Positions 1 through 64,000 of a stretch of DNA of 64,000 nt are shown in pieces. Origin of the DNA: Escherichia virus TH40. The stretch is taken from the sequence record MT446411.1; one strand, written 5' to 3'. The translations under genes and the position numbers were made by a program. Below the pieces are notes generated by a model, which searched no databases, was not told the origin of the DNA, and was given only the letters and a program-made list of their open reading frames with translations. How positions within the stretch are numbered: the first letter of the stretch is position 1; each line of letters starts with the position of its first letter.

Positions 1-1122
1 TTCTTTGAACTTATACAGGTTCTTTGAGCGCTTGTTTTCCCAAATCGATGCCATGTTTTTAAGGATAATACCTTCAAGACCTTCATCCACGTATTTCTTA
101 TAGATAACTTTCGCTTCATCGAGATTGTTAACAACATGGTTTTCAATCAGAATCATGCGGTCAAAACCATGCAATACCACATTATCTGCAATCATCTTTT
201 CCAGAACAGCAAAACGCACATCATATTTCAGTGGATTGAGAATCTTAACATCAGAATAGACTTCAATCAGTGGAACATAATCCCAAACCTGGAATTTCAT
301 ACAAGAAGCTTCTGCCGCAGAAATAGTTCCTTTCAATGATTTGTTTGCCATGCCATTTGAAAAGGTTCTTGATTCTGCAAATTCTTTTGCCTTGCTAAGC
401 TCAGGCATATCGTCAAAAAGGAAGCCCAAACCGTCATTCTGGGGAGCTACTTTCTGCTCATGGTATACTAACTCGCCATCAATTAAAACGCCCTCAGGAT
501 GTCTCTCGCGCGCTTCACGGGTAGCTTCAATCAATTCCTTTTTAAGGAGGTCAAGCTTAAGGTATTCGTTACCAGCTCGGGATAGCAATCGAACATCATC
601 CAACTCATCGCCACGAACTTCTGCAAAACACCGAGCACCATCGGCTTTCAATTGTGCAAATGCCGGGAACTTAATGTTCTTAGCAATACCGGCTTCATCA
701 TAAGAAGAAGCGAGCATCTGTGGTTGTTCAGGAATTAAACCTTTCCAAACCTTATTCGCAATCGATACAGATGCACCACATTCCAGGTCACGCATCATCA
801 CACGGCGAAGAACTTCAACATCATCTTTTTTACCATCTGCGATATAACCAGATAATTCCTCGATTGCCGCATTACCTGTTAATTTGCGAGAGGCTAATGT
901 GAATTCGATAAAGTCAAGCATATCATCGATATTCAACATGCCAAAGCTTTGAGACGTTGCCCCAGGTTTTGGCCATTTCTTTATATAGAACTGGATGCCT
1001 TTGGAATATGTCAAACGATACACGCGTTTAAGGGTTTCATTGTCAGAATACGATTCCAGAATAGCTTGTTTCTCTTTAGTGGAATCGGTTGCAGCAATTT
1101 CATTTAAAATATCTAAAATCAT
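1..1122 (-). CDS. 30: ATP-dependent DNA ligase, N-terminal 374 codons (3' end of gene lies beyond window start)
   Basis: Minus-strand translation from ATG at 1120-1122 (SD GAGGTGA) reads MILDILNEIAATDSTKEKQ...FAQLKADGARCF...NLYKFKE with no stop down to position 1; matches T4 ligase N-terminus as recalled, including the KxDG adenylation motif. Confidence 0.9.
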   Translation of the reverse strand, partial: MILDILNEIAATDSTKEKQAILESYSDNETLKRVYRLTYSKGIQFYIKKWPKPGATSQSFGMLNIDDMLDFIEFTLASRKLTGNAAIEELSGYIADGKKDDVEVLRRVMMRDLECGASVSIANKVWKGLIPEQPQMLASSYDEAGIAKNIKFPAFAQLKADGARCFAEVRGDELDDVRLLSRAGNEYLKLDLLKKELIEATREARERHPEGVLIDGELVYHEQKVAPQNDGLGFLFDDMPELSKAKEFAESRTFSNGMANKSLKGTISAAEASCMKFQVWDYVPLIEVYSDVKILNPLKYDVRFAVLEKMIADNVVLHGFDRMILIENHVVNNLDEAKVIYKKYVDEGLEGIILKNMASIWENKRSKNLYKFKE

Positions 1123-1132
1123 TAATCACCTC

Positions 1133-1414
1133 TTAGTCGTTGACTCTATTATATGCCACGTCTTCCAAAAGCAAATCCAGCCGCTTATGATAAGTGAACA
1201 CAAATTTAGTTGCCCCGTCTGGTTTCATTTTGGTCATGAAGTGAACATAGATAAATCCTTGCTCAACGCATTCACGCCAAACGGGGTTATCTTTAGCCGG
1301 ATTAATATCAAACGAGTAATTATGATTCACATGACGAATAAACTGGTTAACATGACCGTAATCCATCGTGGTAGTTGGACCACGGTCAGAAATAGTATGA
1401 ACGACAAACATCAA
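1133..1414 (-). CDS. hypothetical protein (30.1 position)
   Basis: 93-aa ORF, same strand, ends 11 bp upstream of ligase start. Confidence 0.5.
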   Translation of the reverse strand: MMFVVHTISDRGPTTTMDYGHVNQFIRHVNHNYSFDINPAKDNPVWRECVEQGFIYVHFMTKMKPDGATKFVFTYHKRLDLLLEDVAYNRVND

Positions 1415-2235
1415 TTACCCCCTTGGCCACCGGTCGGTTGATTGTACCAGTATTCAATACCAGTACCTACACGCTGGCCATATTGATATGGATATGCTGG
1501 ATTATATCCAGGAGTCCACGGTTGACCAGGCTGCCAGCCTTGCTGCATTTGTTGTTGAAGGCGTCGAGTTTCACGAAACAGCTCTTCCAGTTTACGGAGT
1601 TCATCTGGAGTGAATTCTGGTTTGACCGGTTCATCTTTGTGTTTCAGTTTAAGCTGTCCAGCAACATCGTCCCAATTAAAAACTTTGGAAGCTGTTTTAG
1701 GAATAGCATCACGTTCGCCGCGGGCCATCCAATAAACCGGAACCTCGAGAATTTCACTCGCATGGTCGCAATGGTGGGCAAGGTCATCAATATAACAAAT
1801 GACATTATATTTGGTCTTCGCTTTCTGAAACAAATCTTCTTTAGAAGCTGTATGACCACACATCATCACTTCTTTAAATGCCCCAGGGAACAAAGCATTC
1901 AGGTTGAATTGACGATTCAGGCGTGCGTCAATGGAATCACCCAGGGCTGTAACAGCCACAAAATCATATTGCTCTTTGAGGTTATTAATAACCCTTAATG
2001 CATCCGCATAAGGAGACAAATAGCGAATAAAGTCTGAACAGTTATATTTTTCAATTAACTGCGCGCCTAACTCTTCATCACAATTGAAAAGTTTACCAGG
2101 GGTCACAAATTTTTCATCCTGAATCATCTTAAGGATATGTTCCAGGGGTAAATTATATTTTTGAGCGAAATAAGGTAAGCCAGACTGCCATGACAAACAT
2201 ACGCCATCAATATCTGTTAAAATAACGGGTTTCAT
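1411..2235 (-). CDS. HAD-superfamily hydrolase-like protein with Q/P/G/Y-rich C-terminal tail
   Basis: N-terminal ILTDIDGV (DxDGx HAD motif I); 4-nt stop/start overlaps with both neighbours. Confidence 0.6.
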   Translation of the reverse strand: MKPVILTDIDGVCLSWQSGLPYFAQKYNLPLEHILKMIQDEKFVTPGKLFNCDEELGAQLIEKYNCSDFIRYLSPYADALRVINNLKEQYDFVAVTALGDSIDARLNRQFNLNALFPGAFKEVMMCGHTASKEDLFQKAKTKYNVICYIDDLAHHCDHASEILEVPVYWMARGERDAIPKTASKVFNWDDVAGQLKLKHKDEPVKPEFTPDELRKLEELFRETRRLQQQMQQGWQPGQPWTPGYNPAYPYQYGQRVGTGIEYWYNQPTGGQGGN

Positions 2236-2699
2236 AATGCATCTCTCAATTGGTTAAGTATGTCAATAAATTCTTGTTCAGTCAATATTGTATCATGAAC
2301 AGTAAGGTGGCTCGCCATCGAATGCTTTAAAACTTTGCCTTTTGTGGATTGTAACGCATTGCGGAATCCTTGGTTCTGGAGCGCTGCTTCAAAATATGCA
2401 TTTGTATACAGCTCTTTCCATGCTGCAGAGTATCTTGAAAAGGGAATTCCAAGCCAGAAAAGCGTCCCACGGTCCGCAGCTCTTGCATAAGCTCTTCCAC
2501 TTTGCTGGGCGGCCAATCCGGACATCCCAAATATACGTTTTTGTTGTTCAACATTTCTCACCTTGCATCCTTGTAGGAAGCCTTCAAGACCTCCAAACTG
2601 GATACCCTCCATAACAAAAGGCCATTTAGCAAAGTTACTTAATGCACATGATGGCCATGGGAAATTGCTTCTGATTTCTAACTCAGACATCTTTGACAC
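2232..2699 (-). CDS. hypothetical protein
   Basis: 155-aa ORF in co-directional array, ATGA overlap with downstream gene. Confidence 0.5.
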   Translation of the reverse strand: MSKMSELEIRSNFPWPSCALSNFAKWPFVMEGIQFGGLEGFLQGCKVRNVEQQKRIFGMSGLAAQQSGRAYARAADRGTLFWLGIPFSRYSAAWKELYTNAYFEAALQNQGFRNALQSTKGKVLKHSMASHLTVHDTILTEQEFIDILNQLRDAL

Positions 2700-2895
2700 T
2701 GATAATCTCTACATCAGCCCAATGACCATAACCAGGTAAACGGTCTTTAATAGATAATCCGCCATCAGATTTCAGCATTTTAATTGTTTTAGTATATGGT
2801 TCAATATTTCGGGCCCATGGACTTACATCAGTCACGCGATAAGTAACTTCGACCATTTCTGTTCCCAAAATTTTCTGAATCAGTTTCTTAAACAC
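2683..2895 (-). CDS. hypothetical protein
   Basis: 70-aa ORF in array. Confidence 0.4.
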   Translation of the reverse strand: MFKKLIQKILGTEMVEVTYRVTDVSPWARNIEPYTKTIKMLKSDGGLSIKDRLPGYGHWADVEIISVKDV

Positions 2896-2896
2896 A

Positions 2897-3091
2897 TTAT
2901 CCTCGCTTTAAACATTTGATTACAGACAACTCACCACCCATGCGAACGTCTTCAGTTCCATCAACCCACAAGACTGCATATGCTTCTTTAATTTGGGTAT
3001 TGTCTAATTTAAACGCAGGCAGGACCTTTGAAATCATTCCAGGAATACCCACACCTTTTAACTGAACAGTTTGTGATAAGAATAATTTCAT
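2897..3091 (-). CDS. hypothetical protein
   Basis: 64-aa ORF in array. Confidence 0.4.
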   Translation of the reverse strand: MKLFLSQTVQLKGVGIPGMISKVLPAFKLDNTQIKEAYAVLWVDGTEDVRMGGELSVIKCLKRG

Positions 3092-3432
3092 TAGAACCTC
3101 ATCTGGAAACCGTGTGATTTAACATTACCGCCATTAATATCAGATGAATTAATTTCACGTGCTGCAATTGGGGCAATATCAATGTCGCGTCTAAGCTTGG
3201 TGATTGCCAGAGTATCGCGTCCATTAACAGTCCGGAATTCTAGTGGGCAAACTACATCAACATAGTTCTTAATGGAATCACGTGTTGGTTCACACCCAGC
3301 AGGAACATTAGGGCCTTTTTTAGAGAAAACAACTTCACAGAAATTTTTACGTGTATCAAAGTAAGTAGTCATAAACATAGTATTTTCCTCAAGGGGCTTT
3401 CGCCCCCATTTAAGATTAGATATCAAATTCAT
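3091..3432 (-). CDS. hypothetical protein
   Basis: 113-aa ORF in array. Confidence 0.45.
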   Translation of the reverse strand: MNLISNLKWGRKPLEENTMFMTTYFDTRKNFCEVVFSKKGPNVPAGCEPTRDSIKNYVDVVCPLEFRTVNGRDTLAITKLRRDIDIAPIAAREINSSDINGGNVKSHGFQMRF

Positions 3433-3781
3433 TAAGAACTACATCAAAGATTGCTTCCAGGTGTTCAGGTTTTGCTTTGTTGCTCAGGATGTGACGAATC
3501 CAAGTTTTAACCAGAAGCTTGCGATTAACACCATTCCAGCAAGGATGAGTCCCTAAATCACGCTCACGGAAATCATCATCTAATGCGATTTTGAATACCG
3601 AACCTTCCATCGTGATTGAAAGAGTGATACCATTTTCAAATCGCATATAAACGTAGTTAGGAGTCATATACTGTTCAATTTCACACACTGAACCGTTTTG
3701 ATGTTTCCACAAGCAAATAACTTCAGAAGAACCTGGGATGCAGTTAGAAACATATTTGCGTTCAAAGTTGATGTAGTTCAT
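3416..3781 (-). CDS. hypothetical protein
   Basis: 121-aa ORF in array. Confidence 0.45.
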   Translation of the reverse strand: MNYINFERKYVSNCIPGSSEVICLWKHQNGSVCEIEQYMTPNYVYMRFENGITLSITMEGSVFKIALDDDFRERDLGTHPCWNGVNRKLLVKTWIRHILSNKAKPEHLEAIFDVVLNEFDI

Positions 3782-3852
3782 TTTATTCTCCAGTTGTTTT
3801 CATTTGTTGGTACAGGTCTATAATATCATAACCTGTACCAAAGTAAACTGTT

Positions 3853-4221
3853 TTATGCGACTTTAATCCAATTATCTAAATTTAATTCACCCTTAGCTTT
3901 CATTTTTTCAATCAGAAGGTCTGCAGTGGTGCGACCATTTTGATACCATGTAACATCTTCAGAATAACCAGTTTCTTCATCTTCATAGGTCTTACAACGA
4001 ATCTTACCCAAAATCAAAGTTTTCAGTTCGTATGTATCACCAGTAAAAAAGTTTGTTACCATAATTTTCCAAGAGAAGTCATCAGAAGGACCTTCTGGAG
4101 TCATGCAACCTACAAATTCAAACTGCTCTTTATACAAGTGCCATTGCATCTCTTTAGTTTCGATTGCTTTGTAGCCGTCGTGGTCTTTACCTTTGATGTA
4201 TGAGTTAAGATTGATTTTCAT
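3853..4221 (-). CDS. hypothetical protein
   Basis: 122-aa ORF; early promoter cassette and GGAG SD immediately upstream. Confidence 0.5.
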   Translation of the reverse strand: MKINLNSYIKGKDHDGYKAIETKEMQWHLYKEQFEFVGCMTPEGPSDDFSWKIMVTNFFTGDTYELKTLILGKIRCKTYEDEETGYSEDVTWYQNGRTTADLLIEKMKAKGELNLDNWIKVA

Positions 4222-4262
4222 TTTATGCTCCAGTGTTTTATTGTGTAACTCAGTATGGAATC

Positions 4263-4292
4263 ATTATGCACTGGACCAACCCTGTTGTAAAC
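4263..4292 (-). promoter_or_regulatory. sigma70-type early promoter (cassette subtype I)
   Basis: Minus strand reads GTTTACA, 17-bp spacer, CATAAT; conserved leader ...CCATACTGAGTTACACAATAAAACACTGGAG then ATG. Confidence 0.55.
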
Positions 4293-4302
4293 CCCTTTAT
4301 GG

Positions 4303-4331
4303 AAAATAAAAAAGGGACTCCGAAGAGTCCC
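4303..4331 (-). terminator. rho-independent terminator
   Basis: Hairpin GGGACTCTTCGGAGTCCC followed by T-run on minus strand, directly after stop of 4337..4498 gene. Confidence 0.6.
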
Positions 4332-4336
4332 TGAAC

Positions 4337-4498
4337 TTATGCTTTCGGCTTACCAAAGCAAGCTGCATCGGCACGCAATACCGCACGAGCACGAGCCTGA
4401 AGTTTATCAGTCACCTGATTGATTCGCTTGTTGGACGCACGCTTGTAACCAGCGCGTTTGGAGGAGCCATCAACAACTTTAACTTCTTTCTTAGCCAT
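4337..4498 (-). CDS. small basic protein (53 aa)
   Basis: Hand-translated MAKKEVKVVDGSSKRAGYKRASNKRINQVTDKLQARARAVLRADAACFGKPKA; below track cut-off; followed by terminator. Confidence 0.45.
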   Translation of the reverse strand: MAKKEVKVVDGSSKRAGYKRASNKRINQVTDKLQARARAVLRADAACFGKPKA

Positions 4499-4895
4499 AT
4501 TAAATTCTCTTTAAAATAGAATGCAGGACTTATTGGCATTGCCTGCGCAAGCCCTCGAAGGGAACATTAGGTTTCGGATATTTAACGACAGGATAACCAT
4601 AAACCTCGTCAACATACCTTATAGCTCTTATCTGTTGCACACCGTTAGCTTAAAGGTTCCGGGTTCGATTTCTCGAGGATAAGATATATACTGATGGATA
4701 TATAGGCCTTGAGGCGTACTCCCGATTGGCCATCACCTCGGGGTAGCATGCACTTGCCGCTATAAGAATAACATTCAAGAGGTACACCGTAAAACTGTCG
4801 AGGTCTTAAAACTATAATGATTCGCAAATCATTAATCAGACGGTTCGACGGCTCCTCGATTTTAGCTCACACTAAGGCAGTGAATCTCCAATAAA

Positions 4896-5150
4896 TTACT
4901 TCAGGGTTACGACAAAATGACGAACAGCTTTACGGGCAGCAGATGCCAGCGGCTTAGCAAATTTCAGTTCATCTTTTGCTTCGAGCACTGCGCGAAGGTC
5001 GGTTTGAACCGGGTTAAGATGTTTGAAATACTGCAGAATTTCCAGTGCTTCGGCTTCAACATCAATAGATGCGCCGTAGTTTTCGTGACCGTTATTCCAT
5101 GCAGTGCGTTGCAGTTCAAGAGCGTGTTGTAATTGTTTGTTTAAAGACAT
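4896..5150 (-). CDS. hypothetical protein at the rIII position (84 aa from internal ATG; track ORF extends to 5285)
   Basis: ATG at 5148-5150 preceded by GAGG; position between the gene-30 cluster and gene 31 as in T4; assignment by synteny and size only. Confidence 0.45.
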   Translation of the reverse strand: MSLNKQLQHALELQRTAWNNGHENYGASIDVEAEALEILQYFKHLNPVQTDLRAVLEAKDELKFAKPLASAARKAVRHFVVTLK

Positions 5151-5290
5151 TTTAGAAGCCTCAATACGAGGTGAATATTTGGTGGACACGTTCTTCTGAA
5201 TTTCACTTCCTTTCGACAAGTCTCTCAGTTGTAGTCCACCGTTTAGGATTCTCCGGTTAACTAACTGGTCCGGCAGCCAATCCATATTAT

Positions 5291-5298
5291 TATTTATA
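5291..5298 (-). promoter_or_regulatory. possible late promoter (TATAAATA on minus strand)
   Basis: Plus strand tatttata = minus strand TATAAATA between gene 31 stop and the rIII-position gene. Confidence 0.35.
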
Positions 5299-5307
5299 AC
5301 GCTAATT

Positions 5308-5655
5308 TTACTTATAAAGACAAGGAACAGCTTTATAATGACAGGTCACAAATTTCTGCTTAACTTCTTTAGCCTGCTTAAGTCCCAGTGCAACCAGAGG
5401 ATGTGGAACGTTTGCAATCTTGCCAACCGGAAGAGGAGTCAAATCACCTACTTCGCAGAAGCCTTCAGGAACATCCGGACCAACCGAAAATACTTCACAC
5501 ATCTCCGGAATTTCACCCTGATGGAGTTTTCCGATAACGATGCCTGATGCCGTAGTTTCTTCATCACCAGCTTGCTTTGGCTCAGAAACCAAAATAATAT
5601 ATTCACCTACTGCTTTAATTGGTAATTCCATATTTAATCCATGTTGTTTGGTCAT
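5308..5655 (-). CDS. 31: co-chaperonin gp31 (GroES-like)
   Basis: [23 protein letters not shown]...[15 protein letters not shown]...[15 protein letters not shown] matches T4 gp31 as recalled. Confidence 0.9.
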
Positions 5656-5686
5656 GTATTAATAATAACACGCGTTGTTTGAAGCA

Positions 5687-5986
5687 TTAAAGGACGAGCA
5701 GAGTCTCGGTCTGCAGTCCATTCACGGAAATCAATTTATTGAAACAGAATGAACGCCATTCATTAAGCTTGGTATCAAATACCCGGATATAGCTAACTGG
5801 TTCTTTATTGACTTCTGGTCCAGGGGCCTGGATTTCTTTATATGGAAGCAGGTCCAGGTCGCGAGTACAAGTCATACGACGAACACTGCCATCTGCTTTT
5901 TCAAACAGAACTTCGTGAAAGCCAACAGACAAAATAGTCTTGACTTTTTCGCGAAGGCGAATTGTTTCTTGTTCAGTTAAAATCAT
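5687..5986 (-). CDS. hypothetical protein
   Basis: 99-aa ORF in array. Confidence 0.5.
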   Translation of the reverse strand: MILTEQETIRLREKVKTILSVGFHEVLFEKADGSVRRMTCTRDLDLLPYKEIQAPGPEVNKEPVSYIRVFDTKLNEWRSFCFNKLISVNGLQTETLLVL

Positions 5987-5988
5987 AA

Positions 5989-6222
5989 TTATTCCAAAAC
6001 AGTTTTAATAGTGGTTGCATTACGCTCTTTTAAAGCGCTCAGCAGGGATTTGCATTTTTCAAAAACCGGGTCCGTTTTATACCGGATGCTTTCGTCAATC
6101 CATTCAGATTTATAGTAAGACTTCCAGCGAGAGAAGAAATACTTTTTGTATTCCACCGAAAAAGCGATTATACCCGTCCCCCGAGGACTAAGACTGGTTA
6201 TTTTAACCATACGAAATTTCAT
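5989..6222 (-). CDS. hypothetical protein
   Basis: 77-aa ORF in array. Confidence 0.45.
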   Translation of the reverse strand: MKFRMVKITSLSPRGTGIIAFSVEYKKYFFSRWKSYYKSEWIDESIRYKTDPVFEKCKSLLSALKERNATTIKTVLE

Positions 6223-6803
6223 TATTCACCACAAAATTCGTTAATGTTTTCCCAGTTCAATTTGTCTAAACTACGCTTAGGCACATTGAACACCTCAATT
6301 CCTGCATTCTTCAGGATATCATCCCAACCAGGAATATTCTTATCATACGTTTCACAGTAAACCAATTTCTTGATTCCTGATTGAGAAATTGCCTTTGCAC
6401 AGTCAGGGCAAGGGGAAAGCGTCACATACATAGTAGCGCCTTCAATTGACGAACCCATTCTTGCTGCAAACAGAATTGCATTAAGCTCAGCATGGATTTC
6501 GTTGTTCTTTGACCATGCAGAATGGGCTTCGCGATGGGCTTTCGCCAATACAAAACGGTCAACCTTACTGAATCTCACACATTCTGGCTTGTGACCGGTG
6601 ACGAGAACAGGTTTAGGTTTATTCAGTAACCAACCTTGCTCTTCCGCATGCTCGCAACAGTTGACCCCACCTGCAGGGGAACCATTATACCCTGTAGAAA
6701 TAATGCGTCCATTCTTTTCAATAACAGCTCCCACTTTCCAGGAGCAACATTTGGATTCTTGAGATACAAGGTATGCGATTTGCAGAACAGTAGTTGGTTT
6801 CAT
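6222..6803 (-). CDS. cd: dCMP deaminase
   Basis: 193 aa with HAELNAI and PCPDC zinc-binding deaminase motifs. Confidence 0.9.
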   Translation of the reverse strand: MKPTTVLQIAYLVSQESKCCSWKVGAVIEKNGRIISTGYNGSPAGGVNCCEHAEEQGWLLNKPKPVLVTGHKPECVRFSKVDRFVLAKAHREAHSAWSKNNEIHAELNAILFAARMGSSIEGATMYVTLSPCPDCAKAISQSGIKKLVYCETYDKNIPGWDDILKNAGIEVFNVPKRSLDKLNWENINEFCGE

Positions 6804-7139
6804 TTACATCACCACGAGATAATTGGTTTTAATAGTTTCAACACGATATAATTCATGTCGCAATTTAGTAATGCTCTTAACATGTGTTGTAATTATACTA
6901 TCACCGTCGCTGAAGCGTTTTTTCTTATCGTCAAAAATCACCCCAAACATTCGCTCACCAATTTCTACAGGAGCTTCTGTGATAACAACCGCATCATAAT
7001 TGCTTGGATGGACACTTTTAAACAGAGCATCATTCGCAAGCGTTACTTTGATAAATGCAGTTGTTTCTGGGTCCAACTTACGATGGTCACCTAAATCATT
7101 TTTAAGTGATTCTTTGAAAATATCCATTAAATTCATCAT
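6804..7139 (-). CDS. hypothetical protein
   Basis: 111-aa ORF in array. Confidence 0.45.
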   Translation of the reverse strand: MMNLMDIFKESLKNDLGDHRKLDPETTAFIKVTLANDALFKSVHPSNYDAVVITEAPVEIGERMFGVIFDDKKKRFSDGDSIITTHVKSITKLRHELYRVETIKTNYLVVM

Positions 7140-7381
7140 TGAATATACACTCGCTGCGCTTCAACCAGACCATCAGAACCCAATTTCAGTTGGGTCAACT
7201 GGTCACCACCTTTTAGAGTAATTTTCGGATTAATGACAATCATAAAACTGCGTGCAGATTCCTGAATAACTTGCAAAGTCGCAGCAGGGAATCGCTGTGA
7301 TACACGGTTAATCATCTCTTGAGCAAATGCCTTCACTTTTTCGTGAAACTCTTCAACAGTAATTGGGGTTTCGCTAAGCAT
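7136..7381 (-). CDS. hypothetical protein
   Basis: 81-aa ORF, ATGA overlap. Confidence 0.45.
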   Translation of the reverse strand: MLSETPITVEEFHEKVKAFAQEMINRVSQRFPAATLQVIQESARSFMIVINPKITLKGGDQLTQLKLGSDGLVEAQRVYIQ

Positions 7382-7923
7382 CAGATGGTCTCCTGTTTAA
7401 CTTGTTTAACGATAGAAGCTTTTGTGATATCGCCTTTGATAATATAGCAATCTTCTGCAGTACCACGGTTTAACAGACGCTCTGCTTCGCCTTCCGCATA
7501 TTCTTTTGACGTATGACGAGAGTTAATCTCAATCTTGCCATTTTTAACCACAAGCAATTTCCAAACTGATGCAAGTTTTACTGGCGCAGGTTCAACTTCT
7601 GGCTTAACGCCAACTTCAGCCTGAATGAAATATTGGAATTCATCTGACAATGGACCAGCGGAAACAAACATTGCTCCACGATGTCTGTTTCCTTCGTCAG
7701 ATATTTTTGCCAAATCCATAAAATCATTTTCATCAATCAAACGAATCTCACAAACTTTTTTACCGCCGCTAACATTATCAGGTAAAATCTTAACTTCAAA
7801 TGGAGTCATACCGATGTATCCGGCAATTTGGTAATTAGCTGCCCAGCCTCCGGCAATAAATTGTTTTTTGGCATTTTCAGATACAAATTTGTAAAACTTA
7901 CCTTCTTCAAAGAAATCGCTCAT
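7381..7923 (-). CDS. hypothetical protein
   Basis: 180-aa ORF in array. Confidence 0.5.
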   Translation of the reverse strand: MSDFFEEGKFYKFVSENAKKQFIAGGWAANYQIAGYIGMTPFEVKILPDNVSGGKKVCEIRLIDENDFMDLAKISDEGNRHRGAMFVSAGPLSDEFQYFIQAEVGVKPEVEPAPVKLASVWKLLVVKNGKIEINSRHTSKEYAEGEAERLLNRGTAEDCYIIKGDITKASIVKQVKQETI

Positions 7924-7983
7924 TTTGTTTTCCTCATGTGTTGATGAAATTCATTATACACCATCCATGGTGAAAGTAAACAC

Positions 7984-8262
7984 TTAAATTGCTTCGACAA
8001 CTACCGTTTGTTTCTGGAAGTCCATTTTGCATGAAATAGCCAAAATGTGGTTATCAATTTTAAATGGAACAATTGCAAATGCTGCACCAGGCGTGAGTTG
8101 AACAGTGATTGCATCAACTGCATCCGGGAACATGATTTCCAGAATAGCAGACAAACGACCGTGCACTTTTAGTTCAGTCGACACGTCGACGCTTTCGTAT
8201 AGATAATCAGATACAATCTGACTAAAAAGTACTTTAACAATTTCAGAATATGTAGGAAACAT
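7984..8262 (-). CDS. hypothetical protein
   Basis: 92-aa ORF; promoter-like TGGTATAAT upstream. Confidence 0.45.
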   Translation of the reverse strand: MFPTYSEIVKVLFSQIVSDYLYESVDVSTELKVHGRLSAILEIMFPDAVDAITVQLTPGAAFAIVPFKIDNHILAISCKMDFQKQTVVVEAI

Positions 8263-8307
8263 TTCTTTTCTCGCTTAGTTATTGGGGTTATCCAAAGGAC
8301 CTAGACC

Positions 8308-8318
8308 CCATTATACCA
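8308..8318 (-). promoter_or_regulatory. possible extended -10 promoter
   Basis: Minus strand TGGTATAATGG upstream of 7984..8262; no clear -35. Confidence 0.3.
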
Positions 8319-8334
8319 TAAAATTTTTAAAGCG

Positions 8335-8550
8335 TTAATGGACGGTATGCACCTTGACATTAACGATAAATCGGTCGGTGATTTCGACCATCGGTGCAAA
8401 CTCTACATGATATTCACCTTTATATCTTGTGTTCATATCATTACGAATTTTTACTAGCTCATTAATCAGGGCAGGTGACATTCCTTGCCCAGCTAGTTTG
8501 TTAAGGAAGCCGTATGCTTCCTCTTTAATTTCATCGTGTTTATCGTACAT
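8335..8550 (-). CDS. hypothetical protein (start moved to internal ATG)
   Basis: ATG at 8548-8550 follows stop of upstream gene; track start would overlap neighbour by 80 nt. Confidence 0.4.
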   Translation of the reverse strand: MYDKHDEIKEEAYGFLNKLAGQGMSPALINELVKIRNDMNTRYKGEYHVEFAPMVEITDRFIVNVKVHTVH

Positions 8551-8797
8551 AATGCTCTTCCAGGAAGTCCAGGAGGGCCGTGGCGGAGGTAAAGATACCA
8601 CCATCAACCTTGTCTTCATCTTGATAGTCCATCACATCCAGACCGATACGTCCATCAGTTAAAGGCCATACGCTGAAAAAGTATTCGTAACGTTTTTCAA
8701 TTTCTTCAATCTTGCGAAAAATCTTTTCGATATTGTTCATAGGTTTCCACATCTTCACTACTTGAGTATAAATATAGTATATCACCAAAGAGGACAT
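8540..8797 (-). CDS. hypothetical protein
   Basis: 85-aa ORF in array. Confidence 0.45.
   Translation of the reverse strand: MSSLVIYYIYTQVVKMWKPMNNIEKIFRKIEEIEKRYEYFFSVWPLTDGRIGLDVMDYQDEDKVDGGIFTSATALLDFLEEHYVR
8767..8774 (+). promoter_or_regulatory. T4-type late promoter (TATAAATA)
   Basis: Exact TATAAATA 27 bp upstream of HNH gene ATG, followed by AAAGAGGA SD. Confidence 0.6.
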
Positions 8798-8800
8798 ACA

Positions 8801-10661
<1,861 letters not shown>

Positions 10662-10665
<4 letters not shown>

Positions 10666-11150
10666 ACACCAAGCTCCTTATAAAGTTCTTCGCGACAAGT
10701 TTTAAGGATTTTACCAGTTTCATAAGCTGCGCTTTCAGAAACATCACCAAGCGTAGCGGCAGCTTGCATTTGACCATGGCGTTTAGCCGCATATTCAAAA
10801 CTTTTTACCAGTTCACGAATACGTTCTTTTTCATTGTATTCTTCAATAAATTCTGGGTATTCCCAAACAGGTCGCATCATACGATACCACTGTTGGATAG
10901 TAATATAATTACTTCCATCCAGGTTAATAATTTGGGAAGGCTCAATAGCACCAGGAGGATAAAAAGTTACCTGTCTTACTACATCAATACCGTCCACAAT
11001 AGCCCAAGCAAAATCGAAAGTTGCCTTCTTTTCAATTGGTGTACTTGCACAGGACCCTAATTTTAAGAGCTTTTGTAATGCAGGGGATTTAACACCTGAA
11101 ATGTATTCAGGATTAGCTACAAAAGAATTGTCACGTAAAGTCATAGTCAT
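10662..11150 (-). CDS. hypothetical protein (start at ATG 11148-11150)
   Basis: First track ATG lies inside the promoter -10; GAGGAAA SD precedes the chosen ATG. Confidence 0.5.
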
Positions 11151-11178
11151 TTCCTCAAATTTTATAATCCGTAGGAGC

Positions 11179-11207
11179 ATTATACTCTGCTCCCATGAGT
11201 TTGTACA
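11179..11207 (-). promoter_or_regulatory. sigma70-type early promoter (cassette subtype III)
   Basis: Minus strand GTGTACA, 17 bp, TATAAT; -10 flanked by inverted repeat GGAGCA/TGCTCC. Confidence 0.5.
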
Positions 11208-11311
11208 CTACTTTCCAAAAAGACCTTGAACACATAAAGTGGCCGCAATTCCAAAACAAAAACAGAATGCGCCAAATCTAACAATATCCCAACCAAGGCT
11301 ACAGGTCTCTA

Positions 11312-11602
11312 TCATTTGCAACGTTCCTCTTTTAGTTCAGAACGATAATAACATAACATACCTTTTTGGTCATGTACATACCTTTTTACATCATTCATCC
11401 AAATCCGGAATTCTTGCGATGCTTCAAAAGGCATACCAACCCAGGCTTGACCCTCAATTACCTTAACTTCCCATTGCTGTTTGTAATCAGCCAATGCAAC
11501 AGGCCAATTGGGATGAACTTGGATTGTGGGCTCCACAACGGGCTTCTGGGCGCATGAAACGAGTCCAATAGCCAAACATACTGCCATGATAGATTTCATC
11601 AT
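11312..11602 (-). CDS. outer-membrane spanin (lipoprotein)
   Basis: Signal peptide with lipobox LVSC; downstream of and overlapping the i-spanin; equivalent position to T4 pseT.2. Confidence 0.7.
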   Translation of the reverse strand: MMKSIMAVCLAIGLVSCAQKPVVEPTIQVHPNWPVALADYKQQWEVKVIEGQAWVGMPFEASQEFRIWMNDVKRYVHDQKGMLCYYRSELKEERCK

Positions 11603-11952
11603 TTGGTGAGCTCCTGGAAGTCCTGGGCAAACTTATCAAAAGACTGATTAATCTGTTTTTCAACTAATTTCGGCTTCGCTGCCACAACCTTAGTACGTTT
11701 TGCATCTGCACGGAGTTTATCATTTTCCTTCTGCAGGAGTTCAACATATTCCTGACGCTCCTGGTCAAGGAGATTAATTTGATTAATCTGGTCTTTTACT
11801 GATTGCAGATTTTTCGCGTTATCTTCTGCAACTTTGGTGACTTCCGCCACCGCCGTCTTGAGATTATCTACTTTTGCTTTTAGATAGAAACCACTACCAG
11901 CAGTTACTACCAGGGCGAGCATAAGCCCTGCAGTGAGATTACTTATTTGCAT
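11599..11952 (-). CDS. inner-membrane spanin
   Basis: N-terminal TM helix then coiled-coil-like periplasmic domain; equivalent position to T4 pseT.3. Confidence 0.7.
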   Translation of the reverse strand: MQISNLTAGLMLALVVTAGSGFYLKAKVDNLKTAVAEVTKVAEDNAKNLQSVKDQINQINLLDQERQEYVELLQKENDKLRADAKRTKVVAAKPKLVEKQINQSFDKFAQDFQELTK

Positions 11953-12446
11953 AACTTGATGATTACCTCAACAATATCATCCTGGGATAAGCCATTCAGG
12001 AGGATGTGATTTGTACTGTCAGATGCTGAAATGCGGAACTGATTACCAACTTCATCCGCCATATCATCCTGGGTTAACACTGGATGTTTAATTCCCAGGC
12101 GGTGTTGAAGTGTCAGGGGTTCAACCACAACATAACAAACACATCCATTGATATGTACATTAGGTTGGGTCTGGTTAATGAACACTTCTGCATCATATTT
12201 AACCAAATGGTTCTTTAAGAATTCAACCATTTCAGGAACAGATTCATGCAGTGCTTCTTTCCGCTCTTCTGATTTTTTATCGCGATATTCTTTTTGTTTC
12301 GCCTTCAACTTTTTGTTAGAGGCGAGTTTTTTCCGCAGGTCAGTCATAAGACCAATTTTCTTGGTCCCTTTATAGACATAAATTCCGTCATGACGGTCAC
12401 CATATTCATTGACAATCATTTCATTTGAAATCAGTTGCATATCCAT
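11943..12446 (-). CDS. alc: Alc-position protein (167 aa from ATG 12444-12446)
   Basis: Position between spanins and rnlA and the 167-aa length match T4 alc; GAGGAAA SD; sequence itself not recognised. Confidence 0.5.
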   Translation of the reverse strand: MDMQLISNEMIVNEYGDRHDGIYVYKGTKKIGLMTDLRKKLASNKKLKAKQKEYRDKKSEERKEALHESVPEMVEFLKNHLVKYDAEVFINQTQPNVHINGCVCYVVVEPLTLQHRLGIKHPVLTQDDMADEVGNQFRISASDSTNHILLNGLSQDDIVEVIIKLCK

Positions 12447-12459
12447 AATATTTTCCTCA

Positions 12460-12693
12460 TTAGTAGCGGTTATAACCCCGGGGACCAAAAGAGTTGGCAC
12501 CCAGGCGCTCATCTTTCTTTTTGGCTCTTGCTCTAAACCCAGAATCACTTGTTTGGGCTTTCAGTTCTTTTAACAATTTGGCCTTCAGGTCAGTAATGAA
12601 ACCAATCCGGCGGTCTCCCTTGTAGACATAGATTCCATCATTTCTGTCACCATATGCCTGTGTAACTCTGTCATTTGTAATTAAGTTTAACAT
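12460..12693 (-). CDS. paralogue of the Alc-position protein N-terminus (77 aa)
   Basis: Shares YGDR(N/H)DGIYVYKG..IG..TDL block with the downstream gene; GAGGA SD. Confidence 0.45.
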   Translation of the reverse strand: MLNLITNDRVTQAYGDRNDGIYVYKGDRRIGFITDLKAKLLKELKAQTSDSGFRARAKKKDERLGANSFGPRGYNRY

Positions 12694-12724
12694 GTTTTGG
12701 TCCTCATCAGTAGTTGATGGAACC

Positions 12725-12753
12725 ATTATGTATAGAAAGGAGGGGCTTGTACA
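12725..12753 (-). promoter_or_regulatory. sigma70-type early promoter (cassette subtype II)
   Basis: Minus strand GTGTACA, 17 bp, CATAAT; leader CCATCAACTACTGATGAGGA. Confidence 0.5.
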
Positions 12754-12764
12754 CCCCTTTTTTA

Positions 12765-13901
12765 TTATTCAGGAAGGATTACTTCCGCCTGGTAGTCCAA
12801 CGGAATGTAAAGTTTATGATTTTTAAGGAAAACTTTATTGATTTGAGCAATCGTTTGTTCAGTTTCCTGTGGGCGTTGATAGGTGTTCATTAATACGGAG
12901 AACAATCCCGGGTATGGTTTACACAACTCTTGACCTTTAATCGCAAACTCGCGTCGGTCTTTTCCTGCTAACTGTTTTTGTGCATCAAGCAACAATCCCA
13001 GTGTATTGGACAGATAATCCAGATGCGTTGCAGTAAAGGCAGTAACTTTTTCACGAGCATAAGTATCGCCAGTAAACATGGCAATAACATCATCTGCCCC
13101 GCCAGCAACAACAACTTCAAACAGTCGCTCATTATTATTAATGGAGTCTTTAGTATGATGCAGAGCACAATACCATTCTGTTTTCATCTTGAACTTCTGC
13201 CCGTTAGCCATCTCATAGACGAAGCCTTCAATCTCTTTCATACCGCGAACATTCTCAATGGTTGCCGGGTCATATGCTTCAACCAGGAAAGGACGAAGCG
13301 CTGCATCTTTGAACAGCTCCTGATAAGGAATATATTCACCAGTTTCATTATGACGAATGTTCAGTAAAATCAGGTCACGTTCCTGGTAAGGCAAAACAAT
13401 GCGGTTGGTCGGTGCAACATATTCCATGTTGCATGTATAACCAGCTTCAGTGATTTCAGTCACACGAGCCCTGAATGCACTGCGATGTTCTTGTTTAAAC
13501 ACCTGCAAGGATTCAGCTGCTTGGGAGCTTTTGATTGACCCCTTTGATTTAAAGGCGATATTAGTCTGGTCCATATAAGTAGAAACCAAGCTACCATCAG
13601 CTTTTGCAGTAACCAGGACAACCTCATCAAGGTTAAGGTCCATGGTCATTGGATTCTCACCCAGATTAAAGAATTTTTCCATAGGGCGAGCAGCAATGCG
13701 AACTGGACCATTGTCATCCATTTCAAACATAATGCCACGGCACTCCAGCGCATCATCAAGGAGCCAATCACTATAGGAAGCATAGTTATAGCTAAAGACG
13801 CGGAACTTAGTTTCAAATGGAGAAACAAAATCCGTATAGAAAAACTTACCTTTATCGGATTCGGCGCAAAGCTTCATTAAGTTATCATATAATTCAATCA
13901 T
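12765..13901 (-). CDS. rnlA: RNA ligase 1
   Basis: 378 aa; FSYNYASYSDWLLDDALECRGIMFE and adenylation site KADGSL match T4 Rnl1 as recalled. Confidence 0.9.
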   Translation of the reverse strand: MIELYDNLMKLCAESDKGKFFYTDFVSPFETKFRVFSYNYASYSDWLLDDALECRGIMFEMDDNGPVRIAARPMEKFFNLGENPMTMDLNLDEVVLVTAKADGSLVSTYMDQTNIAFKSKGSIKSSQAAESLQVFKQEHRSAFRARVTEITEAGYTCNMEYVAPTNRIVLPYQERDLILLNIRHNETGEYIPYQELFKDAALRPFLVEAYDPATIENVRGMKEIEGFVYEMANGQKFKMKTEWYCALHHTKDSINNNERLFEVVVAGGADDVIAMFTGDTYAREKVTAFTATHLDYLSNTLGLLLDAQKQLAGKDRREFAIKGQELCKPYPGLFSVLMNTYQRPQETEQTIAQINKVFLKNHKLYIPLDYQAEVILPE

Positions 13902-14314
13902 TTCTTCACCTTATGTTGGTAATTCCACGGGGGATTAAAAAGCTTTATGAACATCGGCTCTTCCAGTGACATAGTTTCGACTGACATTGTGCCAAGTTCA
14001 TTGGTCATTGACAGATTGAAACACTGTCGAGCATAGAATACCACCTTTTTACCTTCTTGTAAAGCTTCATGTATCATCCGGGATTTGTTTGAATCGCTCG
14101 TCTGGTCGATTCGGTTAATTGCAGTCCGGTAATAGTTGATACGCTTCTTAAGGTTGTTCGTCTTACCAATATACACTAGTTCATCATCAACTGAAATAGC
14201 ATAGATAACATTTTTCTTGTTCGCGAGAGTAAGGGTAGGGATTGTACCATCGACTAACTCCAACTCCGCGTATTTTATAAAACTATATTCGTCAGCGATT
14301 TGTTTCATAGACAA
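13898..14314 (-). CDS. denA: GIY-YIG endonuclease (endonuclease II-like)
   Basis: 138 aa; VIYAISVDDELVYIGKT...KKRINYY GIY-YIG motif; located just upstream of nrdB as in T4. Confidence 0.75.
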   Translation of the reverse strand: MSMKQIADEYSFIKYAELELVDGTIPTLTLANKKNVIYAISVDDELVYIGKTNNLKKRINYYRTAINRIDQTSDSNKSRMIHEALQEGKKVVFYARQCFNLSMTNELGTMSVETMSLEEPMFIKLFNPPWNYQHKVKK

Positions 14315-14334
14315 AAAGGGCCGAAGCCCTTTCC

Positions 14335-15513
14335 TTATAGATATTTACGGAAACCAGCAAGAACGTTCTCATCGACGTCATTGTCAATCTGGGCTACCAG
14401 GTAAGCAGACAACTCAACTTCTTGTGGTGCTGATTGCACATTATCAGAGTTAAGATATTCGCGAATCCATGGAATCGGATGCTTAGTAGATTCTAACACG
14501 ATTTCACACGGGAGCCCACATTGCTTCATACGAGAAACCGTCAGGTAATCGATGAACCGGTTAAGAATCTCGACGCTCAACCCAGGAAGTCCACCATCTT
14601 TAAACAGATGTACGGCCCATTCTTTTTCCTGGCGATTAACTTCCATGAAAATGGCTGCGGCTTCTGCTTCACATTCGTGAGCGATTTTAACCCATTCGTC
14701 ACCGTCAACACCAGTCTGCAGCTGACGAAGAATATATTGGGTCCCCTTAAGGTGGAGCTGTTCATCACGGGCGATGAACTTCATTATCTTCGCATTGCCT
14801 TCCATGATTTCCATGTTCTTATGGAAGTTGAAAGTACAAGCAAAAGATACATAAAAACGAATTGCTTCCAGGGCGTTAATGACATGCAGACAGAGATAAA
14901 GAGACTTCATCAATGCTCGTTTGGCAATAGCTTCTTGTTTGATAGCTCGTTCCAAACGCTCATCGGCTTCCGGAGTTTCTTTGGCCAGTTCAACAAAAGC
15001 AATCTGGTTTTGCCATTGACGAGTTTTATTCAGAACATCATCATAGTAATGTCCAATAGATTCTGCGCGCTTCATGATTGCATCATCTAACAGGATTTCG
15101 TCGAATACCTTCGCCGGGTCCGTATAGAGATTTCGCATTATGTGCGTATAAGAACGAGAGTGAATTGTCTCGCTGAATGTCCAAGTCTGAATCCAGGTAT
15201 CAAGACTCGGGTCAGAAACTAATGCGGCTAATGCTGCTGCAGGAGCACGACCCTGGATACTATCCAGAAGCGACTGGTATTTCAGGTTGTTGGTAAAAAT
15301 ATTTTGTTGATGTTCAGGAAGCTTATTAAATTGGGCTCCGTCCATCATCAGGTTTACTTCCTCTGGACGCCAGAAGAATGATAATTGCTTTTCTGTTAAT
15401 TCTTCGAAAACTTTATGACGCTGGATATCATAACGGGCAATCCCCAATCCTGAACCGAAGAACATTGGCTCGGCTAAAACATCCACCGGAGTGGTATTAA
15501 AAACTGTACTCAT
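14335..15513 (-). CDS. nrdB: ribonucleotide reductase beta subunit, uninterrupted
   Basis: 392-aa continuous ORF with class I RNR small-subunit features; no intron. Confidence 0.95.
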   Translation of the reverse strand: MSTVFNTTPVDVLAEPMFFGSGLGIARYDIQRHKVFEELTEKQLSFFWRPEEVNLMMDGAQFNKLPEHQQNIFTNNLKYQSLLDSIQGRAPAAALAALVSDPSLDTWIQTWTFSETIHSRSYTHIMRNLYTDPAKVFDEILLDDAIMKRAESIGHYYDDVLNKTRQWQNQIAFVELAKETPEADERLERAIKQEAIAKRALMKSLYLCLHVINALEAIRFYVSFACTFNFHKNMEIMEGNAKIMKFIARDEQLHLKGTQYILRQLQTGVDGDEWVKIAHECEAEAAAIFMEVNRQEKEWAVHLFKDGGLPGLSVEILNRFIDYLTVSRMKQCGLPCEIVLESTKHPIPWIREYLNSDNVQSAPQEVELSAYLVAQIDNDVDENVLAGFRKYL

Positions 15514-15551
15514 TTTATTTCCTCAATAGCTCATCCATGAGCATAATTATA

Positions 15552-17807
15552 TCAAAGTTTACAGGCAGAGCAGTCTTCTGCTTTAGGAGCTTCGATTTCG
15601 TAATCGTCTGTACCAGAACCATCTCTAGTGTTATGATAATAAAGGTTTTTACCACCAAAATACCAGAAGTACATCAAGTCGTCAAGCATAACTGACATCG
15701 GAACTTTTCCTTTCGGATAATTCTGCGGGTCGTAATACGTATTTGCCGATGCTGACTGACAAATCCATTTCAACATAATCGCGACTTGAGTCAGATAAGG
15801 TTTGTTACCTTGCTTAGCCAGTACCCATGCGTAATCATACAATCCTTTATTGTGCTCGATATTTGGAACAACTTGATTAAAGGAACCTTCTTTACTTTCC
15901 TTGATACTTACTGGACCACGTGGAGGTTCGATACCGTTGGTACTATTTGAAACTTGGGAAGATGACTCACACGGCATAAGTGCTGATAATGTGCTATTAC
16001 GGATGCCATGTGCAACCAGGTCTTCCCGCAGCTGCGCCCAGTCACAAACGTAGTTTGGAGCTGCGATTTGGTCAATCTTTTTATTGTACCAGTCGATAGG
16101 TAATTCGCCTCGAGCCCAACGAGTGTCTGAATAATATTCGCAAGGTCCTTTTTCTTTGGCGAGCTTAATTGATGCACGGATAAGGCCATATTGTAATCTC
16201 TCAAACAGTTCATGCGTTAAATCGTTTGCATCGACATAGGAAGCGAAATTGCTTGCCAACCATGCAGCATAGTTAGTAACCCCGACACCCAAGTTGCGGC
16301 GTTTTTTGGCTTTCAGAGCTTCTTTAACCGGATAACCCTGGTAGTCCAACAGGTTATCAAGAGCACGAACTTGAACTTCGGCTAGCTCGTTAATCTTATC
16401 TTGGTCCTGCCAGTCAAAACTATCCAGAACAAATGCAGAGAGGGTACACAATCCGATTTCAGCGTCTTCGCTGTTTACATCAGTGGTCGGGATTGCAATT
16501 TCACAGCAAAGGTTTGATTGACGAATTGGAGCCTTATCACGGATGAACGGAGTGTAGTCATTCACATTATCGACGAACTGCGGATAAACCCTGGCTGTCC
16601 CGGAACGTTCGGTCATGAATAATTCGAACAGGTCTTTTGCTTTGATGCGCTTCTTACGAACCGTCGGGTCTTTTTCCAAGGCTTCATATAACTCACGGAA
16701 TTTATCCGGGTTATCAAAATATGAATAATATAATTCACCGCCAGCTTCGTGCGGACTAAACAATGTGATGTAATCATTCTTAGCCAGTCGTTCCATCATC
16801 AGGTTATTCAGCTGGACACCATAGTCCATATGTCTGATGCGGTTTTCTTCAACGCCCTTGTTGTTCTTCAGAACGAGTAAATTTTCAACTTCCAAATGCC
16901 AAATAGGATAATAAGCAGTAGCAGCGCCGCCACGGATTCCACCTTGTGAACATGATTTAACAGCCGTTTGGAAATGTTTCCAGAACGGAATAACACCAGT
17001 ATGCTTGACTTCACCCATACCGATTTTCGAACCTTCAGCACGAATCATGCCAACGTTGATACCAATACCTGCACGCTTGCTGATATATTCGATGATTGAA
17101 TTAGCAGTCTTATTAATTGACTTCAGGGAGTCCGCAGCTTCGATAACCACACACGAACTGAACTGTCGGGTAGGTGTTCTGGCGCCCGCCATGATAGGTG
17201 TGGGCAACGAAATCTGCTGCGTAGATACTGCATCATAAAAACGGCAAATGTGCTTCAGACGGTCCGTTGGTTCATCCTGGTGCAGTGCCATGCCGATGGC
17301 CATGATAGCGAACTGTGGAGTCTCATAGATTTTCCCAGTGGTTTTATCTTTAACCAGGTATTTCTCTTTAAGCTGCATCGCGCCTGCATAAGTCAGGTCA
17401 AAATCGCGTTCGTGCTTAATACGAGATTCCAGGTAAGTAATCTCTTCAGCTGAGTAGCTTGACAACAGCTCTGGGTCATATTTACCTTCATTAACACAAT
17501 AAGAAATCTGGTCAATAAAAGAACGTGGCTCAAACTGGCCATAAACATCTTTACGCAGAGCAAACATCGTAGCTTTGGCTGCAACATATTGATAATCCGG
17601 TTCTTCGACCGAGATAAGCCCAGCAGACACTTTGATGATAACCGTCTGAATATCGCGAGTAGTCATGCCATCGCGCAGATGTGGTTTGATTGTTTCGTAT
17701 AATTCATATGGGTCGATATTAGTTCCTTCACATGACCAGGAAAGAACTTTAATAATTTTCTGGCCATCAAAATCTTGGGATACACCACTACTTTTTTGTA
17801 CTTGCAT
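15552..17807 (-). CDS. nrdA: ribonucleotide reductase alpha subunit
   Basis: 751-aa ORF with class Ia large-subunit motifs. Confidence 0.95.
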   Translation of the reverse strand: MQVQKSSGVSQDFDGQKIIKVLSWSCEGTNIDPYELYETIKPHLRDGMTTRDIQTVIIKVSAGLISVEEPDYQYVAAKATMFALRKDVYGQFEPRSFIDQISYCVNEGKYDPELLSSYSAEEITYLESRIKHERDFDLTYAGAMQLKEKYLVKDKTTGKIYETPQFAIMAIGMALHQDEPTDRLKHICRFYDAVSTQQISLPTPIMAGARTPTRQFSSCVVIEAADSLKSINKTANSIIEYISKRAGIGINVGMIRAEGSKIGMGEVKHTGVIPFWKHFQTAVKSCSQGGIRGGAATAYYPIWHLEVENLLVLKNNKGVEENRIRHMDYGVQLNNLMMERLAKNDYITLFSPHEAGGELYYSYFDNPDKFRELYEALEKDPTVRKKRIKAKDLFELFMTERSGTARVYPQFVDNVNDYTPFIRDKAPIRQSNLCCEIAIPTTDVNSEDAEIGLCTLSAFVLDSFDWQDQDKINELAEVQVRALDNLLDYQGYPVKEALKAKKRRNLGVGVTNYAAWLASNFASYVDANDLTHELFERLQYGLIRASIKLAKEKGPCEYYSDTRWARGELPIDWYNKKIDQIAAPNYVCDWAQLREDLVAHGIRNSTLSALMPCESSSQVSNSTNGIEPPRGPVSIKESKEGSFNQVVPNIEHNKGLYDYAWVLAKQGNKPYLTQVAIMLKWICQSASANTYYDPQNYPKGKVPMSVMLDDLMYFWYFGGKNLYYHNTRDGSGTDDYEIEAPKAEDCSACKL

Positions 17808-17840
17808 GTTTTCCTCTATAGTTCAAAAGGGTTGGGAACC

Positions 17841-18086
17841 TTAAATTGTCTCTGGTAGTTCCGAAGTCATTTCATCATTATATTCTTCTTCTGACTGGAC
17901 AGTGATGTCAAAATATGACTGGACGTCACCGGCTGAATCATGACAGTAGACACGTTCATGTCGTTTGGCCAGAAATTTGATTCCGTCAATAGTGATATAA
18001 GAATTTGGTGCAGGTAAATCCTGTTCGGTAAATTGTGGCATTTCAAAAATGACTTCGCCTGACTGGCGTTTAAATCGTAAATTCAT
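17841..18086 (-). CDS. hypothetical protein
   Basis: 81-aa ORF between td and nrdA. Confidence 0.45.
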   Translation of the reverse strand: MNLRFKRQSGEVIFEMPQFTEQDLPAPNSYITIDGIKFLAKRHERVYCHDSAGDVQSYFDITVQSEEEYNDEMTSELPETI

Positions 18087-18145
18087 AATTTCCTCTCATT
18101 AAATTTTAAATAATTATATCACAGTGCCCTGAAGCGGAATCGTAT

Positions 18146-18445
18146 TTATGTACCCAAATCCTCGAGCGAAAAGGTATCTTTGAAAAGTTTATTAACGACC
18201 AGGGCGATAACATCACCATGACATGTTTTCGGTTTGCATGTACACGCTAATCGCATTCCGCGGAGGGTTTCAAGGTGTTCTCTTTTGATTTCACCCGATT
18301 TAATCTTTGTTATGAAATATTCTTTAAAGTTCTTTATGTTTTCTTCTCGGGTACCATCTTTATATGGGTTTCCCCACATGGTACCCCGTTGAATATTCAC
18401 ATCAAAGTCGGATTGATATTTGTTAACAACCCGACAGGCTTTCAT
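18146..18445 (-). CDS. hypothetical protein with Cys/His cluster
   Basis: 99 aa; LACTCKPKTCHGDVI motif. Confidence 0.5.
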   Translation of the reverse strand: MKACRVVNKYQSDFDVNIQRGTMWGNPYKDGTREENIKNFKEYFITKIKSGEIKREHLETLRGMRLACTCKPKTCHGDVIALVVNKLFKDTFSLEDLGT

Positions 18446-18506
18446 AGTAGGAAGTTAAGCCCGACCATTATGGCCAGAAATAAAATACCGGCAATTTGAA
18501 TTTTCA

Positions 18507-18703
18507 TTATACCTCGACAATAAACCAGATAGCCCGATTGAAATCATCGTATTCATACGATTTAATCACACGCATAACATAAAGTTCTTTACCCTGAACA
18601 AAAATAGTTGTTTTCTCTTTAGGCAGTTCATCGAGACTTATATTCATTTTTTCAAACAGCACCTCATTGGTGCCATATCTATTGTTTACTATACGAATAT
18701 TCA

Positions 18704-18704
<1 letters not shown>
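18507..18704 (-). CDS. hypothetical protein
   Basis: 65-aa ORF abutting td stop. Confidence 0.35.
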
Positions 18705-20480
<1,776 letters not shown>

Positions 20481-20490
20481 TATATTTTCC

Positions 20491-20730
20491 TCACGCTTTC
20501 TTAGCGATTTTCCAGTCAGCTTTAAATTGGTCAACGTCAGAGTGATGAATCCAGAAACCAGATGAGCTGCCATCTTCATAAAGAGGACAACCATCGCACT
20601 CATCTTTCCAACCCATCGTGCATAAAGTTTCTTCAGCTTTTTCCAGAGCTTCTGGATTGTTACCCTGGATTGTGAAGTACCATTTGCCTTTAACTTCTGA
20701 ATCTTTGATGCTCTCACGTTTTAATTTCAT
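20491..20730 (-). CDS. hypothetical protein
   Basis: 79-aa ORF; early promoter upstream. Confidence 0.5.
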   Translation of the reverse strand: MKLKRESIKDSEVKGKWYFTIQGNNPEALEKAEETLCTMGWKDECDGCPLYEDGSSSGFWIHHSDVDQFKADWKIAKKA

Positions 20731-20771
20731 TTTATTCTCCAGTGTTTTAGTTGTTAACTCAGTATGGGACC

Positions 20772-20800
20772 ATTATGTCATAGCCCCATTTGGTTGTACA
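20772..20800 (-). promoter_or_regulatory. sigma70-type early promoter (cassette subtype I)
   Basis: Minus strand TGTACA, 17 bp, CATAAT; conserved subtype I leader. Confidence 0.5.
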
Positions 20801-20807
20801 TTACTTT

Positions 20808-21074
20808 TTAAATTTTATCAAGCCATTTGCCAAGTTTAATCATTTCCTTGTTGGCTTTTTCCATACTTCTGAACTTAACTAATAAAGGATATGTATCTAC
20901 ACCCATAACAAGATTGGTTGCAAGACTGTGCTCACCCACAAGCCATAATGAGTGGGTTTGAACATCCAGACCATAATTTCTGTCTTTATGCAAACGCACA
21001 CCCATCACTTCAAATTGTTCACTGGCTTTTTCCACTGCATCCAGGAAATCATCTTTAGTCATGTTAAATTCCAA
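20808..21074 (-). CDS. hypothetical protein
   Basis: 88-aa ORF in array. Confidence 0.45.
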   Translation of the reverse strand: MEFNMTKDDFLDAVEKASEQFEVMGVRLHKDRNYGLDVQTHSLWLVGEHSLATNLVMGVDTYPLLVKFRSMEKANKEMIKLGKWLDKI

Positions 21075-21426
21075 AAGTTGCTTTAATCAAGGCAATAACT
21101 TCCGACGCATTTTTATGATTTACCTGCACATGAATGGTTTGGGTATCAACAGGTGCATCACCATCAACTTCCATGAAATGTTGGAATTCCCATTCACCAA
21201 GTTCAAAGTACTCATCAGAATCACCCATACTATTCAGAATGGTGCCATCTTTCATTTCAACTTTTTCAACAAAATAATCACCTTCAATATAACACATATC
21301 CAGGACTTTGAAGGAATTGCCATGTTGTTCCATCAACTTGACCATGCACGAATTGTCATCAGGACTACCAGCGATGAATTGTTTTTTGGCAGCAGGGTCT
21401 AATACGTAAAATTTACCAGTTTCCAT
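21064..21426 (-). CDS. hypothetical protein (start at ATG 21424-21426)
   Basis: GAGGAAATTAAA SD; paralogous to 21775..22137 (METGKFY/MEIGKKY N-termini, DEYFEL/DDYFEL blocks). Confidence 0.45.
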   Translation of the reverse strand: METGKFYVLDPAAKKQFIAGSPDDNSCMVKLMEQHGNSFKVLDMCYIEGDYFVEKVEMKDGTILNSMGDSDEYFELGEWEFQHFMEVDGDAPVDTQTIHVQVNHKNASEVIALIKATFGI

Positions 21427-21485
21427 TTTAATTTCCTCATTTTGGTTGAGGGAACATATTAGCATGTTCCCATTGGTTTGTATAC

Positions 21486-21713
21486 TTAAACTTCAATCAA
21501 ATTCATATAAAATTTAGTGTCTTCAGGGTACATACCATCACAATATTCATTTTGCATAAAGCGGGTAATGTCTTCAAGAGGACCTTGGACTTCAATTTGA
21601 ATACCAAAGACTTCAGTATCTTTAATGTAAGTCATACACAAAGAAGGATACCGATTACGAATAACTTCGTAAGTGTATTCAAAATCAACGATATCAATAT
21701 TAACCTTAGCCAT
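21486..21713 (-). CDS. hypothetical protein
   Basis: 75-aa ORF in array. Confidence 0.4.
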
Positions 21714-21774
21714 TTTATTTTCCTCATGTAGTTGATAGGTCTATAGTATATCAATCATAGACCTTTGTAAACTG

Positions 21775-22137
21775 CTATTTGAACGCTTTTTGTAGAAGTT
21801 CAATGATTTGGTCGACGTTATTAGCATCCACAACACAATTAATAGAGACCGCCCCTGAAGGTGTTTTTGCATAACTGGAGTATTCGCGGAAGCAATAAAA
21901 CTCTTCTTCACTAAGTTCAAAATAATCATCACCCATACCATCATCATTATAGATTGCACCGTTAGCGCAAATGATTTCGGTCACATAATCATAGCCGTCT
22001 GCACTTGATATTGATTTAACTTCAAACCAACCACCATTTTCTTGGATGATGTCGACCATACTAGCATTCGATGAACTAATATCAATGAAAGATTTAATAC
22101 GATGTGGATTGAACTCATATTTTTTGCCGATTTCCAT
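21775..22137 (-). CDS. hypothetical protein
   Basis: 120-aa ORF; promoter upstream. Confidence 0.45.
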   Translation of the reverse strand: MEIGKKYEFNPHRIKSFIDISSSNASMVDIIQENGGWFEVKSISSADGYDYVTEIICANGAIYNDDGMGDDYFELSEEEFYCFREYSSYAKTPSGAVSINCVVDANNVDQIIELLQKAFK

Positions 22138-22175
22138 TTTTATTTCCTCAGTTGTTATCAGTAGTTGATGGAATC

Positions 22176-22204
22176 ATTATGCCTTAGCTCAAAGGACTTG
22201 TACA
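22176..22204 (-). promoter_or_regulatory. sigma70-type early promoter (cassette subtype II)
   Basis: Minus strand GTGTACA, 17 bp, CATAAT; leader CCATCAACTACTGATAACAACTGAGGA. Confidence 0.5.
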
Positions 22205-22213
22205 CTACTTTTT

Positions 22214-22242
22214 GAAAATAAAAAAGGGACCCGAAGGTCCCC
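22214..22242 (-). terminator. rho-independent terminator after gene 32
   Basis: Minus strand GGGACCTTCGGGTCCC followed by TTTTTTATTTT. Confidence 0.6.
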
Positions 22243-22247
22243 TTATA

Positions 22248-23159
22248 TTAAAGGCCAGCCAGAAGGTCGTCAAGACCATCATCAGAAGGCTCTGGAGTGC
22301 TTGGAGCAGTCGCAGTGCGTTCAGACTTAGCAGGTTTGCTGGAAGTGAAATCTTCCATATCTTTATCAAAATCGTCCAGGTCAGCGCCCAGTTTATCAGC
22401 TTGTGCAGCAGCTTTAGAAGCAGCACCGCCGAGAGCAGCCGTACCCATTACTTTAGAGAATTTCTTCTGATTCTCTTCAAGGGATTTAAACACCAGCAAT
22501 TCATTCAGGTCAGACATTTCGTCCCAAAGTTTTTTCTGGAACGCTTCATCATTGATGCCAACGATTTCAGACTGGTTCATGAATTTGGAATCATCGTAGT
22601 TTTTATAACCGGAAACCAGTTTAGATTTCAGTACAAAGTTTGCACCTTCAAAAGGACAAGTTACATCAATAGCTGTTTCGCCCATGTCAACATCGACTTC
22701 AACCATCTGGTTAATTTTGTCCATGATTTTCTTGCCGAAGCGATATTTGAATACTTGGCCTTCGTTAGACGGAACAGCAGGGTCTTTAATGACCAGGATG
22801 TTAGCCCAGTAAGAAGTATTACGCTTCAGTTTACGATATTCGGATTCGTTTGTGTTGTACAGGTCATTCTTATTCATGTACGCACACACAGGGCAGTTTT
22901 CATAATCGCCGTGAGTGGAAGTACAGTTTTCAATATACCATTGACCAGCATTTTTAAAGCCGTGGTTAACGAGCTTGATGAACGGAGATGGATTTTCTTC
23001 ATTCTTGGAAGGCAGGAAACGAATAACCGCAGAACCGACGCCATCAGTATCTTTCAGTTTCCATTCTTTTTTATCGTCAGAAGAGAAACCAGAACCACCT
23101 TTCAGAGCGTTAAGGGAAGCAGCCAGGTCAGCAGGGTTTTTACGTTTAAACATAGACAT
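22248..23159 (-). CDS. 32: single-stranded DNA-binding protein
   Basis: 303 aa; [25 protein letters not shown]...[11 protein letters not shown] matches T4 gp32 as recalled. Confidence 0.95.
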
Positions 23160-23219
23160 ATGATTTTCCTTAGATTATTTGATTTTTAGCAGTTGTTTTG
23201 ATTACGTATTAATTATACT

Positions 23220-23888
23220 TCAAAGTGCTTGAAGCGTTATTTGACAGTTTTTAACGGTCTCGATGAACAATTTACGAGCTTCAAGAGAATCTATATTTAA
23301 GATTTTCTTATAGGCATTTAGTTTGGTTGAATACTTTTCCCAAACCAAGTCGTTAGTCTGTTCATCATGTTTATTTATAATATCTAAAAATGAATCAAGC
23401 AAACAAAACGTTTCAAATGAGATAACATTCGATTGGAGAAGTTTGAAAATATAACTTGTGTTTACTTTAGTATTATACTCGAAAATCTCTTGAAGCGATT
23501 TGACTTCGACTTTCTTACTGAAGTAATAGATATTCTTTATATCATCTTCGTATACTTGTTTAATTCTTTTAAGTCTGCCAATGTATTCTCGATAAAATAT
23601 CAGAGCATCGGCATCGCTTATATCACCTATCCATGCATCCTGGTTCGCGACCAGGTTTGACATGAATATTAACGTTAATTCTTTGAGAGTGTACTTATCA
23701 CTAAGCTTTTCGAAAAAATACTTATCGCGACGTTTTTGATAAGCACTATCGGAGATTCGCATGGTCCAGTTATATTTGATAATATCATAACGACCCGAAA
23801 AATGCTGTTTGATGGATAAGTACAGTTGATATACTGATTTACCATTTATGTATCGGTTGTTATTTGGAGGCATGCGAATCGTAATCAT
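23220..23888 (-). CDS. 59: helicase loader gp59
   Basis: 222 aa; co-linear with T4 gp59 as recalled. Confidence 0.9.
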   Translation of the reverse strand: MITIRMPPNNNRYINGKSVYQLYLSIKQHFSGRYDIIKYNWTMRISDSAYQKRRDKYFFEKLSDKYTLKELTLIFMSNLVANQDAWIGDISDADALIFYREYIGRLKRIKQVYEDDIKNIYYFSKKVEVKSLQEIFEYNTKVNTSYIFKLLQSNVISFETFCLLDSFLDIINKHDEQTNDLVWEKYSTKLNAYKKILNIDSLEARKLFIETVKNCQITLQAL

Positions 23889-24178
23889 AACAAAAAGTCC
23901 AGCGTATTAGTTTTCTGTGTACGAGACATACTCGGACGAAGCAGGTTATCATCATATGCTTCATTCATAATCTTATCAATGATTCCTGCGGGAATGTATC
24001 GCGCAAAATTACCTTCAGGAATTCCACGTTCTTCCAACCAGGCAGTCGCAGCTTCCAGATAAGACATTTCAGTTGACTCAACCATGGCTTCAATATCAAG
24101 CCCGTTTTGCTGCTTACTAATCGCCCCGGAAGGCGATTCAGTTTTCTGTGTATCGAAATTAACTAAAGAGGACATCAT
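23885..24178 (-). CDS. 33: late transcription co-activator gp33 (start uncertain)
   Basis: C-terminal ...MSYLEAATAWLEE...NLLRPS...TLDFLL matches T4 gp33 as recalled; ATG 24176-24178 has GGAG SD; track ORF start at 24271 would overlap dsbA by 110 nt. Confidence 0.65.
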   Translation of the reverse strand: MMSSLVNFDTQKTESPSGAISKQQNGLDIEAMVESTEMSYLEAATAWLEERGIPEGNFARYIPAGIIDKIMNEAYDDNLLRPSMSRTQKTNTLDFLL

Positions 24179-24428
24179 AGAGCTCCACAGCTTCGGTTTT
24201 TTCATCTTCAAAACGTTCACGAGTGCCTTTATGATACAGGCCGAGCTGTGTATTGAACATCTTACCGTCAACGCCTAATTCAGTTTTTGCCTTATCTTTA
24301 AGGTCTTTAATTTCGTCTGCATATGCTTCCATTTTTAATTTGGTATCGGAAGCAGCTTTAATCAGCTTGGCTAGTTCAGCGCCATGAGTATCAGGACAAA
24401 ATTCAACTTTCACTTTTTTCTCTTTCAT
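24159..24428 (-). CDS. dsbA: dsDNA-binding protein DsbA
   Basis: 89 aa, position between rnh and gene 33. Confidence 0.7.
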   Translation of the reverse strand: MKEKKVKVEFCPDTHGAELAKLIKAASDTKLKMEAYADEIKDLKDKAKTELGVDGKMFNTQLGLYHKGTRERFEDEKTEAVELYDVLFS

Positions 24429-24436
24429 AATATACC

Positions 24437-25381
24437 TTAATAAAATTCAGCAATATTTGCAGTTAGTTTAGACAGACCAGACTTAACAAAGTAAGGATAA
24501 ACTTTACTTTTGGCTGGGATAACGTAATTATTATATCGTTCTAAGATTGAAGCGGATATTTCCGTTGGGATAAAGTCCATATCAATCAACAATTGGTTTT
24601 CACAGAATCTATTATATTGCTCTTTTGTTAAAAGCGTTTTCAAAACGTCATGGTCGTAATAGTTGAGTGCAATTTGTTCAAGCTCAGCTGCGCGGGTTGG
24701 TGGAGTACGTTCACCTTCTTCATGAGTGTAATAAAAATCACCACGAACCTTGATGCTCGACACGTTATCTTTTTTGTCGCCTTTAACAACCTTTGTCACG
24801 CAATCCATAAGGGCATCGCCTGATTTAGTTTTGACATATTTTTTCTGCATCGGGGACCATTGTTTCACCCCAGGGAATTTATGCAACTGCGTAAAGTCAC
24901 CATCCGAAGAAACAATCATAACCGGATGTCCGAGACCAGTGAGCAACTTCGTTAATACTGCAATATGGTCATCAGCCTCAACTTTATCCATATTCATCAC
25001 GATGTAAGGCATATGTTTTTCCATTTCATCGATAATGATATGCATGGCAGCATGTAGACCTTCCCAATCGAATTGAGACTCTTCACGAGCTTTCGCACGG
25101 TTTTTCTTATAATAATAAGATTTAGTCCGGCGCCAATAACCATTCTTCGAATTATCAACACAAATAATCGGAATCGTATAACCGAGCTTCTTGAACTGCA
25201 CAATATTTTTTCGGATGGAGTTCAGAACCAAGTGTCTGGTCATTGCAGTTGTTACTTTCGGAAAGCCTGCGTCTTTGCCGAATTCCTGAAAGGCTGCAGC
25301 CATGATGAGCTGACTAAAATCGAGTAACTGAAAACCTTCTTTTTGACGGTCTTCTTCAGGGAGTAAAAAATCTAAATTCAT
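24437..25381 (-). CDS. rnh: RNase H (FEN-1 family 5'-3' exonuclease)
   Basis: 314 aa; acidic clusters of a FEN-type nuclease; position next to gene 34. Confidence 0.85.
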   Translation of the reverse strand: MNLDFLLPEEDRQKEGFQLLDFSQLIMAAAFQEFGKDAGFPKVTTAMTRHLVLNSIRKNIVQFKKLGYTIPIICVDNSKNGYWRRTKSYYYKKNRAKAREESQFDWEGLHAAMHIIIDEMEKHMPYIVMNMDKVEADDHIAVLTKLLTGLGHPVMIVSSDGDFTQLHKFPGVKQWSPMQKKYVKTKSGDALMDCVTKVVKGDKKDNVSSIKVRGDFYYTHEEGERTPPTRAAELEQIALNYYDHDVLKTLLTKEQYNRFCENQLLIDMDFIPTEISASILERYNNYVIPAKSKVYPYFVKSGLSKLTANIAEFY

Positions 25382-25438
25382 ATGAACCTCTGTTCAATTA
25401 GTTGACTCGATTATATTAGCATAAAAATTTTAAAGCAA

Positions 25439-25446
25439 TATAAATA
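25439..25446 (+). promoter_or_regulatory. T4-type late promoter (TATAAATA) for gene 34
   Basis: Exact TATAAATA 32 bp upstream of ATG 25478. Confidence 0.65.
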
Positions 25447-25477
25447 CACATATACCAAATCAATAAGGATAAAGCAC

Positions 25478-28400
25478 ATGGCCGATATTTTAAAACCAGC
25501 ATTCAGAGCAACATCCGGTCTCGATGCTGCTGGTGAGAAAGTCATTAATGTCGCAAAAGCTGATTACTCAGTTTTATCAGACGGCATTAACGTAGGTTTC
25601 TTTATAGAAGAAAACACAGTTCAACAATATGATGCAACACGCGGATACAAAAAGAACTTTGCAGTTATTAATGATAACCGTATTTGGGTTGCTCAACGTG
25701 ATATTCCGGCACCAGCTGGAGCATTTACCCCTCAGTATTGGTTAGCAACTCGTACTGACCCTAAATGGGAAACTGTTGCATCTCCAACTCGTCAGCTTAG
25801 CTCCGGGGAATTTATCGCAGTCGACTCAGCTGCAAGCTTTACCACATTTACATTGCCTCCGAACCCGACTGATGGTGATACCATCGTTATTAAAGATATC
25901 GGCGGTAATACCGGTTATAATGAAATTAAAATCCAGTCAAGCAACGTGCCTGGCCAAGGTAACCAAAAGATTGTTCGCTTTGGTAATCAGTATTCAGAAG
26001 TTTTAATTACCAAACCATTCTCTTATAACATGCTTATCTTTTCAAACCGCTTATGGCAATTTTGGGAAGCAGGTAACGAAGAACGTGGTATCAGAGTAGA
26101 ACCGTCGACTGGTCGTTTCCATGCACAAGCTGGCGACTTTATTATGCGTCGTTATACAACTGGTGCACCGATTACTTTCATTCTTCCTAAGTATGCAAAC
26201 CAGGGTGATATTGTCAAATCTGTTGATATCGATGGCATGGGGCCAACGTTCCACCTGATGGTTGAAACCTTTGACACCAGTTCCAGTCTTGATAAAGTTG
26301 GTCAGCATCAAATGGAATTCCGCACCACAGGTGATGGTTTCTTCGTTTATGATGCTGCCGAAAAACTCTGGCATGTTTGGGACGGTGATTTTAAAACTCG
26401 TCTTCGTGTTATTCGCGACAGCGTTAAACTTTTACCAAACGAAAGTGTCATTGTATTTGGCGAAGATAACTCAACTCCGGCAACGATTAATATCGATTTA
26501 CCAACGGATGTTTTGCAAGGCGACATTGTTAAAATTGCATTGAACTATCTCCGTAAATCACAGACTGTTAATATAAGAGCTGCTGCTGGTGATAAGATTG
26601 CATCCGACATTAAATTACTGCAATTTCCTAAACGCTCCGAGTATCCACCAGATACAACTTGGGTATTTGTTGATTCATTGACCTTTAACGGTGACATCAG
26701 TTATACTCCGGTTATTGAATTGTCTTATGCAGAAGATAAAGTGTCTGGAACAAGTTATTGGGTTGTTGCTCAAAACGTTCCGACTGTTGAACGAGTTGAC
26801 TCATTAAATGATTCCACGCGCGCACGTCTTGGTGTTATTGCTTTGGCAAACCAGACTCAGGCAAACGTTGACCATGAAAATAACCCAGAGAAAGAACTCG
26901 CAATTACTCCTCAGACTTTGGCTAACCGTGTTGCTAAAGAGAACCAACGAGGCATTGCCAGAATCGCAACGACTGCCCAGGTAAATCAGAACAGTGATTT
27001 TGCATTTGTTGACGATGTAATTATTTCTCCGAAAAAACTCAATGAACGTACGGCAACAGAAACGAGACGTGGGCTCGCAGAACTCGCCACACAGCAAGAA
27101 ACTGATGCAGGTGTAGATGATACCACAATTATAACTCCAAAGAAACTGCAAGCGCGTCAGGGCTCAGAATCGTTGTCCGGTATCGTGACTTACGTTTCAA
27201 CGACTGGTGCAACTCCTGCTGCTTCGCGTGAATTAAATGGTACAAACGTTTATAATAAAAATACGGTTAATCTGGTTGTTTCTCCGAAAGCTCTTGGCCA
27301 GTACAAAGCTACTTACACTCAGCAAGGCGCGGTTATTCTTGCGGTTGAAAGTGAAGTAATCGCTGGTACTTCTCAATCTGGTTGGGCAAACGCAGTCGTT
27401 ACTCCAGAAATGCTGCATCGCAAAACTGCTCTTGATTCCCGTATCGGTTTAATCGAGATTGCTACTCAGGTTGAAACAGATGCAGGAACCGATTATACCA
27501 GAGCTGTGACTCCTAAAACGTTAAATGACCGTAAAGCATCAGAAACGTTAACCGGCATAGCCGAGATTGCTACGCAATCAGAATTTGATACTGGAACTGA
27601 TGATACTCGTATCTCAACTCCATTAAAAATTAAAAATAGATTTAATAATACTGCTCGTACTTCTGTTAATGCATTAAGTGGTTTAGTAGAAACAGGGACG
27701 CTCTGGGACCATTATAGCCTGAATATTCTTGAAGCAAATGAGACTCAGCGTGGCACAGCAAGATTAGCAACTCAGGGTGAAGTCAATACTGGCACTGACG
27801 ATAAAACAATCGTTACTCCGCTTAAATTGATGTCGAAAAAAGCCACTGAAAATGCCGAAGGTATTGTTCGCATCGCGACAAACGCAGAAGCAACTGCCGG
27901 TACATCGAAAGTTCTGGCCATCAGTCCGTCTGCGCTGAAATATATTGCACAAACGGAAACAACCTGGGAAGCATCTGAAACACTGCGTGGATTTGTTCGT
28001 TTATCTTCTGGTGCAGCCACTTCGGCCGCAACTACAACGACTGGTGCAGGATTTACATATGCAAATGGTGCGTATACCCCGGACCCAAGTAAACTGGTTA
28101 GCTACGCAAAATCTGGATATGCAGTTTCGCCTTACGAATTAAACCGCGTATTGCAAAACTTCTTACCGATAAATGCGATGGCTGTTAATGCTGAAAAACT
28201 GGATAACCTCGATTCGACCCAGTTTATTCGTCGTGATATTGCTCAGACTGTTGAAGGTGTATTAACCCTTACTAAGCAGACAAATATCTCTGCTCCGGTT
28301 GTATCGACGAGCACTGCGGTGTTTACTGATGTAACGGCTGGTACTTCGACGTTCGGAACTGTGAATGTTGTTAATGGAACTAACAAGTGGAAAATCACTG

Positions 28401-29434
28401 CTCCTTCCGCCGGAACGACAATGACTATTGGCGATACGACTAACGTATTGACATTAAACACCGCCTCGGGTAATGTTGCTGTATTGAACAACCTCAGCGC
28501 CGGAAACGATGTTCAAGCCAAAAATAATTATGTTCTAAATGGTCGTACTATCGCAACTACGACGGGTGAAGTTTCTGGTGCAACTTTGTCTCTGGGTGAT
28601 AACTCACAGAATTTAGTGCTCAAAACTCTTGATGCTGGTAATATCATAGCAAATGGTGGCGGTGCATTTAAAGTTCTGACCGAGAAAAACGCAGTAGAAA
28701 TTGTTGATAGAAACTTTGTTAACCAGGCTGGTGATACAATGTCTGGTGTGCTCCGTGTAAATGCTCCGGTCCGTGTATTTGGTACAAAACCGAGTCTTAT
28801 TGCACAAGCTCCGACTGCTGATACTGTTGGTTTCTGGTCTGTCGATATCAATGATGAACCGACTTATAGTCAGTTCCCTGGTTATTGGACAATGAAGTTA
28901 AAACGTCAAGTAAACATTGATACGGTTCAAACTAAACCTGCTGGGGTAACTGATGAAGTTTGGAATGCTTCTGGTTGGTTAACTGAAAACGGAACTTTTG
29001 CCTCGCCCGCTATTCGTTATCGTACTGATGATGGTACACTCGGTGATGAAGTATTAGGTAGCTCTGGACAGAAACTGCGCGGAACATGGTTTGACTATTC
29101 GGTTCGTGATAAACAAATTAAATATCCTGGTACATTAACTCAGTTCGGTAATACGCTGGATTCATGCTATCAAGATTGGGTTTGCTATCCTACTGGATTA
29201 AACGGTGGTACTATTCGTTATACTCGCACATGGCAGAAAAATAAATCAGCCTGGACGACTTTCGCAATGGTTTACACCGCGGATAACCCTCCGTCTGCAG
29301 AGGATGTTGGTGCATTACCAGCTGACAACACAACAATGGGGAACTTGACCATTCTTGATTGGTTACGTATCGGTAACGTGCGTATCATCCCGGACCCGAC
29401 CACTAAATCCGTTAAGTTTGAATGGATTGAATAA
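25478..29434 (+). CDS. 34: long tail fibre proximal subunit
   Basis: 1318-aa ORF at head of the plus-strand tail-fibre operon. Confidence 0.9.
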   Translation: MADILKPAFRATSGLDAAGEKVINVAKADYSVLSDGINVGFFIEENTVQQYDATRGYKKNFAVINDNRIWVAQRDIPAPAGAFTPQYWLATRTDPKWETVASPTRQLSSGEFIAVDSAASFTTFTLPPNPTDGDTIVIKDIGGNTGYNEIKIQSSNVPGQGNQKIVRFGNQYSEVLITKPFSYNMLIFSNRLWQFWEAGNEERGIRVEPSTGRFHAQAGDFIMRRYTTGAPITFILPKYANQGDIVKSVDIDGMGPTFHLMVETFDTSSSLDKVGQHQMEFRTTGDGFFVYDAAEKLWHVWDGDFKTRLRVIRDSVKLLPNESVIVFGEDNSTPATINIDLPTDVLQGDIVKIALNYLRKSQTVNIRAAAGDKIASDIKLLQFPKRSEYPPDTTWVFVDSLTFNGDISYTPVIELSYAEDKVSGTSYWVVAQNVPTVERVDSLNDSTRARLGVIALANQTQANVDHENNPEKELAITPQTLANRVAKENQRGIARIATTAQVNQNSDFAFVDDVIISPKKLNERTATETRRGLAELATQQETDAGVDDTTIITPKKLQARQGSESLSGIVTYVSTTGATPAASRELNGTNVYNKNTVNLVVSPKALGQYKATYTQQGAVILAVESEVIAGTSQSGWANAVVTPEMLHRKTALDSRIGLIEIATQVETDAGTDYTRAVTPKTLNDRKASETLTGIAEIATQSEFDTGTDDTRISTPLKIKNRFNNTARTSVNALSGLVETGTLWDHYSLNILEANETQRGTARLATQGEVNTGTDDKTIVTPLKLMSKKATENAEGIVRIATNAEATAGTSKVLAISPSALKYIAQTETTWEASETLRGFVRLSSGAATSAATTTTGAGFTYANGAYTPDPSKLVSYAKSGYAVSPYELNRVLQNFLPINAMAVNAEKLDNLDSTQFIRRDIAQTVEGVLTLTKQTNISAPVVSTSTAVFTDVTAGTSTFGTVNVVNGTNKWKITAPSAGTTMTIGDTTNVLTLNTASGNVAVLNNLSAGNDVQAKNNYVLNGRTIATTTGEVSGATLSLGDNSQNLVLKTLDAGNIIANGGGAFKVLTEKNAVEIVDRNFVNQAGDTMSGVLRVNAPVRVFGTKPSLIAQAPTADTVGFWSVDINDEPTYSQFPGYWTMKLKRQVNIDTVQTKPAGVTDEVWNASGWLTENGTFASPAIRYRTDDGTLGDEVLGSSGQKLRGTWFDYSVRDKQIKYPGTLTQFGNTLDSCYQDWVCYPTGLNGGTIRYTRTWQKNKSAWTTFAMVYTADNPPSAEDVGALPADNTTMGNLTILDWLRIGNVRIIPDPTTKSVKFEWIE

Positions 29435-29442
29435 GAGGTAAT

Positions 29443-30573
29443 ATGGAAAAATTTATGGCAGAGTTTGGACAAGGATACGTCCAAACGCCAGTTATATCAG
29501 AAAATAATGCCGTTAAATTTAAAATGAGTATAGCAGGGAGCTGTACTCTTTCCACGGTGAAATCGTATATCAAATTTCAGGACGAACGAATCGGGCCAAC
29601 TACTTTTGGTAATGGTCTGACTCTATTGGAAATTGATACAACTACGAATAAAATTGTTAACACGAAAAACTATTCATTAACCAGCACACACGATGCAATC
29701 AGCCAGGCATTAATTACCTTTGTGGAATCTGTTCCAGCCGGAAGATTGATTGCTTTTATTTCTTCAGGGAAACTAAACGCTTCACAGACATTAATTGACT
29801 GGATGCGATTAAAGGGGTCAAAAGCATTCCCCGAGAAATGGTTGATTGATAAAGTTGACACATCATACTCGGCTTTTTACATAACTGGCAGGAACGTAAT
29901 TGTTTCAGAGCACGTTAAGTATAATGACAGGAAGTTGGTTGAAGACGTTTCAACACCGCTTGAAGTCATTTATGATACCTTTAGTGATATAGGAGCAACA
30001 GGCTATCCTGTGCGCATAACGGAAGACGAGAGCACGTATTCATCAACAGGTGATGGAACACCAACCACAATTAAAAGGTTCCCCACAGAGGACCTGGTGA
30101 CTCCTATGGCTGACTATAACCTTTTACCTTTGGATGTGCTTTACTTGAAGTTTCAGATGTCATTTGATGCTGCTCTGAAAGCCGCCGGGACTGTAAGGAC
30201 TTCGGTTCGATTCTTTAAAAGCCCCAGCACTTCTCCTATATCAAATACAAACATCGATATTGCAACAAACGTTCCAGCTGGTGCATGGGCGAGTTTTGAA
30301 AGATATGTCGAGATTCCAGCAGGAGCTGATGGCTTTACGGTAGTAACATCAAGAACTGTAGCTGTGGGAACAGGGTCAATACGCAATATTGTTATTGGTG
30401 AGATAACCAGAGGTGACTCGGCATTCAAACCAGCTGAATTTGGTGTCAATGGCATAAGGATGTCATATGCAAACGATGCAACAAATACAGGCAATACAAT
30501 TGTAACATTCCCGGATGCACAAGCTCCACGCGCGGGCAAGATTTATGCAGCCGAACTTCGAGAAAAACAATAA
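29443..30573 (+). CDS. 35: tail fibre hinge connector
   Basis: 376 aa, immediately after gene 34. Confidence 0.85.
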   Translation: MEKFMAEFGQGYVQTPVISENNAVKFKMSIAGSCTLSTVKSYIKFQDERIGPTTFGNGLTLLEIDTTTNKIVNTKNYSLTSTHDAISQALITFVESVPAGRLIAFISSGKLNASQTLIDWMRLKGSKAFPEKWLIDKVDTSYSAFYITGRNVIVSEHVKYNDRKLVEDVSTPLEVIYDTFSDIGATGYPVRITEDESTYSSTGDGTPTTIKRFPTEDLVTPMADYNLLPLDVLYLKFQMSFDAALKAAGTVRTSVRFFKSPSTSPISNTNIDIATNVPAGAWASFERYVEIPAGADGFTVVTSRTVAVGTGSIRNIVIGEITRGDSAFKPAEFGVNGIRMSYANDATNTGNTIVTFPDAQAPRAGKIYAAELREKQ

Positions 30574-30593
30574 GGACCTTCGGGTCCTTTTTT
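30574..30593 (+). terminator. rho-independent terminator after gene 35
   Basis: GGACCTTCGGGTCC followed by TTTTTT. Confidence 0.6.
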
Positions 30594-30596
30594 CGT

Positions 30597-30604
30597 TATA
30601 AATA
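30597..30604 (+). promoter_or_regulatory. T4-type late promoter (TATAAATA) for gene 36
   Basis: Exact TATAAATA 37 bp upstream of ATG 30641. Confidence 0.65.
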
Positions 30605-30640
30605 TTGAATAATGAATAAGCTGACCGAAGAGGATTTGAA

Positions 30641-31288
30641 ATGGCTGATTTAAAATTAGGTTCAACCGCCGGAGGTTCAGTCCTTTGGCATCAGGGTAAT
30701 TTCCCTTTAACACCAGTTAGTAATGATGTATATTACAAAACTTATAAAATTTATTCCGAATATAATAAGCCACAGGCAGTCGATAACGATTTTGTTTCAA
30801 AGGCTCTTGGTGGAAACTATAAAGCGAACGTATATTTTGAGCAAGGCCTGACCTTTAACGATACAAATGGTTATGGCATTAAACTCGGAGCAAGAACTGG
30901 TGGCACACCATTTACGGCTTCATTTCGTATAAAAGGCCCGTTTGGGTTCGAAACCGAAACAGGCACGCCATTTATTATTTTTGACCCTGATACTACAACC
31001 GGAGCCAAAAGATTCACGGTTATGGGCGATACATTAGGTCGCCAAGTTTATGACGAATCTGGTCGAGTATTTTCTCCAGGGAATACTCCGTCGAAAGCTC
31101 AAGTTGGTTTAGGAAACGTAACCAACCAACAACAGGTGGAACTAAATAATAGTACATTGCAAACAATGACAGGTAACTTGTCAGCGCCCAATTTCTTCTC
31201 TAGGAACCCTGCATCAGACCCGGCTCACGTGCCTCGTTTTGACCAAATCGTTCTTAAAGACTCCGTACAAGACTTTGGATATTATTAA
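30641..31288 (+). CDS. 36: long tail fibre distal connector
   Basis: 215 aa, precedes gene 37. Confidence 0.85.
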   Translation: MADLKLGSTAGGSVLWHQGNFPLTPVSNDVYYKTYKIYSEYNKPQAVDNDFVSKALGGNYKANVYFEQGLTFNDTNGYGIKLGARTGGTPFTASFRIKGPFGFETETGTPFIIFDPDTTTGAKRFTVMGDTLGRQVYDESGRVFSPGNTPSKAQVGLGNVTNQQQVELNNSTLQTMTGNLSAPNFFSRNPASDPAHVPRFDQIVLKDSVQDFGYY

Positions 31289-31296
31289 GAGGCATT

Positions 31297-34200
31297 ATGG
31301 CTACTTTAAAACAAATACAATTTAAAAGAAGTAAAATTGCTGGTGTCCGCCCGGCGCCAACAGTTCTTGCTGAAGGTGAACTGGCTATCAACCTGAAAGA
31401 CCGCTTACTTTTTACTAAAGATGACACCGGCGCCATCATCGACCTTGGCTTTGCCAAAGGTGGTAATATCGACGGTAACGTTATTCATAAAGGAAATTAC
31501 AATCAAACCGGTGATTATACCCTGAATGGTACTTTTACCCAAACTGGTAATTATACAGCTACTGGAAACATATCAGCGAATGGTGATATTAAAACCTACA
31601 ATCGCCTAATATCGGATAGTGGCGAAGTTTTGGTACGTAGTAATGGTACTGCACATGTTCGATTCCAAGGTTTAACTGATGGCCGTGAAAGAGGCATAAT
31701 TTATGCACCTGCAAGCCCTGGAAATACCAAGCAATCCTTGACCGTTCGTGTCCAGGATTATACTAATTCATCATTTAACACTTTTACATTCAACGGCGAC
31801 GGCTTATTTTATGCTCCATCTATTTCTGGTGGAACATCAATAAAATCCCCGCAAATTCTGACCGATAAAGTTATTACAAACGGGAAGAAGGCTGGGGATT
31901 ATGATATCTATTCGATGGCTGATAATACTCCATTTGCAGAAGGCGAAACGGCTATTAACCACCTCCGTGTTATGCGAAATGCTGTAGGAGCAGGTATTTT
32001 CCACGAAGTTAATGTTAATGACGGAATAACCTGGTATTCCGGAGATGGCTTAGACACTTATCTTTGGTCGTTTAACTGGGCCGGTGGATTGAAAGCGGGT
32101 CATTCTATTGCTGTTGGCCTTCCTCACGGTTCTAAAAATTATTCAGAAATGGGCACGGCTTCTATTGCTCTTGGTGATAATGACACCGGGTTAAAATGGC
32201 ACCAAGATGGATATTTTTTTACGGTAAACAACGGTACAAAAACTTTCCTTTCCGGTCCGGCGGAAACTACTAGTCTTAGAAAAATGGTTATGGGTTATTC
32301 TGTAAATGGTACTGATTTGACAACGCCACCAGCAGAAAACTACGCCCTGGCAACTGTAGTTACTTACCATGATAATAACGCTTTTGGTGATGGTCAAACC
32401 CTTTTAGGATATTATCAAGGCGGTAATTACCATCACTATTTTCGTGGTAAAGGCACTACAAACGTTAACACCGCAGGCGGATTGTTAGTTACTCCAGGTG
32501 ATATTAATGTTACCGGTGGTTCGGTTAATATCGACGGCCGCAACAATGCATCTACTCTGTTGTTCAAAGGATATACTACAGGAAGTAGTTCAGTTGATAA
32601 TATGACTATCAGCGTTTGGGGTAATACCTTTACTAATGTCGATGGTGACCGTAAAAATGTAATGGAAATATCTGATGCCACCAGCTGGATTCAATATTAC
32701 CAACGTCTGACTTCAGGTTCTATCCAAAGCCATTTAAATGGAACTTTGGGCGTAAATGAAAGTATAAATGTCGGCCAGGAAGTTAACGTCTCTGGCACTA
32801 TTGCCGGTAATGCGGTCAATGCACTTCGTATTTGGAACGACGATTATGCCGCTATTTTCCGACGTTCAGAAGGTAGTCTTCATATTATTCCTACCGCCTT
32901 TGGTGAAGGTAAAACTGGGGACATCGGTCCACTTCGCCCGTTTAGTTTGGCTTTAGATACTGGTAAAGTTACTATTCCAGATTTACAGTCAAGTTACAAT
33001 ACGTTCGCTGCAAACGGCTATATTAAATTTGTTGGCCATGGTGCAGGCGCAGGTGGATATGATATTCAATACGACCAAGCAGCTCCCATTTTCCAGGAAA
33101 TCGATGATGATGCCGTAAGTAAATATTACCCAATTGTTAAGCAAAAATACCTTCAAGGTAAAGCTGTGTGGTCTTTAGGTACTGAAATTAGCTCAGGTAC
33201 ATTCGTTATTCATCATCTGAAAGAAGATGGAACACAGGGTCATACATCAAGATTTAATGCTGATGGTACAGTTAATTTCCCGGATAACGTGCAGGTTGGC
33301 GGCGGTGAAGCTACTATTGGCAAAAATGGTAACATCTGGTCTGATATCTGGAAAACGTTTACTTCTGCCGGTGATGTAACCAATCTTCTTGGTGCTGTCT
33401 ATAGCCGTGTTTCAAAAGAAGGCGATACGCTGACCGGGCGCTTAACTCTTAATGCAAACTCGGATGCTATTGTTATTAACAGTGCTGCAACCGAATCCGG
33501 TTATGTGAAAGGACAAAAAGCTGGTGTTGATAACTGGTATGTAGGCAATGGCGGCGCTGATAACGCCCTATCGTTTTATAGTTTCCGAACTAATTCAGGC
33601 GTTAATATTCATAATAGTGGGGAAATTGCTTTAGCTCCTCAAGGGTCGGATACTTTTTATTTTAATAGGGACCGTCTTTATATAAAGGGTTCACAATGGG
33701 CTGCACATCAGGCTGGCGATTGGGGAAACCAATGGAAGCAAGAAGCTCCTGTGTTTGTAGATTTTGGTAATGTTGGTAATGATAGTTATTATCCGATTAT
33801 CAAAGGAAAATCTGGTATTACTAACGAAGGATACGTATCCGGTGTAGATTTTGGTATGCGCCGCATCACTAATACATGGGCCCAAGGTATTATTCGTGTA
33901 GGTAACCAGGAAAATGGCTCCGACCCGCAAGCTATCTATGAATTCCACTCTAATGGTACTTTTTATGCTCCGAGCTTACTTAAGAGCAACAGAGTATCGG
34001 CTGGTGGTGGAGACCCTGTATGGACTGGACCATGTATTGTTATCGGCGATAACGACACCGGATTGGTATGGGAAGCAGACGGTATTTTCAACGCATATGC
34101 AAACGGTCAAGGTGTGTTTAGTTTCCGCGCTGGCCTTGCTCAGACATTTGGCAACGTGTCCCTTAACGTTAACGCGGGTATGTATGTTCGCGATAACATT

Positions 34201-34542
34201 GACGTTAACGACGTTTATATTCGTTCTGATATTCGTTGTAAGTCGGAAATTAAGCTTATTGATAACGCCCAAGAGAAATCTAAACTCTTAGGCGGTTATA
34301 CTTATTTGCTTAAAAACTCCGTTACTGATGAAGTTAAACCGTCTGCAGGTTTAATTGCTCAGGAAGTTCAAGAAGTATTACCTGAACTTGTGACTGAAGA
34401 TAAAGAGACCGGCTTACTTCGTTTGAACTATAACGGTATTATCGGTTTAAATACTGCTACTATCAATGAGCATACTGACGAAATCAAGGAATTGAAATCT
34501 GAAATTGCTGAATTGAAAGCATTAATTAAATCATTATTATAA
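31297..34542 (+). CDS. 37: long tail fibre distal subunit with C-terminal S74-type intramolecular chaperone domain
   Basis: N-terminus [16 protein letters not shown]...[12 protein letters not shown] matches T4 gp37 as recalled; C-terminal ~105 aa carry SDIRCK...[15 protein letters not shown]. Confidence 0.9.
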
Positions 34543-34546
34543 GAAA

Positions 34547-34571
34547 GGGCCTTCGGGCCCTGGAGGTTTTT
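34547..34571 (+). terminator. hairpin between genes 37 and 38 (attenuator or terminator candidate)
   Basis: GGGCCTTCGGGCCC followed by TGGAGGTTTTT; the SD of gene 38 is embedded. Confidence 0.35.
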
Positions 34572-35360
34572 ATGGCAGTAGTAGGAATTCCCGGTTGGAT
34601 TGGAACATCAGCAGTGGCTGAAACAGGTCAACGTTGGATGACAGCAGCTTCTAGAGAATTGCGTCTTGGTAACCCATCTTGGATGTCGCAATTTGCTGGT
34701 CGGTCCCGTGAGATTATTCACACCCTTGGCGCAGACCACAACTTTAACGGGCAATGGTTTAGAGACCGTTGTTTTGAAGCCGGTGCCGCACCTATTGTGT
34801 TTAATATCACCGGTGATTTAGTATCTTATACTAAAGATGTTCCATTGTTCTTTATGTACGGTGATACCCCTAATGAATACGTTACTTTGAATATTCACGG
34901 CGGGGTCCATATGTGGGGACGTGGTGGTAACGGTGGGACCCGTGTTTGGATAGCAGGTACAAATGGTGGTGATGTAATTCAAAACGACATTGGAGGCCGA
35001 CTCCGTATCTGGAACTATGGCGTTATAGCTTCAGGTGGTGGCGGCGGCGCCGGATGTGCTTCAAATAACTCTTGGCTTGAAGCAGGTACAGCCGGTGGCG
35101 GCGGTGGTAGACCATATGGATTAGGTGGTACTAATGGCGCCGTAATGCCTGGCGGCAACGCTAGTTATACCGGACCAGGTGGCGGTGGTAGCTTTGGCGG
35201 ACAGTGGGGTGGTGGTAATGGTGGCGACGCAGGCGGGGCTGGTGGCGGCGCTTACGGTCGAAACGTTACATACGGCTCGCAAGGCGGAGCCGGGCGCGCG
35301 GTATTCGGAAGTTCTCCTTCATGGGGCGCGACAGGCACTATCTACGGCTCATGGTTATAG
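34572..35360 (+). CDS. 38: glycine-rich tail-fibre tip adhesin (T2-type gp38)
   Basis: 262 aa; conserved N-terminus [11 protein letters not shown]...[22 protein letters not shown] then poly-Gly blocks separating variable segments. Confidence 0.8.
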
Positions 35361-35371
35361 TACATAAGCGC

Positions 35372-35379
35372 TATAAATA
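35372..35379 (+). promoter_or_regulatory. T4-type late promoter (TATAAATA) for holin
   Basis: Exact TATAAATA 19 bp upstream of ATG 35398, with AAGGAG SD between. Confidence 0.6.
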
Positions 35380-35397
35380 TCTTTAAAGGAGAAAAGT

Positions 35398-36051
35398 ATG
35401 GAACCAAAAGTAGGAATATCAATACCCGACCTACTTTTTGGACTTCTTGATAGAATTTTTAAAGATAATGCGACCGGGAAAGTTGTTTTTTCCCGGGTAC
35501 TAGTTATTGTTCTATTATTTTTAATGGCGGTAATCTGGTATAAAGGTGATGCACTTTTAGATGCGTACAGGGATGCTTCATATGCCTCATACACTGAAAT
35601 GATAAGGCAAGACCAGGATAACAGATTTAAAATTGCAGCTATCGAGCAAATCCAGATAGTCCACTCGTCAAGTGGAGCAGACTTTACAGCAATATATTCC
35701 TTTAGACCAACTAACCTTAACTACTTTGTGGATATGGTGGGATACGAGGGAATATTGCCTGATACAGTCGACGAAAAAAATTTAGGTGGGTTTCCAATAG
35801 ATAAGACTTCAGCGGAATATTTGGCGGGGGTTAATGGTAATTATTTTGAATCCAGTGTGGAATCTGTATTCTTACCAACAAAGAAAAAAAGCAGCTTCAC
35901 ATATATGTTCAGCTGCCCATTCTTTAATTTGGAAAACGTTTATGCAGGCACAGTCTCACTGTACTGGTATAAGCAAAAACCCGACCTTGGTTTTGATAGG
36001 CTTTCTTCTATGTGTGGACAAGCAGGTCGTACGCTCGGGCGTACACGTTAG
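35398..36051 (+). CDS. t: holin
   Basis: 217 aa; DLLFGLLDRIFKDNATGKV then one TM helix; YSFRPTNLNYFVD and FNLENVYAGT match T4 holin T as recalled. Confidence 0.9.
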   Translation: MEPKVGISIPDLLFGLLDRIFKDNATGKVVFSRVLVIVLLFLMAVIWYKGDALLDAYRDASYASYTEMIRQDQDNRFKIAAIEQIQIVHSSSGADFTAIYSFRPTNLNYFVDMVGYEGILPDTVDEKNLGGFPIDKTSAEYLAGVNGNYFESSVESVFLPTKKKSSFTYMFSCPFFNLENVYAGTVSLYWYKQKPDLGFDRLSSMCGQAGRTLGRTR

Positions 36052-36323
36052 AATCCGGAGGTATACATCATAAGATAACGGTGTATATCTTCGAATCCTT
36101 CGTTAAATTGTTCAATGATTTGTTCAATTTCATCTTCAGATAAACTTTTAAACAATTTGTTAAACGATACATTGTTTAACTCATTCCCATTCTCATTTCT
36201 CAATCCCAACTCATTCAAAAACGCGATAAACACATCGCGCTTCATCGTAATATCTTCCCGGTCGGTTTTAATCAAAATTGAAGTTATAGTAACAATTTCA
36301 GAAACGATTTCAAATTTAGTCAT
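36048..36323 (-). CDS. asiA: anti-sigma70 factor AsiA
   Basis: 91 aa; ILIKTDREDI...FIAFLNELG...EGFEDIHRYLMMYT resembles T4 AsiA as recalled. Confidence 0.85.
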   Translation of the reverse strand: MTKFEIVSEIVTITSILIKTDREDITMKRDVFIAFLNELGLRNENGNELNNVSFNKLFKSLSEDEIEQIIEQFNEGFEDIHRYLMMYTSGF

Positions 36324-36372
36324 TTTAATTTACTCAAGTATTCAATAAGACATTCAATTATTCAGTAAGGGT

Positions 36373-36401
36373 ATTATACTATTATTCCTCTGGGTTGTAC
36401 A
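36373..36401 (-). promoter_or_regulatory. sigma70-type early promoter upstream of asiA
   Basis: Minus strand GTGTACA, 17 bp, TATAAT. Confidence 0.5.
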
Positions 36402-36546
36402 CATGATTTTCCATCTGTACAACATATTCCTGATACATCTGTTCAACTGGTTCCTGGAACTTAAAATCAGCTCCAAGGAATTCCTCAAAGCAAGCCTGCT
36501 CGTGCGTACGTTGACCGGTGATGGTGTTCTCTAAGTTATGACTCAT
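36382..36546 (-). CDS. small acidic protein (54 aa)
   Basis: Hand-translated MSHNLENTITGQRTHEQACFEEFLGADFKFQEPVEQMYQEYVVQMENHVYNPEE; below track cut-off. Confidence 0.4.
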   Translation of the reverse strand: MSHNLENTITGQRTHEQACFEEFLGADFKFQEPVEQMYQEYVVQMENHVYNPEE

Positions 36547-36635
36547 AATGATTCCCTTTGTGCTTCTGCTTACGTTTGGACTGCATTTTGGTTTTCTTCT
36601 TGTCCTTATGGACAGACGCCTTATTGAAATCGTGC

Positions 36636-36914
36636 TTAGCTACCAGATTGTTCATGCAATTTCCTTAATTGATATTCAAGAGAACTGATAATTTCTTTAT
36701 TAGTTGCAATATACATATCACGTAGGAAGGGTTTCAGACCTTCTCTAACTCTATACGTGTTATCACTAATATCCTTTATATATTCATGGTCTAAAGCATC
36801 CCAAGCCGGCTGGTTAACATAAGTTCCCCAGTTGTCTTCCATCATAGTGTTCAGACGTTTGATATGATTGATATGGGTTTCGATTGCATCAATCTGGAGT
36901 TGTTTAAGGTTCAT
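36636..36914 (-). CDS. arn: Arn-position protein (92 aa)
   Basis: Length and position between asiA and motA match T4 arn; sequence not independently recognised. Confidence 0.55.
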   Translation of the reverse strand: MNLKQLQIDAIETHINHIKRLNTMMEDNWGTYVNQPAWDALDHEYIKDISDNTYRVREGLKPFLRDMYIATNKEIISSLEYQLRKLHEQSGS

Positions 36915-37525
36915 TAATAAAGGTCCTCTGAATAAAGTTCTTTTTCACTACCGCCACGTTCAATACGCACTTGATTTGCATAAGTCGCAATAATCATTGC
37001 TTCTTCGCGGGTCCAGTAATTGCTGTACTGGTCAATGAATCCTTGATTATCACCACAAACATGGTCTGACACAAGTTTATCACTTACTTGGTCAAGCACT
37101 TCTGCCATATCCTTGGAATAATGTCTGGCACCAGGAATAACCAGAGTCCCACCATCTTTTAACTTAAATCGGTTGGCGGCACATACAATCCGTCGCTGAT
37201 ATTTTTCATTGTTATTCCAATGCGCAATCTGCCAACAGATTTCCGGGACTTCTTCCAGAATATCTTTTTCATCGCATGTGTATCCATGTGCTTTAAATTT
37301 TTCAGCGAGGCTTTTGGGGGTTTCACGCGATTCTGGTGCTGGTAACATTTCTAAACGAGTGATAAACGGATTCATTTCACAATTACCTTCTTCATTATAT
37401 TCGGTGTAATCACCGTATGCATGTAATTTAGCAGCGAGACTTTCAGGAGTCTCCCGAGAAAGAGCTTTATCTAACAAGGCCATACGGTCTTTAAAGGATA
37501 ATGCTTTACCTTTTAATGGATTCAT
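36914..37525 (-). CDS. hypothetical protein with internal tandem repeat
   Basis: 203 aa; [16 protein letters not shown] / [16 protein letters not shown] repeat. Confidence 0.5.
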
Positions 37526-37869
37526 TTGAAAATCACCTTATAACCGTTATCTTTAGCGAATTCTTGAATTTTAGCGGCGGTTTCAATTAAATCACCTTTA
37601 TAATAGGATGATAATTTAATATCAACTGTTTTGCCTTCGCCATACGAAGTTATATTCACTTTTTCCGTAAAAATAAGCTCAAGAAATCGCAATAGCTGCA
37701 TACCAAATTCAAGAGTAACATTATCAATCTGGAGGTTAAGTTGATAAGTTTTCTTAATACCATTCACCAGGGCACAGCGCTCATCCCAAGCGTTACGTTG
37801 TTCTTCAATCAATTTAAGGGAATGACCTTCGCCATCCCAATTTAGTTCCATAGGAATCATTTGAACCAA
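37522..37869 (-). CDS. hypothetical protein
   Basis: 115-aa ORF, ATGA overlap. Confidence 0.45.
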
Positions 37870-38189
37870 CCTTTAACACGTTGCCACAGACTTTTCTGTT
37901 GAGCTTTATTAACACCAATTGAGCGAATAACTGGTTGTGATTCCAGGTATTCTTTATAGTCAGCTTTATAGACTTCATATGCTGCTGGAACAAAGGCACC
38001 AATCGCCGCCATGAAGTTCTTGCGAGCACCAAATGGAGCTACTGCATCATCCTGGCGATGGATAAGATACTGACCAGCTTTGACCTTGACAATAGTCCCA
38101 AGGTAAGCGCCATGATACCAAACATCCCAACCCTCTTGAGTGGGTTCTACACAAGCACGCAATTCATTAACAATATTCAGCTTATTCAT
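37857..38189 (-). CDS. hypothetical protein
   Basis: 110-aa ORF in array. Confidence 0.45.
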   Translation of the reverse strand: MNKLNIVNELRACVEPTQEGWDVWYHGAYLGTIVKVKAGQYLIHRQDDAVAPFGARKNFMAAIGAFVPAAYEVYKADYKEYLESQPVIRSIGVNKAQQKSLWQRVKGWFK

Positions 38190-38196
38190 AATTTCC

Positions 38197-38805
38197 TCAC
38201 TTTAAGATGTTAATAACATGTTGAATGTTTTCAGTTGACATATGATTGTCAATGTAGGTATTCAATCCACCTACTTTAACGCTAAATCCCACGTCTGTAA
38301 ACTGTTTTACTATCTTTTGTTCAGTATTATACGCATGCACGCGAATCTGACCATCACGACGAACATCAATCTGTTTTAATGTCTTGACACGCTTGAACTT
38401 CACAATCAGATTGCTGCGGTCTTCTGAAATGCTCTTAAAGTCAATACCAATAGACAACAATTGCTCTTTGATATATTCTGCAGTCGCTTCCATTTCATCA
38501 GTCACACCGCGTTTTGTTCTTGTCTTCTTCACTTCCAGAAGGTCAGGATTATTTTCATTTGCCCAAAGTTCAGCTGCATCCAGAATAAGGTCAACACCTT
38601 TTTCTGTAACCATCAAACCATCACCAGAAGCTTCAACATAGTTGTTATTCAACAATGTCTGCACGCTATCAATTGACGTGTTCTGCTGGCCTAAAACAAC
38701 CTCAGGACGCACGAAGTTGTTTTTGTATACAAACACCAGAGCATTGACATCAGTCTCATGTAGAGCGTTCTGGGAGCATTTAACGATATAATTTAGCTTG
38801 TTCAT
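38197..38805 (-). CDS. motA: middle-transcription activator MotA
   Basis: 202 aa; position next to gene 52 and overall pattern resemble T4 MotA as recalled. Confidence 0.75.
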   Translation of the reverse strand: MNKLNYIVKCSQNALHETDVNALVFVYKNNFVRPEVVLGQQNTSIDSVQTLLNNNYVEASGDGLMVTEKGVDLILDAAELWANENNPDLLEVKKTRTKRGVTDEMEATAEYIKEQLLSIGIDFKSISEDRSNLIVKFKRVKTLKQIDVRRDGQIRVHAYNTEQKIVKQFTDVGFSVKVGGLNTYIDNHMSTENIQHVINILK

Positions 38806-38807
38806 AA

Positions 38808-39023
38808 TTATCCCTTAATAGATTTCATGTAATTTGATGCATATGATTGTACCACAGTACGTTTCATATGGGAAGTAGAAACAATAACATCAATCGCTTG
38901 TTTACGTTCTTCTTTAGAATTCGCCAGTTTGAACATATCAAAGTAGTAATAGCAAGCTTCTTTGTTAGATTTGAATTTAGCGTTAATGTATTCTTGACCT
39001 TCATTCTGTTGTGCAGTAAACAT
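38808..39023 (-). CDS. hypothetical protein (ATG at 39021-39023)
   Basis: Track start codon is TTG; the first ATG is preceded by TTGGAGAATAAA. Confidence 0.45.
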   Translation of the reverse strand: MFTAQQNEGQEYINAKFKSNKEACYYYFDMFKLANSKEERKQAIDVIVSTSHMKRTVVQSYASNYMKSIKG

Positions 39024-39072
39024 TTTATTCTCCAAAGTTTTTGTGATTCATTGTGTAACTCAGTATGGAATC

Positions 39073-39101
39073 ATTATGCATCAGGTCAAGGGTCATGTAC
39101 A
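39073..39101 (-). promoter_or_regulatory. sigma70-type early promoter (cassette subtype I)
   Basis: Minus strand TGTACA, 17 bp, CATAAT; conserved subtype I leader. Confidence 0.5.
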
Positions 39102-39126
39102 CTACTTTTTTAAATATTTTAAAATA

Positions 39127-39160
39127 AAAACTAGGACCCCGAAGGGTCCTAGTTTTTATC
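39127..39160. terminator. bidirectional rho-independent terminator
   Basis: Palindrome CTAGGACCCCGAAGGGTCCTAG with A-run on one side and T-run on the other. Confidence 0.55.
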
Positions 39161-39247
39161 TATCTTATTACCAATAAACATACCAACAATCACACCTGCG
39201 ATTGCCGCGAAAATACAAAGCAATGCAAACTCAACTCCAAAACTCAT
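39149..39247 (-). CDS. small hydrophobic peptide (32 aa)
   Basis: Hand-translated MSFGVEFALLCIFAAIAGVIVGMFIGNKIDKN; ATGA overlap with gene 52 stop; its stop codon lies within the terminator hairpin. Confidence 0.4.
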   Translation of the reverse strand: MSFGVEFALLCIFAAIAGVIVGMFIGNKIDKN

Positions 39248-40623
39248 AGAGCCTCCAAATCATTAAGGTACTCAGTTTTAACGTCAGTTGTCTTCCAGTA
39301 CTCATGCTCAGCTTTCTTAGCCTTAGCTTCGTCCGCAAGCTTCTTAGCTTCATCAGAGGTCATATGGTAGATGTTCATTGCCACTAACTTCTCTGCATAA
39401 TCGCCATATATTTCACTCGCCTGGAGCTCCTCAATCAACTTCTTACGAGGTTTCCCCTGGATAACAACCTTACCATCAATCACTTCTTTAATAAAGAAGA
39501 CTTTCGCGCGGGCCAGTTTAAATGCCGCTTCAGTTTCTTTAATCTTACTGTCAATTCGCACTTGGACATAAGTCTTACGGACATCAACGAAATCGCGAAT
39601 CAGGTCAAGCGTGTTGGTGTATTCAGCCAGTTTGCCTTTATGATTAAGCACCGTTAAGTTCTGGGAGAGCTTCTCAATCAGACCAAAGTCTTTCATGATT
39701 TTCTCATGATTTTCTTCTTCAGTGCCATCCAGCTTGTATTCCTTACGGAATTTAATCTTAAACCCAAAACCATGCTCGCCACAGTTATCTTTCCAGGTGA
39801 TAAAACCTTTCTCTTCCAGCGGGTCCAGGATTTTACTTGTATACTTTTCCAGGTTCCATTGGACCGGGATTTCAGTAATTTCCATTTGAGTCCTGGAAGT
39901 CATTTTGTACGTGCCATGAAGCTCATACTTACCAGGCTCTTCCAGCTCAACAACTTTACCACGGAATTCTGGATATTTTACTTTCGGAGCAACCGGCTCA
40001 CGACCTTCCACGATAGCTTTAACAGCTTCCTTGACGTCCTGGAACGAATGAGGAAGGATATCAGTAGCAAAGCCAACAGCAATCCCAGAAGTGGCGTTAA
40101 GTAATACAGTAGGAATAACAGGAAGATAAAAAGCAGGAGGCTTATGTTCTTCATCAGGATGGACCGGAGCATATTCTGTATCCTTAAACAAGTTATAAAA
40201 GTTCTTTGAAACCCTTGCGAATACATAACGAGCTGATGATGCTTCTGGCACCATTCTGGAACCAAAGTTACCTTGCCCATCAAACATAGGATATTCATTT
40301 TTATATGTTGCGACCAAACCAGAAGTTGCTTCTTCCGCTGATGCTTCACCATGGTGATAACCATAATCAGCTACGCCCCCTGCGATGGATGCAACCTTAT
40401 GGAATTTATTCTTATCACCACGTGCCAGGTCTAATGCTCTCGCCATAACAAATCTGTGAACTGGTTTAAAACCATCAATCATGTTTGGGATGGCACGACC
40501 TTCCACAGTGTAGATAGCATATGACAATGCTTCCACATCAATAATGTCTTTTAGACTGCGTGGGTTAAGGGTCCCCATGGAATCACTGAACTGTTTGGAC
40601 ATCATACTTAAAACGTCAGACAT
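39244..40623 (-). CDS. 52: DNA topoisomerase II medium subunit
   Basis: 459 aa; GyrA-like N-terminal region AIPNMIDGFKPVHRFV. Confidence 0.95.
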   Translation of the reverse strand: MSDVLSMMSKQFSDSMGTLNPRSLKDIIDVEALSYAIYTVEGRAIPNMIDGFKPVHRFVMARALDLARGDKNKFHKVASIAGGVADYGYHHGEASAEEATSGLVATYKNEYPMFDGQGNFGSRMVPEASSARYVFARVSKNFYNLFKDTEYAPVHPDEEHKPPAFYLPVIPTVLLNATSGIAVGFATDILPHSFQDVKEAVKAIVEGREPVAPKVKYPEFRGKVVELEEPGKYELHGTYKMTSRTQMEITEIPVQWNLEKYTSKILDPLEEKGFITWKDNCGEHGFGFKIKFRKEYKLDGTEEENHEKIMKDFGLIEKLSQNLTVLNHKGKLAEYTNTLDLIRDFVDVRKTYVQVRIDSKIKETEAAFKLARAKVFFIKEVIDGKVVIQGKPRKKLIEELQASEIYGDYAEKLVAMNIYHMTSDEAKKLADEAKAKKAEHEYWKTTDVKTEYLNDLEAL

Positions 40624-40631
40624 ATATCACC

Positions 40632-40772
40632 TTACCAGATTAACGAATGTACTGCCATTATAGCATCAGAAATAAAAAGCACAACCTGCACTAATGCAAA
40701 CACAACTCCATAATATAGCGCTACCAATAAGGCAGCAAGGGCTAACGAGTAGCCCAAGATTTTCTTAATCAT
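40632..40772 (-). CDS. small membrane protein (46 aa)
   Basis: Hand-translated MIKKILGYSLALAALLVALYYGVVFALVQVVLFISDAIMAVHSLIW; ends 9 bp before gene 52 ATG. Confidence 0.45.
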   Translation of the reverse strand: MIKKILGYSLALAALLVALYYGVVFALVQVVLFISDAIMAVHSLIW

Positions 40773-40773
40773 T
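40731..40773 (-). repeat. direct repeat A, copy 1 (5' end of the MIKKILGYSLALAA gene)
   Basis: 43 bp matching 40986..41028 with one mismatch. Confidence 0.8.
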
Positions 40774-40917
40774 TTTATCCAATAATTTAAATAGTGTTAA
40801 AGTCGCTAATACACCTTGAGCTGTTGACTGCAGAAATACTGAAGTTTCTCCAGTTATTAATGTTCCAACAAATAAAAATGACCAACAGAAAAAAGCTACG
40901 CCATGAACAAATTTCAT
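40765..40917 (-). CDS. small membrane protein (50 aa)
   Basis: Hand-translated MKFVHGVAFFCWSFLFVGTLITGETSVFLQSTAQGVLATLTLFKLLDKND; GAGGAAAAT SD. Confidence 0.45.
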   Translation of the reverse strand: MKFVHGVAFFCWSFLFVGTLITGETSVFLQSTAQGVLATLTLFKLLDKND

Positions 40918-40980
40918 ATTTTCCTCAAGGGCGCCCAAAGACGCCAGTTAATTTCAGATTATGACGATGCCATTGCATCG
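40915..40980 (-). repeat. direct repeat B, copy 1 (stop - hairpin - SD - ATG unit)
   Basis: 66 bp matching 41180..41245 with about 4 mismatches; contains GGCGCCCAAAGACGCC hairpin. Confidence 0.8.
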
Positions 40981-41027
40981 CTACAGGCAGCAAGGGCTAA
41001 CGAATAGCCCAAGATTTTCTTAATCAT
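40959..41027 (-). pseudogene. truncated duplicate of the MIKKILGYSLALAA small-membrane-protein gene (22 codons)
   Basis: Reads MIKKILGYSLALAACSDAMASS then stop; first 14 codons identical to the 40632..40772 gene. Confidence 0.4.
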
Positions 41028-41028
41028 T
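40986..41028 (-). repeat. direct repeat A, copy 2
   Basis: See copy 1. Confidence 0.8.
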
Positions 41029-41182
41029 GTTTAGCTAACCTAAGTAAACCAACAAAAGTAGAAATAACCCATGCAATAAACAATGCACCCATGAAGAAGG
41101 TACTTGGAGTCCAGACTCCTAAAAAGAAGCAGGTTGAACAAACAATAGCTATAATAAGTTCAATAAAAACTAGGATAATCAT
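41024..41182 (-). CDS. small membrane protein (52 aa)
   Basis: Hand-translated MIILVFIELIIAIVCSTCFFLGVWTPSTFFMGALFIAWVISTFVGLLRLAKQ; GAGGAAAAT SD. Confidence 0.45.
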   Translation of the reverse strand: MIILVFIELIIAIVCSTCFFLGVWTPSTFFMGALFIAWVISTFVGLLRLAKQ

Positions 41183-41245
41183 ATTTTCCTCAAGGGCGTC
41201 CAAAGACGCCAGTTAATTTAAGATTATGGCGATGCCATTGCATCA
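41180..41245 (-). repeat. direct repeat B, copy 2
   Basis: Contains perfect hairpin GGCGTCCAAAGACGCC (41195..41210). Confidence 0.8.
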
Positions 41246-41262
41246 CATGTTCATTATGGAAA

Positions 41263-41436
41263 TTACTCATATATACCACACATTTTACATAAACGTTCAA
41301 AACAGATATACCCACCACTAAAGCACATAGTAACAGCAACTTTATCATTAAATGGAGCACCAAAGGCTATAAAGGCTCCTGTAATAACAAATAGTGCTAA
41401 AACAAATAGGTAACCCATTGCGAAGAAATGTCTCAT
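41263..41436 (-). CDS. small membrane protein (57 aa from ATG 41434-41436)
   Basis: [31 protein letters not shown]...; ATG one nt after ndd stop. Confidence 0.45.
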
Positions 41437-41437
41437 A

Positions 41438-41887
41438 TTAATAACTCTGCAGAATGAATTTAAAGTTATCAGCAAGCATGCGATTCATTTCTGAAAGGGT
41501 CTGGCAATCAGAACTATGCGAGCGAGTGAACGCCATCGCAATTTGACCTTTACCATAACCAGTTGTCAGAGGTTTCATTTTAGAAACTGGGACAAACAGG
41601 ACTTCATAGATAACCCCATTGTTCGCCATTGTGCGAGACAGTTGAGAACGCTGTTTGCGGATGTGGCTTAATACAGTGTCAAACCCTTGTTGTGAACGTT
41701 GGTTACCAACATAAAACCGTGCAGCAACAATACGTGATTCGCCTTCACCTTTAACCACGAAATAAAAACCTGGTTGAGTGATAGCTTCTTTAGTTGGGCG
41801 ACCTGCAACATAATTACCATTATGAATATAAGCAACAGTGGTAGCGCCAGCATTCAGTACGTCACGACGGGTCATGTAAGTAGTCAT
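41438..41887 (-). CDS. ndd: nucleoid disruption protein
   Basis: 149 aa; [28 protein letters not shown]...[12 protein letters not shown] matches T4 Ndd as recalled. Confidence 0.9.
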
Positions 41888-41931
41888 ATTAATTTCCTCA
41901 GTAAGTTAAAGTTTTTTGCTCCAGTGGGGTC

Positions 41932-41960
41932 ATTATACTCTGACCCCAAGAGTTTGTACA
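41932..41960 (-). promoter_or_regulatory. sigma70-type early promoter upstream of ndd (cassette subtype III)
   Basis: Minus strand TGTACA, 17 bp, TATAAT; -10 sits in loop of inverted repeat GGGGTCA/TGACCCC. Confidence 0.5.
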
Positions 41961-42308
41961 CTATTTTTGAAGTTGTTCTAAAATAAATCCGCTCGTATAA
42001 AAGGAAGCATTATACACCTTATTCAGCGGGGTCAAAGCGCGCTTATAGGTATTACGCAATTCTTTGATAACATTTTCATAACTCACGTAGTAAGCACTAT
42101 GATAATAACCTGGCTCCATACTCATACGAAATTTAATGAACCGATAAAAGCCTGTTTCCGGGTCTTGGACGAAAACGAAATCAGCACTCGTCATAACTTT
42201 TGGATGTACGTCAGGAATCATACTTTGATTGAATGCCTCCGACGCCTCCTGAAGGCTAATCTGTTTAAAGAACATAACTTTAGCATTACCAAAAAATACT
42301 TTAGACAT
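41961..42308 (-). CDS. hypothetical protein
   Basis: 115-aa ORF in array. Confidence 0.45.
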   Translation of the reverse strand: MSKVFFGNAKVMFFKQISLQEASEAFNQSMIPDVHPKVMTSADFVFVQDPETGFYRFIKFRMSMEPGYYHSAYYVSYENVIKELRNTYKRALTPLNKVYNASFYTSGFILEQLQK

Positions 42309-42335
42309 AATATTTTTCCCAGTAAGTAAACCTTT

Positions 42336-42482
42336 TTAAAGAACTTCTTCAATCTGAATGTACTTGCTGTAACCTTCCTCAATGAGGATATCCCGCGCAC
42401 AATTTGCGCTAATATACGCATTAAAACTAAGAGTTTTAATCACTTTACCATGAAGCTTTACTTTATAAATTCTATTGTCCAT
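42336..42482 (-). CDS. small protein (48 aa)
   Basis: Hand-translated MDNRIYKVKLHGKVIKTLSFNAYISANCARDILIEEGYSKYIQIEEVL; TTGAGGAAAATATT SD. Confidence 0.35.
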   Translation of the reverse strand: MDNRIYKVKLHGKVIKTLSFNAYISANCARDILIEEGYSKYIQIEEVL

Positions 42483-42496
42483 AATATTTTCCTCAA

Positions 42497-42742
42497 TTAT
42501 TCAGGGTCTACTGCGCCATCCCACAAGTCAACTTCTTCTGATGATTCCATCAGTTCATCAACTGTGAAGCACTCAGTATTATTTTCAATTGCAAAACGCT
42601 TCTGATAAAAAGGATAATCCAAACAGTTTTCAGTGCGCACGGGGCGCTCGCTGTTATCCATTAAAGGCGAAATGCGAATCAGTTGTTGACCATTACCCAG
42701 GACAAATTTTTCACCAACTGCAATGTCTTTAAAAAGTTTCAT
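42497..42742 (-). CDS. hypothetical protein
   Basis: 81-aa ORF in array. Confidence 0.45.
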   Translation of the reverse strand: MKLFKDIAVGEKFVLGNGQQLIRISPLMDNSERPVRTENCLDYPFYQKRFAIENNTECFTVDELMESSEEVDLWDGAVDPE

Positions 42743-42945
42743 TGCTTAGCTCCATTCCAAATTACATCAACAACAGACTTCAAACCATTATCCTGGATTT
42801 GTGTGAACACTTCAGCAGCAATCCAGAGCTGGAAACCAATCATTGCAATGGCACCAATGAAAATCAGGATAATCATCGCCACAATAAACTTGAACATAAA
42901 ATCAAAGCGACGATTGGATTTCTGAAATTGTGAATTGTAATTCAT
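42739..42945 (-). CDS. small membrane protein (68 aa from ATG 42943-42945)
   Basis: Hydrophobic core FIVAMIILIFIGAIAMIGF; GAGGATAATATT SD. Confidence 0.4.
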   Translation of the reverse strand: MNYNSQFQKSNRRFDFMFKFIVAMIILIFIGAIAMIGFQLWIAAEVFTQIQDNGLKSVVDVIWNGAKQ

Positions 42946-42955
42946 AATATTATCC

Positions 42956-43072
42956 TCAAAAGAAATAGTTAAAGTAAACGCGCACATGGTCAATCATAAA
43001 AACAATTGGGAAAATGCTCAGGACAACAAACAGTACAAACATGTTCCAAATGGCTTTAAGTAACTTTTTCAT
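42956..43072 (-). CDS. small membrane peptide (38 aa)
   Basis: Hand-translated MKKLLKAIWNMFVLFVVLSIFPIVFMIDHVRVYFNYFF; CTGGAG SD; promoter upstream. Confidence 0.35.
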   Translation of the reverse strand: MKKLLKAIWNMFVLFVVLSIFPIVFMIDHVRVYFNYFF

Positions 43073-43098
43073 AATCATCTCCAGTAGTTGATAGGTTC

Positions 43099-43126
43099 AT
43101 TATACTACAACCACTGGAGATGTACA
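43099..43126 (-). promoter_or_regulatory. sigma70-type early promoter
   Basis: Minus strand TGTACA, 16 bp, TATAAT. Confidence 0.45.
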
Positions 43127-43217
43127 CTCTTTTATGCAAGTTTCATTAATAATAAACTAAAACAAACGCAAATTACTGGGATACACAACATCCAGATAAG
43201 GCACCAGGTTTTGCTGC

Positions 43218-43484
43218 TCAAAATATCACCTCTTTGATTTCAATCAATCCTCTGTACAATGCGGTGCGAAGGTCATAAAGAATATCTATGCCATCAACAT
43301 TATCCAGCTTGCCATCAATAAGCTTTTTCAAATCTTCCTTTGACGCAACTAGTGGGCGAAGAAATTTACAATCAGAAAGAGACAATTCTGTGGTAACATC
43401 ATCACCATCACCTGACGCATCATACATAGCGGCAACAACCATACCTGTAACTTTGTGTTTGGCGTAGTATAATTTAATATCCAT
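43218..43484 (-). CDS. hypothetical protein (88 aa from ATG 43482-43484)
   Basis: CTGGAGAAACAA SD; the track N-terminal extension runs through the promoter. Confidence 0.4.
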   Translation of the reverse strand: MDIKLYYAKHKVTGMVVAAMYDASGDGDDVTTELSLSDCKFLRPLVASKEDLKKLIDGKLDNVDGIDILYDLRTALYRGLIEIKEVIF

Positions 43485-43517
43485 TTGTTTCTCCAGTTGG
43501 TAACTCAGTATGGAATC

Positions 43518-43546
43518 ATTATATATAGACTCCATACTGATGTACA
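43518..43546 (-). promoter_or_regulatory. sigma70-type early promoter (cassette subtype I)
   Basis: Minus strand TGTACA, 17 bp, TATAAT; subtype I leader. Confidence 0.5.
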
Positions 43547-43557
43547 CTACTTTTTGA

Positions 43558-43833
43558 TTAATTGTGCATTTGTTCTTTAACTTCTTTATATGCACCAACT
43601 GCATTCACGACCCCAGTGAAATCTGCTGTTCCGCGATATAGATAGAAAGCGATTTCAGTCAGGTGATAAACTTCAAATTCTGAAAGATAAATGATAACGT
43701 CATAATAGGCAACTTGCCCCTGGACTTCGTTGAATACCACATCAAAAATTTCATGGGTTGGAAAATTGATGTTGTTGTTTTTGAGTGCTTGAATAAGAAT
43801 TTGTTTGATGTGATGAGTAGTAACGTGTTCCAT
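43558..43833 (-). CDS. hypothetical protein (91 aa from ATG 43831-43833)
   Basis: AATGAGGACATTATC SD. Confidence 0.4.
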   Translation of the reverse strand: MEHVTTHHIKQILIQALKNNNINFPTHEIFDVVFNEVQGQVAYYDVIIYLSEFEVYHLTEIAFYLYRGTADFTGVVNAVGAYKEVKEQMHN

Positions 43834-43880
43834 GATAATGTCCTCATTTGTTGGTGTGAGGACATTATTACATGGTTGGT

Positions 43881-44474
43881 TCAGCTTGTAAACCGGTGAT
43901 AGGGAAATTTTTCTTCTGAACAAGAACGGAGGTACCAGCCATCCCCTTGTGACTTCTGCACAAGACCAGACTCAGGGACGAAAGCACCAGGTCCAGCAAG
44001 GAATTTTGGTTTAAATCTATAACCTTTGATAGTCTCTTTAACATTAAACATAATCATAAGGTCAGCAAGCTTGTACTGCATAAAGGGTCCAAGATTAACT
44101 CCGTAACCACGTGGATAATCGCCCTGGTGACCAGTATGCACGGATATCCATTTGGAGCCAGATTGGTGAGTCTTAACTTCGATTCTTACCCCTTCCTGGG
44201 AGACTACATCGAATGCAAAAGAGAACGGGTTATTGTAATCTTCATCGCCGCCACATAAGAAACCGGAGGTCCATTTGGCAATAGCTTGTTCAGCCATTGT
44301 AGCCACCATACATCTTTGCATGACTTGCTCACGGTCCTGGGCTGGGTCTTTACGCAATGAATACCTGGCAGTGCCTACAATCTTTTGCATGGATTCGGGT
44401 GTTAAGTCTTCCTTTGTATAAAGAAAGGAGGGCATCTTTTTCAGATGCTCCCATGTTTTACTCTTCTGAATCAT
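43881..44474 (-). CDS. hypothetical protein at the denB position (197 aa)
   Basis: ATG 44472-44474 with AAGGA SD; occupies the slot between ndd and rIIB where T4 has denB; product not recognisable from sequence. Confidence 0.4.
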   Translation of the reverse strand: MIQKSKTWEHLKKMPSFLYTKEDLTPESMQKIVGTARYSLRKDPAQDREQVMQRCMVATMAEQAIAKWTSGFLCGGDEDYNNPFSFAFDVVSQEGVRIEVKTHQSGSKWISVHTGHQGDYPRGYGVNLGPFMQYKLADLMIMFNVKETIKGYRFKPKFLAGPGAFVPESGLVQKSQGDGWYLRSCSEEKFPYHRFTS

Positions 44475-44478
44475 AATG

Positions 44479-44799
44479 TCATCCTTTAAAATACATATCG
44501 GATTTTTCGACAATATCTAAAGAATTTTGCTCAGCTTGCTCTTGATAATCGCTGCCAATATAAACTTTGTCCACATGAACGACGCCATAATAAATTCTGG
44601 CACTTTCGGCTAGTGTAGAATGGTCCAGACTACGAAGTTCTTCTTTCGTTGCAAGAATGATGTCCCTCGCATATAACCGCCCAGTTGACTTTGTAGAAGC
44701 ATAATGACAATCCACACAATAAACAATATCCGCAACATGATTACCATGCAACCGGATTTCGTTAATAGATTCATCGCCAACGTTCATATAGTTAATCAT
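44479..44799 (-). CDS. hypothetical protein
   Basis: 106-aa ORF in array. Confidence 0.4.
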   Translation of the reverse strand: MINYMNVGDESINEIRLHGNHVADIVYCVDCHYASTKSTGRLYARDIILATKEELRSLDHSTLAESARIYYGVVHVDKVYIGSDYQEQAEQNSLDIVEKSDMYFKG

Positions 44800-44802
44800 A
44801 AT

Positions 44803-45000
44803 TTATTCACCAAAATAAGAGATACGGATTGCCAGTACATGAGCATATGCGCCCATCGCATCCAGTTGGGCAATCAAAAGACCTTGTTGACGGATATCAA
44901 GAGTTTCAAAAACACCACCTTTAATAAACTCTTCAAGAGCATTGATTTTCAGGACCAGTTGGTCATATTCTTCAAATACACGTGCTTGGAAACCTAACAT
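44803..45000 (-). CDS. hypothetical protein
   Basis: 65-aa ORF directly downstream of rIIB. Confidence 0.4.
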   Translation of the reverse strand: MLGFQARVFEEYDQLVLKINALEEFIKGGVFETLDIRQQGLLIAQLDAMGAYAHVLAIRISYFGE

Positions 45001-45033
45001 AAAGCCTCATTAGGGGCCGAAGCCCCGATTAAT

Positions 45034-46008
45034 TTAGAATTGTTCAGTTACATCATCAAGGACCAGGTAACCACAAACCCTCATCTTACTATCCCCATAA
45101 TCCACCGGGATGCTTACAACATCACGCGGGTGAACTTTACAGGATACGATGCGCCCATCACCATGACCAAAACCACTTCCGATATAACCTTTAGAACAAA
45201 CGTGCAGCCCGGTTGAACAGGTCTGTTCGTCATTGTCATTCACACGAGAGCGTGGCATTTTAACATATTGTCCAGGACTGTTGTCGAATGTGTTTGAGTG
45301 ACAATCTTTGTAGGTTGAACGAACCATTTTCCAGGCGATGAAATGACCGTCTTCGGTGATTTCGATATCATTCGCAACCAGGAAGTCAAACAAACGCTGT
45401 ACGGCTTTCTCGCTCGGGTTCTCAAGGAGATTCTCAAGGAATGGCAGATAGAATTCAAAGTCTTCGCCATTTTGCATTGAATCGATGATACGAGTAACCA
45501 GACCAGAGCGCAGTTCAATTCCCTGATAGAACAGACTACCACCTTCGATACGCACATCGCCTTTCACATATTTTTGTACTGCAGCTTTGATTGAGATAAA
45601 CTCGATAGCATCATCAAAACGAGATTCAATCAATGCCTGAATAATATCATTAAAGTGTTTATGGTCTTTTGTTGCGTTCCAGACCGTACGACCTTCAGTG
45701 ATGGAAACGAATTTGCTTGATGCATTCCATACGATTTCTGGACGGCTACCGCCGATTGTATCTTCAACAACCGGGACTTCAACCGTTACTGTCACCGGAG
45801 CATTAATCGCCACACCAACAGCTGCTTTCAGTGATGCAGAAATGGTTTTAGATAATTTTGATTCTTTATCATTTTTCAAAACGCGGCGAATGGTGTCAAC
45901 CGATACACCGAAATTATCTGCTAATTCCTGTTGGGTATAATTACCAGTTTTATAAAGAGAAACTACCTGGTTTTGGTCAAATTTGGATAAAGCTTTAATA
46001 TTAAACAT
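45034..46008 (-). CDS. rIIB: rIIB protein
   Basis: 324 aa; YTQQELADNFGVSVDTIRRVLKN and DVRIEGGSLFYQGIELRSGLV...FLVANDIEITEDG match T4 rIIB as recalled. Confidence 0.95.
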   Translation of the reverse strand: MFNIKALSKFDQNQVVSLYKTGNYTQQELADNFGVSVDTIRRVLKNDKESKLSKTISASLKAAVGVAINAPVTVTVEVPVVEDTIGGSRPEIVWNASSKFVSITEGRTVWNATKDHKHFNDIIQALIESRFDDAIEFISIKAAVQKYVKGDVRIEGGSLFYQGIELRSGLVTRIIDSMQNGEDFEFYLPFLENLLENPSEKAVQRLFDFLVANDIEITEDGHFIAWKMVRSTYKDCHSNTFDNSPGQYVKMPRSRVNDNDEQTCSTGLHVCSKGYIGSGFGHGDGRIVSCKVHPRDVVSIPVDYGDSKMRVCGYLVLDDVTEQF

Positions 46009-46009
46009 A

Positions 46010-48244
46010 TTATTCCTTATTGGCCGCTTCCACGGCCTTCATGATTTGAGCAACGTTCTGTACTTGTTCAGTTGACATGGCGTTACGGTTATATAAAAAG
46101 TGTGAAACAATCGGGTGATTCTTTTCAAATTCAAAAACCATTTTATCGCTTGTTACCGAAGCGTTTTTGGTCAGGTCGTCATAAATCTTATTACAAAGGA
46201 CCAGAGTTTCCTGCATGGTCTTATCAACTGTCCCACTGTTATATGCGTTATAAGCAAAGAACTTATTGAACTGCATTAGTTCGGCATAGTCAGTGTTAAC
46301 ATCTTTCTGAACATCTTTTGCATAAAAATACTTGAACATAAAATTCAATTCTGCATATTCAGACAGGATAGGAATATAATAACGCGAACGGCTTGAAGCG
46401 GCAATGTACTGGTCCGCATCAACCGCATCAATCAATTCCACATAACGATTGACTGCAGCTTCAATCAGACAATCACACTGTGCCAGCTTGGTAACCTTTT
46501 TCTGAAGCTGTGGACGAATAACACAGAATTCATTGATTTCCAGTAGATTCGCCAGTTTGCACAATGTCTGGGTCCCGAAGGTCGTGGTGCCATATTCTTG
46601 ATTCAACGGGGAAATGCTACTGCGGTTAATGAATACAGCATAACCATCGATTTCCTCTGCATCAGCTGCACATGTAAATTCTTCAACAGCCTGCCAGCGA
46701 CCATTGGTTTTGGTCCAACGAATCACCGATGGAGTCTTTGACTTAACACGCTCTTTCGGGTCCGCAACCGGAATCCAGTCTTTTACAAGGGCGGTCAGTT
46801 CAGACGTACGATAGATATTAACTGTATCGCCTTTAAATCGTTCCTGAAGTTGAACCATCAACCGTGTTTGAATTTCGCTGGTTGGGTCAACGAACAATAG
46901 ACTACTACCTTGTACAGTCGGGACTTTACCAGATGCTTTGAGCTTTTTGGCTTTCGCGCTGGTGTCATACAGCATTGAACTGATACCACGAATCATCGCA
47001 ATTCGCCCTTTAGCATCGTCAATAACAATATTCAAGGTATCATTATGAATACCAAACATGCTTGTCAGGCTTGCAGTATTCGTGTTCGAGCTTGAGTTAC
47101 GCAGACGTTTCAGACGGGTAGTGCTATAGATATCATAGACAACCCCTGCATTAATAAGGTCTTTGTCCAGCTCGAACATTTCGTACATCTGGTTAAAAGT
47201 TAATTGCGATTTTGTAAATTTTGTATCAGCATTACGAGCTTTCAAAAAATTACGAGCTTCATAACTCAGACTCTGTAATTCGCGATACGTATGACGAATA
47301 CATTCTGATTCCTGCCATTTCTTACAATCATCTTCCATGACTTTCTTATCAAGGGTTTCAATACGCTCAACGATATTTGCGACCGTACGTTTGTCCAGTG
47401 ATAATGCTTCGCGAGAAGGTGCGATATCCAGCGAACCCATCGGGAACTTAATAAAGACGACATCATTTTTGGCAGTCATCCAGGTTTTCTTTGTATAACC
47501 ATCGGCAATCGGATAAACAATGCCACCGTAAATTGCGTAAAGACCATAACGCTCTGGGCTGCTATAATCAATACGCTTTGGAGCATAATAATCATCGAAT
47601 TCCGGGAAGTAATTAATTTCGTTCGCGCCTTGCACATCAGCCAGCCCAGCAAACGGACGCATGATATATGCAATCTCATGACGGAACTTGCCGAAATCAT
47701 TACTATCGACCGGGACAACAACTTCAATCCCTGTACGGTCACCAGGTTTCATTGGTTCGCTAAAGGTTGGCTTAATCTGTGGACCATCACCATCCATATA
47801 AGCGACATAACCATTAACTTGACCATCATGATATGAAATCAGGCTAAACGTCTCTGTATAACTAAACGGAGATTTAGAGCCCAGACCAAAGCCACCAATA
47901 AAATCGTTGGATTCAGCCTTGGATGATGCAAAGAAACTGTTATACAGACCTGGAGTATTTTCATCACCACGAATCTGGAAATCGCTCATACCTGGACCAA
48001 AATCACGACATACAAAACGTGGGTCCAGTTCGCCAGGAGCTTGAACAATGAATTTATCCTGACAACCATTGAGCATATGAGCATCAATCATATTGGTAAT
48101 CAGCTCACGAACAACCGCGCGCACTTTGTTTGTGTAAAGGTCGCTGGTCAGAATCTTAAACACCTTTGGAGATGCTTGGATTGTAAATGCAGATGCCTTT
48201 GCACCATTACCAAGGATTGTTTCTTTTTCAGTTTCTAAAATCAT
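46010..48244 (-). CDS. rIIA: rIIA protein
   Basis: 744 aa; N-terminal ATPase-like region; TAATATG junction with rIIB. Confidence 0.95.
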   Translation of the reverse strand: MILETEKETILGNGAKASAFTIQASPKVFKILTSDLYTNKVRAVVRELITNMIDAHMLNGCQDKFIVQAPGELDPRFVCRDFGPGMSDFQIRGDENTPGLYNSFFASSKAESNDFIGGFGLGSKSPFSYTETFSLISYHDGQVNGYVAYMDGDGPQIKPTFSEPMKPGDRTGIEVVVPVDSNDFGKFRHEIAYIMRPFAGLADVQGANEINYFPEFDDYYAPKRIDYSSPERYGLYAIYGGIVYPIADGYTKKTWMTAKNDVVFIKFPMGSLDIAPSREALSLDKRTVANIVERIETLDKKVMEDDCKKWQESECIRHTYRELQSLSYEARNFLKARNADTKFTKSQLTFNQMYEMFELDKDLINAGVVYDIYSTTRLKRLRNSSSNTNTASLTSMFGIHNDTLNIVIDDAKGRIAMIRGISSMLYDTSAKAKKLKASGKVPTVQGSSLLFVDPTSEIQTRLMVQLQERFKGDTVNIYRTSELTALVKDWIPVADPKERVKSKTPSVIRWTKTNGRWQAVEEFTCAADAEEIDGYAVFINRSSISPLNQEYGTTTFGTQTLCKLANLLEINEFCVIRPQLQKKVTKLAQCDCLIEAAVNRYVELIDAVDADQYIAASSRSRYYIPILSEYAELNFMFKYFYAKDVQKDVNTDYAELMQFNKFFAYNAYNSGTVDKTMQETLVLCNKIYDDLTKNASVTSDKMVFEFEKNHPIVSHFLYNRNAMSTEQVQNVAQIMKAVEAANKE

Positions 48245-48251
48245 GTTTTTC

Positions 48252-48461
48252 TCACTTTATATTACGTTTGAATAAGTCTGCAACTTCAAGAAGTTCATCC
48301 TTTGTTGCGGTGTCTGAAGCTATTTTAATACGGATTTCTTTGAAGCGTTCTTTAAACTCTTCCGCTTCTCTTATATCAAAAAACCGTTGGATAACACGGT
48401 ATTCTTTATGAACGGCCTTGTCAAACAGTTCCAGATTCACTTTGAAGTTTGTCATTTCCAA
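48252..48461 (-). CDS. hypothetical protein
   Basis: 69-aa ORF upstream of rIIA. Confidence 0.4.
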   Translation of the reverse strand: MEMTNFKVNLELFDKAVHKEYRVIQRFFDIREAEEFKERFKEIRIKIASDTATKDELLEVADLFKRNIK

Positions 48462-48720
48462 TCTCCTGCAATATTTTTCTCATACTACGCATGGTAGCTT
48501 TATGTTCTTGGTCATGGTATATCAATGCAAGGAGTGCTTCAATTCGCTCCTCTGGGACCTTCTGACCATCCTTTATGCTCATGGCTGATGTTCTTACAGC
48601 CAACAAGTAACTTCGCTTCCTGTCGCTATCTGGGAGCTCCTGTACCTTCCTCAAGCCTGCTTCCATAATACAACGAGCAACATTCTGCAGATTAACTAAA
48701 CTTCCGTCAGACATAATCAT
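48421..48720 (-). CDS. hypothetical protein
   Basis: 99-aa ORF; GAGGTGAAAAT SD; promoter upstream. Confidence 0.45.
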   Translation of the reverse strand: MIMSDGSLVNLQNVARCIMEAGLRKVQELPDSDRKRSYLLAVRTSAMSIKDGQKVPEERIEALLALIYHDQEHKATMRSMRKILQEIGNDKLQSESGTV

Positions 48721-48737
48721 ATTTTCACCTCAAGGAC

Positions 48738-48766
48738 ATCTTAACACAATTTTTGTGGTCTGTACA
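48738..48766 (-). promoter_or_regulatory. sigma70-type early promoter
   Basis: Minus strand TGTACA, 17 bp, TAAGAT; immediately after the terminator. Confidence 0.45.
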
Positions 48767-48790
48767 TAATAAAAAAGGACCCGAAGGTCC
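48767..48790 (-). terminator. rho-independent terminator
   Basis: Minus strand GGACCTTCGGGTCC followed by TTTTTTATTAT. Confidence 0.6.
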
Positions 48791-48795
48791 TTTGA

Positions 48796-48948
48796 CTACT
48801 CAACTTTATAGACTTGCCCATACGCGGTATAGTATTCACCATCCCAGGTCTCACACATAATGGTGACAAAGGATGCAAACAAGGGTTTAGTATCGGCCCA
48901 CAGATAACCGTATTCGCCATTTGACAACGTAACCCACCACTTTTTCAT
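48796..48948 (-). CDS. small protein (50 aa)
   Basis: Hand-translated MKKWWVTLSNGEYGYLWADTKPLFASFVTIMCETWDGEYYTAYGQVYKVE; AGGAGAAG SD; between gene 39 and terminator. Confidence 0.4.
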   Translation of the reverse strand: MKKWWVTLSNGEYGYLWADTKPLFASFVTIMCETWDGEYYTAYGQVYKVE

Positions 48949-48990
48949 GGACTTCTCCTATAAGACGGGAGAATATTCTCCCACATCTAT

Positions 48991-50823
48991 TTATAGCGTC
49001 GCATTCATCCAATCTTTGCGCAGCTTCGGTTCTTTACCGAAAAGCATTTCGAACAGTTCTTTCCAGTTGTCAGGTAATTGAACAACTTCGAATACCGGTT
49101 CGAGCAATACTCGCTTGTACTCGGAATCTTCCAGCGAACCCAGTCCCTTGATATATCTGATGGTATGCTTTGGAAGTTTATCCTTAGCTTCTTCATAATC
49201 AGGGAGAGAATAGAACCATTCTTGTTTATCTTTGAGTTGTGCAATAATAACAGGAGTTTTCACAAAGCGAATACGTCCTTCATGGAACAGCTCCGGCCAG
49301 TTACTGAAAAATGCCAATAACGATGGATAGATACTACCGACACCATCCACATCCGCATCTGTCATGATAGCGATATTTCGGTAATTCATATTCTCGGCTG
49401 GTTGTCCAATCGTTAATCCAGTAATCGCACACACATCAAAGGCTTCTGCGTTTTTCATAACTTCAACAGCTTTCAGACCCCATGTGTTTTTGAACTTACC
49501 GCGCAACGGATAAGCGCCTTGCAATTCACGGTCACGAACCTTGATAAACGGACCCGTTGCAGAATCCCCTTCGGTCAGGAACAAAGTCGTTTCCAGCTTG
49601 TCATTGCCCCATTCGTTGGCCTTGATATGTTTCTGTACCTTGGCCTTTGAAGCTTTCTTATTCGCCTTAGTCTCTGCTGCTTTCTCTGCAGCCAATTTAC
49701 GAGCCAATGCAGCTTCCACAATCGGCATAATCAGCGATTCATTTTTCAGAATAGCTTGAGCAATCTTCTTGGCATCGATTTGGATATGGTTTCGAATTTC
49801 ACCAGCCGGAGAAGTCAATCGCTCTTTAGTCTGGGAATCAAATCGCATGTTGCTCATATCGCGGATGAACATAAGCATGGTGAGGCATTCTTTAACTCGT
49901 GCCTTGGTTACTTCGATGCCTTTATATTTGCGCTTAATGGCTGGTTGGAGGTGTTCACAGATATCATCCATAACACATTCAACGTGGTGCCCGCCATTCT
50001 TTGTATGAATGTTGTTGACATAAGTCAGCTGACGGAAGCCGTCTGGACTGGTCGTGAAAGCCATTGATACTGTATCAGTTTCCTGAATAACAACTTCGGT
50101 ACCGAATTGCTTGGAGAACTTCTTGAAGTTGCCATCAACCTTTTTACCATTAAAGGTGAACTGAATATCCGGGTAAACAACCGCAAGAGTCTGCAGACGG
50201 TCCAATGTAATATCCAGATAAATCTGGGACAAACTATTTTCTTCGAAGTGACTAAAGTCCGGAACAAAGATAACAGTTGTGCCTTTACCCTTAGATTTCT
50301 TGGTAGACCAACCTTTGTTTTCCATACCGTTGGAGCAGTTAACAGTAATTTCATTTGCACCATCAGCGGTAATCCCTGTAAACAATACAGAGAAAATATT
50401 GGTCAGAGAAGACCCGACGCCATTCATCCCACCGGTTTTACGTTCAGCATCATCACCGAAGTTGCCCCCGGCTTTTGGAATAGTCCACGCTGCAACGGGC
50501 CCAGGGATTTGTTCACCGCTTTGGTCGACAACCATTGCTTGTGGAATACCACGACCATTATCAGAAACTGAAATCTGGTTATCTTTAATTTGAACATCAA
50601 TTTTATTGGCAAATTTAAAACTGGTGCGAATTGCTTCATCAACAGAGTTATCGATAATTTCATCAATCAGTTTTACAATACCAGGAACATAGCTTACGGA
50701 CTTATATTCACCAAACAAGAATCGCTCATGCGCTTCATTTGAACTGGAACCAATATACATCCCGGAACGTTTTTTGATATGCTCGACGTCCGAGAGTACT
50801 TTAATTTCATTATTAATCATCAT
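48991..50823 (-). CDS. 39: DNA topoisomerase II large subunit (ATPase plus Toprim in one uninterrupted ORF)
   Basis: 610 aa; GHKL ATPase motifs and Toprim region LTEGDSA; no split into 39 and 60. Confidence 0.95.
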   Translation of the reverse strand: MMINNEIKVLSDVEHIKKRSGMYIGSSSNEAHERFLFGEYKSVSYVPGIVKLIDEIIDNSVDEAIRTSFKFANKIDVQIKDNQISVSDNGRGIPQAMVVDQSGEQIPGPVAAWTIPKAGGNFGDDAERKTGGMNGVGSSLTNIFSVLFTGITADGANEITVNCSNGMENKGWSTKKSKGKGTTVIFVPDFSHFEENSLSQIYLDITLDRLQTLAVVYPDIQFTFNGKKVDGNFKKFSKQFGTEVVIQETDTVSMAFTTSPDGFRQLTYVNNIHTKNGGHHVECVMDDICEHLQPAIKRKYKGIEVTKARVKECLTMLMFIRDMSNMRFDSQTKERLTSPAGEIRNHIQIDAKKIAQAILKNESLIMPIVEAALARKLAAEKAAETKANKKASKAKVQKHIKANEWGNDKLETTLFLTEGDSATGPFIKVRDRELQGAYPLRGKFKNTWGLKAVEVMKNAEAFDVCAITGLTIGQPAENMNYRNIAIMTDADVDGVGSIYPSLLAFFSNWPELFHEGRIRFVKTPVIIAQLKDKQEWFYSLPDYEEAKDKLPKHTIRYIKGLGSLEDSEYKRVLLEPVFEVVQLPDNWKELFEMLFGKEPKLRKDWMNATL

Positions 50824-50886
50824 CTTTCCTCTTGTGTATGGAGGTATTATAAGTCACATATTTTAAAGCAAAAAGGCCCGAAGGCC

Positions 50887-51147
50887 TTATTCAAATCGGA
50901 TGGTACTGTTCTTGAACAACAAACCAGAACAAACAGTTCCTTCAACTTTCTTACCAGTTGGACCCACGGCCGTAAAGCCTGTATGTTGGAAATCATCTTT
51001 ACCGCAAGAGAACCAGTTATATCCAGTGATTTGGATTTGTTCATAGCCGTTTGCATCTAATACACGAATAGCATTATCTGCATCAGTACAGCCAGCCAAT
51101 GAAACTGCCAGAACCAGCGCTGCAATAGAACGATTAATGTATTTCAT
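50887..51147 (-). CDS. predicted lipoprotein
   Basis: 86 aa; signal peptide with lipobox LAGC. Confidence 0.6.
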   Translation of the reverse strand: MKYINRSIAALVLAVSLAGCTDADNAIRVLDANGYEQIQITGYNWFSCGKDDFQHTGFTAVGPTGKKVEGTVCSGLLFKNSTIRFE

Positions 51148-51153
51148 AATTTC

Positions 51154-51330
51154 TCACTTAGTTAGCAGGTCGTAAAAACCGCCATTAACATGTTTAGGGG
51201 CTGAAACTAACCGAACAGCCAGCCGATGGCAATCAGGACAAACATCATTATCTCTTTCAGAGATTTTCTTGATTTTTTCGTATTCTTTTGCGCAGTCATT
51301 GGATTGACATTTGTAATCATAAAGTGGCAT
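51154..51330 (-). CDS. FmdB-type zinc-ribbon protein (58 aa)
   Basis: Hand-translated MPLYDYKCQSNDCAKEYEKIKKISERDNDVCPDCHRLAVRLVSAPKHVNGGFYDLLTK; two CxxC pairs. Confidence 0.55.
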   Translation of the reverse strand: MPLYDYKCQSNDCAKEYEKIKKISERDNDVCPDCHRLAVRLVSAPKHVNGGFYDLLTK

Positions 51331-51331
51331 G

Positions 51332-51703
51332 TTATTCCTTAAAGTGTGCTTTCAACATCTGGTAAACGGTCCAGGCTTCAGAATTATTAGAGATGGTGAT
51401 TTTAGTCAAAGGGAATTCGCTTGGCTCAGATGGAGCTGCGTCTTCGCATTCATCTTCAGTATCGTCATCTTTGTCTTCTTCAAAGAAACGGAATTCATCT
51501 TCCTTTATGAATAAGCTCACAAATTCACCAGTTGATAATTCCATTTTATACACATCACCATCTTCAATTCTGACCGGTCTAAATCCCTCGCCATTGATTA
51601 TAGTATCGGCTATATTATCATTATCTGTGCATAACAAACGGAATCTGCTTTCAGCAACATTATCTTTAAAATAATACCACTTATCAGTTTCAAATTTAGA
51701 CAT
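51332..51703 (-). CDS. acidic hypothetical protein (123 aa from ATG 51701-51703)
   Basis: TTGGAAGGAGATTTATA SD; acidic tract EEDKDDDTEDECED. Confidence 0.45.
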   Translation of the reverse strand: MSKFETDKWYYFKDNVAESRFRLLCTDNDNIADTIINGEGFRPVRIEDGDVYKMELSTGEFVSLFIKEDEFRFFEEDKDDDTEDECEDAAPSEPSEFPLTKITISNNSEAWTVYQMLKAHFKE

Positions 51704-51920
51704 TATAAATCTCCTTCCAAAAATCTGTACCATCTTCTGATTCTTCGCGGAACAGCGCATAGCTAGGTAATTCTGCGTCTTTGTCTGCATACACATAAAT
51801 GATATCAGTGGTGCAAAGAAATTCATTGATGTTTTTCTTCACAATCACTTTATCACTTTCGGCAGTGTCCCAAAACTCTTCAGCGGTCAGGGAAGTGGTT
51901 ACACAATCTTCATTAAACAT
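51696..51920 (-). CDS. hypothetical protein (74 aa from ATG 51918-51920)
   Basis: AATGAGGAGAATATT SD; hairpin GATAGGGTTTTGCCCTATC just upstream. Confidence 0.4.
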   Translation of the reverse strand: MFNEDCVTTSLTAEEFWDTAESDKVIVKKNINEFLCTTDIIYVYADKDAELPSYALFREESEDGTDFWKEIYNV

Positions 51921-51965
51921 AATATTCTCCTCATTGATAGGGCAAAACCCTATCATTTTTATAAT

Positions 51966-52526
51966 TTAGGCAAAATGAATATCAGCATACTCAACGATAA
52001 AGCTCTCAGGAACAACCTTAAAGGTTCCAAGGAACACGATATTATACAGTTTGACCCCTTCTTCAACCCACTGGTCTGTGATGTAACCAGACATGCTAGT
52101 GGTTTCATAAGTCGGACCATACATGCAATTGTATTCAAACGGTTTAGGTGAAACAAAAAAGACACCTTTGCCCAATTTCCATTTAAAATCAACCCCAACA
52201 TGAGACTGGTCAATGATTTCAACGTCTTGAGCAATTACGCCACGAATATCATTGCTTTCGCACACATATCCATCATGGGATTCAACTTCTTCAACCACAG
52301 GGAGGTTGGCGGCAGTAATAGCAGTTGATTCCAGGAATTTAGCACGCACATAAGCGAATTGAGTTTCAGTCTGACCATTTTTGGGAATGATACGCACCTT
52401 TACTTCATTATCAGGATGGTCAACAAAAATATCAGCACGAATACTGACAACCTCAACAAAACGTCCAGCGGCTCTTGAACGAGATTTTTTGGATACGCGA
52501 ACGATTTCGCCAGCTTCAACTTTCAT
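51966..52526 (-). CDS. hypothetical protein, paralogue of 52606..53358
   Basis: 186 aa; shared C-terminal block TDQW(V/I)E..V.L.N.V....F.VVP.S. Confidence 0.5.
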   Translation of the reverse strand: MKVEAGEIVRVSKKSRSRAAGRFVEVVSIRADIFVDHPDNEVKVRIIPKNGQTETQFAYVRAKFLESTAITAANLPVVEEVESHDGYVCESNDIRGVIAQDVEIIDQSHVGVDFKWKLGKGVFFVSPKPFEYNCMYGPTYETTSMSGYITDQWVEEGVKLYNIVFLGTFKVVPESFIVEYADIHFA

Positions 52527-52568
52527 AATTTTCTCTCTTGGTTAATAAGTTTATTCTCCAGTGGGGTC

Positions 52569-52597
52569 ATTATACTCTGACCCCAAGAGTTTGTACA
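52569..52597 (-). promoter_or_regulatory. sigma70-type early promoter (cassette subtype III)
   Basis: Near-identical to the ndd promoter cassette, including the GGGGTCA/TGACCCC inverted repeat. Confidence 0.5.
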
Positions 52598-52605
52598 CTT
52601 TAAAT

Positions 52606-53358
52606 TTAATTAAAAATTTCAACAACCATGGAACGTGGTACAACAGTAAATTCACCAGCATGGACAACGTTCAGGAGTTCAACATCATCTTCAATCCACT
52701 GGTCTGTTACCCAACCACAAATGGAACTGTTAAATGGGCGTTTGATTTGAACTGGTTTACACAGCAAGTCAATAGGGTCACCCAGTTCGCTAACTTCTTC
52801 CAGCAGTACAGATTCACGTGGATAAAGGATAGCTTCAAGATTGTCACCTGATTCATTGACTGCAGTAAATTCAAAGATGCTTTGGTGATTGTGGTACTTA
52901 ACTGTTTTAACGGTAAATGGAGCAAATCCAAAAATACCTTTCAGTACGCGCCAACCGGCATTCAATGCATTAGTATTATCAAAATCACCATATCCAACAA
53001 GTTGATAGGTTTTGTCAACTTTGATAGGAGTTTCTTCAACTTCTTTGAAGAGTTCAATCTCAGCTTCATAAATCATAATTTTTTCTACTTCATTAGTATC
53101 AAGGCGACGTGCATGTAGAATATATGCTTTATCAAACCAGTTACTTTTTACAAAAGTTTCAACAATAAATTCACCTTCACCTAAAGCATCAGTCAGAGTA
53201 TTATACCCAGAAACCATAGCTGCATTTTGAATAATAGGTTCAATCAGTTGATAAGTTTTGTTAATTTCAATAGTCATATTTTGTTTCTCAAGTTTTAATG
53301 GTTTAATTGGGCGAACATACATACTTACAACATCAAAGTCAATAAATTCTGGTTTCAT
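52606..53358 (-). CDS. hypothetical protein, paralogue of 51966..52526
   Basis: 250-aa ORF. Confidence 0.5.
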   Translation of the reverse strand: MKPEFIDFDVVSMYVRPIKPLKLEKQNMTIEINKTYQLIEPIIQNAAMVSGYNTLTDALGEGEFIVETFVKSNWFDKAYILHARRLDTNEVEKIMIYEAEIELFKEVEETPIKVDKTYQLVGYGDFDNTNALNAGWRVLKGIFGFAPFTVKTVKYHNHQSIFEFTAVNESGDNLEAILYPRESVLLEEVSELGDPIDLLCKPVQIKRPFNSSICGWVTDQWIEDDVELLNVVHAGEFTVVPRSMVVEIFN

Positions 53359-53615
53359 TATGCAACCTTATTGAACATCGCCAGTTGGTTAGGTTGTACA
53401 ACCATAATTTCACGACGGCCTTTTGCGTTTGACACGTTCAAGTAGATGCCTTTGTTCATGTCTGTTTCTTTATCATATACCGCAATTTTATTGACAGTAA
53501 AGATTTTACCACGAATATTTGTAAATGCACATTCAAACGCTTCAGTCAGACCTGCTTCAGCAGCTTGAAGAGCAGACATTTCATATTGTTGGCCAATTTC
53601 AAAAGAAGTAATCAT
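53358..53615 (-). CDS. hypothetical protein (85 aa from ATG 53613-53615)
   Basis: GATGAGGATAACAAA SD; the track N-terminus runs through promoter DNA. Confidence 0.4.
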   Translation of the reverse strand: MITSFEIGQQYEMSALQAAEAGLTEAFECAFTNIRGKIFTVNKIAVYDKETDMNKGIYLNVSNAKGRREIMVVQPNQLAMFNKVA

Positions 53616-53646
53616 TTTGTTATCCTCATCAGTAGTTGATGAGATG

Positions 53647-53675
53647 ATTATGTCTCTTTCCATTGGCCTTGTACA
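53647..53675 (-). promoter_or_regulatory. sigma70-type early promoter (cassette subtype II)
   Basis: Minus strand GTGTACA, 17 bp, CATAAT; leader CATCTCATCAACTACTGATGAGGA. Confidence 0.5.
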
Positions 53676-53682
53676 CTACTTT

Positions 53683-54366
53683 TTATCGTTTTTTCGGTAA
53701 AGATAACGGGTCTGCATCTTCTTCGGAAGGAACTTCATCCAAACCAAGAGCATAGCGCTGGGCATACTTAAGCATCAAAATATCTTTCGCGCAGTCATGC
53801 ACCGAATCATGCGCCACAAATCCATCTAAAGTCCCCTTCGGTAATGGAGTTTCACACATCTTACGGACGAGTGATAGGGCTTCAATTGCCGTCCTGATAT
53901 CTCGCTGGTTCCAGAATACAACCGGCTCCAGGCCGTAGGTATTCAATTCACGCTCGGGAATACCCTCATTGCGCTGTAGGTCACGGATAAGGTCAACAAA
54001 CAACGGGAAGTCAAAAGACATTCCACGACACCACATAAGGCTTTCGTATTTGTTAATTCCATTACCATTCAGATAATCAATTGCTTGTTGGATACCAGTC
54101 AGAGTATCAACATCTTGCGCAGAAGGAGCCAAGTTAACACGAGCTTCTGGAGATTGTTTTTTCCACCAACCCATAGTTGTTGTGTCAAACAGACGTTTAC
54201 CTTTCTGGTATTCTAGGCTGAACTTAATGCGTTTACCGCGATTAACCAGAGTTTCAAAAGATTCCACAATAGCAGGGTCAGATTCAAATGTAATCAGAGC
54301 CAGGTCAATAACGGCCCCCTTCGAGCCGTTTCCCAGAGTTTCAAAGTCAATAATAGCATCAATCAT
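53683..54366 (-). CDS. dexA: exonuclease A (DEDDh 3'-5' exonuclease)
   Basis: 227 aa; N-terminal IDFETLG exonuclease motif; position upstream of dda as in T4. Confidence 0.85.
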   Translation of the reverse strand: MIDAIIDFETLGNGSKGAVIDLALITFESDPAIVESFETLVNRGKRIKFSLEYQKGKRLFDTTTMGWWKKQSPEARVNLAPSAQDVDTLTGIQQAIDYLNGNGINKYESLMWCRGMSFDFPLFVDLIRDLQRNEGIPERELNTYGLEPVVFWNQRDIRTAIEALSLVRKMCETPLPKGTLDGFVAHDSVHDCAKDILMLKYAQRYALGLDEVPSEEDADPLSLPKKR

Positions 54367-54598
54367 CGCACATCTCTTTTAATTTCTGAATTTCACCAGC
54401 AACATAGTCGGAGATAAAAATCCCGGGCTCTTCATTGTTAAAATATTCAATCGCAGCCATACGTTTCTGGATAAGGCTCAGTTCCAGTAAAACATAATTG
54501 CCCTGTTGGACGATAGTCGGATTATCTTCGTAAAATTCAACGGCATCATGAATACCGTAGATAAGATTATCTAAATCTTCTTTATATACCTTATACAT
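54359..54598 (-). CDS. hypothetical protein
   Basis: 79-aa ORF between dda and dexA. Confidence 0.45.
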   Translation of the reverse strand: MYKVYKEDLDNLIYGIHDAVEFYEDNPTIVQQGNYVLLELSLIQKRMAAIEYFNNEEPGIFISDYVAGEIQKLKEMCDD

Positions 54599-55919
54599 AA
54601 TATGCGTCGTACCTCGCTCGTGTGATTCCTACATAAGCCAACTGGCTCGCTAATGAAGCTTCAGCCATATGGATGCATGGAGTATAGATGAATGCTTTGT
54701 TTACTGAAACACCCTGCGCCTTGTGGATTGTACTGACTGGAAGAGCGCGAACTTTCAAGAAGGTCCGGCGTGCTTTCCAGAAGTCTTTCCACTCTGGACG
54801 TTTACCAGCAGCTTTCATCTGTTTGTATGTATCAGCAACTTTCGCCAGATATGCCTGGAATTTTGGTTGCTGGTCTTCTGGTAAAACTTTGATACGGTCA
54901 ACCTGATATTCTTCATCTTCATCAATTGACTCAACTTCCAGGTCCCAGTAATTAATTACCAACTGGTGCGATTCCCCTTTACAACGGAGAATAGTGGAAG
55001 TGTATTTGCAATCCTTGATACGAACCAACTGACCATTATTAAAAATGGTTTCGCTGAATTTCTTACCTTCAAATTCCAGCTCTTTCATGTGCGGCTCTTG
55101 CATAACCAGGACTTCATACGGTAAAAATGCTTTATCCGTTTCATAGAGCTTGCGACGAATAATATTGTTCAGTTTTTCAACTGATTTATTCGTGTACGCA
55201 TACATCCTATTTTCCATCAACATATCAGCATCTTTTACATGACTGAAATAGTTTACCATGAAATCCTTTAAAGCGGTTTGTGAGGTAAAACCTTGTACAC
55301 CATGACCTTCGTACATGCAATCACGGAACCAACCACCATTACGAATTTCTGTCGCCACTTCAATGATAGGAGCATTGCTTCGCATGACCTCAGTCAGATG
55401 AATCTGTTTGAACTTAGGATGCGTAAAGAATGGACTTATCTTTTGCTGCGTGCTTCCCGGGTCAACTGGCTGCAGCTGGTGCATATCACCAATCCCAAGA
55501 ATAGTACACCATTCAGGAACAGAATTGCAAATAATCTTAAACAGGGGTCCGTCATACATACTTGCTTCATCACAAATCAGAACATTACATTTTGACATAT
55601 CAGGCATTTCGCGCTGTTCAAAAATGTTTTGGTCTTCATATGTGGTTGGGTTAATCTTCAGGATGCTATGGATTGTATTCGCTGTTTGACCAGACAATTT
55701 GGATAAAACCTTTTTTGCCTGGTGAGTTGGTGCAGCAAGCACAATTCCCAAAACTCCATTACGCACCAGGTGGTCAATGACAAATTTTGTCAGAGTAGTC
55801 TTACCCGTACCAGCTGGACCATTCAGAGTGATACATTCCCCTGAACGTCGCTGAATAGCTTGAGTGATATAATCAAAAGCTTCTTTTTGTCCTGTGTTCA
55901 AGTCTTCAAATTTAATCAT
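54591..55919 (-). CDS. dda: Dda DNA helicase (SF1B)
   Basis: 442 aa; Walker A GPAGTGKTT; extensive match to T4 Dda as recalled. Confidence 0.95.
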   Translation of the reverse strand: MIKFEDLNTGQKEAFDYITQAIQRRSGECITLNGPAGTGKTTLTKFVIDHLVRNGVLGIVLAAPTHQAKKVLSKLSGQTANTIHSILKINPTTYEDQNIFEQREMPDMSKCNVLICDEASMYDGPLFKIICNSVPEWCTILGIGDMHQLQPVDPGSTQQKISPFFTHPKFKQIHLTEVMRSNAPIIEVATEIRNGGWFRDCMYEGHGVQGFTSQTALKDFMVNYFSHVKDADMLMENRMYAYTNKSVEKLNNIIRRKLYETDKAFLPYEVLVMQEPHMKELEFEGKKFSETIFNNGQLVRIKDCKYTSTILRCKGESHQLVINYWDLEVESIDEDEEYQVDRIKVLPEDQQPKFQAYLAKVADTYKQMKAAGKRPEWKDFWKARRTFLKVRALPVSTIHKAQGVSVNKAFIYTPCIHMAEASLASQLAYVGITRARYDAYYV

Positions 55920-56215
55920 GCCAATTTTACTCGCTTAACATTAACAGTATCTAAAACCAATTTCAGTTCTCTTGCACGGTCTTCTGTAGGGAACACAGTT
56001 TTGGATTCCCGCTTATCAAACCACCATTTTCTTGGAATGTACAAAGTTTCAATACGTCCCATACTTAAATATCTTTTTGTGGTGTATGAATAGTTGGCAA
56101 GTTCATAATCCGCGGCAGCCTTTGTGGTATACAAGGTAACCTTCCCATCATACTCCAATGGATGTTCAAATCCATCCTTATCTTTGTAAACCAATACATA
56201 AGCGTAGTACATCAC
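55916..56215 (-). CDS. hypothetical protein
   Basis: 99-aa ORF, ATGA overlap with dda. Confidence 0.45.
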   Translation of the reverse strand: MMYYAYVLVYKDKDGFEHPLEYDGKVTLYTTKAAADYELANYSYTTKRYLSMGRIETLYIPRKWWFDKRESKTVFPTEDRARELKLVLDTVNVKRVKLA

Positions 56216-56216
56216 A

Positions 56217-56963
56217 TTAACCTCTAATCAGTTTAAAAATTGACGCGTTCAAAGGTAGACCACGTTTCAGTTTTAATTTACCAATAAAACCAATCTTCTC
56301 AAAACGCTCAAGACCTTGAATGATTTTATCATAGCAATCAAAAAGCGTTTCAGCATTAGTTAATTTCTTGGTAACTTTCCAGTCATTACCCTTGAGCAGG
56401 ACATTCAATTTAGTAAGCTCATGACCTTCTGCAATACGGGAACCATCAATGCGAGCCTTCAGAGCAACCATTTTTAATTGGTTTTCTTTTGACTGCTCTG
56501 ATTTACTCATTTGGGCATAATGCTTAACGCGATTCTCACGTTTGTGCTGGATGTTCTTTATATGGTTGTATGACTTTTTAATCTGTTCCCATTTCTCTGA
56601 AGTCAGATTTAACTTTTCAATCTTCTTGGCAGATGGGCGAGCAATTTTTACAGCAACATCATCACGACGTTGTTTAAGCTCACCCAGGGACCAATCAGAA
56701 CGCATGGTATTATATTTCTTTTTAACAGGAATAACATTACCCTTGATATAACCAATATCATTGTTAAAACGTTCTAATGATAACTTCTCGTCTTCAATAG
56801 AGTTATTAAATGCTTCACCAGAATAAGCACAAACTTTTTGGTCAAGAATGTTAACCAGGTAATTGAAATCCAGGTTAAAGTCCTTACCACGACGTTTAGC
56901 AGAAGCTTGAGTGTGGTCCAGACGACGTTTAACTTTCAGCGTTTTGGTTTTTGATAAAGTCAT
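56217..56963 (-). CDS. hypothetical basic protein at the srd position
   Basis: 248-aa ORF between ART genes and dda; product assigned by position only. Confidence 0.45.
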   Translation of the reverse strand: MTLSKTKTLKVKRRLDHTQASAKRRGKDFNLDFNYLVNILDQKVCAYSGEAFNNSIEDEKLSLERFNNDIGYIKGNVIPVKKKYNTMRSDWSLGELKQRRDDVAVKIARPSAKKIEKLNLTSEKWEQIKKSYNHIKNIQHKRENRVKHYAQMSKSEQSKENQLKMVALKARIDGSRIAEGHELTKLNVLLKGNDWKVTKKLTNAETLFDCYDKIIQGLERFEKIGFIGKLKLKRGLPLNASIFKLIRG

Positions 56964-57010
56964 GATATTTTTCTCATCTTACGGACGATTGAATAACTCA
57001 GTACGGAATC

Positions 57011-57039
57011 ATTATACACTATTCATCTTTCATGTACAC
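57011..57039 (-). promoter_or_regulatory. sigma70-type early promoter (cassette subtype I)
   Basis: Minus strand TGTACA, 17 bp, TATAAT; subtype I leader. Confidence 0.5.
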
Positions 57040-57098
57040 TACTTTTTTGCCTTTAACGCTTTTATTTTTACCGTGTATAATGGTTCTAAGGTCTTTGG

Positions 57099-57713
57099 TT
57101 AATTCAAAACAGTTAAATGCCAAACAGTATACAGGTTGTTCAATGGGTGTGTCTCAATTAAATCTACGCGAAGCGTAGTCCCAGCGGGAAACATAAACTC
57201 ATCCTCATCATTAACCAGGTGTAAGTTTGACTTCCTGGTTGCTTCTGGATATGCACCATTGAACTCTTCAGGAGGAGCACCGCAAATCATTTTAAAGATT
57301 GCTTCCTGATAGTTATACGCATAAGGTGCATTGTTTATGCAGAAAATATTCCTTGTACCATAGAAGCTATATGATGCGAAATTTCTTGCAACCTGCCAGT
57401 CCCTGGAAAAACTCATCACACGATTGAACTCAATTGTTGCACCAACATATCTTAAATCTTCCAGGTATTCCATGGTTTTCTTTGATATACCACGGAACAA
57501 TGCTGCAGGCGGTGCAGTGTTCAGATTGTTGCGGATAATCCTGGTTAAGTCTTCTTGAATCAGGTCGGGTTTATTTTCCATACACTGCCAGAGTACTGAT
57601 TGCTCATTATCTGTATAAAGGGCATCAATCTCCGCTTGACATTGGTCACGAAAAGACTCACTAGAAGCGGCCGTGTCAATAATTCCATTCAAAACGTCAT
57701 CAGTGTACAGCAT
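57099..57713 (-). CDS. modA: ADP-ribosyltransferase, ModA-like (204 aa from ATG 57711-57713)
   Basis: R-S-E ART triad candidates FRGIS, SFSRD, EDEFMFP; position and size as T4 modA. Confidence 0.7.
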   Translation of the reverse strand: MLYTDDVLNGIIDTAASSESFRDQCQAEIDALYTDNEQSVLWQCMENKPDLIQEDLTRIIRNNLNTAPPAALFRGISKKTMEYLEDLRYVGATIEFNRVMSFSRDWQVARNFASYSFYGTRNIFCINNAPYAYNYQEAIFKMICGAPPEEFNGAYPEATRKSNLHLVNDEDEFMFPAGTTLRVDLIETHPLNNLYTVWHLTVLN

Positions 57714-57743
57714 TTTATTATCCTCATCAGTAGTTGATAGGAA

Positions 57744-57772
57744 CATCTTAACGTGTCTTATTGCTCTTGTAC
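57744..57772 (-). promoter_or_regulatory. sigma70-type early promoter (cassette subtype II)
   Basis: Minus strand GTGTACA, 17 bp, TAAGAT; leader CCTATCAACTACTGATGAGGA. Confidence 0.45.
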
Positions 57773-58318
57773 ACAGTCAAGAACATAATAATCATCAACA
57801 AATCCAGCATCAACTACCACGAATTTCTGGTCAACTGGAACAAACCATTCAAGCTCAGAATCAATCATGTCCATGTATTCTTCACGCCTTAATGTAGCTG
57901 CCTGGGCGGAACCAGAAGCAGTATTGAAGAATTCCAGTGGAACGTCAAGCGCGATTTTGCGCATCGCATCATGGTAACAAAAAGCTTTGGTCCGATTCAA
58001 TCTGACGATAGTCCTAGTCGCATATTCCATTGCAGCAAAATCCCTGGCAATACCATAGTCTTCTGTAAAGGATGTTATCCGTCCAAATTCAAAAGGTTGC
58101 ATTGATTCTTTTGCTTCATCTAACAAATCAATCTCTTGCTGGGTTACCCCGCGCCACAAGACTGTATCGGGTATAGACAACCTTGACTTGATGATTGAGT
58201 TGACATTTGAATGCAAGGTCTTATCAACCTTTGATGTACGACATTCAAATAATGAAGCTATCTCCATTTCACTAAATTTTAACTGGTTGGGTTCGGTATC
58301 AGATTTGATGATGTTCAT
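57758..58318 (-). CDS. modB: ADP-ribosyltransferase, ModB-like
   Basis: 186 aa; LWRG, SFTED, EWFVP triad candidates; paralogue of the adjacent ART. Confidence 0.7.
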   Translation of the reverse strand: MNIIKSDTEPNQLKFSEMEIASLFECRTSKVDKTLHSNVNSIIKSRLSIPDTVLWRGVTQQEIDLLDEAKESMQPFEFGRITSFTEDYGIARDFAAMEYATRTIVRLNRTKAFCYHDAMRKIALDVPLEFFNTASGSAQAATLRREEYMDMIDSELEWFVPVDQKFVVVDAGFVDDYYVLDCVQEQ

Positions 58319-58345
58319 AATGGCCTCTCTGTTGTAAGAAAGGTC

Positions 58346-58375
58346 ATTATGTCATTAGGAGGGGAGTAAGTAAAC
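58346..58375 (-). promoter_or_regulatory. sigma70-type early promoter
   Basis: Minus strand GTTTACT, 17 bp, CATAAT. Confidence 0.5.
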
Positions 58376-58623
58376 TACTTAAACACTCCAAGTGGAACGC
58401 CAAAGACTGCAATGTCTACGGCCATGCCAATCGGAGATTGATATGATGGAGATTGATATGATGAGTAAGAACTTTTCGATTCTGTCGGGCGTTCGACTTT
58501 AATTGTCTTGGATTCAGTCTTAATCCTTTGTAAGCGATTAATTTTTTGTTGCTCGATTTCCTTATGAGCATGTTTACGGTCGATATCCAGCGCCGATGTA
58601 GGAATATTTGTTAACCAGTTCAT
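58375..58623 (-). CDS. hypothetical protein with S/Y-rich segment (82 aa from ATG 58621-58623)
   Basis: MNWLTNIP...SKSSYSSYQSPSYQSP...; ATGA overlap with upstream gene. Confidence 0.4.
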   Translation of the reverse strand: MNWLTNIPTSALDIDRKHAHKEIEQQKINRLQRIKTESKTIKVERPTESKSSYSSYQSPSYQSPIGMAVDIAVFGVPLGVFK

Positions 58624-58799
58624 TGTTTCACCCATGGTGCCCATGGAGGTGGGTCGTCGTAATATGAGGCCAGGTCGCGTAGAACTTCCAAGGGGAGACT
58701 AAAACCGTGCTTCTGTATAATCGCATCAAGTTCGTCAACTAGGTCCACACGGGCTTCCGTAGGAGCTTTAGGCTCTTCAAAAAGTTCAAATAAATCCAT
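58620..58799 (-). CDS. small acidic protein (59 aa)
   Basis: Hand-translated [59 protein letters not shown]; TAATG overlap. Confidence 0.4.
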   Translation of the reverse strand: MDLFELFEEPKAPTEARVDLVDELDAIIQKHGFSLPLEVLRDLASYYDDPPPWAPWVKQ

Positions 58800-59287
58800 T
58801 AGTAACCACCGATAGGGCCGTAACCATACATACGAGCTCGAACTTTAGTATCGTGCAGAGCTTCTTCTGTTAAAGTAAAACGCAGACCGATATCAAAGTG
58901 TTTCCAAATCTGACGTTCGACTTCAGTAAGGTCTTCAGGTGCAGAAATCAGATATGTGCGACCTTTAAGGCGTTCAGTGGCCATTTTATCTCTATCTTTA
59001 TAGAAAATATCCGCGGTTCCTTCTGCATAATGGTCCGGATAACGATAGCCTTTGATATGCAGAGCTTCGGAAACAGTAAACGGGCACCCTTCGGCAACAT
59101 TAACGTTTTTTCTATGAAATACCTTCAGCATAACGTTTTCTGGCATCGTCAAGTTCATTAATTTTGTTTCCAATGCAGTGACCGAATCCATGCCATTGTA
59201 AACCATGATAAGGCATGCGGTAGCATCGTAAGGTCGTGTCTGTCCAGTGGAATCACGGACATAGAATTCTAATTCATATACTTTCAT
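58799..59287 (-). CDS. hypothetical protein
   Basis: 162-aa ORF. Confidence 0.5.
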
Positions 59288-59433
59288 AATGATTTCCTCT
59301 TACCAACTAATGGACCATCAGGAACTTTATTTTCCTTGATGTACTTTTCGTTTTCTTCCATCATTTTACTGCCAATTTTCAAAAGCAAATCCAGTGCTTC
59401 TTTTGCTCGGCGTTCAGCATCTTCTTGTGTCAT
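59284..59433 (-). CDS. small protein (49 aa)
   Basis: Hand-translated [49 protein letters not shown]; ATGA overlaps on both sides. Confidence 0.35.
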
Positions 59434-59624
59434 GATTTATCTCCGTAGATATCACGCATCAGTTTAAGCGCTGCTCGTTCAGTCTTCTTTTCCTGCATGG
59501 CTTTAAGCCCGTTAACGGCCCATTCTTCAGCTTCACGTTGCATTTCTTCCTCGGCCCTGGCTACCCAGGAATCATCAATCCCTGGAGTAACCAACCAATC
59601 TTTAAGCCAACTTGTAATTCTCAT
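59430..59624 (-). CDS. hypothetical protein (SWLK family)
   Basis: 64 aa; [12 protein letters not shown]-terminus. Confidence 0.4.
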
Positions 59625-59966
59625 TTAATCACACGAGCTGGAAGACGAATCACAGCTTCCCGAATCATAGGAGGAATAAGACGAATCACCGGTCCACGAA
59701 CTAACTGCGGCAGCGGTGACCACAATCGAAGTAGTATCGATACTGCTTTGCGCTTGGGCTCTTTGTTCTTGCAGTCGAGTTAAACGTTTTTGTAAGTCTT
59801 CTTCTGACATTGTAGAATATAGGTCTTTTGATTTCGATTTGACCACTTCTTCCATCATACCATCACCCATGTAAGCATATTCTCTTAGCTTAACATCTGG
59901 CGGGCTAACTGGAACCACGCCCTCGTTTGGTTTAGTCTTGAATAAATTCTTGAGCCAACTAATCAT
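59625..59966 (-). CDS. hypothetical protein with Ser-rich tail (SWLK family)
   Basis: 113 aa; MISWLKNLF N-terminus; C-terminus DSSYSSYDSGSCDSSSSSCD. Confidence 0.45.
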   Translation of the reverse strand: MISWLKNLFKTKPNEGVVPVSPPDVKLREYAYMGDGMMEEVVKSKSKDLYSTMSEEDLQKRLTRLQEQRAQAQSSIDTTSIVVTAAAVSSWTGDSSYSSYDSGSCDSSSSSCD

Positions 59967-60160
59967 AGGAAACCTCGTTTAAATTCAACTTGACCATCAT
60001 CATAACGGATTTCAATATTGAATTCTAAAGAGTCATCGTCATGCATCATGAATGAATGTACGATAACTTCATCAAACACACCCAGACCATACTTAAAATG
60101 GACATCATGCGCAATAATTTCATCTAAAGCTTTGTTTGGTTTAATCCAACGGTTTAACAT
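59963..60160 (-). CDS. hypothetical protein
   Basis: 65-aa ORF, ATGA overlap. Confidence 0.4.
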   Translation of the reverse strand: MLNRWIKPNKALDEIIAHDVHFKYGLGVFDEVIVHSFMMHDDDSLEFNIEIRYDDGQVEFKRGFL

Positions 60161-60200
60161 AGTATTCTCCTCTGTAATTGAAATAATTATACCGCTTCTA

Positions 60201-60231
60201 TTAAAAGCAAAAAGGGACTCCGAAGAGTCCC
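60201..60231 (-). terminator. rho-independent terminator after soc
   Basis: Minus strand GGGACTCTTCGGAGTCCC followed by TTTTTGCTTTT; hairpin identical to the one at 4314..4331. Confidence 0.6.
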
Positions 60232-60236
60232 TATAA

Positions 60237-60470
60237 TTAAACTACTGGGGTAGGCGTAAACATCGCCGCGTTCTTAGTTCGCCAATCAGCTGCACTAGAC
60301 GCTACGGTGACATAAGCGGCCTTTTCGGAAGGAAAAGTCTGATAGTGTGCATTCGCAATACGATGCTCATTTGAATAGATTTCAAACGGAACAGATACTT
60401 CAACACCTTTAACTTCTTTACCTTCACCAGCTGGATGCGTAAAGGTTTTGATATTAACGAAACCACCCAT
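60237..60470 (-). CDS. soc: small outer capsid protein
   Basis: 77 aa; VNIKTF and AHYQTFPSEKAAY match T4 Soc as recalled. Confidence 0.8.
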   Translation of the reverse strand: MGGFVNIKTFTHPAGEGKEVKGVEVSVPFEIYSNEHRIANAHYQTFPSEKAAYVTVASSAADWRTKNAAMFTPTPVV

Positions 60471-60511
60471 AATTAACTCCTTTGTTGTTTAATTACGGGT
60501 GTATTTATAAC

Positions 60512-61030
60512 TTAATAACCCCGGTCCTGACGAGCGAAGTTTTCAGCATTTTTCAGGTAATACAGTTTAAAGATTTCTTCTGCTGACAGACCAAGACCAT
60601 GGAACATGTTCAGAACAAAGTGCAGGATGTCAATCATCTCAAATTTAATTTCGAGCTGGTCTTCAGGAGACAACTCATCAATACGACGATTACGGAATTC
60701 AGCATGTTGGGCTTTCCACGGTTTCCAACAACTTGAGGCTGCTTTCTCGCCATTAGACATACCCCCGAGAGAAGTCAGAAGTTCACGGAATTCATCATCG
60801 ACATAATCTTTCTGGTTGCGAAGCCATGCAACAACATCACCTGCAGTAGCCAATTCATCTGGATGTGAGTTATATTCAGGTTTTTCGGTAGCCAGACGAA
60901 CTTGCAATGATTTCTGCATATCAAGCATAATCTGCAGCGGGTCAATACCTTTTGTAATTGCATTGTCATAAGCCAGAGCAGCTTTATCAACACCGGCAAT
61001 CAGTTGTGAACATTCATTAAAATGAGCCAT
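60512..61030 (-). CDS. 56: dCTP pyrophosphatase (MazG-like), 172 aa from ATG 61028-61030
   Basis: MAHFNEC...DPLQIMLDMQ...FRELLTSLGGMSNGEK...EDQLEIKFE...FHFVLNMF...EEIFKLYYLKN...FARQDRGY matches T4 gp56 as recalled. Confidence 0.9.
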   Translation of the reverse strand: MAHFNECSQLIAGVDKAALAYDNAITKGIDPLQIMLDMQKSLQVRLATEKPEYNSHPDELATAGDVVAWLRNQKDYVDDEFRELLTSLGGMSNGEKAASSCWKPWKAQHAEFRNRRIDELSPEDQLEIKFEMIDILHFVLNMFHGLGLSAEEIFKLYYLKNAENFARQDRGY

Positions 61031-61091
61031 TATATTTTTCCTTATCAATTCATGTTGTTTTGTATGTTAATTATATCATATTGGTTTGAAG

Positions 61092-61099
61092 CATAAATA
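61092..61099 (+). promoter_or_regulatory. late-promoter-like element (CATAAATA)
   Basis: 7 of 8 match to TATAAATA, 17 bp upstream of ATG 61116. Confidence 0.3.
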
Positions 61100-61115
61100 C
61101 AAGAAAGGAGGATAT

Positions 61116-61313
61116 ATGCTAAAACTATCTAGTCTAATTCAAGCCATCAAAGACAGTCGTAAGCGAACAATTCTGGTCCTTTCGATACTCTGTTTAGTTC
61201 TACTCTGGAACTTCGTTGTTGCCCCTGTTGCATTGACACATGGTGTTATATTACCAGTCATTGCACTCGAATCAGTTGTAGATATTTTACTGGCATTAAT
61301 CGGCCTTATATAG
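61116..61313 (+). CDS. small membrane protein (65 aa) on the opposite strand
   Basis: AAGGAGGA SD; MLKLSSLIQAIKDSRKRTILVLSILCLVLLWNFVVAPVALTHGVILPVIALESVVDILLALIGLI; two predicted TM helices. Confidence 0.45.
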   Translation: MLKLSSLIQAIKDSRKRTILVLSILCLVLLWNFVVAPVALTHGVILPVIALESVVDILLALIGLI

Positions 61314-61315
61314 AT

Positions 61316-61345
61316 GGAATAATGTGAATATTATTCCATCGGATT
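61316..61345 (+). terminator. hairpin after the plus-strand small gene
   Basis: GGAATAAT-gtgaat-ATTATTCC 3 nt after the stop; weak T-tract. Confidence 0.35.
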
Positions 61346-61372
61346 TGGAAATTAACCAGTAAGAAAGACAAG

Positions 61373-61404
61373 AAACATCATGGACTTTTTAGCCCATGAT
61401 GTTT
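61373..61404. terminator. 11-bp perfect inverted repeat, terminator candidate downstream of gene 61
   Basis: AAACATCATGG-10 nt-CCATGATGTTT with T-rich flanks on both strands. Confidence 0.4.
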
Positions 61405-61431
61405 TTCTGCGGAACTTACCGGAATTCCTTC

Positions 61432-62460
61432 CTAAACTTTTGCGTACTTCGAAAGTCGCATTCTTGCCATCAACCCTTGAGCAACGTTATCGGCCATATA
61501 TGATTCGATTTGTTCAGGGGTTGCACCCTCCGATTTAACCATCTCATTTATGTCTTTCGTATGCCATGGTGCATTGTCCCAGAACATAACAGCTTCGCCA
61601 GCTTCAACGAGTTTCTTCATACGTTTAATCGTATCCGGATGTCTTGGCTCGTTGTCCATTACCCATACTCGGGTTTCAGCATAAGGAACGGATTCCAATG
61701 CTAATGTTCCGCCGGTTATCGCAATGCTGTTAGGGATAAACAAACTATCAATCGGACCTTCCATTACCCACACGCGCTTGCGCTCATCAATCTTGTCTAC
61801 TCCATAGACTTTTGAAGCTTCTGGGTGAGCTTTGATTGTGATATATTTTTGTGGTGCATCTTTGCGAAGAGCTCGTCCTTGGAAAGATTCGATTTCTTTT
61901 TTGCCGTTGAAGATAGGAATAACCAAGCGTGGTTCATTCGTTTCATTCTTATACGTCCCAGGATTAACGGAGTTAACTAATGCAGGCCATTTGTTTGTAA
62001 ACCATAACCGGTTCCAAACATTGCTCGGAATACACCGACTTTTTACATACTTAACTATCGGATACTCTTCTGGTAAAGTATCGATTCTTTCACAAAAAGC
62101 AAGCTCTTCAATAACCGGAGTTTTTTCTGGTTCTTTCGGAGCTTCTGCAACTTCATTACGTTGTCGACCGAAGGCATTCTCCTTGTACTTCTCGACCATA
62201 TATTCCCGGTGCAAATCCGGCTCAAACTCTTTTATGTATTTGCTTATATGCGTGGAGTAGTCACAGTTAAAACATTTCACGTAAACCGCACCATCAGACG
62301 GATTGGTATACGCCCAGAATCGAGCCTTGTGCGAATCTTTCTGGGAGTCACCACAAACCTTGCAACGACAGTTTGCCTTAAATGTGCTCCCGGTGACTTC
62401 TCTATAACGTGGTTGATACGATAAAGCTCTGACTGCAAATTCTCTATCAATATATGACAT
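61432..62460 (-). CDS. 61: DNA primase
   Basis: 342 aa; N-terminal zinc-binding CRCKVCGDS...CFNCDYS; Toprim-like MEGPIDSL and VMDNEPRHPD. Confidence 0.9.
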   Translation of the reverse strand: MSYIDREFAVRALSYQPRYREVTGSTFKANCRCKVCGDSQKDSHKARFWAYTNPSDGAVYVKCFNCDYSTHISKYIKEFEPDLHREYMVEKYKENAFGRQRNEVAEAPKEPEKTPVIEELAFCERIDTLPEEYPIVKYVKSRCIPSNVWNRLWFTNKWPALVNSVNPGTYKNETNEPRLVIPIFNGKKEIESFQGRALRKDAPQKYITIKAHPEASKVYGVDKIDERKRVWVMEGPIDSLFIPNSIAITGGTLALESVPYAETRVWVMDNEPRHPDTIKRMKKLVEAGEAVMFWDNAPWHTKDINEMVKSEGATPEQIESYMADNVAQGLMARMRLSKYAKV

Positions 62461-62492
62461 AGTTTCCTCATTTCAATGGCCCCGAAGGACCA

Positions 62493-62660
62493 TTATACTG
62501 TAGGTTTATCGTCTTTATTCTTACGCTTTTTTGATGGGATTTGTTCAGGGCCTTTATTGACAACTGCCCCGGAAGTGGTACCTGTTGCGATATTAGTTGG
62601 GTTTCCACCTGCATCACCGGCAACCATATCTTCATTGATAAAATCTTTGAATGTTTTCAT
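62493..62660 (-). CDS. small protein (55 aa)
   Basis: Hand-translated MKTFKDFINEDMVAGDAGGNPTNIATGTTSGAVVNKGPEQIPSKKRKNKDDKPTV; AAGGGGGGTGTT SD. Confidence 0.4.
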   Translation of the reverse strand: MKTFKDFINEDMVAGDAGGNPTNIATGTTSGAVVNKGPEQIPSKKRKNKDDKPTV

Positions 62661-62680
62661 AACACCCCCCTTTCCGCTAT

Positions 62681-62872
62681 TTATACAACGAAGATAGCTT
62701 TATCGCCATTTGCATCAGTCACTTCATAAGTGTCTTCATGATACAACGGAATAATCCAGGTAACACCATCATCAGCGATAACATGGATTGCTTCTTGGTC
62801 TTGCGACACGATTTCATATTCTTCAAAAATCTGGAAGACCGAAATCTTAGAGCCCGTACACATTGCACTCAT
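62681..62872 (-). CDS. hypothetical protein
   Basis: 63-aa ORF in array. Confidence 0.4.
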   Translation of the reverse strand: MSAMCTGSKISVFQIFEEYEIVSQDQEAIHVIADDGVTWIIPLYHEDTYEVTDANGDKAIFVV

Positions 62873-63068
62873 ATTGTTCCCTTCTTTTAATCAATTGACG
62901 ATGTGCCTTTTTAAGTTTACGAATCTGACGTTTAGTCGGTCGTGCAACATAAGCTTGAGTAGTTACTCGTCCAAAAACTCCATACTTGGGAGACGGAGTA
63001 TCAATAAAGACTTCCCACTGACAAGAGTAACTATATATTGCTTTAGAGAATTGGGTCAAAACAAACAT
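62847..63068 (-). CDS. hypothetical basic protein
   Basis: 73-aa ORF in array. Confidence 0.4.
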   Translation of the reverse strand: MFVLTQFSKAIYSYSCQWEVFIDTPSPKYGVFGRVTTQAYVARPTKRQIRKLKKAHRQLIKRREQYECNVYGL

Positions 63069-63069
63069 A

Positions 63070-63420
63070 TTAACCTCGCTTCATGAAGGCATTAAAAATC
63101 TGGTCGTCGACAGACTGTTCTTGAGCTTTGCCTACCCTATTCAAAATGTCATTCGCTGCATCAGATAACATGACCCCAATTTCAGGGTTTCCAGTTATCC
63201 ATGCTGCACAATCGCGTACATTCTTTTTATCAAATGGATAACCGCGAGTATCTTCATAAGGCCCATTCATTACCAGGAATGAGCGAGCCTTTATGATAAT
63301 ATCATCTTTAACGATAATATAACCAATCGCTTGATTAAACCGAGGGTCGCGGAATTCATAATGAGCATTACCATCATTATTGCTCGCCAGTTCAAAATTC
63401 AGAAAATTGTAATCATTCAT
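63070..63420 (-). CDS. hypothetical protein, paralogue of 63422..63859
   Basis: 116 aa; C-terminus SVDDQIFNAFMKRG shared with upstream gene. Confidence 0.45.
   Translation of the reverse strand: MNDYNFLNFELASNNDGNAHYEFRDPRFNQAIGYIIVKDDIIIKARSFLVMNGPYEDTRGYPFDKKNVRDCAAWITGNPEIGVMLSDAANDILNRVGKAQEQSVDDQIFNAFMKRG
63075..63111 (-). repeat. 37-bp direct repeat at gene 3' end, copy 1
   Basis: Matches 63427..63463 with 2 mismatches. Confidence 0.8.
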
Positions 63421-63421
63421 A

Positions 63422-63859
63422 CTAATCTCGCTTCATGAAGGCATTAAAAATTTGGTCGTCAACTGAATAAACAGGATTTTCCAGAATTTTCAAAAGACTG
63501 TTTTTGATGTACTTGCCAGGGATATCCATATTAATGACACCATTATTCAATTCATTGTCTGGATTGATGTCTTTAAATTCAAACCCTTCAAACTCAACCT
63601 TGTCAGGAATACCATCAGCGAAAAAATAAACCAATTGGTGCATTGTATTGCGCGAAAATAATTTAGACTTGACTGCAATAAGTTCTTGCCAATGGTTTAA
63701 TTCTTTGTTAAGAAGCTTATGAGCAAACGTAATTCTATCATCACTATCAACAAGAAAATAACCCAGGTATTGAATTTCGTCGCTCCAAAACACCCGGTAT
63801 GCCTGTGCATTTGGATTTTTACAGCGAAGTTTTTTGATAACTAAATTTCTGTTAATCAT
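63422..63859 (-). CDS. hypothetical protein (145 aa from ATG 63857-63859), paralogue of 63070..63420
   Basis: GGTGAATAAA then ATG; C-terminus SVDDQIFNAFMKRD. Confidence 0.45.
   Translation of the reverse strand: MINRNLVIKKLRCKNPNAQAYRVFWSDEIQYLGYFLVDSDDRITFAHKLLNKELNHWQELIAVKSKLFSRNTMHQLVYFFADGIPDKVEFEGFEFKDINPDNELNNGVINMDIPGKYIKNSLLKILENPVYSVDDQIFNAFMKRD
63427..63463 (-). repeat. 37-bp direct repeat at gene 3' end, copy 2
   Basis: See copy 1. Confidence 0.8.
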
Positions 63860-63860
63860 T

Positions 63861-64000
63861 TTATTCACCTGTAACCCATTGAACAATTTTGCTATTGTCA
63901 AATGAAGCATCGCAATACAGAACATAGTTATACTGCATAACGTCACCAGAAGTCAATTGGTCAGATACTTCTTTAACCATATCAGGGCGGTCGCGTTTAG
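63861..64000 (-). CDS. hypothetical protein, C-terminal fragment (5' end beyond window)
   Basis: Open frame ending ...VMQYNYVLYCDASFDNSKIVQWVTGE at stop 63861-63863. Confidence 0.35.
   Translation of the reverse strand, partial: KRDRPDMVKEVSDQLTSGDVMQYNYVLYCDASFDNSKIVQWVTGE

Follow-up and report, generated by a model that had tools for sequence, protein, structure and literature searches.

PeSL cassettes have been defined in T4-type phages, namely RB49/phi1 (Arbiol 2010, PMC2839356) and PST/T4 and nt-1/KVP40 (Comeau 2014, PMC4122927), and reporter evidence indicates that their stem-loops terminate transcription and that their promoters are strong (PMC2839356, PMC4122927). For JS98, only 'PeSL-like sequences' near gene 43 have been described (PMC2839356), and no PeSL analysis of the genus Gaprivervirus was found in the PeSL literature (Arbiol 2010, Comeau 2014). 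The early promoters of T4 are composed of UP / -35 GTTTAC / TGn / -10 (Hinton 2010, PMC2988021; Nolan 2006, PMC1524935). In read-through RNA of the T4 genes e, soc, 49 and I-TevI, the ribosome-binding site is sequestered by a structure whose 5' arm contains the promoter (PMC3014915).

The window, the whole 64-kb stretch of DNA analysed here, belongs to a Gaprivervirus (a T4-like coliphage of the VR7/SP18 group) and runs from gene 30 to gene 61, with a gene order collinear with VR7, SP18 and T4. The pattern GTKTACW-N17-YATAAT had 11 exact matches in this window compared with 0.01 expected from shuffles, an excess over chance of approximately 1000-fold, and all were on the minus strand. Allowing one mismatch gave 14 matches versus 1.1 expected. 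A preliminary description had listed 16 promoter sites, and promoter-like sequence was present at all 16 coordinates, one of which is corrected from 57744 to 57745. Its consensus fitted 12 of the 16 with at most one mismatch, but the other four deviated in the spacer (16 nt at 43099 and 57011) or the -10 (TAAGAT at 48738 and 57745). Three further cassettes, at 3820, 7953 and 21743, had been overlooked because of a T4-style TAYTAT -10 or a 16-nt spacer, giving a total of 19. A scan of the window indicated no further promoter candidates 5' of genes, and the block of late tail-fibre genes on the plus strand (25.4–36 kb) contained no cassettes. The cassettes were as follows (dG in kcal/mol).

3779..3883, minus strand: cassette 3820, 5' of gene 30.7, newly added; GTTTACT-N16-TATTAT; 9-bp hairpin GGTACAGGT/ACCTGTACC across the -10, dG -15.8; leader 3' end GGAGAATAAAATG.
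4219..4327, minus strand: cassette 4263, 5' of gene 30.8; type I leader; dG -13.6; terminator GGGACTC-TTCG-GAGTCCC with T-run immediately 5'.
7921..8016, minus strand: cassette 7953, newly added; GTTTACT-N16-TATAAT; type II-like leader catcaacacatgaggaaaacaaaatg.
11148..11243, minus strand: cassette 11179; type III architecture, hairpin GGGAGCA/TGCTCCT around the -10.
12691..12789, minus strand: cassette 12725, 5' of the N-terminal alc ORF; type II leader; discriminator GGTTCC pairs with the SD region GAGGACC in a local hairpin (dG -11.9) that covers the SD.
20728..20836, minus strand: cassette 20772, 5' of frd.1; type I leader; hairpin ATGGGGCTAT/ATGGTCCCAT across the -10; perfect RegB-type GGAGAATAAAA.
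21711..21807, minus strand: cassette 21743, 5' of frd.3, newly added; GTTTACA-N17-TACTAT agacctatcaactac, the T-even standard form.
22135..22240, minus strand: cassette 22176, 3' of gene 32; type II leader; dG -13.9; gene 32 terminator GGGGACC-TTCG-GGTCCC immediately 5'.
36321..36437, minus strand: asiA promoter 36373; own leader; dG -13.0; inverted repeat GTTGTACA..TGTACAAC over the -35; identical in JS98.
39021..39137, minus strand: cassette 39073, 5' of a small ORF before motA; type I leader; dG -16.3; terminator upstream; perfect RegB-type GGAGAATAAAA.
41885..41996, minus strand: ndd promoter 41932; type III, hairpin CTCTTGGGGTCA/TGACCCCACTGGAG around the -10; z -2.6, dG -17.2; GGAG located 5' of the real SD.
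43070..43162, minus strand: ndd.4 promoter 43099; N16; type II-like leader; spacer ATCTCCAGTGG pairs with the SD region CTACTGGAGAT; z -6.6, dG -21.8.
43482..43582, minus strand: cassette 43518; type I leader; 13-bp hairpin TCAGTATGGAGTC/GATTCCATACTGA across the -10; z -4.5.
48718..48802, minus strand: rIIA.1-side promoter 48738; ATGTACA-N17-TAAGAT; short own leader; terminator immediately 5'.
52524..52633, minus strand: motB promoter 52569; type III; homologue of the T4 motB promoter, with homology extending to the spacer and hairpin.
53613..53711, minus strand: cassette 53647; type II leader; local hairpin CTCATCA-ACTAC-TGATGAG, dG -7.0.
56961..57074, minus strand: srd promoter 57011; N16; chimeric leader, with a type I 5' part and a 3' part atcgtccgtaagatgagaaaaatatcatg common to JS98 and RB69.
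57711..57809, minus strand: modA promoter 57745; GTGTACA-N17-TAAGAT; type II leader.
58316..58410, minus strand: modB promoter 58346; z -5.8; hairpin CATAATG-x-CCTTTCT...AGAGAGG-x-CATTATG, in which the -10 and discriminator pair with the SD and start codon.

Judged from sequence, these repeats are very probably the immediate-early promoters of the phage, arranged in PeSL-type promoter/stem-loop cassettes. On the minus strand, each cassette comprises, in 5' to 3' order, a UP-like A-rich tract, a -35 of the T4 type (GTKTAC), a spacer of 16–17 nt, a -10 (YATAAT or TAYTAT), a C-rich discriminator, a conserved start region and a ribosome-binding module, often GGAGAAUAAAAUG, with a stable stem-loop upstream of, inside or just downstream of the promoter. 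The earlier assignment to sigma70-type early promoters appears well founded on homology, both to the T4 early consensus and through the T4 early-gene orthologues downstream (asiA, motA, ndd, motB, srd, modA, modB and alc). Host sigma70 RNA polymerase would be expected to fire these promoters right after infection.

The -35 motif, spacing and A-tract matched those of T4 early promoters. Several cassette positions had a homologous promoter in T4, RB69 and JS98, and the motB, 30.7, ndd.4, modB and cd.2-side promoters were directly homologous to T4 promoters, the last being cassette 7953, with its T4 orthologue at 133302, 5' of cd.2. The differences from T4 were a G for T at the third -35 position (GTGTAC) in 11 of 19 copies, with ATGTAC in two more, a -10 that was often CATAAT rather than TACTAT, and the absence from most copies of the TGG just before the -10 that is common in T4. 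Likewise, the cassettes shared with PeSLs an AT-rich tract, a sigma70-type early promoter, a stem-loop taking the same range of positions and, last, the next gene's SD and start codon, and their consensus was close to the published PST/T4 TTTACW-N17-TAYWAT. A departure from PeSLs as originally described, which counts against the PeSL reading, is that many stand before conserved early genes and not before ORFans of hyperplastic regions.

Most cassettes contained a clearly stable local stem-loop, the median best dG being -13.6 kcal/mol, whereas that of 86 gene junctions without a cassette was -9.3 kcal/mol (p=8e-5). Its position varied, lying 5' of the promoter, over the -35, over the -10 (in some cases extending into the spacer) or downstream. 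The T-even stem-loop was placed upstream of the promoter in the 2014 paper (PMC4122927), whereas many of those found here spanned the -10, as do the stem-loops at motB and 30.7 in T4 itself. The previously noticed inverted repeat that surrounds the -10 forms a hairpin with covariation and is conserved in T4 as well: 99.1% of cells were paired, double changes occurred at six of eight pairs, and the observed covariation was reached by 0 of 500 shuffles. The 30.7 hairpin was also present in T4, RB69 and JS98.

The leaders of transcripts from the cassettes' own promoters were unstructured, and such transcripts would be well translated. The stem-loops may instead act on read-through RNA arriving from upstream, four of them as true terminators and the remainder as insulators or attenuators. 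Against this interpretation, the eight -10-spanning hairpins lacked a U-tail and are therefore not canonical intrinsic terminators.

A different function for the stem-loops, which we regard as possible but somewhat doubtful, is translational gating, whereby promoter sequence that is not transcribed from the promoter itself pairs with the SD or start codon, silencing read-through RNA and leaving only promoter-proximal transcripts to be translated. This would resemble T4 e, soc, 49 and I-TevI in that the 5' arm at modB, ndd.4, 30.8 and alc is located 5' of the predicted start site, its pairing partner being the SD or AUG, but the internal promoter is early here and late there, and the feature is confined to a minority of cassettes. 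The strongest case was modB, where a consensus hairpin from the -10 to the ATG was found in six sequences from four genera with compensatory changes, and where accessibility fell from 0.70 to 0.18 (rank 0/100 against shuffled promoter sequence; rank 2/100 in T4 and RB69). Complementarity between the ndd.4 spacer and the SD was present in the window, in JS98 and in T4, through different sequences, sites 4263 and 12725 ranked 4/100 and 7/100, and the motB.2 spacers of JS98 and RB69 were perfect 11–13 nt complements of their own SD regions. As a general rule, however, gating fails: the median native-versus-shuffled rank was ~50 in all four phages, Wilcoxon tests were not significant, and at 43518, 20772, 11179 and the 30.7 promoters the -10 hairpin raised SD accessibility (ranks 94–100). 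Within the promoter/stem-loop interpretation, masking of the ribosome-binding site may apply to the subset of modB, ndd.4, 30.8 and alc.

Both CCATACTGAGTTA and ATCAACTACTGA were present in four exact copies and one copy with a single mismatch, all directly 3' of a promoter and nowhere else, and sites 41932 and 52569 (family D4) were 96% identical over 50 nt. The three near-identical subtypes initially proposed are real but cover only 13–15 of the 19 cassettes, since the leaders of 36373, 48738 and 58346 each lacked a match in any other copy. These subtypes resolve into already known modules. The type II leader is the T-even-wide start-site pattern CCTATCAAC, and the type I leader is a variant that also occurs in Dhakavirus IME341 and Morganella phage MP1. 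Type III is the old -10 hairpin, which T4 motB also has and which shows covariation across four genera. In its 5' part, the leader runs on from the promoter as discriminator and start region, and this part is common to T4, RB69 and JS98. The preliminary description had overlooked this continuity, the covarying T4-conserved hairpin, the stable stem-loops and the published PeSL arrangement.

Among four Gaprivervirus genomes, 3.1–3.7% of leader columns were variable versus 14.8% of third codon positions (p ~1e-7), a four- to fivefold difference that supports the suggested selection on the 5' UTR. The cassettes are real and under selection, but of a regulatory kind already described in related phages. 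The subtypes themselves would be combinations of a few short modules maintained by purifying selection.

Whether this selection acts on RNA is evenly balanced for the 5' half of the leader (gattCCATACTGAGTTA or agaCCTATCAACTA), which could equally be conserved as DNA, with no function at the RNA level. It would then serve a very strong promoter as its discriminator and initial transcribed sequence, adapted to open-complex formation and promoter escape. These motifs were always attached to the -10 and absent elsewhere, the information content after the -10 peaked in the first 8 nt, and a CC(T/C)AT pattern was common to the window, JS98, RB69 and T4. In srd, the conserved 5' part stopped near +17 and was swapped independently of the 3' leader; this end falls inside the RNA polymerase footprint, the limit of which is roughly +20. 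A preference for C at -3 to -1 was also noted by Nolan 2006 (PMC1524935). However, these bases also supply, in several cassettes, the 3' arm of a hairpin that covaries and tolerates G.U pairs, pointing to a single-stranded, sense-strand role, and the remaining leader was equally constrained (3.7% of columns variable).

It is improbable that leader similarity is a mere by-product of recent copying by gene conversion or duplication, without function of its own. In favour of this reading are the clear cassette replacement at frd.1, the chimeric srd leader, the near-identical 41932/52569 pair and a 154-nt insertion in P8 with its junction inside the 43518 leader. Orthologous leaders nonetheless grouped by locus rather than genome, their variation was rare relative to synonymous sites as above, types II and III were kept at orthologous loci as far as T4, and type I was found in a Morganella phage of another genus.

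The suggested spread by recombination was borne out at frd.1, where VR7 carried a JS98-like allele and the window a different one. The two alleles were common to two genera (Dhakavirus IME341 included), with the junction at GGAGAATAAAATG, and the cassettes are therefore exchanged; this exchange of at least one cassette between relatives is a further likeness to PeSLs. Modules may now and then move between loci or phages via homologous recombination at shared modules. A general enrichment of breakpoints at cassettes was not supported: comparing the window with three congeners, 6 of 40 breakpoints fell at cassette junctions versus 17% expected (p=0.70), no enrichment over other gene junctions and a difference from PeSLs. 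Individual rearrangements beside cassettes included a 379-nt insertion in SP18 at 4308–4310, by cassette 4263, SP18 and VR7 breakpoints at both edges of cassette 21743, and replacement in SP18 of the gene 3' of cassette 11179 (10666–11141).

Insertion of a small non-autonomous (MITE-like) mobile element between genes, or of a homing-endonuclease target, is a highly implausible origin of the repeats. The copies are short, repeated, intergenic and in a single orientation, and the region is rich in homing endonuclease genes, but the copies shared no terminal inverted repeats or target duplications, occupied orthologous positions in four genera, and did not coincide with the homing-endonuclease breakpoints (8740, 15515, 23219, 45000, 50871 and 60509).

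The conserved leaders had also been proposed to contain RegB cleavage sites, for which the published consensus is GG*AGRAYARAA (Uzan & Miller 2010, PMC3014915). Sequence comparison favours this for types I and III, in which modules of GGAG plus an A-rich stretch may be RegB/S1 nuclease targets through which early mRNAs would later be inactivated. Type II leaders carry GAGGA instead and would escape RegB, a difference from the RegB/S1 sites of T4 early mRNAs. The regB gene itself lies outside the window, which counts against the proposal, and is annotated in the type species VR7. A coding-strand search for the strong-site consensus GGAGRAYARAA gave three perfect matches, all in cassette leaders as GGAGAAUAAAA and with the first G separated from the ATG by 9 nt, and two more leaders matched at 10 of 11 positions. 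GGAG served as SD in 6 of 19 cassette genes versus 9 of 93 others, and the same module was present in the T4 30.8 and ndd.6 leaders.

By Megablast the window belongs with T4-like coliphages of the VR7/SP18 group (genus Gaprivervirus), at 93–97 % identity with patchy coverage. Phages of this group turn up often among coliphages isolated for therapy or from the environment. Gene order was read from the annotated genomes of VR7, SP18, Yersinia phage P8 and T4.

Gene blocks of the window
First minus-strand block: gene 30, cd, pseT, alc, rnlA, nrdAB, td, frd, 32, 59, rnh
Plus-strand block (25.4–36 kb): tail-fibre genes 34–38, t
Second minus-strand block: asiA, motA, 52, ndd, denB, rIIB, rIIA, 39, motB, dexA, dda, srd, modA, modB, soc, 56, 61

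The preliminary description had listed 16 minus-strand copies of a sigma70-like promoter, and extraction of these with their flanks found a promoter-like site at all 16. The pattern GTKTACW-N17-YATAAT had 11 exact matches in the window, on the minus strand only, against 0.01 expected from dinucleotide-preserving shuffles, and 14 matches at one mismatch or fewer against 1.1 expected. The spacer was 16 nt at 43099 and 57011, and the −10 was TAAGAT at 48738 and at 57745 (first placed at 57744). A wider pattern, allowing a TAYTAT −10 and spacers of 16–18 nt, added copies at 3820, 7953 and 21743. This gave 19 cassettes in the window, every one of them minus-strand and outside the plus-strand tail-fibre block, and a relaxed scan limited to positions upstream of genes returned no additional credible cassette in the window. 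A generic sigma70 scan discriminated poorly, with 75 sites in the window and 57 in shuffles.

At the 19 sites the promoter took the form GTKTAC-N16/17-YATAAT or TAYTAT, with the AT-rich consensus aaAAAGta upstream. All 19 cassettes were intergenic and were followed 18–53 nt downstream by an ATG with a Shine–Dalgarno sequence (SD). The −35 region was GTKTAC, in contrast to the TGCTT of the MotA box of middle promoters. The cassettes are predicted to be T4-type early promoters that would fire immediately after infection without phage proteins. No global 5'-end map of T4 was found in the literature, and the T4 sequence records carried no promoter features.

Genes downstream of the cassettes, minus strand
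First block: 30.7, 30.8, cd-region ORF, pseT-region ORF, alc, frd.1, frd.3, frd.2a
Second block: asiA, ORF before motA, ndd, ndd.4, small ORF, rIIA.1, motB, motB.1-side ORF, srd, modA, modB

The genes behind the cassettes are the classical T4 immediate-early genes, and Gaprivervirus gains a map of its predicted immediate-early promoters. Many cassettes preceded conserved early genes (asiA, motA, ndd, motB, srd, modA and modB), and some preceded small variable ORFs (11179, 43099, 43518 and the frd region). The alc gene at 11943–12726 was split into two ORFs, annotated likewise in VR7 and SP18 (alca/alcb), with cassette 12725 driving the short N-terminal ORF.

Cassettes of this architecture have been described in RB49 and phi1 as promoter-early stem-loop (PeSL) elements, consisting of an A-tract, early promoter, stem-loop, SD and ATG, with five positional classes of stem-loop including one 'overlapping the −10'; reporter assays found strong activity of the promoters and a terminator-like effect of a stem-loop (PMC2839356). 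As described there, PeSLs favour hyperplastic regions upstream of ORFans, accompany indels or replacements among closely related genomes, and recombine with one another to give mini-circles. PeSLs have been extended to PST/T4 and nt-1/KVP40, with a T-even consensus of TTTACW-N17-TAYWAT (PMC4122927), and T4 early promoters and RegB are well established (PMC2988021, PMC1524935, PMC3014915). The window cassettes share the AT-rich tract and sigma70-type early promoter at 19 sites, a stable stem-loop located upstream, over the −35, across the −10 or downstream, and an intergenic position closing with the next gene's SD and start codon. They are a PeSL-type element, a known kind that had been correctly recognised, and reveal no new kind of system. 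A MITE-like element was ruled out by cassette anatomy and orthology. No published PeSL analysis of Gaprivervirus was found in the literature. What seemingly goes a little beyond print is the covariation of a −10-spanning hairpin over four genera including T4, a conserved modB hairpin from −10 to ATG, measured purifying selection on the leaders, and an frd.1 cassette polymorphism in common across genera.

To measure constraint, variable alignment columns were counted for the 15 cassettes that have P8, VR7 and SP18 orthologues.

Variable columns by region
−35: 1.9%
−10: 2.2%
First 17 nt past the −10: 3.1%
Remaining leader: 3.7%
Codon positions 1 and 2: 3.3%
Spacer: 10.8%
Codon position 3: 14.8%
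45 nt upstream of the −35: 22.4%

Leader constraint was that of coding first and second positions and differed from that of third positions (3.1–3.7% against 14.8%, p about 1e-7), supporting the earlier suggestion of selection on the 5' UTR. The selected promoter unit spans about −45 to the start codon.

Leader motifs of types I and II, two of the three subtypes originally distinguished, were real, recurring exactly and having no occurrence away from promoters. CCATACTGAGTTA was exact at 4263, 20772, 39073 and 43518, with one change at 57011, and ATCAACTACTGA was exact at 12725, 22176, 53647 and 57745, with one change at 43099. Cassettes 41932 and 52569 were 96% identical over 50 nt, and the leaders at 36373, 48738 and 58346 were unlike any other copy. 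The same regions of T4, RB69 and JS98 were scanned and promoters grouped by downstream protein. T4 promoters at 7186 (motB), 13157 (modB), 129890 (30.7), 166778 (ndd.4) and 133302 (cd.2) aligned with window cassettes, and the motB, 30.7, ndd.4, modB and cd.2-side cassettes are directly homologous to their T4 counterparts; for motB, the promoter was GTTTACAaactcttgggaccagagTATAATggtcccgtggag in T4 and GTGTACAaactcttggggtcagagTATAATgaccccactggag in the window. The −10 followed by agaCCTATCAAC(TA) was frequent among early promoters of JS98, RB69 and T4, so the type II leader starts with a T-even-wide start-region pattern. In the window as in T4, RB69 and JS98, information content past the −10 peaked within the first eight bases.

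Type I (GTGTACA ... YATAAT gattCCATACTGAGTTA) stood in for the T-even pattern at several orthologous promoters and was absent from T4, RB69 and JS98. In the srd leader, only the 5' part differed from JS98 and RB69, the 3' part atcgtccgtaagatgagaaaaatatcatg being in common. Outside Gaprivervirus, type I was present at frd.1 of Dhakavirus IME341, and Morganella phage MP1 (genus Gualtarvirus) carried at 360–476 a terminator and GTGTACA-N17-CATAAT-gatcccatactgagttaac, almost identical to type I and annotated as a promoter by the MP1 authors. Its presence in MP1 reflects either horizontal spread or an old polymorphism. The asiA promoter (36373–36437) lay inside an inverted repeat, GTTGTACA...TGTACAAC, that includes the −35 element. 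JS98 has the identical promoter, beginning at the −35 and extending to within 5 nt of the start codon, where it has one extra A.

The best local hairpin was sought from −85 to the ATG of each cassette, and one was present in every case. Its median free energy was −13.6 kcal/mol, compared with −9.3 kcal/mol at 86 other gene junctions of the window (Mann-Whitney p=8e-5).

Stem-loops of the cassettes, minus strand
4263, 22176, 39073, 48738: true terminators upstream, with GC stem, TTCG loop and T-run (the 48738 hairpin extends to the −35)
36373: repeat over the −35
3820, 11179, 20772, 21743, 41932, 43099, 43518, 52569: hairpins with the −10 in the loop
12725, 53647, 58346: downstream hairpins extending to the SD

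None of the 19 cassettes had a hairpin wholly inside the spacer. The −10-spanning hairpins were ruled out as canonical intrinsic terminators, none having a U-run behind the stem, and Rfam at gathering thresholds gave no match in the window. The terminators form a family with a GGACC/GGTCC-type stem, TTCG tetraloop and T-run, recurring at 4305–4325, 22215–22235, 39124–39159, 48774–48793 and 60205–60225; the copies near 4300 and 60200 were 77% identical over 52 nt.

Leaders of type III, the subtype with an inverted repeat around the −10, were checked for covariation by multiple alignment of 14 distinct hairpin sequences from Gaprivervirus, T4, RB69 and JS98. Standard pairs filled 99.1% of cells, and changes on both sides were found in six of the eight pairs. 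None of 500 shuffles matched the observed values, and slid controls had 39–52% of cells paired. Stem variants included GGGGTCA/TGACCCC, GGGGCCA/TGGTCCC, GGGACCA/TGGTCCC, GGGAGCA/TGCTCCY, GAGAGCA/TGCTCTC and GAGAATCA/TGGTTCTC. Both type III and the covarying −10 hairpin of motB-type promoters are old. G.U pairs occupied 10 of the 112 cells and a single cell was unpaired; because a G.U cell is a C.A mismatch on the opposite strand, the pattern points to selection on the single-stranded form of the sense strand. The selected molecule would be read-through RNA, begun upstream of the cassette, or, less likely, the non-template DNA strand.

Transcripts begun at a cassette's own promoter were predicted to be essentially unstructured (0 to −5.8 kcal/mol, z −1.6 to +1.9), whereas RNA from −35 to ATG folded well below shuffles in 8 of 17 cassettes (z −2.1 to −6.6). 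One tentative reading, to which we give less than even chances, is that a conserved hairpin class sits inside T-even early-gene promoters with its 5' arm in untranscribed promoter and its 3' arm in the leader, so that structure is limited to read-through RNA and the phage can treat one gene by transcript origin. With the 5' arm in the spacer, −10 or discriminator, the hairpin would form in read-through RNA alone, where it could mask or expose the ribosome-binding site and RegB site, or attenuate read-through. The covariation over four genera and the tolerance of G.U are consistent with this. If true, read-through hairpins would carry the logic of the late genes e, soc and 49 to the immediate-early modB, ndd.4 and motB.

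The modB cassette is a candidate for gating of translation. Here RNAalifold folded six sequences from four genera into a hairpin running from the −10 hexamer to the start codon, with compensatory changes in three pairs. Predicted accessibility of the ribosome-binding region was 0.70 in the own transcript and fell to 0.18 in read-through RNA, lower than in any of 100 shuffles of the promoter part. In the window, JS98 and T4 alike, the ndd.4 spacer was complementary to the SD, by differing sequences. SD masking as a general rule was rejected: over all 19 cassettes of the window plus 51 of T4, RB69 and JS98, the native promoter part masked no better than shuffled sequence (median ranks 35–53 of 100), and no Wilcoxon test reached significance in any of the four phages. 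In several cassettes the −10 hairpin was predicted to raise SD accessibility instead. Gating is therefore kept for a subset of cassettes alone.

RegB-type GGAG sites, proposed earlier as an example of what is selected in the leaders, found sequence support at some cassettes and not at others. The strong intergenic RegB/S1 consensus is GG*AGRAYARAA (PMC3014915). Perfect coding-strand matches numbered three in the window, all GGAGAATAAAA, at 3820, 20772 and 39073, each with its first G separated from the start codon by 9 nt. The leaders of 4263 and 52569 matched at 10/11, and the remaining cassettes were unlike the consensus. Sites scoring at least 10/11 totalled seven, five in cassette leaders and two antisense to tail-fibre genes. 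Of 19 cassette genes, 6 had GGAG as their SD, compared with 9 of 93 others (Fisher p=0.02), and the GGAG would be unpaired in own-promoter leaders, which are predicted unstructured. The type III GGAG lay well upstream of the real SD and was kept in the T4 motB leader, which is more in keeping with cleavage than with ribosome binding. The regB gene is annotated in VR7, at a position outside the window. From these matches we infer that RegB may cleave cassette leaders.

Spread of the cassette by recombination, also proposed at the outset, held in part, through a clear allelic replacement at frd.1. Here the window and SP18 were wholly unlike VR7 and JS98 upstream of GGAGAATAAAATG and homologous downstream, with the junction lying within the shared ribosome-binding module. 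IME341, a Dhakavirus as is JS98, carried the window's allele, and both frd.1 cassette alleles are thus present in both genera. Whole promoter cassettes are swapped between genera at this 13-nt module. The frd.3 gene with its own cassette (21486–21783) lay between frd.2 and frd.2a, and in VR7 (20818–21096) directly behind frd.1; it is a single gene transposed between cassettes relative to VR7. In SP18, 379 nt were inserted at the upstream edge of cassette 4263, and in P8, 154 nt with the junction within the leader of 43518.

Against P8, VR7 and SP18, 8 of 54 breakpoint edges fell in cassettes, where a uniform distribution would give 2.6 (p=0.004). Of the 40 edges at gene junctions, however, six were at cassette junctions against 17% expected (p=0.70), so cassettes were not supported as preferred breakpoints, exceeding a uniform background but not other gene junctions. 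Many other breakpoints were insertions of homing-endonuclease genes. Cassettes join in modular exchange without preference over other gene boundaries in the three relatives compared. The cassettes may be of use for annotation, for engineering as portable strong early promoters with defined leaders, and in designing tests of RegB and read-through control.

Other differences from the relatives were also recorded. A 699-nt insertion relative to P8 at 8740–9439 holds a 254-aa plus-strand ORF (8762–9526); in VR7 and SP18 a MobE-like homing endonuclease that overlaps the pseT end is annotated at this position. At 40730–41244, between 52.1/ac and ndd, a unit of ~255–265 nt with small ORFs is tandemly duplicated, its copies 95–96% identical; the stretch is absent from P8 (446 nt of window against 15 nt). 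Distal gene 37 (32706–34345) had 68% identity or no match in P8, VR7 and SP18, a divergence that fits host-range variation.

Follow-up and report, generated by a model that had tools for sequence, protein, structure and literature searches.

The window analysed here is a whole stretch of 64,000 nucleotides from Escherichia virus TH40 (sequence record MT446411.1), a T4-like phage whose closest relative is Shigella phage SP18 (98.5%). Between the stop codon of rIII and the start codon of gene 30.9 lies a non-coding spacer of 397 nucleotides (positions 4499-4895, called the gap below). The gene order is 30.8 / 30.9 / gap / rIII / 31 / cd, and the genes and the RNA described here are all on the minus strand (Table 1). 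A previous sequence-only reading had singled out this interval of about 400 bp for its lack of a convincing ORF, and our analysis bears this out. Its description as the longest stretch of the window without a credible frame holds approximately. When ORFs of at least 70 amino acids are counted the largest uncovered block is 4222-4895, the small 30.9 gene included, and the next block, 40624-41262, is filled by small hydrophobic ORFs.

Table 1. Coordinates of genes, signals and RNA modules in the rIII-30.9 region
Feature	Position	Strand	Description
Late-promoter consensus	5291-5298	-	TATAAATA, upstream of rIII; the window has only 5 such boxes on this strand
rIII stop codon	4896-4898	-	
Module A1	4862-4895	-	directly 3' of the rIII stop; small hairpin UCAC-UGCCUUAGU-GUGA at 4867-4883
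Module A2	4771-4861	-	91-nt long irregular hairpin; tip 4815-4834, then UAGUUUU
Module B, structured RNA	4616-4768	-	153 nt, closed domain; eight helices including a 6-bp kissing pseudoknot
Module B, closing stem P0	4759-4766 with 4618-4625	-	
Module B, kissing interaction	4730-4735 with 4692-4697	-	UGAUGG with CCAUCA, 6 bp; loops of Pa and Pc
Module B, further helices		-	hairpin Pa, small CC/GG hairpin, hairpin Pc, P1, P2, P3
Module B, P2 loop	4669-4672	-	GAAA
Module D	4566-4617	-	hairpin GAC-G-AGG / CCU-GUC, conserved loop GGUUAUC, conserved tail CGUUAAAUAUCCGAAACC
Module H	4548-4565	-	hairpin GUUCCC-UUCGA-GGG, then invariant CUUG; unique in the window
Module S	4523-4546	-	variable stem-loop GCAGG...CCUGC
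SD hairpin	4504-4522	-	AUUCU-AUUUUAAAG-AGAAU, predicted when the entire gap is folded (MFE); 3' arm shares bases with the likely 30.9 Shine-Dalgarno region
30.9 homologue	start 4498 (ATG 4496-4498)	-	53 aa, PHROG 1427
Intrinsic terminator after 30.9	4313-4332	-	AGGGACUC-UUCG-GAGUCCCU, then U6; only terminator-like site in 4200-5400

The gap has a mosaic build: its RNA modules (A1, A2, B, D, H, S and the SD hairpin) come in shuffled form in different phages. It is conserved in relatives. Used alone as a BLASTN query it matched 998 phage records, with identities of mostly 90-99%. The corresponding spacer of T4 is 244 nt long and shares modules A1, A2, D, H and S; module B is absent from it. Between the window and T4, module A (A1 plus A2, 4769-4895) is 96.1% identical, compared with 83.6% for rIII and 66.7% for 30.9. 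Against KpV477 and Merlin the identity is 88-92% in module B, 75-78% in rIII and 61-74% in 30.9. The gap modules are better conserved than the flanking genes, and recent horizontal transfer could explain part of the high identity across genera, beside constraint. Single-sequence folds of the whole gap are uninformative by themselves (z = -1.5 and -1.0).

Transcription and the smaller modules of the spacer

The late-promoter box upstream of rIII is the likely source of late transcripts through the gap. The rIII-gap-30.9 transcription unit ends at the putative intrinsic terminator after 30.9, a site that the records of e11/2, G2469 and Merlin also annotate as a terminator. We infer the transcription, processing and stability of module B from these promoter and terminator consensus matches alone. 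A promoter scan found no sigma-70-like promoter inside the gap, and the window's family of early-promoter repeats is located outside it, e.g. at 4240-4300. The suggestion of an origin-like region is unsupported. An origin of the T4 type (the oriF/oriG kind) would have a middle-mode promoter with a transcript that stays as an R-loop over an unwinding element; the gap offers no sigma-70-like promoter, and MotA boxes were looked for there by eye only.

The 8-bp hairpin TAATGATT-tgcg-AATCATTA that the sequence-only reading had noticed does exist. It occupies minus-strand positions 4815-4834 and has no second copy in the window. What had been described as a T-rich run behind it is merely TAGTTTTAAG. 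As an intrinsic terminator this hairpin is not called by the terminator scan; one of its 8 stem pairs is G-C, and the UAGUUUU tail has 4 U. It is the tip of module A2, enclosed by the A2 helices h2 and h3. Module A2 has a mean column identity of 98% across Tequatro-, Dhaka-, Gapriver- and Mosigvirus. Over its 23 pairs, 98.4% of alignment cells are paired, and 2 pairs are compensated as against 0 in all shifted controls.

Module A1 is present in T4, SP18, Pinarejo and e11/2 and absent from the Klebsiella, Citrobacter and Enterobacter phages. Its stem is kept in two sequence versions, UCAC/GUGA and UCGC/GCGG. We considered A1 as a mimic of the CRISPR I-F repeat, i.e. an RNA anti-CRISPR; about 18 of 28 bases match a type I-F repeat. 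The candidate was rejected: the covarying stem is UCRC/GYGR, not CUGCC/GGCAG, and there is no match to an Rfam CRISPR-DR model.

The stem of module D, with pairs read by eye, is compensated elsewhere as GUC-G-UAG/CUA-GAC (EcS1) and GAC-G-UGG/CCA-GUC (PS49). The module lies downstream of B here and upstream of B in KpV477-type phages. A reading of D as a promoter was discarded, given a wrong sigma-70 spacing, a poor MotA box and a late-box-like GTTAAATA that is not conserved (GTAAAACA in KpV477). Module H is found in the 30.9 leader of most phages examined, T4 included. In PS49, EcS1 and L101 it follows directly after the rIII stop, and the 30.9 leader of PS49 is without it; no copy was found in L047. 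The variants of its stem include CCCU/AGGG, CCUCU/AGAGG and CCC/GGG. H was also rejected as a MotA box, its -10 element not being conserved in long-leader phages.

Module S is replaced in other phages by unrelated self-complementary sequence, such as GGGAGC/GCUCCC, GAACUGG/CCAGUUC or GAGAGGUC/GACUCUC. Klebsiella-type leaders have a hairpin analogous to the SD hairpin in the same place (UUCUCCA/UGGAAGA). From its predicted fold we infer that the SD hairpin would sequester the 30.9 ribosome site. These parts of the gap are ordinary mRNA architecture: A2 is the 3'-end stem-loop of rIII, and H, S and the SD hairpin make up a structured 30.9 leader. The earlier idea of a regulatory region is plausible for this leader part.

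Fold and strand of module B

The closing stem P0 of module B leads into a multi-helix junction that carries Pa, the small CC/GG hairpin, Pc and P1, and P1 in turn leads into a three-way junction with P2 and P3. The loops of Pa and Pc kiss. A covariance model of this fold (R2) scores module B at 184 bits (E = 2e-47) and finds one copy in the window. The minimum free-energy fold of the single sequence recovers all nested helices (z = -1.9).

The fold is backed by covariation. With 15 module B sequences aligned by MAFFT, 98.4% of cells are paired and 13 of the 38 pairs are compensated, against 0-3 in shifted controls. An alignment of 32 distinct sequences, which was fitted to the model and so favours the structure, has 95.3% of cells paired and 35 of 46 pairs compensated; shifted controls gave 7-10, and none of 500 shuffles reached the observed values. 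These counts come from a shallow diversity, as most copies are more than 90% identical and many of the compensatory cells stem from a few lineages (the Slopekvirus type, EcS1, L047 and the Serratia type). No variation at all is seen in the small CC/GG hairpin or in three of the P3 pairs. The kissing loops occur in five sequence versions and are perfectly complementary in all 32 sequences.

About 50 nucleotides, mostly unpaired, are invariant in every copy. They include the 5' junction strand GGCAAGnGCAUG, GGCCUA, GGAnCC...GCUAAC in the P3 loop, and GUGnGCAAC. Pairing partners for the junction strand were tried by hand (the P3 loop, J3/1 and GGCC) and are unsupported, because these candidates never vary.

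We weighed whether the whole gap, B included, is passive mRNA architecture, with stem-loops that slow exonucleases or RNase E and a B that has no specific partner. A2, H, S and the SD hairpin do resemble ordinary stabilising or translational hairpins, and B occupies a 3' UTR-like position here and a 5'-terminal one in Slopekvirus. A stabiliser, however, needs stems; it does not need some 50 invariant and mostly unpaired nucleotides, a loop-loop contact that covaries in five versions, or a conservation above that of the neighbouring proteins. We regard this account as very unlikely.

The strand can be told from wobble pairs. In helices Pa, Pc, P2 and P3 every cell is paired (100%); 12 of these cells are G-U pairs, which the opposite strand would turn into A-C mismatches. 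The P2 loops of the GNRA type (GAAA, GUAA) exist on the minus strand only. That G-U is tolerated in these helices and A-C is not implies selection at the level of RNA rather than of duplex DNA.

This bears on a further group of explanations, in which the gap holds what is left of a tRNA, encodes a small protein, or acts at the level of DNA, for example as an origin or a recombination site. The coding case could point to short ORFs of 53-60 codons and to the 'hypothetical proteins' that some depositors have annotated in the gap. The gap has no ORFs other than the two reported previously. The one of 60 codons on the minus strand (4645-4827, with a TTG start) is there as described; the plus-strand one (4521-4682) is slightly longer than stated, at 53 codons instead of 51. 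Module B itself has no open frame running through it, with stops in every frame of all 32 homologues, and the lengths of B (150-162 nt) do not change in steps of three. We found no conserved coding gene in the gap. In T4 an old 73-amino-acid extension of 30.9, '31.-2', runs into module S; it is out of frame in the window and is therefore not conserved.

For the tRNA, a plus-strand segment, GGTTCCGGGTTCGATT at 4655-4670, had been likened to a T arm, and GGTTCGATT on that strand does resemble a T-loop, over nine bases. The segment is there, but no cloverleaf goes with it, and its strand is not the functional one. In the RNA, the same positions comprise the last part of the GAAA loop, P2's 3' arm (UCGA), the 5' arm of P3 (ACCCG) and loop bases, and their partners covary. 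We found no 5-bp stem closing a 7-nt loop of the GTTCRANYC type at 4655-4670 on the plus strand. ARAGORN reports no tRNA gene in the whole window, and the Rfam tRNA and tmRNA models have no match in 4200-5300 at E up to 10. These explanations are largely refuted, and we give them hardly any credence.

The remaining candidate of the sequence-only reading, a small or structured RNA, is strongly supported: covariation backs a 153-nt multi-helix RNA and several further hairpins. Known families do not account for it. None of the 4227 models of Rfam 15, which cover riboswitches, ribozymes, sRNAs and CRISPR repeats among others, matches the window, and hence the gap, at gathering thresholds. The best sub-threshold matches in 4200-5300 score 12-21 bits against cut-offs of 50-80, all lie outside module B, and we take them for chance matches. 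A likeness to 16S rRNA h27 and 4.5S RNA, seen by eye as shared 6-9-mers, was dismissed; about one 9-mer and about three 8-mers are expected by chance, and there is no Rfam match. On the comparative evidence set out above, module B belongs to a structured RNA family, read on the minus strand, that does not match described ones. We did not find it described in the full-text literature on T4 rIII/30.9, T4 small RNAs and phage structured RNAs, or by exact sequence strings, though it may be among the roughly 10,000 candidate viral RNAs catalogued in 2023 (PMC10690425).

Distribution of module B

Module B occurs in 406 phage records, among them JS98, SP18 and many Klebsiella phages, and in 13 metagenome contigs, several of which are about 165-174 kb long, as T4-like genomes are. 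A search of 185,579 species genomes of bacteria and archaea gave no match to its pattern, and 5,426 E. coli genomes gave no match either; a host origin was rejected on these grounds.

The module is absent from T4, e11/2, G2469 and BP32, where the flanking modules are identical. We looked for a hidden copy in T4 with R2 in 100 kb and the tRNA region and found none; for the remaining 63 kb or so, covered by BLASTN alone, there was likewise no T4 match. The order of modules differs by phage: A-B-D-H-S, D-B-H-S and H-B-D all occur. A divergent copy of B (78-115 bits), with every helix compensated, lies between uvsY.-2 and uvsW.1 in K41P2, phiEap-3 and Citrof4. At this second locus, in Slopekvirus and Pseudotevenvirus, B stands directly 3' of a late-promoter box (TATAAATACTATC is immediately 5' of it in phiEap-3), and module H also adjoins B at the Slopekvirus locus. 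KP15 has no module B between these genes. The ORFs downstream of B at its two loci are unrelated.

A mobile-element remnant had been among the original suggestions. Module B is indeed a clean present/absent insertion at two unrelated loci. It is also intact and under selection, and hence not a remnant.

Possible roles of module B

The explanation that we find most probable, with some confidence, is that the gap is a string of independently folding minus-strand RNA modules in which B is a self-contained, cassette-like functional RNA. B would be made within the late rIII-30.9 transcript, and in Slopekvirus it would form the 5' end of a late transcript. It would work as a folded RNA in its own right; a protein or small-ligand partner may meet it at the conserved junction, arranged by the kissing hairpins as a binding site or an active site. 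B would pass from one T4-like phage to another as a cassette complete in itself, or RNA 'moron'. It does not appear to be dedicated to the regulation of 30.9, since the D-H-S leader downstream is the same whether or not a phage has B. That B always lies upstream of a small same-strand ORF leaves room for a cis-regulatory role.

Such a role is the core of another account, in which B is a riboswitch-like aptamer that senses a metabolite or a protein and, by way of H, S and the SD hairpin, controls the translation or stability of the small gene downstream (30.9 here, another small ORF in Slopekvirus). Aptamers of the purine and lysine riboswitch types likewise have a closing helix, two neighbouring hairpins with pairing loops and invariant junction nucleotides, within 100-170 nt. 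In B the closing stem is weak and AU-rich, the two hairpins lie side by side with a loop-loop contact that covaries, and the junction nucleotides are invariant. The covarying fold (35/46 pairs compensated) with its 50 or so invariant columns is what is expected of a riboswitch. B is always in sense orientation with a small ORF downstream, and the 30.9 ribosome site lies within a hairpin. Among the copies examined at the two loci, nearly all have H next to B, the exceptions being L047 (no H near B) and Citrof4 (other sequence in place of H).

The placement of B is not that of a riboswitch, which has a constant position in the 5' leader of one gene class. B occurs at two unrelated loci, as an optional insertion before unrelated genes, in variable order relative to D and H, and not upstream of 30.9 in T4. 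The complete D-H-S-SD leader is the same in T4 (without B) and in Pinarejo (with B). Neither the distance from B to the start codon nor the set of modules in between is constant, and PS49 and EcS1 have H on the upstream side of B. A search by inspection for alternative pairings of the 3' strands of P0 and P1 with downstream sequence gave none that holds across variants, and no expression platform was recognised in this way. B also differs from the purine and lysine types in its larger junction, its extra three-way junction and its lack of an Rfam match. We consider the aptamer account possible, at rather long odds.

Self-cleaving ribozymes are known from phage genomes, and B could be a new one, or else a dedicated signal for processing by RNase; either way it would divide the polycistronic mRNA into its rIII and 30.9 parts. 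The compact, closed, pseudoknotted fold with invariant unpaired nucleotides is like that of ribozyme cores, and the intercistronic position would suit it. Against this, no Rfam ribozyme family is matched even at E up to 10, the same gene pair is expressed by phages without B, and in Slopekvirus B is at the 5' end of the transcript with nothing to separate. This makes cleavage an unlikely function.

Returning to the self-contained cassette, B may be a trans-acting RNA that is exchanged between phages. It might serve as a late decoy or inhibitor that binds a host factor, e.g. a defence or RNA-decay protein, via the invariant junction, or it might form oligomers via intermolecular kissing loops. 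We offer this as a tentative proposal. The T4 species 1 and 2 RNAs, rnaC and rnaD, besides which only tRNAs are annotated as small RNAs in T4, are comparable in that they are small RNAs (about 120-140 nt) of T4-type phages, cut from longer transcripts. They are encoded at another locus, rnaC ends in a tRNA-like arm that B lacks, and there is no homology: with filters off, R2 reached a best score of 7 bits in the 68-74 kb region of T4.

T4-type packaging needs no RNA. Intermolecular kissing contacts build oligomers in the phage-associated structured RNAs phi29 pRNA, ROOL and GOLLD (PMC12286853). B has no homology to these and is much smaller than ROOL and GOLLD; its loop-loop pairing, judged from sequence, may form within or between molecules. 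In their shuffling between closely related T4-like genomes the gap modules resemble the PeSL cassettes of T4-type phages, short, non-coding, repeated early-promoter-plus-terminator DNA motifs at points of indels and shuffling (PMC2839356, PMC4122927). Unlike these, the gap has no sigma-70-like promoter, and B is a single-copy element with a complex covarying RNA fold.

The results have some practical value for annotation. Module B is unannotated, or misannotated as a 'hypothetical protein', in about 400 deposited genomes, and spurious ORF calls in the gap can now be corrected. The module can be tested directly, as it is optional, exchanged between genera and loci, and confined to phages, and nature provides B-plus and B-minus pairs with identical flanks, e.g. 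Pinarejo and T4.

No virulent phages have been studied better than the T4-like ones, on which phage-therapy collections rely heavily, and we know of no structured RNA genes described for them beyond tRNAs, introns and rnaC/rnaD. A fold as complex as that of B is usual only in riboswitches, ribozymes or RNP scaffolds. The rIII-30.9 spacer is a conserved RNA-structure region, not empty space. If B does act in trans, the T4 family would have its first described case of a functional RNA that is accessory and horizontally mobile.

The conserved spacer and its predicted transcription unit

The window belongs to a T4-like phage, its closest record being Shigella phage SP18 (Gaprivervirus, 98.5% over the interval). 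The sequence-only reading had picked out an interval of about 400 bp lacking a credible ORF, the gap between rIII and 30.9. That observation is confirmed, and its interpretation was partly right. The interval proves to be an intercistronic RNA region that is both conserved and structured. The two short ORFs and the 8-bp hairpin it described are indeed present. All genes surrounding the gap lie on the minus strand. Since no sigma-70-like promoter was found within the gap, and 4200-5400 has a single terminator-like site, located after 30.9, we predict from consensus matches a single unit running from the late promoter through rIII, the gap and 30.9 to the terminator.

Features of the rIII-30.9 region (window coordinates)
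Feature	Position	Strand	Remark
30.8	3853-4221	minus	Pfam Phage_30_8
Terminator-like site	4313-4332		
30.9	4337-4498	minus	53 aa, PHROG 1427
Gap	4499-4895		between 30.9 and rIII
SD hairpin	4504-4522	minus	
Module S	4523-4546	minus	
Module H	4548-4565	minus	
Module D	4566-4617	minus	
Module B	4616-4768	minus	core of the gap
T-arm-like segment	4655-4670	plus	GGTTCCGGGTTCGATT
Module A2	4771-4861	minus	
8-bp hairpin	4815-4834	minus	tip of A2
Module A1	4862-4895	minus	AUUCACUGCCUUAGUGUGAGCUAAAAUC
rIII stop codon	4896-4898	minus	
Over-extension of rIII ORF	5151-5285	minus	
T4 late-promoter box	5291-5298	minus	TATAAATA, consensus match
gp31	5308-5655	minus	
cd	6222-6803	minus	

Some annotations nearby deserve comment. 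The late-promoter box sits 5 nt upstream of the first ATG of a 129-codon ORF at the rIII position, which is over-extended; the alignment with T4 rIII begins at an internal ATG (5150, 84 aa). The long form is annotated in SP18 and some other records. A family of direct repeats of about 60 nt represents T4-type early promoters on the minus strand (4240-4300, 20749-20809, 22153-22213, 39050-39110, 43495-43555 and 53628-53684), one of which, situated immediately past the 30.9 terminator, drives 30.8. In T4 (M37882, 447-665, compared with window 4411-4539) the old 'ORF 31.-2' (73 aa) begins at an AUG within module S. The equivalent AUG in the window is out of frame with 30.9, so this N-terminal extension is not conserved, and the current T4 record carries a short form of 30.9 (58 aa). 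Elsewhere, at 40,730-41,244, two pairs of 47-66-nt repeats (families D10 and D16; spacing 255-265 nt, identity 95-96%) lie within a series of small hydrophobic ORFs that follows a gp52 topoisomerase homologue; it looks as if a small membrane-peptide gene was recently duplicated in tandem.

The 397-nt gap alone matches 998 phage records by BLASTN, mostly at 90-99% identity. The surrounding genes are less conserved than the non-coding modules: against T4, A is 96.1% identical, compared with 83.6% for rIII, 66.7% for 30.9 and 76.0% for gp31, and against KpV477 and Merlin the values are 88-92% for B, 75-78% for rIII, 61-74% for 30.9 and 64-67% for gp31. An alignment of the spacer from 12 phages resolves it into sharp-edged blocks that are either present or absent (A1, A2, B, D, H, S and the SD hairpin). 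The T4 spacer (244 nt, 130541-130784) consists of A1-A2-D-H-S, and that of the window adds B to these blocks, placed between A2 and D. B is present and A missing in Klebsiella, Citrobacter and Enterobacter phages. The order also varies, e.g. A-B-D-H-S in the window, D-B-H-S in KpV477 and H-B-D in EcS1 and PS49.

Among the phage loci fetched for comparison (L-numbers), e11/2 (L006), G2469 (L007) and CAU_ECP01 (L011) carry another insert of about 45 nt (UACUAUCAUGCGUCAGAAAAGUGUUAUCUGUGUAAGUCUUG) exactly at the site of B (~4770), and insertions therefore seem to recur at the A2|D junction. One more hairpin module, UGUACGCCCACCAUGUGUACGCAUGGGUAAC, precedes D and B in Jiaodavirus-type phages (KpV477, L003 ~1650-1745) and lies downstream of B in contig L047, again a sign of shuffling among the small RNA modules of the spacer.

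Apart from B, the modules resemble the usual structures of mRNA 3' ends and leaders, although their conservation is unusually high. The long A2 hairpin does not match the terminator consensus. Its 98% identity across four genera gives low statistical power, although two pairs are compensated (CCGU/ACGG to CCAU/AUGG and AACUGUC/GGCAGUU to AAUUGUC/GGCAAUU; zero in shifted controls). In A1 a stem of 4 bp is retained across two sequence versions. The module shares about 18 of 28 bases, including UUCACUGCC and AGCUAA, with a type I-F CRISPR repeat; its covarying stem has another register and none of the Rfam CRISPR models gives a hit, so the likeness is probably chance. Read by eye, the stems of D, H and S are preserved through differing sequences. 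H (GUWCCC-loop-GGGCUUG) occurs once in the window and, among ~950 kb of fetched phage loci, only in this spacer and at a Slopekvirus locus. The SD hairpin overlaps the probable 30.9 ribosome site.

Fold and strand of module B

Module B reads, in RNA sense from 4768 down to 4616, UUCUUAUAGCGGCAAGUGCAUGCUACCCCGAGGUGAUGGCCAAUCGGGAGUACGCCUCAAGGCCUAUAUAUCCAUCAGUAUAUAUCUUAUCCUCGAGAAAUCGAACCCGGAACCUUUAAGCUAACGGUGUGCAACAGAUAAGAGCUAUAAGGU, with the structure

..((((((((..............(((((((..[[[[[[....))))).))..(((....))).((((((.]]]]]].))))))(((((((.((((....))))(((((...............))).))......)))))))))))))))..

This structure is well supported by covariation. In a MAFFT alignment of 15 sequences, 98.4% of cells are paired and 13 of 38 pairs have changed on both sides (0-3 in shifted controls), values reached by none of 500 shuffles. 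A second alignment used R2, our covariance model of B, with the closing stem P0 and divergent members added (37 hits re-aligned, 32 distinct); it is fitted to the model, which favours structure, and gave 95.3% paired cells and 35 of 46 pairs compensated (7-10 in shifted controls; 0/500 shuffles). The unfitted test agrees with the fitted one. P0 is almost wholly different between lineages (CUUAUAGC/GCUAUAAG, UAAAC/GUUUA, ACAC/GUGU, AUAUUAC/GUAGUAU, UAGUAG/CUACUA), and the kissing loops of hairpins Pa and Pc retain perfect 6-nt complementarity in 32/32 sequences through five versions (UGAUGG/CCAUCA, CGAUGG/CCAUCG, CUAUGG/CCAUAG, CAAUGA/UCAUUG, UGCAUU/AAUGCA). Minimum-energy folding of the window's copy of B, taken singly, recovers every nested helix (z = -1.9), whereas folding of the opposite strand does not (z = -0.9).

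The RNA strand of B is the minus strand, because on it 100% of the cells in Pa, Pc, P2 and P3 are paired, among them 12 G-U cells, which would be A-C mismatches on the other strand, and because the P2 loop is GAAA or GUAA on this strand only. The segment previously likened to a tRNA T-arm exists, yet it is no T-arm: read on the wrong strand, it comprises the last part of the GAAA loop of B together with the 3' arm of P2 and the 5' arm of P3. No tRNA was found in the window. B is non-coding, with no reading frame open through it in any homologue and lengths of 150, 152, 153, 154, 157, 158 and 162 nt. About 50 positions are invariant and mostly unpaired (GGCAAGnGCAUG, GGCCUA, GGAnCC, GCUAAC, GUGnGCAAC). 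A tRNA relic or a coding gene is essentially excluded, and a DNA element is very unlikely.

Distribution and mobility of module B

B is confined to phages, its presence is optional, and it occupies two loci in promoter-consensus contexts. By BLASTN, B alone matches 406 of 50,697 phage records (Klebsiella 161, Escherichia 129, also Shigella, Enterobacter, Yersinia, Serratia and others); among the matches listed the region is unannotated or a 'hypothetical protein', and never an RNA. The window holds one copy. B was not found in E. coli genomes, nor in 185,579 bacterial and archaeal species (one genome each). Thirteen metagenome contigs carry its pattern, several of T4-like genome size (~165-174 kb), and looser scans of IMG/VR returned only further contigs of such size. 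BLASTN found no copy in T4, and neither did R2 when run on 100 kb of the T4 genome and on its tRNA region.

Divergent copies (78-115 bits) are especially informative; they occur in K41P2, phiEap-3 and Citrof4 (Slopekvirus, Pseudotevenvirus), and all their helices, P3 and the kissing loops among them, show compensation. These copies lie elsewhere, with uvsY.-2 on one side and the convergent helicase gene uvsW.1 on the other. There KP15 reads TATAAATACTAGC|GUACCCGAAAGGGGCUUG, and in phiEap-3 B is inserted between the late-promoter box and the hairpin. This comparison argues for B as an autonomous domain closed by its own stem, apparently inserted into two unrelated spacers of predicted transcription, each time downstream of a late-promoter consensus.

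The Slopekvirus spacer itself (~325 nt; KP15, L110 396-721; also L107 1250-1480) matches 176 phage records. Along with a late-promoter box and hairpin H, it has a bidirectional terminator and some 200 nt that are conserved. It may represent a further late RNA that has escaped annotation, or else a 41-codon ORF, the frame of which is not kept in K41P2.

Relatives and possible action of module B

Rfam 15 contains nothing matching B, and no homology to rnaC or rnaD was found. B is not a PeSL, because it has no promoter and is single-copy (PMC2839356, PMC4122927). Junction-plus-kissing-loop aptamers are the nearest analogy, in architecture only. A search of a paper collection by exact sequence strings and by topic found no description of B, which may be listed without characterisation in a large 2023 catalogue of candidate viral RNAs (PMC10690425). 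Judged by these sequence comparisons, the core of the gap is an RNA family without known relatives.

We propose that B would be transcribed late and that its kissing hairpins would fix the conserved junction in a defined shape, which may bind a partner or be catalytic. A self-contained function is favoured over dedicated control of 30.9, because B-plus and B-minus phages have the same downstream leader and B does not keep one place with respect to D and H. The strongest alternative is a riboswitch-like leader, but the gene context of B is not constant and no expression platform is identifiable; a new self-cleaving or processing element ranks second, and a passive stabiliser third. The accessory, laterally exchanged pattern of B is that seen for host-interaction functions in the hyperplastic regions of T4-like phages. 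The function of B is testable with existing natural pairs of B-plus and B-minus phages.

Follow-up and report, generated by a model that had tools for sequence, protein, structure and literature searches.

A probable middle promoter of the MotA/AsiA type immediately upstream of gene 32 in Gaprivervirus phages

Does gene 32 possess a middle promoter of its own in a T4-like phage that lacks segG between genes 59 and 32? An earlier note on this DNA proposed a possible MotA-dependent middle promoter upstream of gene 32. The proposal was followed up by computational analysis of the 64,000-nucleotide stretch of Escherichia virus TH40 DNA (MT446411.1), referred to below as the window. The window comes from a T4-like phage of the genus Gaprivervirus. 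Its segment 22900..23700 shows 99.5% identity to Yersinia phage vB_YenM_P8 and ~95% to VR7, the shorter segment 23100..23400 is ~96% identical to SP18, and the gene 32 DNA is 95-99% identical to annotated gene 32 of relatives. The order of genes on the minus strand is rnh, dsbA, 33, 59, 32 and frd.2, and gene 34 runs on the plus strand from 25478. The window MotA is a full-length match to T4 MotA (PDB 6k4y, chain 6k4y_M; E = 1.3e-27) with 33% identity, and the window AsiA is 52% identical to T4 AsiA. The features considered are collected in Table 1.

Table 1. Positions in the window of the candidate element, neighboring genes and signals, and sites related to T4 middle promoters.
Feature	Position	Strand	Remarks
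MotA-box-like CGCTTCA (7 nt)	23230..23236	minus	from sequence; about -31..-25 relative to the predicted start
Spacer, 12 nt	23218..23229	minus	from sequence
Sigma-70 -10 hexamer TATAAT	23212..23217	minus	perfect; from sequence
Predicted transcription start, G	23205	minus	7th base past the -10; inferred from the spacing of mapped T4 starts
Inverted repeat GCTTCAA/TTGAAGT (7-bp hairpin)	23217..23235	minus	overlaps box, spacer and first base of the -10
Predicted gene 32 5′ leader	23160..23204	minus	A-rich, unstructured, MFE 0 kcal/mol
AACUG pentamer	23194..23190	minus	in predicted leader
Shine-Dalgarno AAGGA	23171..23167	minus	in predicted leader
Gene 32 (single-stranded DNA-binding protein)	22248..23159	minus	Pfam gp32, E = 1.4e-50
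Intrinsic terminator after gene 32	22223..22244	minus	9-bp stem with 5 G-C pairs, then T run
Gene 59	23220..23888	minus	
dsbA	24159..24428	minus	
rnh	24437..25381	minus	
motA	38197..38805	minus	Pfam MotA_activ and MotCF, both above cut-offs
asiA	36048..36323	minus	Pfam AsiA, E = 1.7e-20
Canonical late TATAAATA upstream of gene 32, in gene 59	23379..23372	minus	overlaps PsegG counterpart
PsegG counterpart, TGCTTGA-12-TATTAT, inside gene 59	23401..23377	minus	near-identical sequence
Further middle-type site in gene 59, CGCTTCA-13-TATAAT	23497..23472	minus	
PdsbA counterpart, CGCTTCA (T4: TGCTTCA)	24554..24530	minus	predicted start 95 nt before dsbA ATG
P34i counterpart, TGCTTCA-13-TATAAT, antisense within gene 34	27736..27711	minus	by position
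Ptd counterpart, in frd before td	19625	minus	by position
PnrdA counterpart, before nrdA	18136	minus	by position
P31 counterpart, before gene 31	5686	minus	by position
PrIIB counterpart, before rIIB	46400	minus	by position
PrIIA counterpart, before rIIA	48347	minus	by position
P39 counterpart, before gene 39	50870	minus	by position
P56 counterpart, before gene 56	61093	minus	by position

The minus strand of the region reads aaataa-CGCTTCA-agcactttgaag-TATAAT-taatacG. In T4 the middle promoter consensus is (a/t)(a/t)(a/t)TGCTTtA, 12 +/- 1 bp, TAtaaT (PMC2988021). Directly 5′ of the candidate box stands an A/T-rich triplet, TAA, and the sequence TAA-CGCTTCA (23239..23230) agrees with the consensus (a/t)(a/t)(a/t)TGCTTtA at 9 of 10 positions, the sole deviation being C for T. 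The spacing of 12 nt to TATAAT that the earlier note had given holds for the canonical 7-nt box but not for the 8-mer it had quoted, CGCTTCAA, which is followed by 11 nt; its interval, 23212..23237, covers the element with one base in excess. The stop codon of gene 59, TGA (23222..23220), falls inside the spacer. The same 7-base spacing from the -10 to the start as was used in the prediction is found at the mapped T4 P32, PsegG, PdsbA and PdsbA(2) starts, and the gene 32 ATG (23159) is located 46 nt downstream of the predicted start. As to its position, the candidate occupies the 3′ end of the preceding gene, on the strand of the early and middle genes, upstream of a middle gene.

The pattern [CT]GCTT[CT]A-N11-13-TATAAT was found nine times on the minus strand of the window and never on the plus strand, with 0.02 matches expected (mean of 300 dinucleotide shuffles). 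For the C-form alone the corresponding counts were six and none, and the number expected from dinucleotide shuffles was 0.00. An unbiased scan, in which no box was presupposed, recorded the distance of GCTT upstream of TAnAAT on both strands. A sharp peak of GCTT lay 17-19 nt upstream and was confined to the minus strand (20 of 137 sites), with 6, 8 and 6 matches at 17, 18 and 19 nt, 0-2 at other distances and 1-2 on the plus strand. A motif class with a YGCTT core is real in this phage, and the candidate is very probably one of about 20 middle-promoter-type sites in the window.

The base preceding GCTT at the 20 minus-strand sites was C in ten cases, T in nine and A in one. The earlier note had called CGCTT an imperfect match; this judgment does not hold for the window phage, where C and T are about equally common as the first base of the box. 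Variation between C and T at this base was observed on the minus strand at 24554, 23497, 23236, 18136, 8334, 6917, 46400, 48347 and other sites. The commonest states among 14 class members are C at box base 6 (10/14), A at the next base (11/14) and a spacer of 12 nt (8/14); the candidate shows the prevailing state in all three respects and also the A/T-rich upstream triplet. Over the homologous 45 kb of T4, TGCTT is the box of P52, P34i, PdsbA(2), PdsbA, PsegG, P32, PnrdB, PI-TevIII and P31, and AGCTT that of P30. T4 MotA is known to read the minor groove at box base 1, which is position -32 in 13-bp-spacer numbering (PMC2988021). The specificity of the window MotA at this base may be shifted or relaxed in comparison with T4, and it is from genomics that we infer recognition of the C-form box by so divergent a MotA.

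Class members were also sought at the positions of mapped T4 middle promoters. For this purpose the mapped starts given in Table 1 of PMC2988021 were compared against the T4 sequence; the T4 record AF158101 contains no promoter annotation. The counterparts are listed in Table 1 of this report. At PdsbA the mapped T4 start has the same distance to the dsbA ATG, 95 nt, as the start predicted in the window, and the PsegG sequences are TGCTTGAttcgtttttaaaTATAAT in T4 and TGCTTGAttcatttttagaTATTAT in the window. In T4, P34i primes the replication origin oriG (ori34), and the site at 27736..27711 is likely to be the oriG homologue. In the arrangement without segG the sites at 23497, 23401 and 23379 would all feed gene 32, with leaders of ~306, 211 and ~210 nt, respectively.

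To assess conservation of the element, the 100 nt preceding gene 32 were aligned for eight Gapriverviruses (the window phage, VR20, VR25, VR26, SP18, UPEC07, VR7 and TH15). CGCTT, the A two bases further on and TATAAT are invariant in all eight, and the leader is nearly so. The spacer is 12 nt long in every genome while its sequence varies. The box forms the 5′ limit of conservation; further upstream the sequences of three groups are unrelated. In the window phage, VR20, VR25 and VR26 the box lies within a 5-codon extension of gene 59 (codons aCG CTT CAA), so that gp59 ends with ...NCQITLQAL*, and in other genera it ends with ...CK[FY]*. SP18 and UPEC07 have segG between genes 59 and 32 (L003 1663..2301), and this ORF reads across the box in a different frame (GCT TCA), its last codons being TAT AAT TAA. 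In VR7 and TH15 the place is taken by a different endonuclease gene, split in two frames (L002 ORFs 1962..2510 and 2473..2634), the last codons of which are TGC GCT TTA AAT AAA AAG TAG, with TAG just before TATAAT. In this non-homologous gene 7-8 of the 12 spacer positions differ, and still CGCTTTA stands exactly 12 nt from TATAAT. We estimate the chance of finding YGCTTYA at 11-13 nt in unrelated sequence as ~1e-3. Coding constraint was considered as the cause of box conservation and was rejected, because the genes and the reading frames differ.

The 59-32 junction is thereby seen to be polymorphic within the genus, with no endonuclease and a gp59 longer by five amino acids, with segG, or with a split endonuclease. 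The C-terminal piece of the split endonuclease of VR7 and TH15 is a Zn-finger. A scan of IMG/VR for further relatives returned only VR20, VR25 and VR26, and a metagenome scan gave one unrelated chance match and one copy that equals the window across the ~160 nt compared; neither scan added diversity. The GenBank records of Gapriverviruses that were inspected carry no annotated promoter features, and a search of the literature turned up neither promoter predictions for VR7 or SP18 nor transcript mapping in any Gaprivervirus.

Could the conserved sequence act at the level of RNA? According to such an explanation it would be an element of gene 32 transcripts initiated upstream, namely a stem-loop with an RNase E site or a 5′ stabilizer, and its promoter look would be incidental. 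RNase E processes all gene 32 mRNAs of T4 at -71, and the processing was reported to be conserved in five T4-related phages (PMC3014915). The site envisaged here would correspond to that cleavage in T4, from which the stable gene 32 mRNA results. The inverted repeat could form a GCUUCAA/UUGAAGU stem at -6 kcal/mol, a value that 10 of 200 shuffles equal; 3′ of the stem stands AAUUA (23214..23210), a sequence similar to an RNase E site; in VR7 a weak stem is possible at this position; and from the -10 onwards the sequence is conserved as leader RNA. The stem itself, however, is shortened in VR25 and VR26 and gives way in VR7 and TH15 to a non-homologous weak stem that has one G-C pair only, whereas the register of the box is exact throughout. 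In the JS98-like phages and RB69 a box and a -10 are retained but there is no such stem, and the entire leader has no advantage in folding over shuffled sequences (z = +0.37). An incidental origin of the promoter pattern would also require a match at 13 positions, with the right spacing and on the right strand, for which the probability is ~1e-5 within a 100-nt region. As the whole explanation an RNA element is therefore improbable. It is compatible with a promoter, and a co-resident function is more likely than a sole one: part of the conservation could be due to RNA, given the inverted repeat in the box and spacer and AAUUA at the -10. RNA of the inverted repeat would exist only in transcripts started further upstream. 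The hairpin was also considered as an intrinsic terminator of gene 59 and was rejected; it has 2 G-C pairs and no T run and is absent from the terminator scan.

The operator of gene 32 in T4, T2 and RB69 consists of an H-type pseudoknot, which ends ~40 nt before the AUG, and an unstructured A/U-rich tract 3′ of it. No pseudoknot of this type was found in the leader region 23160..23245, although it must be kept in mind that RNAfold cannot predict pseudoknots. RNAfold gave a simple hairpin only, preceding an A-rich unstructured tract. By eye, the only second stem is one of 4 bp, AGCA/UGCU, which is unsupported by the VR25/26 substitutions. The pseudoknot sequence pattern is present in PhAPEC2, RB69 and Klebsiella phage EI. 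A scan of 22900..23600 against Rfam (E <= 10) returned just two chance matches, a snoRNA and a miRNA.

A weak promoter recognized by sigma-70 independently of MotA, early or constitutive, would be driven by the -10 alone; TATAAT is a perfect -10, and some -10-dominated promoters work without a -35. The candidate -10 lacks a TGn extension, however, and the best match to a -35 element that could be read from the sequence is 3/6 (ATAACG at 17 nt); the site does not appear in the output of a generic sigma-70 promoter scan. An early promoter of the sigma-70 type was rejected for want of a -35. AsiA, moreover, inhibits -35-dependent promoters (PMC2988021), and a promoter of this kind would leave unexplained why YGCTTYA is conserved exactly at 12 nt. 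We consider this possibility very unlikely.

Least credible, even when the two are taken together, are a chance match without function, which the A/T-rich genome with its 50 occurrences of TATAAT on the minus strand might favor but which is opposed by the expectation of 0.02 matches per 64 kb and by a box that is invariant across three contexts, and a variant of the gp55-dependent late promoter, for which TATAATTA is one base off the late consensus TATAAATA, but canonical TATAAATA precedes the late genes 34, 36 and t (25439, 30597 and 35372) and occurs also at 23379, and TATAATTA is found 3′ of other middle-type boxes as well (61075, 18118 and 6897). A regular T4-type late promoter (gp55/gp33/gp45) would have TATAAATA at -13..-6, and was rejected with TATAATTA as the sequence.

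The relation to T4 was addressed by comparison with the T4 gene 32 upstream region, which the earlier note had recommended. The mapped start of T4 P32 is at 148057 (Belin et al. 1987, cited in PMC2988021), and the middle and late promoters of T4 gene 32 are embedded in segG (PMC2988022). T4 P32 has the sequence TGCTTAC-13-(TGt)TATTAT and lies within the mobile segG gene, 204 nt before the gene 32 ATG. It shares with the window site the gene served and the class of promoter. T4 P32, however, lies upstream of a late promoter and of the operator pseudoknot, whereas the window site is at -46 and its leader would have no upstream structure; no alignable sequence homology was detected between the two. 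Because T4 P32 is at -204 inside segG, and differs in position and sequence, the window site is a putative functional analogue and not an orthologue of T4 P32. The statement that gene 32 would have middle-mode expression as is known for T4 can thus be retained in the functional sense but not in that of homology.

The general layout proposed for the site, that of a T4 middle promoter, was borne out by the box, the 12-nt spacing, the perfect -10, the lack of a -35, the enrichment of a strand-specific class and the conservation. With T4 MotA/AsiA middle promoters it has in common the A/T triplet, the GCTT core, the y-A that follows, the 12-bp spacer, the -10 and the missing -35, as well as the early/middle strand, a position tens of nucleotides before a replication gene, and a genome encoding motA and asiA. 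It differs from them in having C at box base 1, which is common in the genus, in the 33% identity of its MotA, and in that its activity is predicted.

The closest positional analogues are found in RB69 and the JS98-like phages, where a box, 12 nt and a -10 follow gene 59 and segG is absent, although these sequences are not alignable with the window site. The JS98-like phage MN04 has TGCTTCA-12-(TGt)TAATAT directly after the gene 59 stop, with a predicted start at about -68 (-46 in the window). RB69 and PhAPEC2 have AGCTTTA-12-(TGt)TAAAAT in the same place. The RB69 box (147073..147067) and -10 (147054..147049) coincide with Pm:147081, a middle promoter predicted by Nolan et al. (2006). In contrast to the window site, that of RB69 has AGCTTTA and an extended -10, lies upstream of a late promoter and the pseudoknot, and has a predicted start at about -86. 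In PM2, CIP9 and CF-SP2 genes 59 and 32 are separated by just 13-25 nt, and this interval contains no such site. The sites of SP18/UPEC07 and VR7/TH15 resemble the promoters of host genes that lie within free-standing homing endonuclease genes (Edgell et al. 2010, PMC2988022); in the window, unlike in these cases, the box is overlapped by the 5-codon extension of gene 59 and not by an endonuclease gene.

Overall, the data make it probable that the element is a gene-32-proximal middle promoter of the MotA/AsiA type in Gapriverviruses; its activity, MotA dependence, start site and timing are deduced from sequence. Sigma appropriation is established for T4 (PMC2988021, PMC6755090). By analogy, early AsiA would bind and remodel region 4 of host sigma-70, so that no -35 is needed; MotA would bridge the remodelled sigma and the CGCTTCA box, centered near -30, and sigma region 2 would bind TATAAT 12 bp downstream of the box. 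Transcription would then proceed from ~23205 through the 46-nt unstructured leader and gene 32 and end at the strong terminator. The expected product is a monocistronic mRNA of ~1 kb, because of the positions of the predicted start and the terminator, and it would be made in the pre-replicative (middle) period. This output would be added to read-through from the two middle-type sites and one late-type site inside gene 59. As gene 32 already has middle-type sites at -211 and -306, the need for the candidate is not obvious.

The site is a new, unannotated one of a well-known promoter type and is unremarkable apart from the details of its placement. It adds to the transcription map of gene 32 in Gapriverviruses and probably has little significance beyond annotation. 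It also offers what appears to be a natural example of a promoter preserved or re-created as different homing endonuclease genes enter the 59-32 junction. For work on the T4 family it may provide two handles, namely a MotA orthologue apparently accepting C or T at box base 1, and a gene 32 leader in which the pseudoknot believed to nucleate autoregulation by gp32 would be missing. A further-reaching proposal, that a middle promoter moved to -46 with an unstructured leader has altered gp32 autoregulation and that MotA accepts YGCTT, is rather doubtful when both parts are taken jointly. If it were true, mRNA from the proximal promoter would contain neither pseudoknot nor hairpin, the hairpin would be present in transcripts started at the upstream promoters, and gp32 autoregulation would either operate without a nucleating pseudoknot or act differently on mRNAs from different promoters.

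Several minor observations concern the signals around gene 32. The gene begins ATG TCT ATG (23159..23151), which gives two in-frame starts, and relatives are annotated with either; the first is favored because the Shine-Dalgarno sequence AAGGA is 7 nt away. Of the two strands at the strong terminator stem (22223..22244), only the minus strand has a T run behind it. In the scan of the plus strand the inner 6 bp are listed as terminator-like, with a tail poorer in T (4 Ts in the first 8 bases). We know of no described function for an AACUG pentamer in gene 32 leaders. AACUG occurs in all the T4-like genera examined, ~20-35 nt before the gene 32 AUG, and the leader sequence around it differs between them. 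The phages were T4, RB69/PhAPEC2, JS98-like MN04, PM2, CIP9, CF-SP2, Klebsiella phage EI, PKO111 and the Gapriverviruses, the eight other genera being Tequatrovirus, Mosigvirus, Dhakavirus, Marfavirus, Jiaodavirus, Gelderlandvirus, Mosugukvirus and Kanagawavirus.

Follow-up and report, generated by a model that had tools for sequence, protein, structure and literature searches.

Does the long tail fibre of Escherichia virus TH40 end as in phage T2, where the C-terminus of gp37 is removed and gp38 binds the new tip and sets receptor specificity, or as in T4, where gp38 acts as a non-structural assembly chaperone? The window (the whole 64,000-nucleotide stretch of DNA that was analysed) contains the T-even long-tail-fibre cluster g34-g35-g36-g37-g38-t, with all genes on the plus strand and in the canonical order according to the ORF map and domain searches:

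25478-29434, plus strand: g34, 1318 aa (ORF map and domain searches)
29443-30573, plus strand: g35, 376 aa (ORF map and domain searches)
30641-31288, plus strand: g36, 215 aa (ORF map and domain searches)
31297-34542, plus strand: g37, long tail fibre distal subunit precursor, 1081 aa (ORF map and PHROG 1699)
34572-35360, plus strand: g38, T2-type tail fibre adhesin, 262 aa (ORF map, Pfam, PHROG 2056 and PDB)
35398-36051, plus strand: t, holin, 217 aa (Pfam Phage_holin_T, E 1.8e-66)

The g37 product matches PHROG 1699 ('long tail fiber protein distal subunit') from end to end (E 0). The g38 gene is placed directly 3' of a g37 with an S74 module and 5' of t, and the same layout is found in JS98, T2, and T6. 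The stretch 34225-35360 begins with the first base of g37 codon 977, which encodes the serine of SDIRCK, and ends with the last base of the g38 stop codon. We consider it very probable that the phage, a JS98-like (Dhakavirus-related) coliphage, here encodes the tip with which a long tail fibre of the T2/T6/S16 type binds its receptor. This tip arrangement is already known and is a textbook feature of T2-type Tevenvirinae, and finding it here is of little weight beyond correct annotation. The arrangement is reportedly known from work on T2, K3, and Ox2 in the Henning laboratory in the 1980s, and the tip structure is said to have been solved for S16 in 2018, by Dunne et al., and for PP01 in 2026.

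The C-terminal part of gp37 is divided as follows:

34225-34539, plus strand: intramolecular chaperone/autoproteolysis module, gp37 residues 977-1081 (105 aa), from Pfam PF13884, 6F45_A, and the MYRF ICA domain
34225-34395, plus strand: Peptidase_S74 core, gp37 residues 977-1033 (Pfam PF13884), followed by a helical tail

The module makes up the final 105 of the 1081 residues of the gp37 homologue, that is, the extreme C-terminus of the fibre protein. When gp37 was compared with the Peptidase_S74 profile of Pfam (PF13884), residues 977-1033 matched profile positions 1-58 of 58 with a score of 46.5 bits (E 4.4e-12), against a gathering score of 22 bits. The last 180 residues of gp37 match 6F45_A, the crystallised fragment of S16 gp37, with an E value of 4.8e-31 as a single sequence, and a four-sequence profile of the gp37 C-terminus matches the S16 gp37 of 6F45 with an E value of 3.7e-70. 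The self-cleaving ICA domain of human MYRF (7DC3) was also reached, with E values of 0.003 for the single sequence and 3e-9 for the four-sequence profile. The full-length profile match above the Pfam cut-off and the homology to S16 gp37 bear out the original prediction, which had placed an S74-type module in the last ~105 residues of gp37. With endosialidase-type chaperones (K1F endoNF and MYRF ICA), the module shares the full-model profile match, the Ser-x4-Lys at the start of the domain, and a position C-terminal to a trimeric fibre; the likeness to endoNF rests on Pfam family membership, and by PDB sequence only MYRF 7DC3 and the phage fibre 8JOV were reached in this domain class.

A single-sequence AlphaFold2 model of gp37 residues 939-1081 had a mean pLDDT of 42.9, which is too low for use of its fold. 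For the module, a beta-rich core with a trimeric bundle of helices behind it is predicted, a fold that has its support in sequence homology. Comparison of the module codons with those of six relatives from three genera revealed 12-18 synonymous and 0-3 non-synonymous differences, and the chaperone module is under purifying selection.

Both domains of a T2-type adhesin are present in gp38. Gp38_N (PF21721) matches residues 1-42 with 74.1 bits (E 8.6e-21) and GP38 (PF05268) matches residues 47-262 with 271.1 bits (E 1e-80), the Pfam cut-off being 25 bits for each. The protein also matches PHROG 2056 ('tail fiber protein; host specificity') with an E value of 1e-105. Its best match among solved structures is the receptor-binding domain (RBD) of PP01 gp38 (PDB 9V85; E 2e-74, 64% identity over residues 39-260), and S16 gp38 (6F45_D) is matched with an E value of 1.9e-49. 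The amino acid identity of gp38 is 99.6% to JS98, 94% to PhAPEC2, 64% to T6 and to the PP01 RBD, 50% to T2, and 49% to S16. The N-terminal part is the following:

34572-34697, plus strand: N-terminal attachment domain of gp38, residues 1-42, with W9, W22, and W37 (Gp38_N PF21721 and S16 alignment)

The three tryptophans have aligned counterparts in S16 gp38 and are conserved, as is the C-terminal SPxWxxxGxIxG motif, in an alignment with T2, T6, S16, PP01, and three other phages. In S16, the base formed by gp37 has three equivalent pockets that receive the tryptophans of gp38 (PMC6851490). The two domain matches, the two matched adhesin structures, and the retained tryptophans agree with the earlier description of gp38 as a T2-type adhesin with a conserved N-terminus. 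By analogy, gp38 would be a component of the virion and would act in receptor binding.

The reference loci of T2 and T6 have the same two-part architecture as the window, with Peptidase_S74 at the gp37 C-terminus (60.7 and 42.9 bits, respectively) and Gp38_N plus GP38 in gp38, and their VYIRSD.R.K motif is nearly identical (VYIRSDSRLK in T6). They differ from the window in the hypervariable loops of gp38 and in the chaperone modules, which are 32-37% identical. Neither part was found in T4: its gp37 C-terminus showed Collar and Phage_fiber domains but no S74 domain, and BLASTP detected no similarity between the window gp38 and T4 gp38 (E 19). The locus is thus T2-type rather than T4-type, as had been proposed from its sequence. 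A T4-type locus, in which gp38 would be absent from virions and the gp37 C-terminus would bind the receptor, is extremely improbable. Its sole support is that the JS98, PhAPEC2, and Bp7 homologues are labelled 'assembly catalyst', and these labels are legacy misannotations; the note in the Bp7 record itself states that the gp38 of the T2 subfamily is the unrelated adhesin. The dissimilarity to T4 at both genes argues against such a function, as do the membership of the window gp38 in the adhesin family PF05268 and its matches to two adhesin crystal structures.

Some database records label this gene 'distal long tail fiber assembly catalyst'. Both in this phage and in the many records that carry the 'assembly catalyst' label, the name to use for gene 38 is tail fibre adhesin.

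With a T2-type locus as the preferred reading, the position of the cleavage site and the nature of the exposed end can be considered:

34222-34227, plus strand: predicted autocleavage site, R976/S977 (alignment with the published S16 site)
34061-34224, plus strand: last ~55 codons of mature gp37, conserved distal end (jump in identity relative to PhAPEC2 and Bp7; 6F45_A alignment)

The Ser/Lys pair of the Peptidase_S74 family acts as a dyad. This S-x4-K pair (S977 and K982) is intact in the SDIRCK sequence of the window, which aligns with SDIRLK of T2, SDSRLK of T6, and (A)DLRAK of MYRF, and S977, D978, R980, and K982 are invariant in an alignment of the window with T2, T6, and S16. For S16 gp37, it is reported that the last 113 residues cleave themselves off once the trimer has formed, at DLNVS^SDRRIKK, and that the docking surface for gp38 is thereby exposed (PMC7917993). 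The S16 sequence DLNVS^SDRRIK aligns with DVYIR^SDIRCK in the window, which places the predicted scissile bond of gp37 between R976 and S977; the residue preceding it is Arg in the window, in contrast to Ser in S16. By the same analogy, the C-terminal module of gp37 would remove itself in this phage.

A module that is S74-like but retained, being degenerate or purely structural, with gp38 attached elsewhere or to the intact end, appears highly improbable. The PDB profile search did match the module to residues 340-437 of the chain 8JOV, a 'Putative tail fiber protein', which would fit retention if the module is present in that model. Against retention, the SDxRxK Ser/Lys motif is intact and shared without change with T2, T6, and S16, the homologous S16 gp37 is reported to be autocleaved with exposure of its docking surface (PMC7917993), and the attachment domain of gp38 is conserved together with its tryptophans. 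A self-removing module is the favoured reading, and mature gp37 is to be taken as residues 1-976.

Upstream of ~34061, the identity of g37 to PhAPEC2 and Bp7 is 40-65%, and at about this position it rises to 77-97%; the last ~55 codons of the mature protein, taken together with the chaperone module, are 92-100% identical to these two phages. This distal end aligns with the interdigitated domain of S16 gp37 in 6F45_A, and the role of the S16 gp37 domain as a docking base has been described (PMC6851490). The corresponding end in the window should become the docking base for gp38 once gp37 is cleaved.

The tip of the TH40 fibre would probably be assembled as follows. The g37 product would be made as a precursor of 1081 residues, whose last 105 residues would serve as an S74-type chaperone; starting at the C-terminal end, this chaperone would nucleate the formation of the trimer and the folding of the beta-helical fibre. 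The module would then remove itself by Ser977/Lys982 autoproteolysis between R976 and S977, and one copy of gp38 would cap the exposed trimeric end of mature gp37 (residues 1-976), with its three-helix attachment domain (W9, W22, and W37) plugging into three equivalent gp37 pockets. The Gly-rich blocks of gp38 would build a polyglycine-II sandwich of three layers, and the five hypervariable loops displayed on it would meet the outer-membrane receptor and set the host range. The cleavage, the 3:1 stoichiometry, and the presence of gp38 in the virion are carried over in this scheme from what is known of S16, T2, and S74 domains. The S16 tip (6F45) combines a beta-helical gp37 end, an autocleaving intramolecular chaperone (IMC), and a gp38 with a three-tryptophan domain, and S16 gp38 is monomeric, with a beta-helix and a polyglycine-II sandwich; the window is likened to both through sequence matches. 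Despite these shared features, the sequences have diverged: gp38 is only 49% identical to its S16 counterpart, and the end of gp37 only ~40%. No feature of the sequence contradicts a tip of the T2/T6/S16 type, and further literature on the mechanism is available (PMC12032242, PMC12892980, and PMC3157838).

The presumed specificity region of gp38 consists of five Gly-rich blocks and five variable loops:

34917-35306, plus strand: specificity region of gp38, Gly-rich blocks alternating with variable loops (alignment with T2, T6, S16, and PP01)
34917-34937, plus strand: Gly-rich block 1, residues 116-122
34938-34964, plus strand: variable loop, residues 123-131
35031-35051, plus strand: Gly-rich block 2, residues 154-160
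35052-35093, plus strand: variable loop, residues 161-174
35094-35129, plus strand: Gly-rich block 3, residues 175-186
35130-35177, plus strand: variable loop, residues 187-202
35178-35249, plus strand: Gly-rich block 4, residues 203-226
35190-35207, plus strand: variable loop inside the fourth Gly block, residues 207-212
35250-35282, plus strand: variable loop, residues 227-237
35283-35306, plus strand: Gly-rich block 5, residues 238-245

Glycine accounts for 26% of gp38 overall and for 37% from residue 110 onward, with runs at residues 155-159, 175-179, 203-206, 213-215, and 224-226. Positions G116-G121, G155-159, G175-179 with R180/P181, G203/205, and G215-224 are invariant in the window, T2, T6, S16, PP01, and others. 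Among 17 relatives, the mean amino acid identity is 64-91% in the Gly blocks and 23-46% in the variable loops, and insertions or deletions occur in 0-1 and 8-16 of the 17, respectively. The poly-Gly blocks separating variable loops, which had been described from the window sequence, are thus seen in the alignment, and the statistics of the relatives agree. The structure of S16 gp38 shows its Gly blocks as structural helices of the polyglycine-II type (PMC6851490).

Three further ORFs (34818-34982, 35121-35282, and 35179-35367) lie within g38 on the minus strand or in alternate frames. They were taken as by-products of GC and Gly-codon content, because the plus-strand frame is the conserved one.

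The five variable segments correspond to loops A-E of PP01 gp38, as defined in PMC12892980. The PP01 protein binds OmpC, but its loop sequences differ from those of the window; at the position aligned with PP01 loop B (QANNWAGKYV), the window has a different sequence, and OmpC specificity cannot be assumed. The loops of S16 are likewise unrelated to those of the window, so that its receptor, OmpC, is not transferable. Because the aligned loops matched none of those of the T2, T6, PP01, or S16 adhesins, no receptor is assignable from the sequence, and a literature search on the JS98 receptor found nothing. Prediction or engineering of the host range of phage TH40 should aim at the five gp38 loops.

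The DNA encoding the Gly blocks had been proposed to offer natural points of recombination and slippage for host-range switching. Besides the literal tract GGTGGCGGCGGTGG at 35094-35107, the gene has similar tracts at 35034-35048, 35178-35189, 35208-35216, and 35241-35249. The proposal that recombination takes place at Gly motifs is established and is backed by experimental crosses (Tetart et al. 1998 and Trojet et al. 2011, as cited in PMC12032242 and PMC3157838). This part of the proposal stands with respect to the literature and to the presence of GGTGGCGGCGGTGG, but the only recent exchange detectable in the window involves the entire g38 and not an internal Gly tract (see below). In the specificity region, exact shared DNA runs of at least 14 nt between the window and divergent relatives were almost absent except for the close relative PhAPEC2, so the Gly tracts of the window appear to offer only short microhomology to distant adhesin genes.

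Slippage fared less well. If the Gly-codon tracts were slippage-prone contingency repeats, variation in their phase or length would drive host-range switching; we regard this as very unlikely. A search of the window g38 with TRF at a score of at least 30 returned no tandem repeat (0 rows), perfect triplet repeats extend to 3 units at most, and every homopolymer is shorter than 5. Imperfect direct repeats (families D1, D2, and D7) do relate the Gly tracts to each other, as slippage would favour, yet the lengths of the Gly blocks are fixed among the relatives, with insertions or deletions in 0 of 17 for blocks 1, 3, and 4 and in 1 of 17 for blocks 2 and 5. Length variation is concentrated instead in the variable loops. 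The fixed block lengths fit the structural role of the Gly blocks as polyglycine-II helices, and also the report that T6 yielded no viable phage when single GRMs were deleted (PMC3157838). Two frameshifts occur within the specificity region of the deposited Bp7 g38, but these may be sequencing errors. The one supporting case is the related contig L012, which has a (TGGCGG)x4 run and an exact 51-nt tandem duplication (x2.3, 100% match) beginning in a Gly tract. This duplication copies one loop plus its Gly block, and demonstrates that neighbouring Gly tracts can undergo unequal exchange.

The exchange that is detectable in the window is seen in comparison with JS98 (Dhakavirus; EF469154 / NC_010105). 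Between the two gp38 proteins there is a single substitution (T to K in GRNVTYG), their genes differ at 2 of 786 nt, the IMC modules are 99% identical in protein sequence, and the gene order and intercistronic hairpin are the same. The g37-g38 DNA as a whole is 90.6% identical over query positions 550-4064 (86% of its length). In contrast to g38, gp37 is mosaic relative to JS98, with no megablast match in its first ~550 nt and ~10% divergence at 34005-34552. The adjacent 24 kb of the window are ~94% identical to phages DK-13 and MN01, which are the closest for the rest of the window. From this mosaic pattern and the affinity to DK-13 and MN01, the window phage is a different phage from JS98 that bears essentially the JS98 adhesin.

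Over 34553-35699 (1147 nt, comprising the whole of g38 plus the initial 300 nt of t), the window and JS98 show 2 differences, whereas the left flank (34005-34552) diverges by ~10% and the right flank (35700-36036) by ~5%. This near-identity between diverged flanks indicates that the whole g38 cassette was exchanged recently. A nearly JS98-type adhesin on another backbone, together with the 94% identity to a Mosigvirus adhesin, exemplifies the exchange of adhesin cassettes within and across genera.

Further breakpoints may be traced in a comparison of 20 loci, in which the identities of the chaperone module and of the gp38 attachment domain covary (97-100% with 98-100%, ~60% with 51-56%, and ~32% with 76%), while gp38 residues 46-114 stay at ~95% identity in most of the loci. 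This pattern suggests that one breakpoint lies close to codon 45 of gp38 and another on the upstream side of the cleavage site. For such comparisons, codon alignments were used in place of the ends of tblastn matches. Many gp38 matches in tblastn end at residue 152, just 5' of a Gly block, and a reading of these ends as a recombination breakpoint was rejected because the low-complexity filter of BLAST hides poly-Gly, so that matches would be cut off at this point in any case.

The left side of the exchanged cassette borders on a hairpin between the two genes:

34540-34542, plus strand: g37 stop codon
34546-34561, plus strand: stem-loop AGGGCC-UUCG-GGCCCU (read from the sequence and folded)
34562-34566, plus strand: g38 Shine-Dalgarno sequence GGAGG

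The stem-loop, which lies between the g37 stop codon and the g38 Shine-Dalgarno sequence, was flagged as terminator-like on both strands, and directly after it starts the stretch that is almost identical to JS98 (2 differences in 1147 nt). T2 and T6 also have a stem-loop between g37 and g38, in the same position as in the window but with changed stems (GAGGGC-UUCG-GCCCUC and GGGGC-UUU-GCCCC, respectively). The hairpin could conceivably be a functional element, tuning g38 translation or mRNA stability toward a 3:1 ratio of gp37 to gp38, or marking the left edge of an exchangeable g38 cassette, but we consider such a role doubtful. In a scan for sigma-70 promoters and terminators, the numbers of matches were not above the shuffled expectation. 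A pattern search located the late promoter motif at two positions around the fibre genes:

30597-30604, plus strand: T4-type late promoter consensus TATAAATA, upstream of g36
35372-35379: TATAAATA of gene t

The pattern search found no TATAAATA between 30604 and 35372, and the copy at 30597-30604 is the nearest one upstream of g38. Because this copy lies upstream of g36, the genes g36, g37, and g38 probably form one late transcription unit.

Comparison of the window with the corresponding locus of phage JS98 revealed only two nucleotide differences, at 35269 and 35330, over positions 34553-35699. This near-identical stretch takes in the whole of g38, which encodes the T2-type adhesin, together with the first ~300 nt of the downstream holin gene t, and is flanked by sequences that diverge from JS98 by ~10% on the left and ~5% on the right. 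From these alignments, it looks like the whole adhesin cassette was recently exchanged between the lineage of the window phage and that of JS98.

Among the related loci L001-L020, the identities of the C-terminal chaperone module of gp37 and gp38's N-terminal attachment domain co-vary (34225-34706 in the window), and residues 46-114 of gp38 remain steady at ~95% identity in most of these loci. Based on this co-variation, the predicted cleaved module and the docking domain of gp38 appear to travel together as a single unit spanning the gene boundary when they are inherited. At the other end of g37, the first ~550 nt (31297-31850) gave no match to JS98 at the megablast level and are matched by TH15, PHB12, PhAPEC2, and others. 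In pairwise alignment, the identity to JS98 falls to 49-58% at 31541-31810. The matches of the 5' end to other phages and the drop in identity to JS98 indicate that gp37 is, as judged from its sequence, mosaic, with three or more ancestries.

The junction of g37 and g38 contains the following features:

34546-34561, GC-rich stem-loop (AGGGCC-UUCG-GGCCCU) between the g37 stop codon and the g38 ribosome-binding site
34562-34566, Shine-Dalgarno sequence of g38
34572, ATG start codon of g38 (+ strand)

In JS98, the loop alone is changed (CUCG). T2 and T6 have hairpins at the equivalent place with other stem sequences (GAGGGC-UUCG-GCCCUC and GGGGC-UUU-GCCCC, respectively). The 81-nt context of the hairpin showed no folding advantage over shuffled sequence (z = -0.34).

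Nine matches to TATAAATA, the consensus of T4 late promoters, lie in the whole window (4.2 expected), including three in the tail-fibre cluster:

25439-25446, just upstream of g34
30597-30604, just upstream of g36
35372-35379, just upstream of t

A pattern search of the window found no TATAAATA just upstream of g35, g37, or g38. This placement suggests g34-35, g36-37-38, and t as late transcription units.

The gp38 gene of one related contig (L012, IMGVR_UViG_2974787500_000001) carries a tandem duplication and a run of hexamers:

2001-2834, T6-like gp38 of 277 aa
2450-2473, (TGGCGG)x4 run
2462-2578, 51-nt unit duplicated exactly in tandem (2.3 copies, 100% match)

As a consequence of the duplication, GGGGGYYSPFSQMRLTF is present twice in the protein. 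Only one copy is present in its sister contigs, L013 and L016. Either unequal exchange between Gly tracts has given the L012 adhesin an additional loop and Gly block, or the duplication is an assembly artefact.

In phage Bp7 (HQ829472; locus L003, 4230-5021), the deposited CDS annotated as gp38 lacks the canonical C-terminus beyond approximately residue 222. The expected sequences, ...GGGAPGRAVFGS and PTWGATGAIYGSWL*, are present in the other two frames, which points to two frameshifts in the record. Either the Gly-rich region was sequenced wrongly, or the gene is a true pseudogene.

Within the same gene cluster, residues 57-127 of gp35 (29443-30573) showed a sub-threshold Pfam match to ILEI (interleukin-like EMT inducer/FAM3 fold), scoring 26.3 bits (E = 1.1e-5) where the cut-off is 27.
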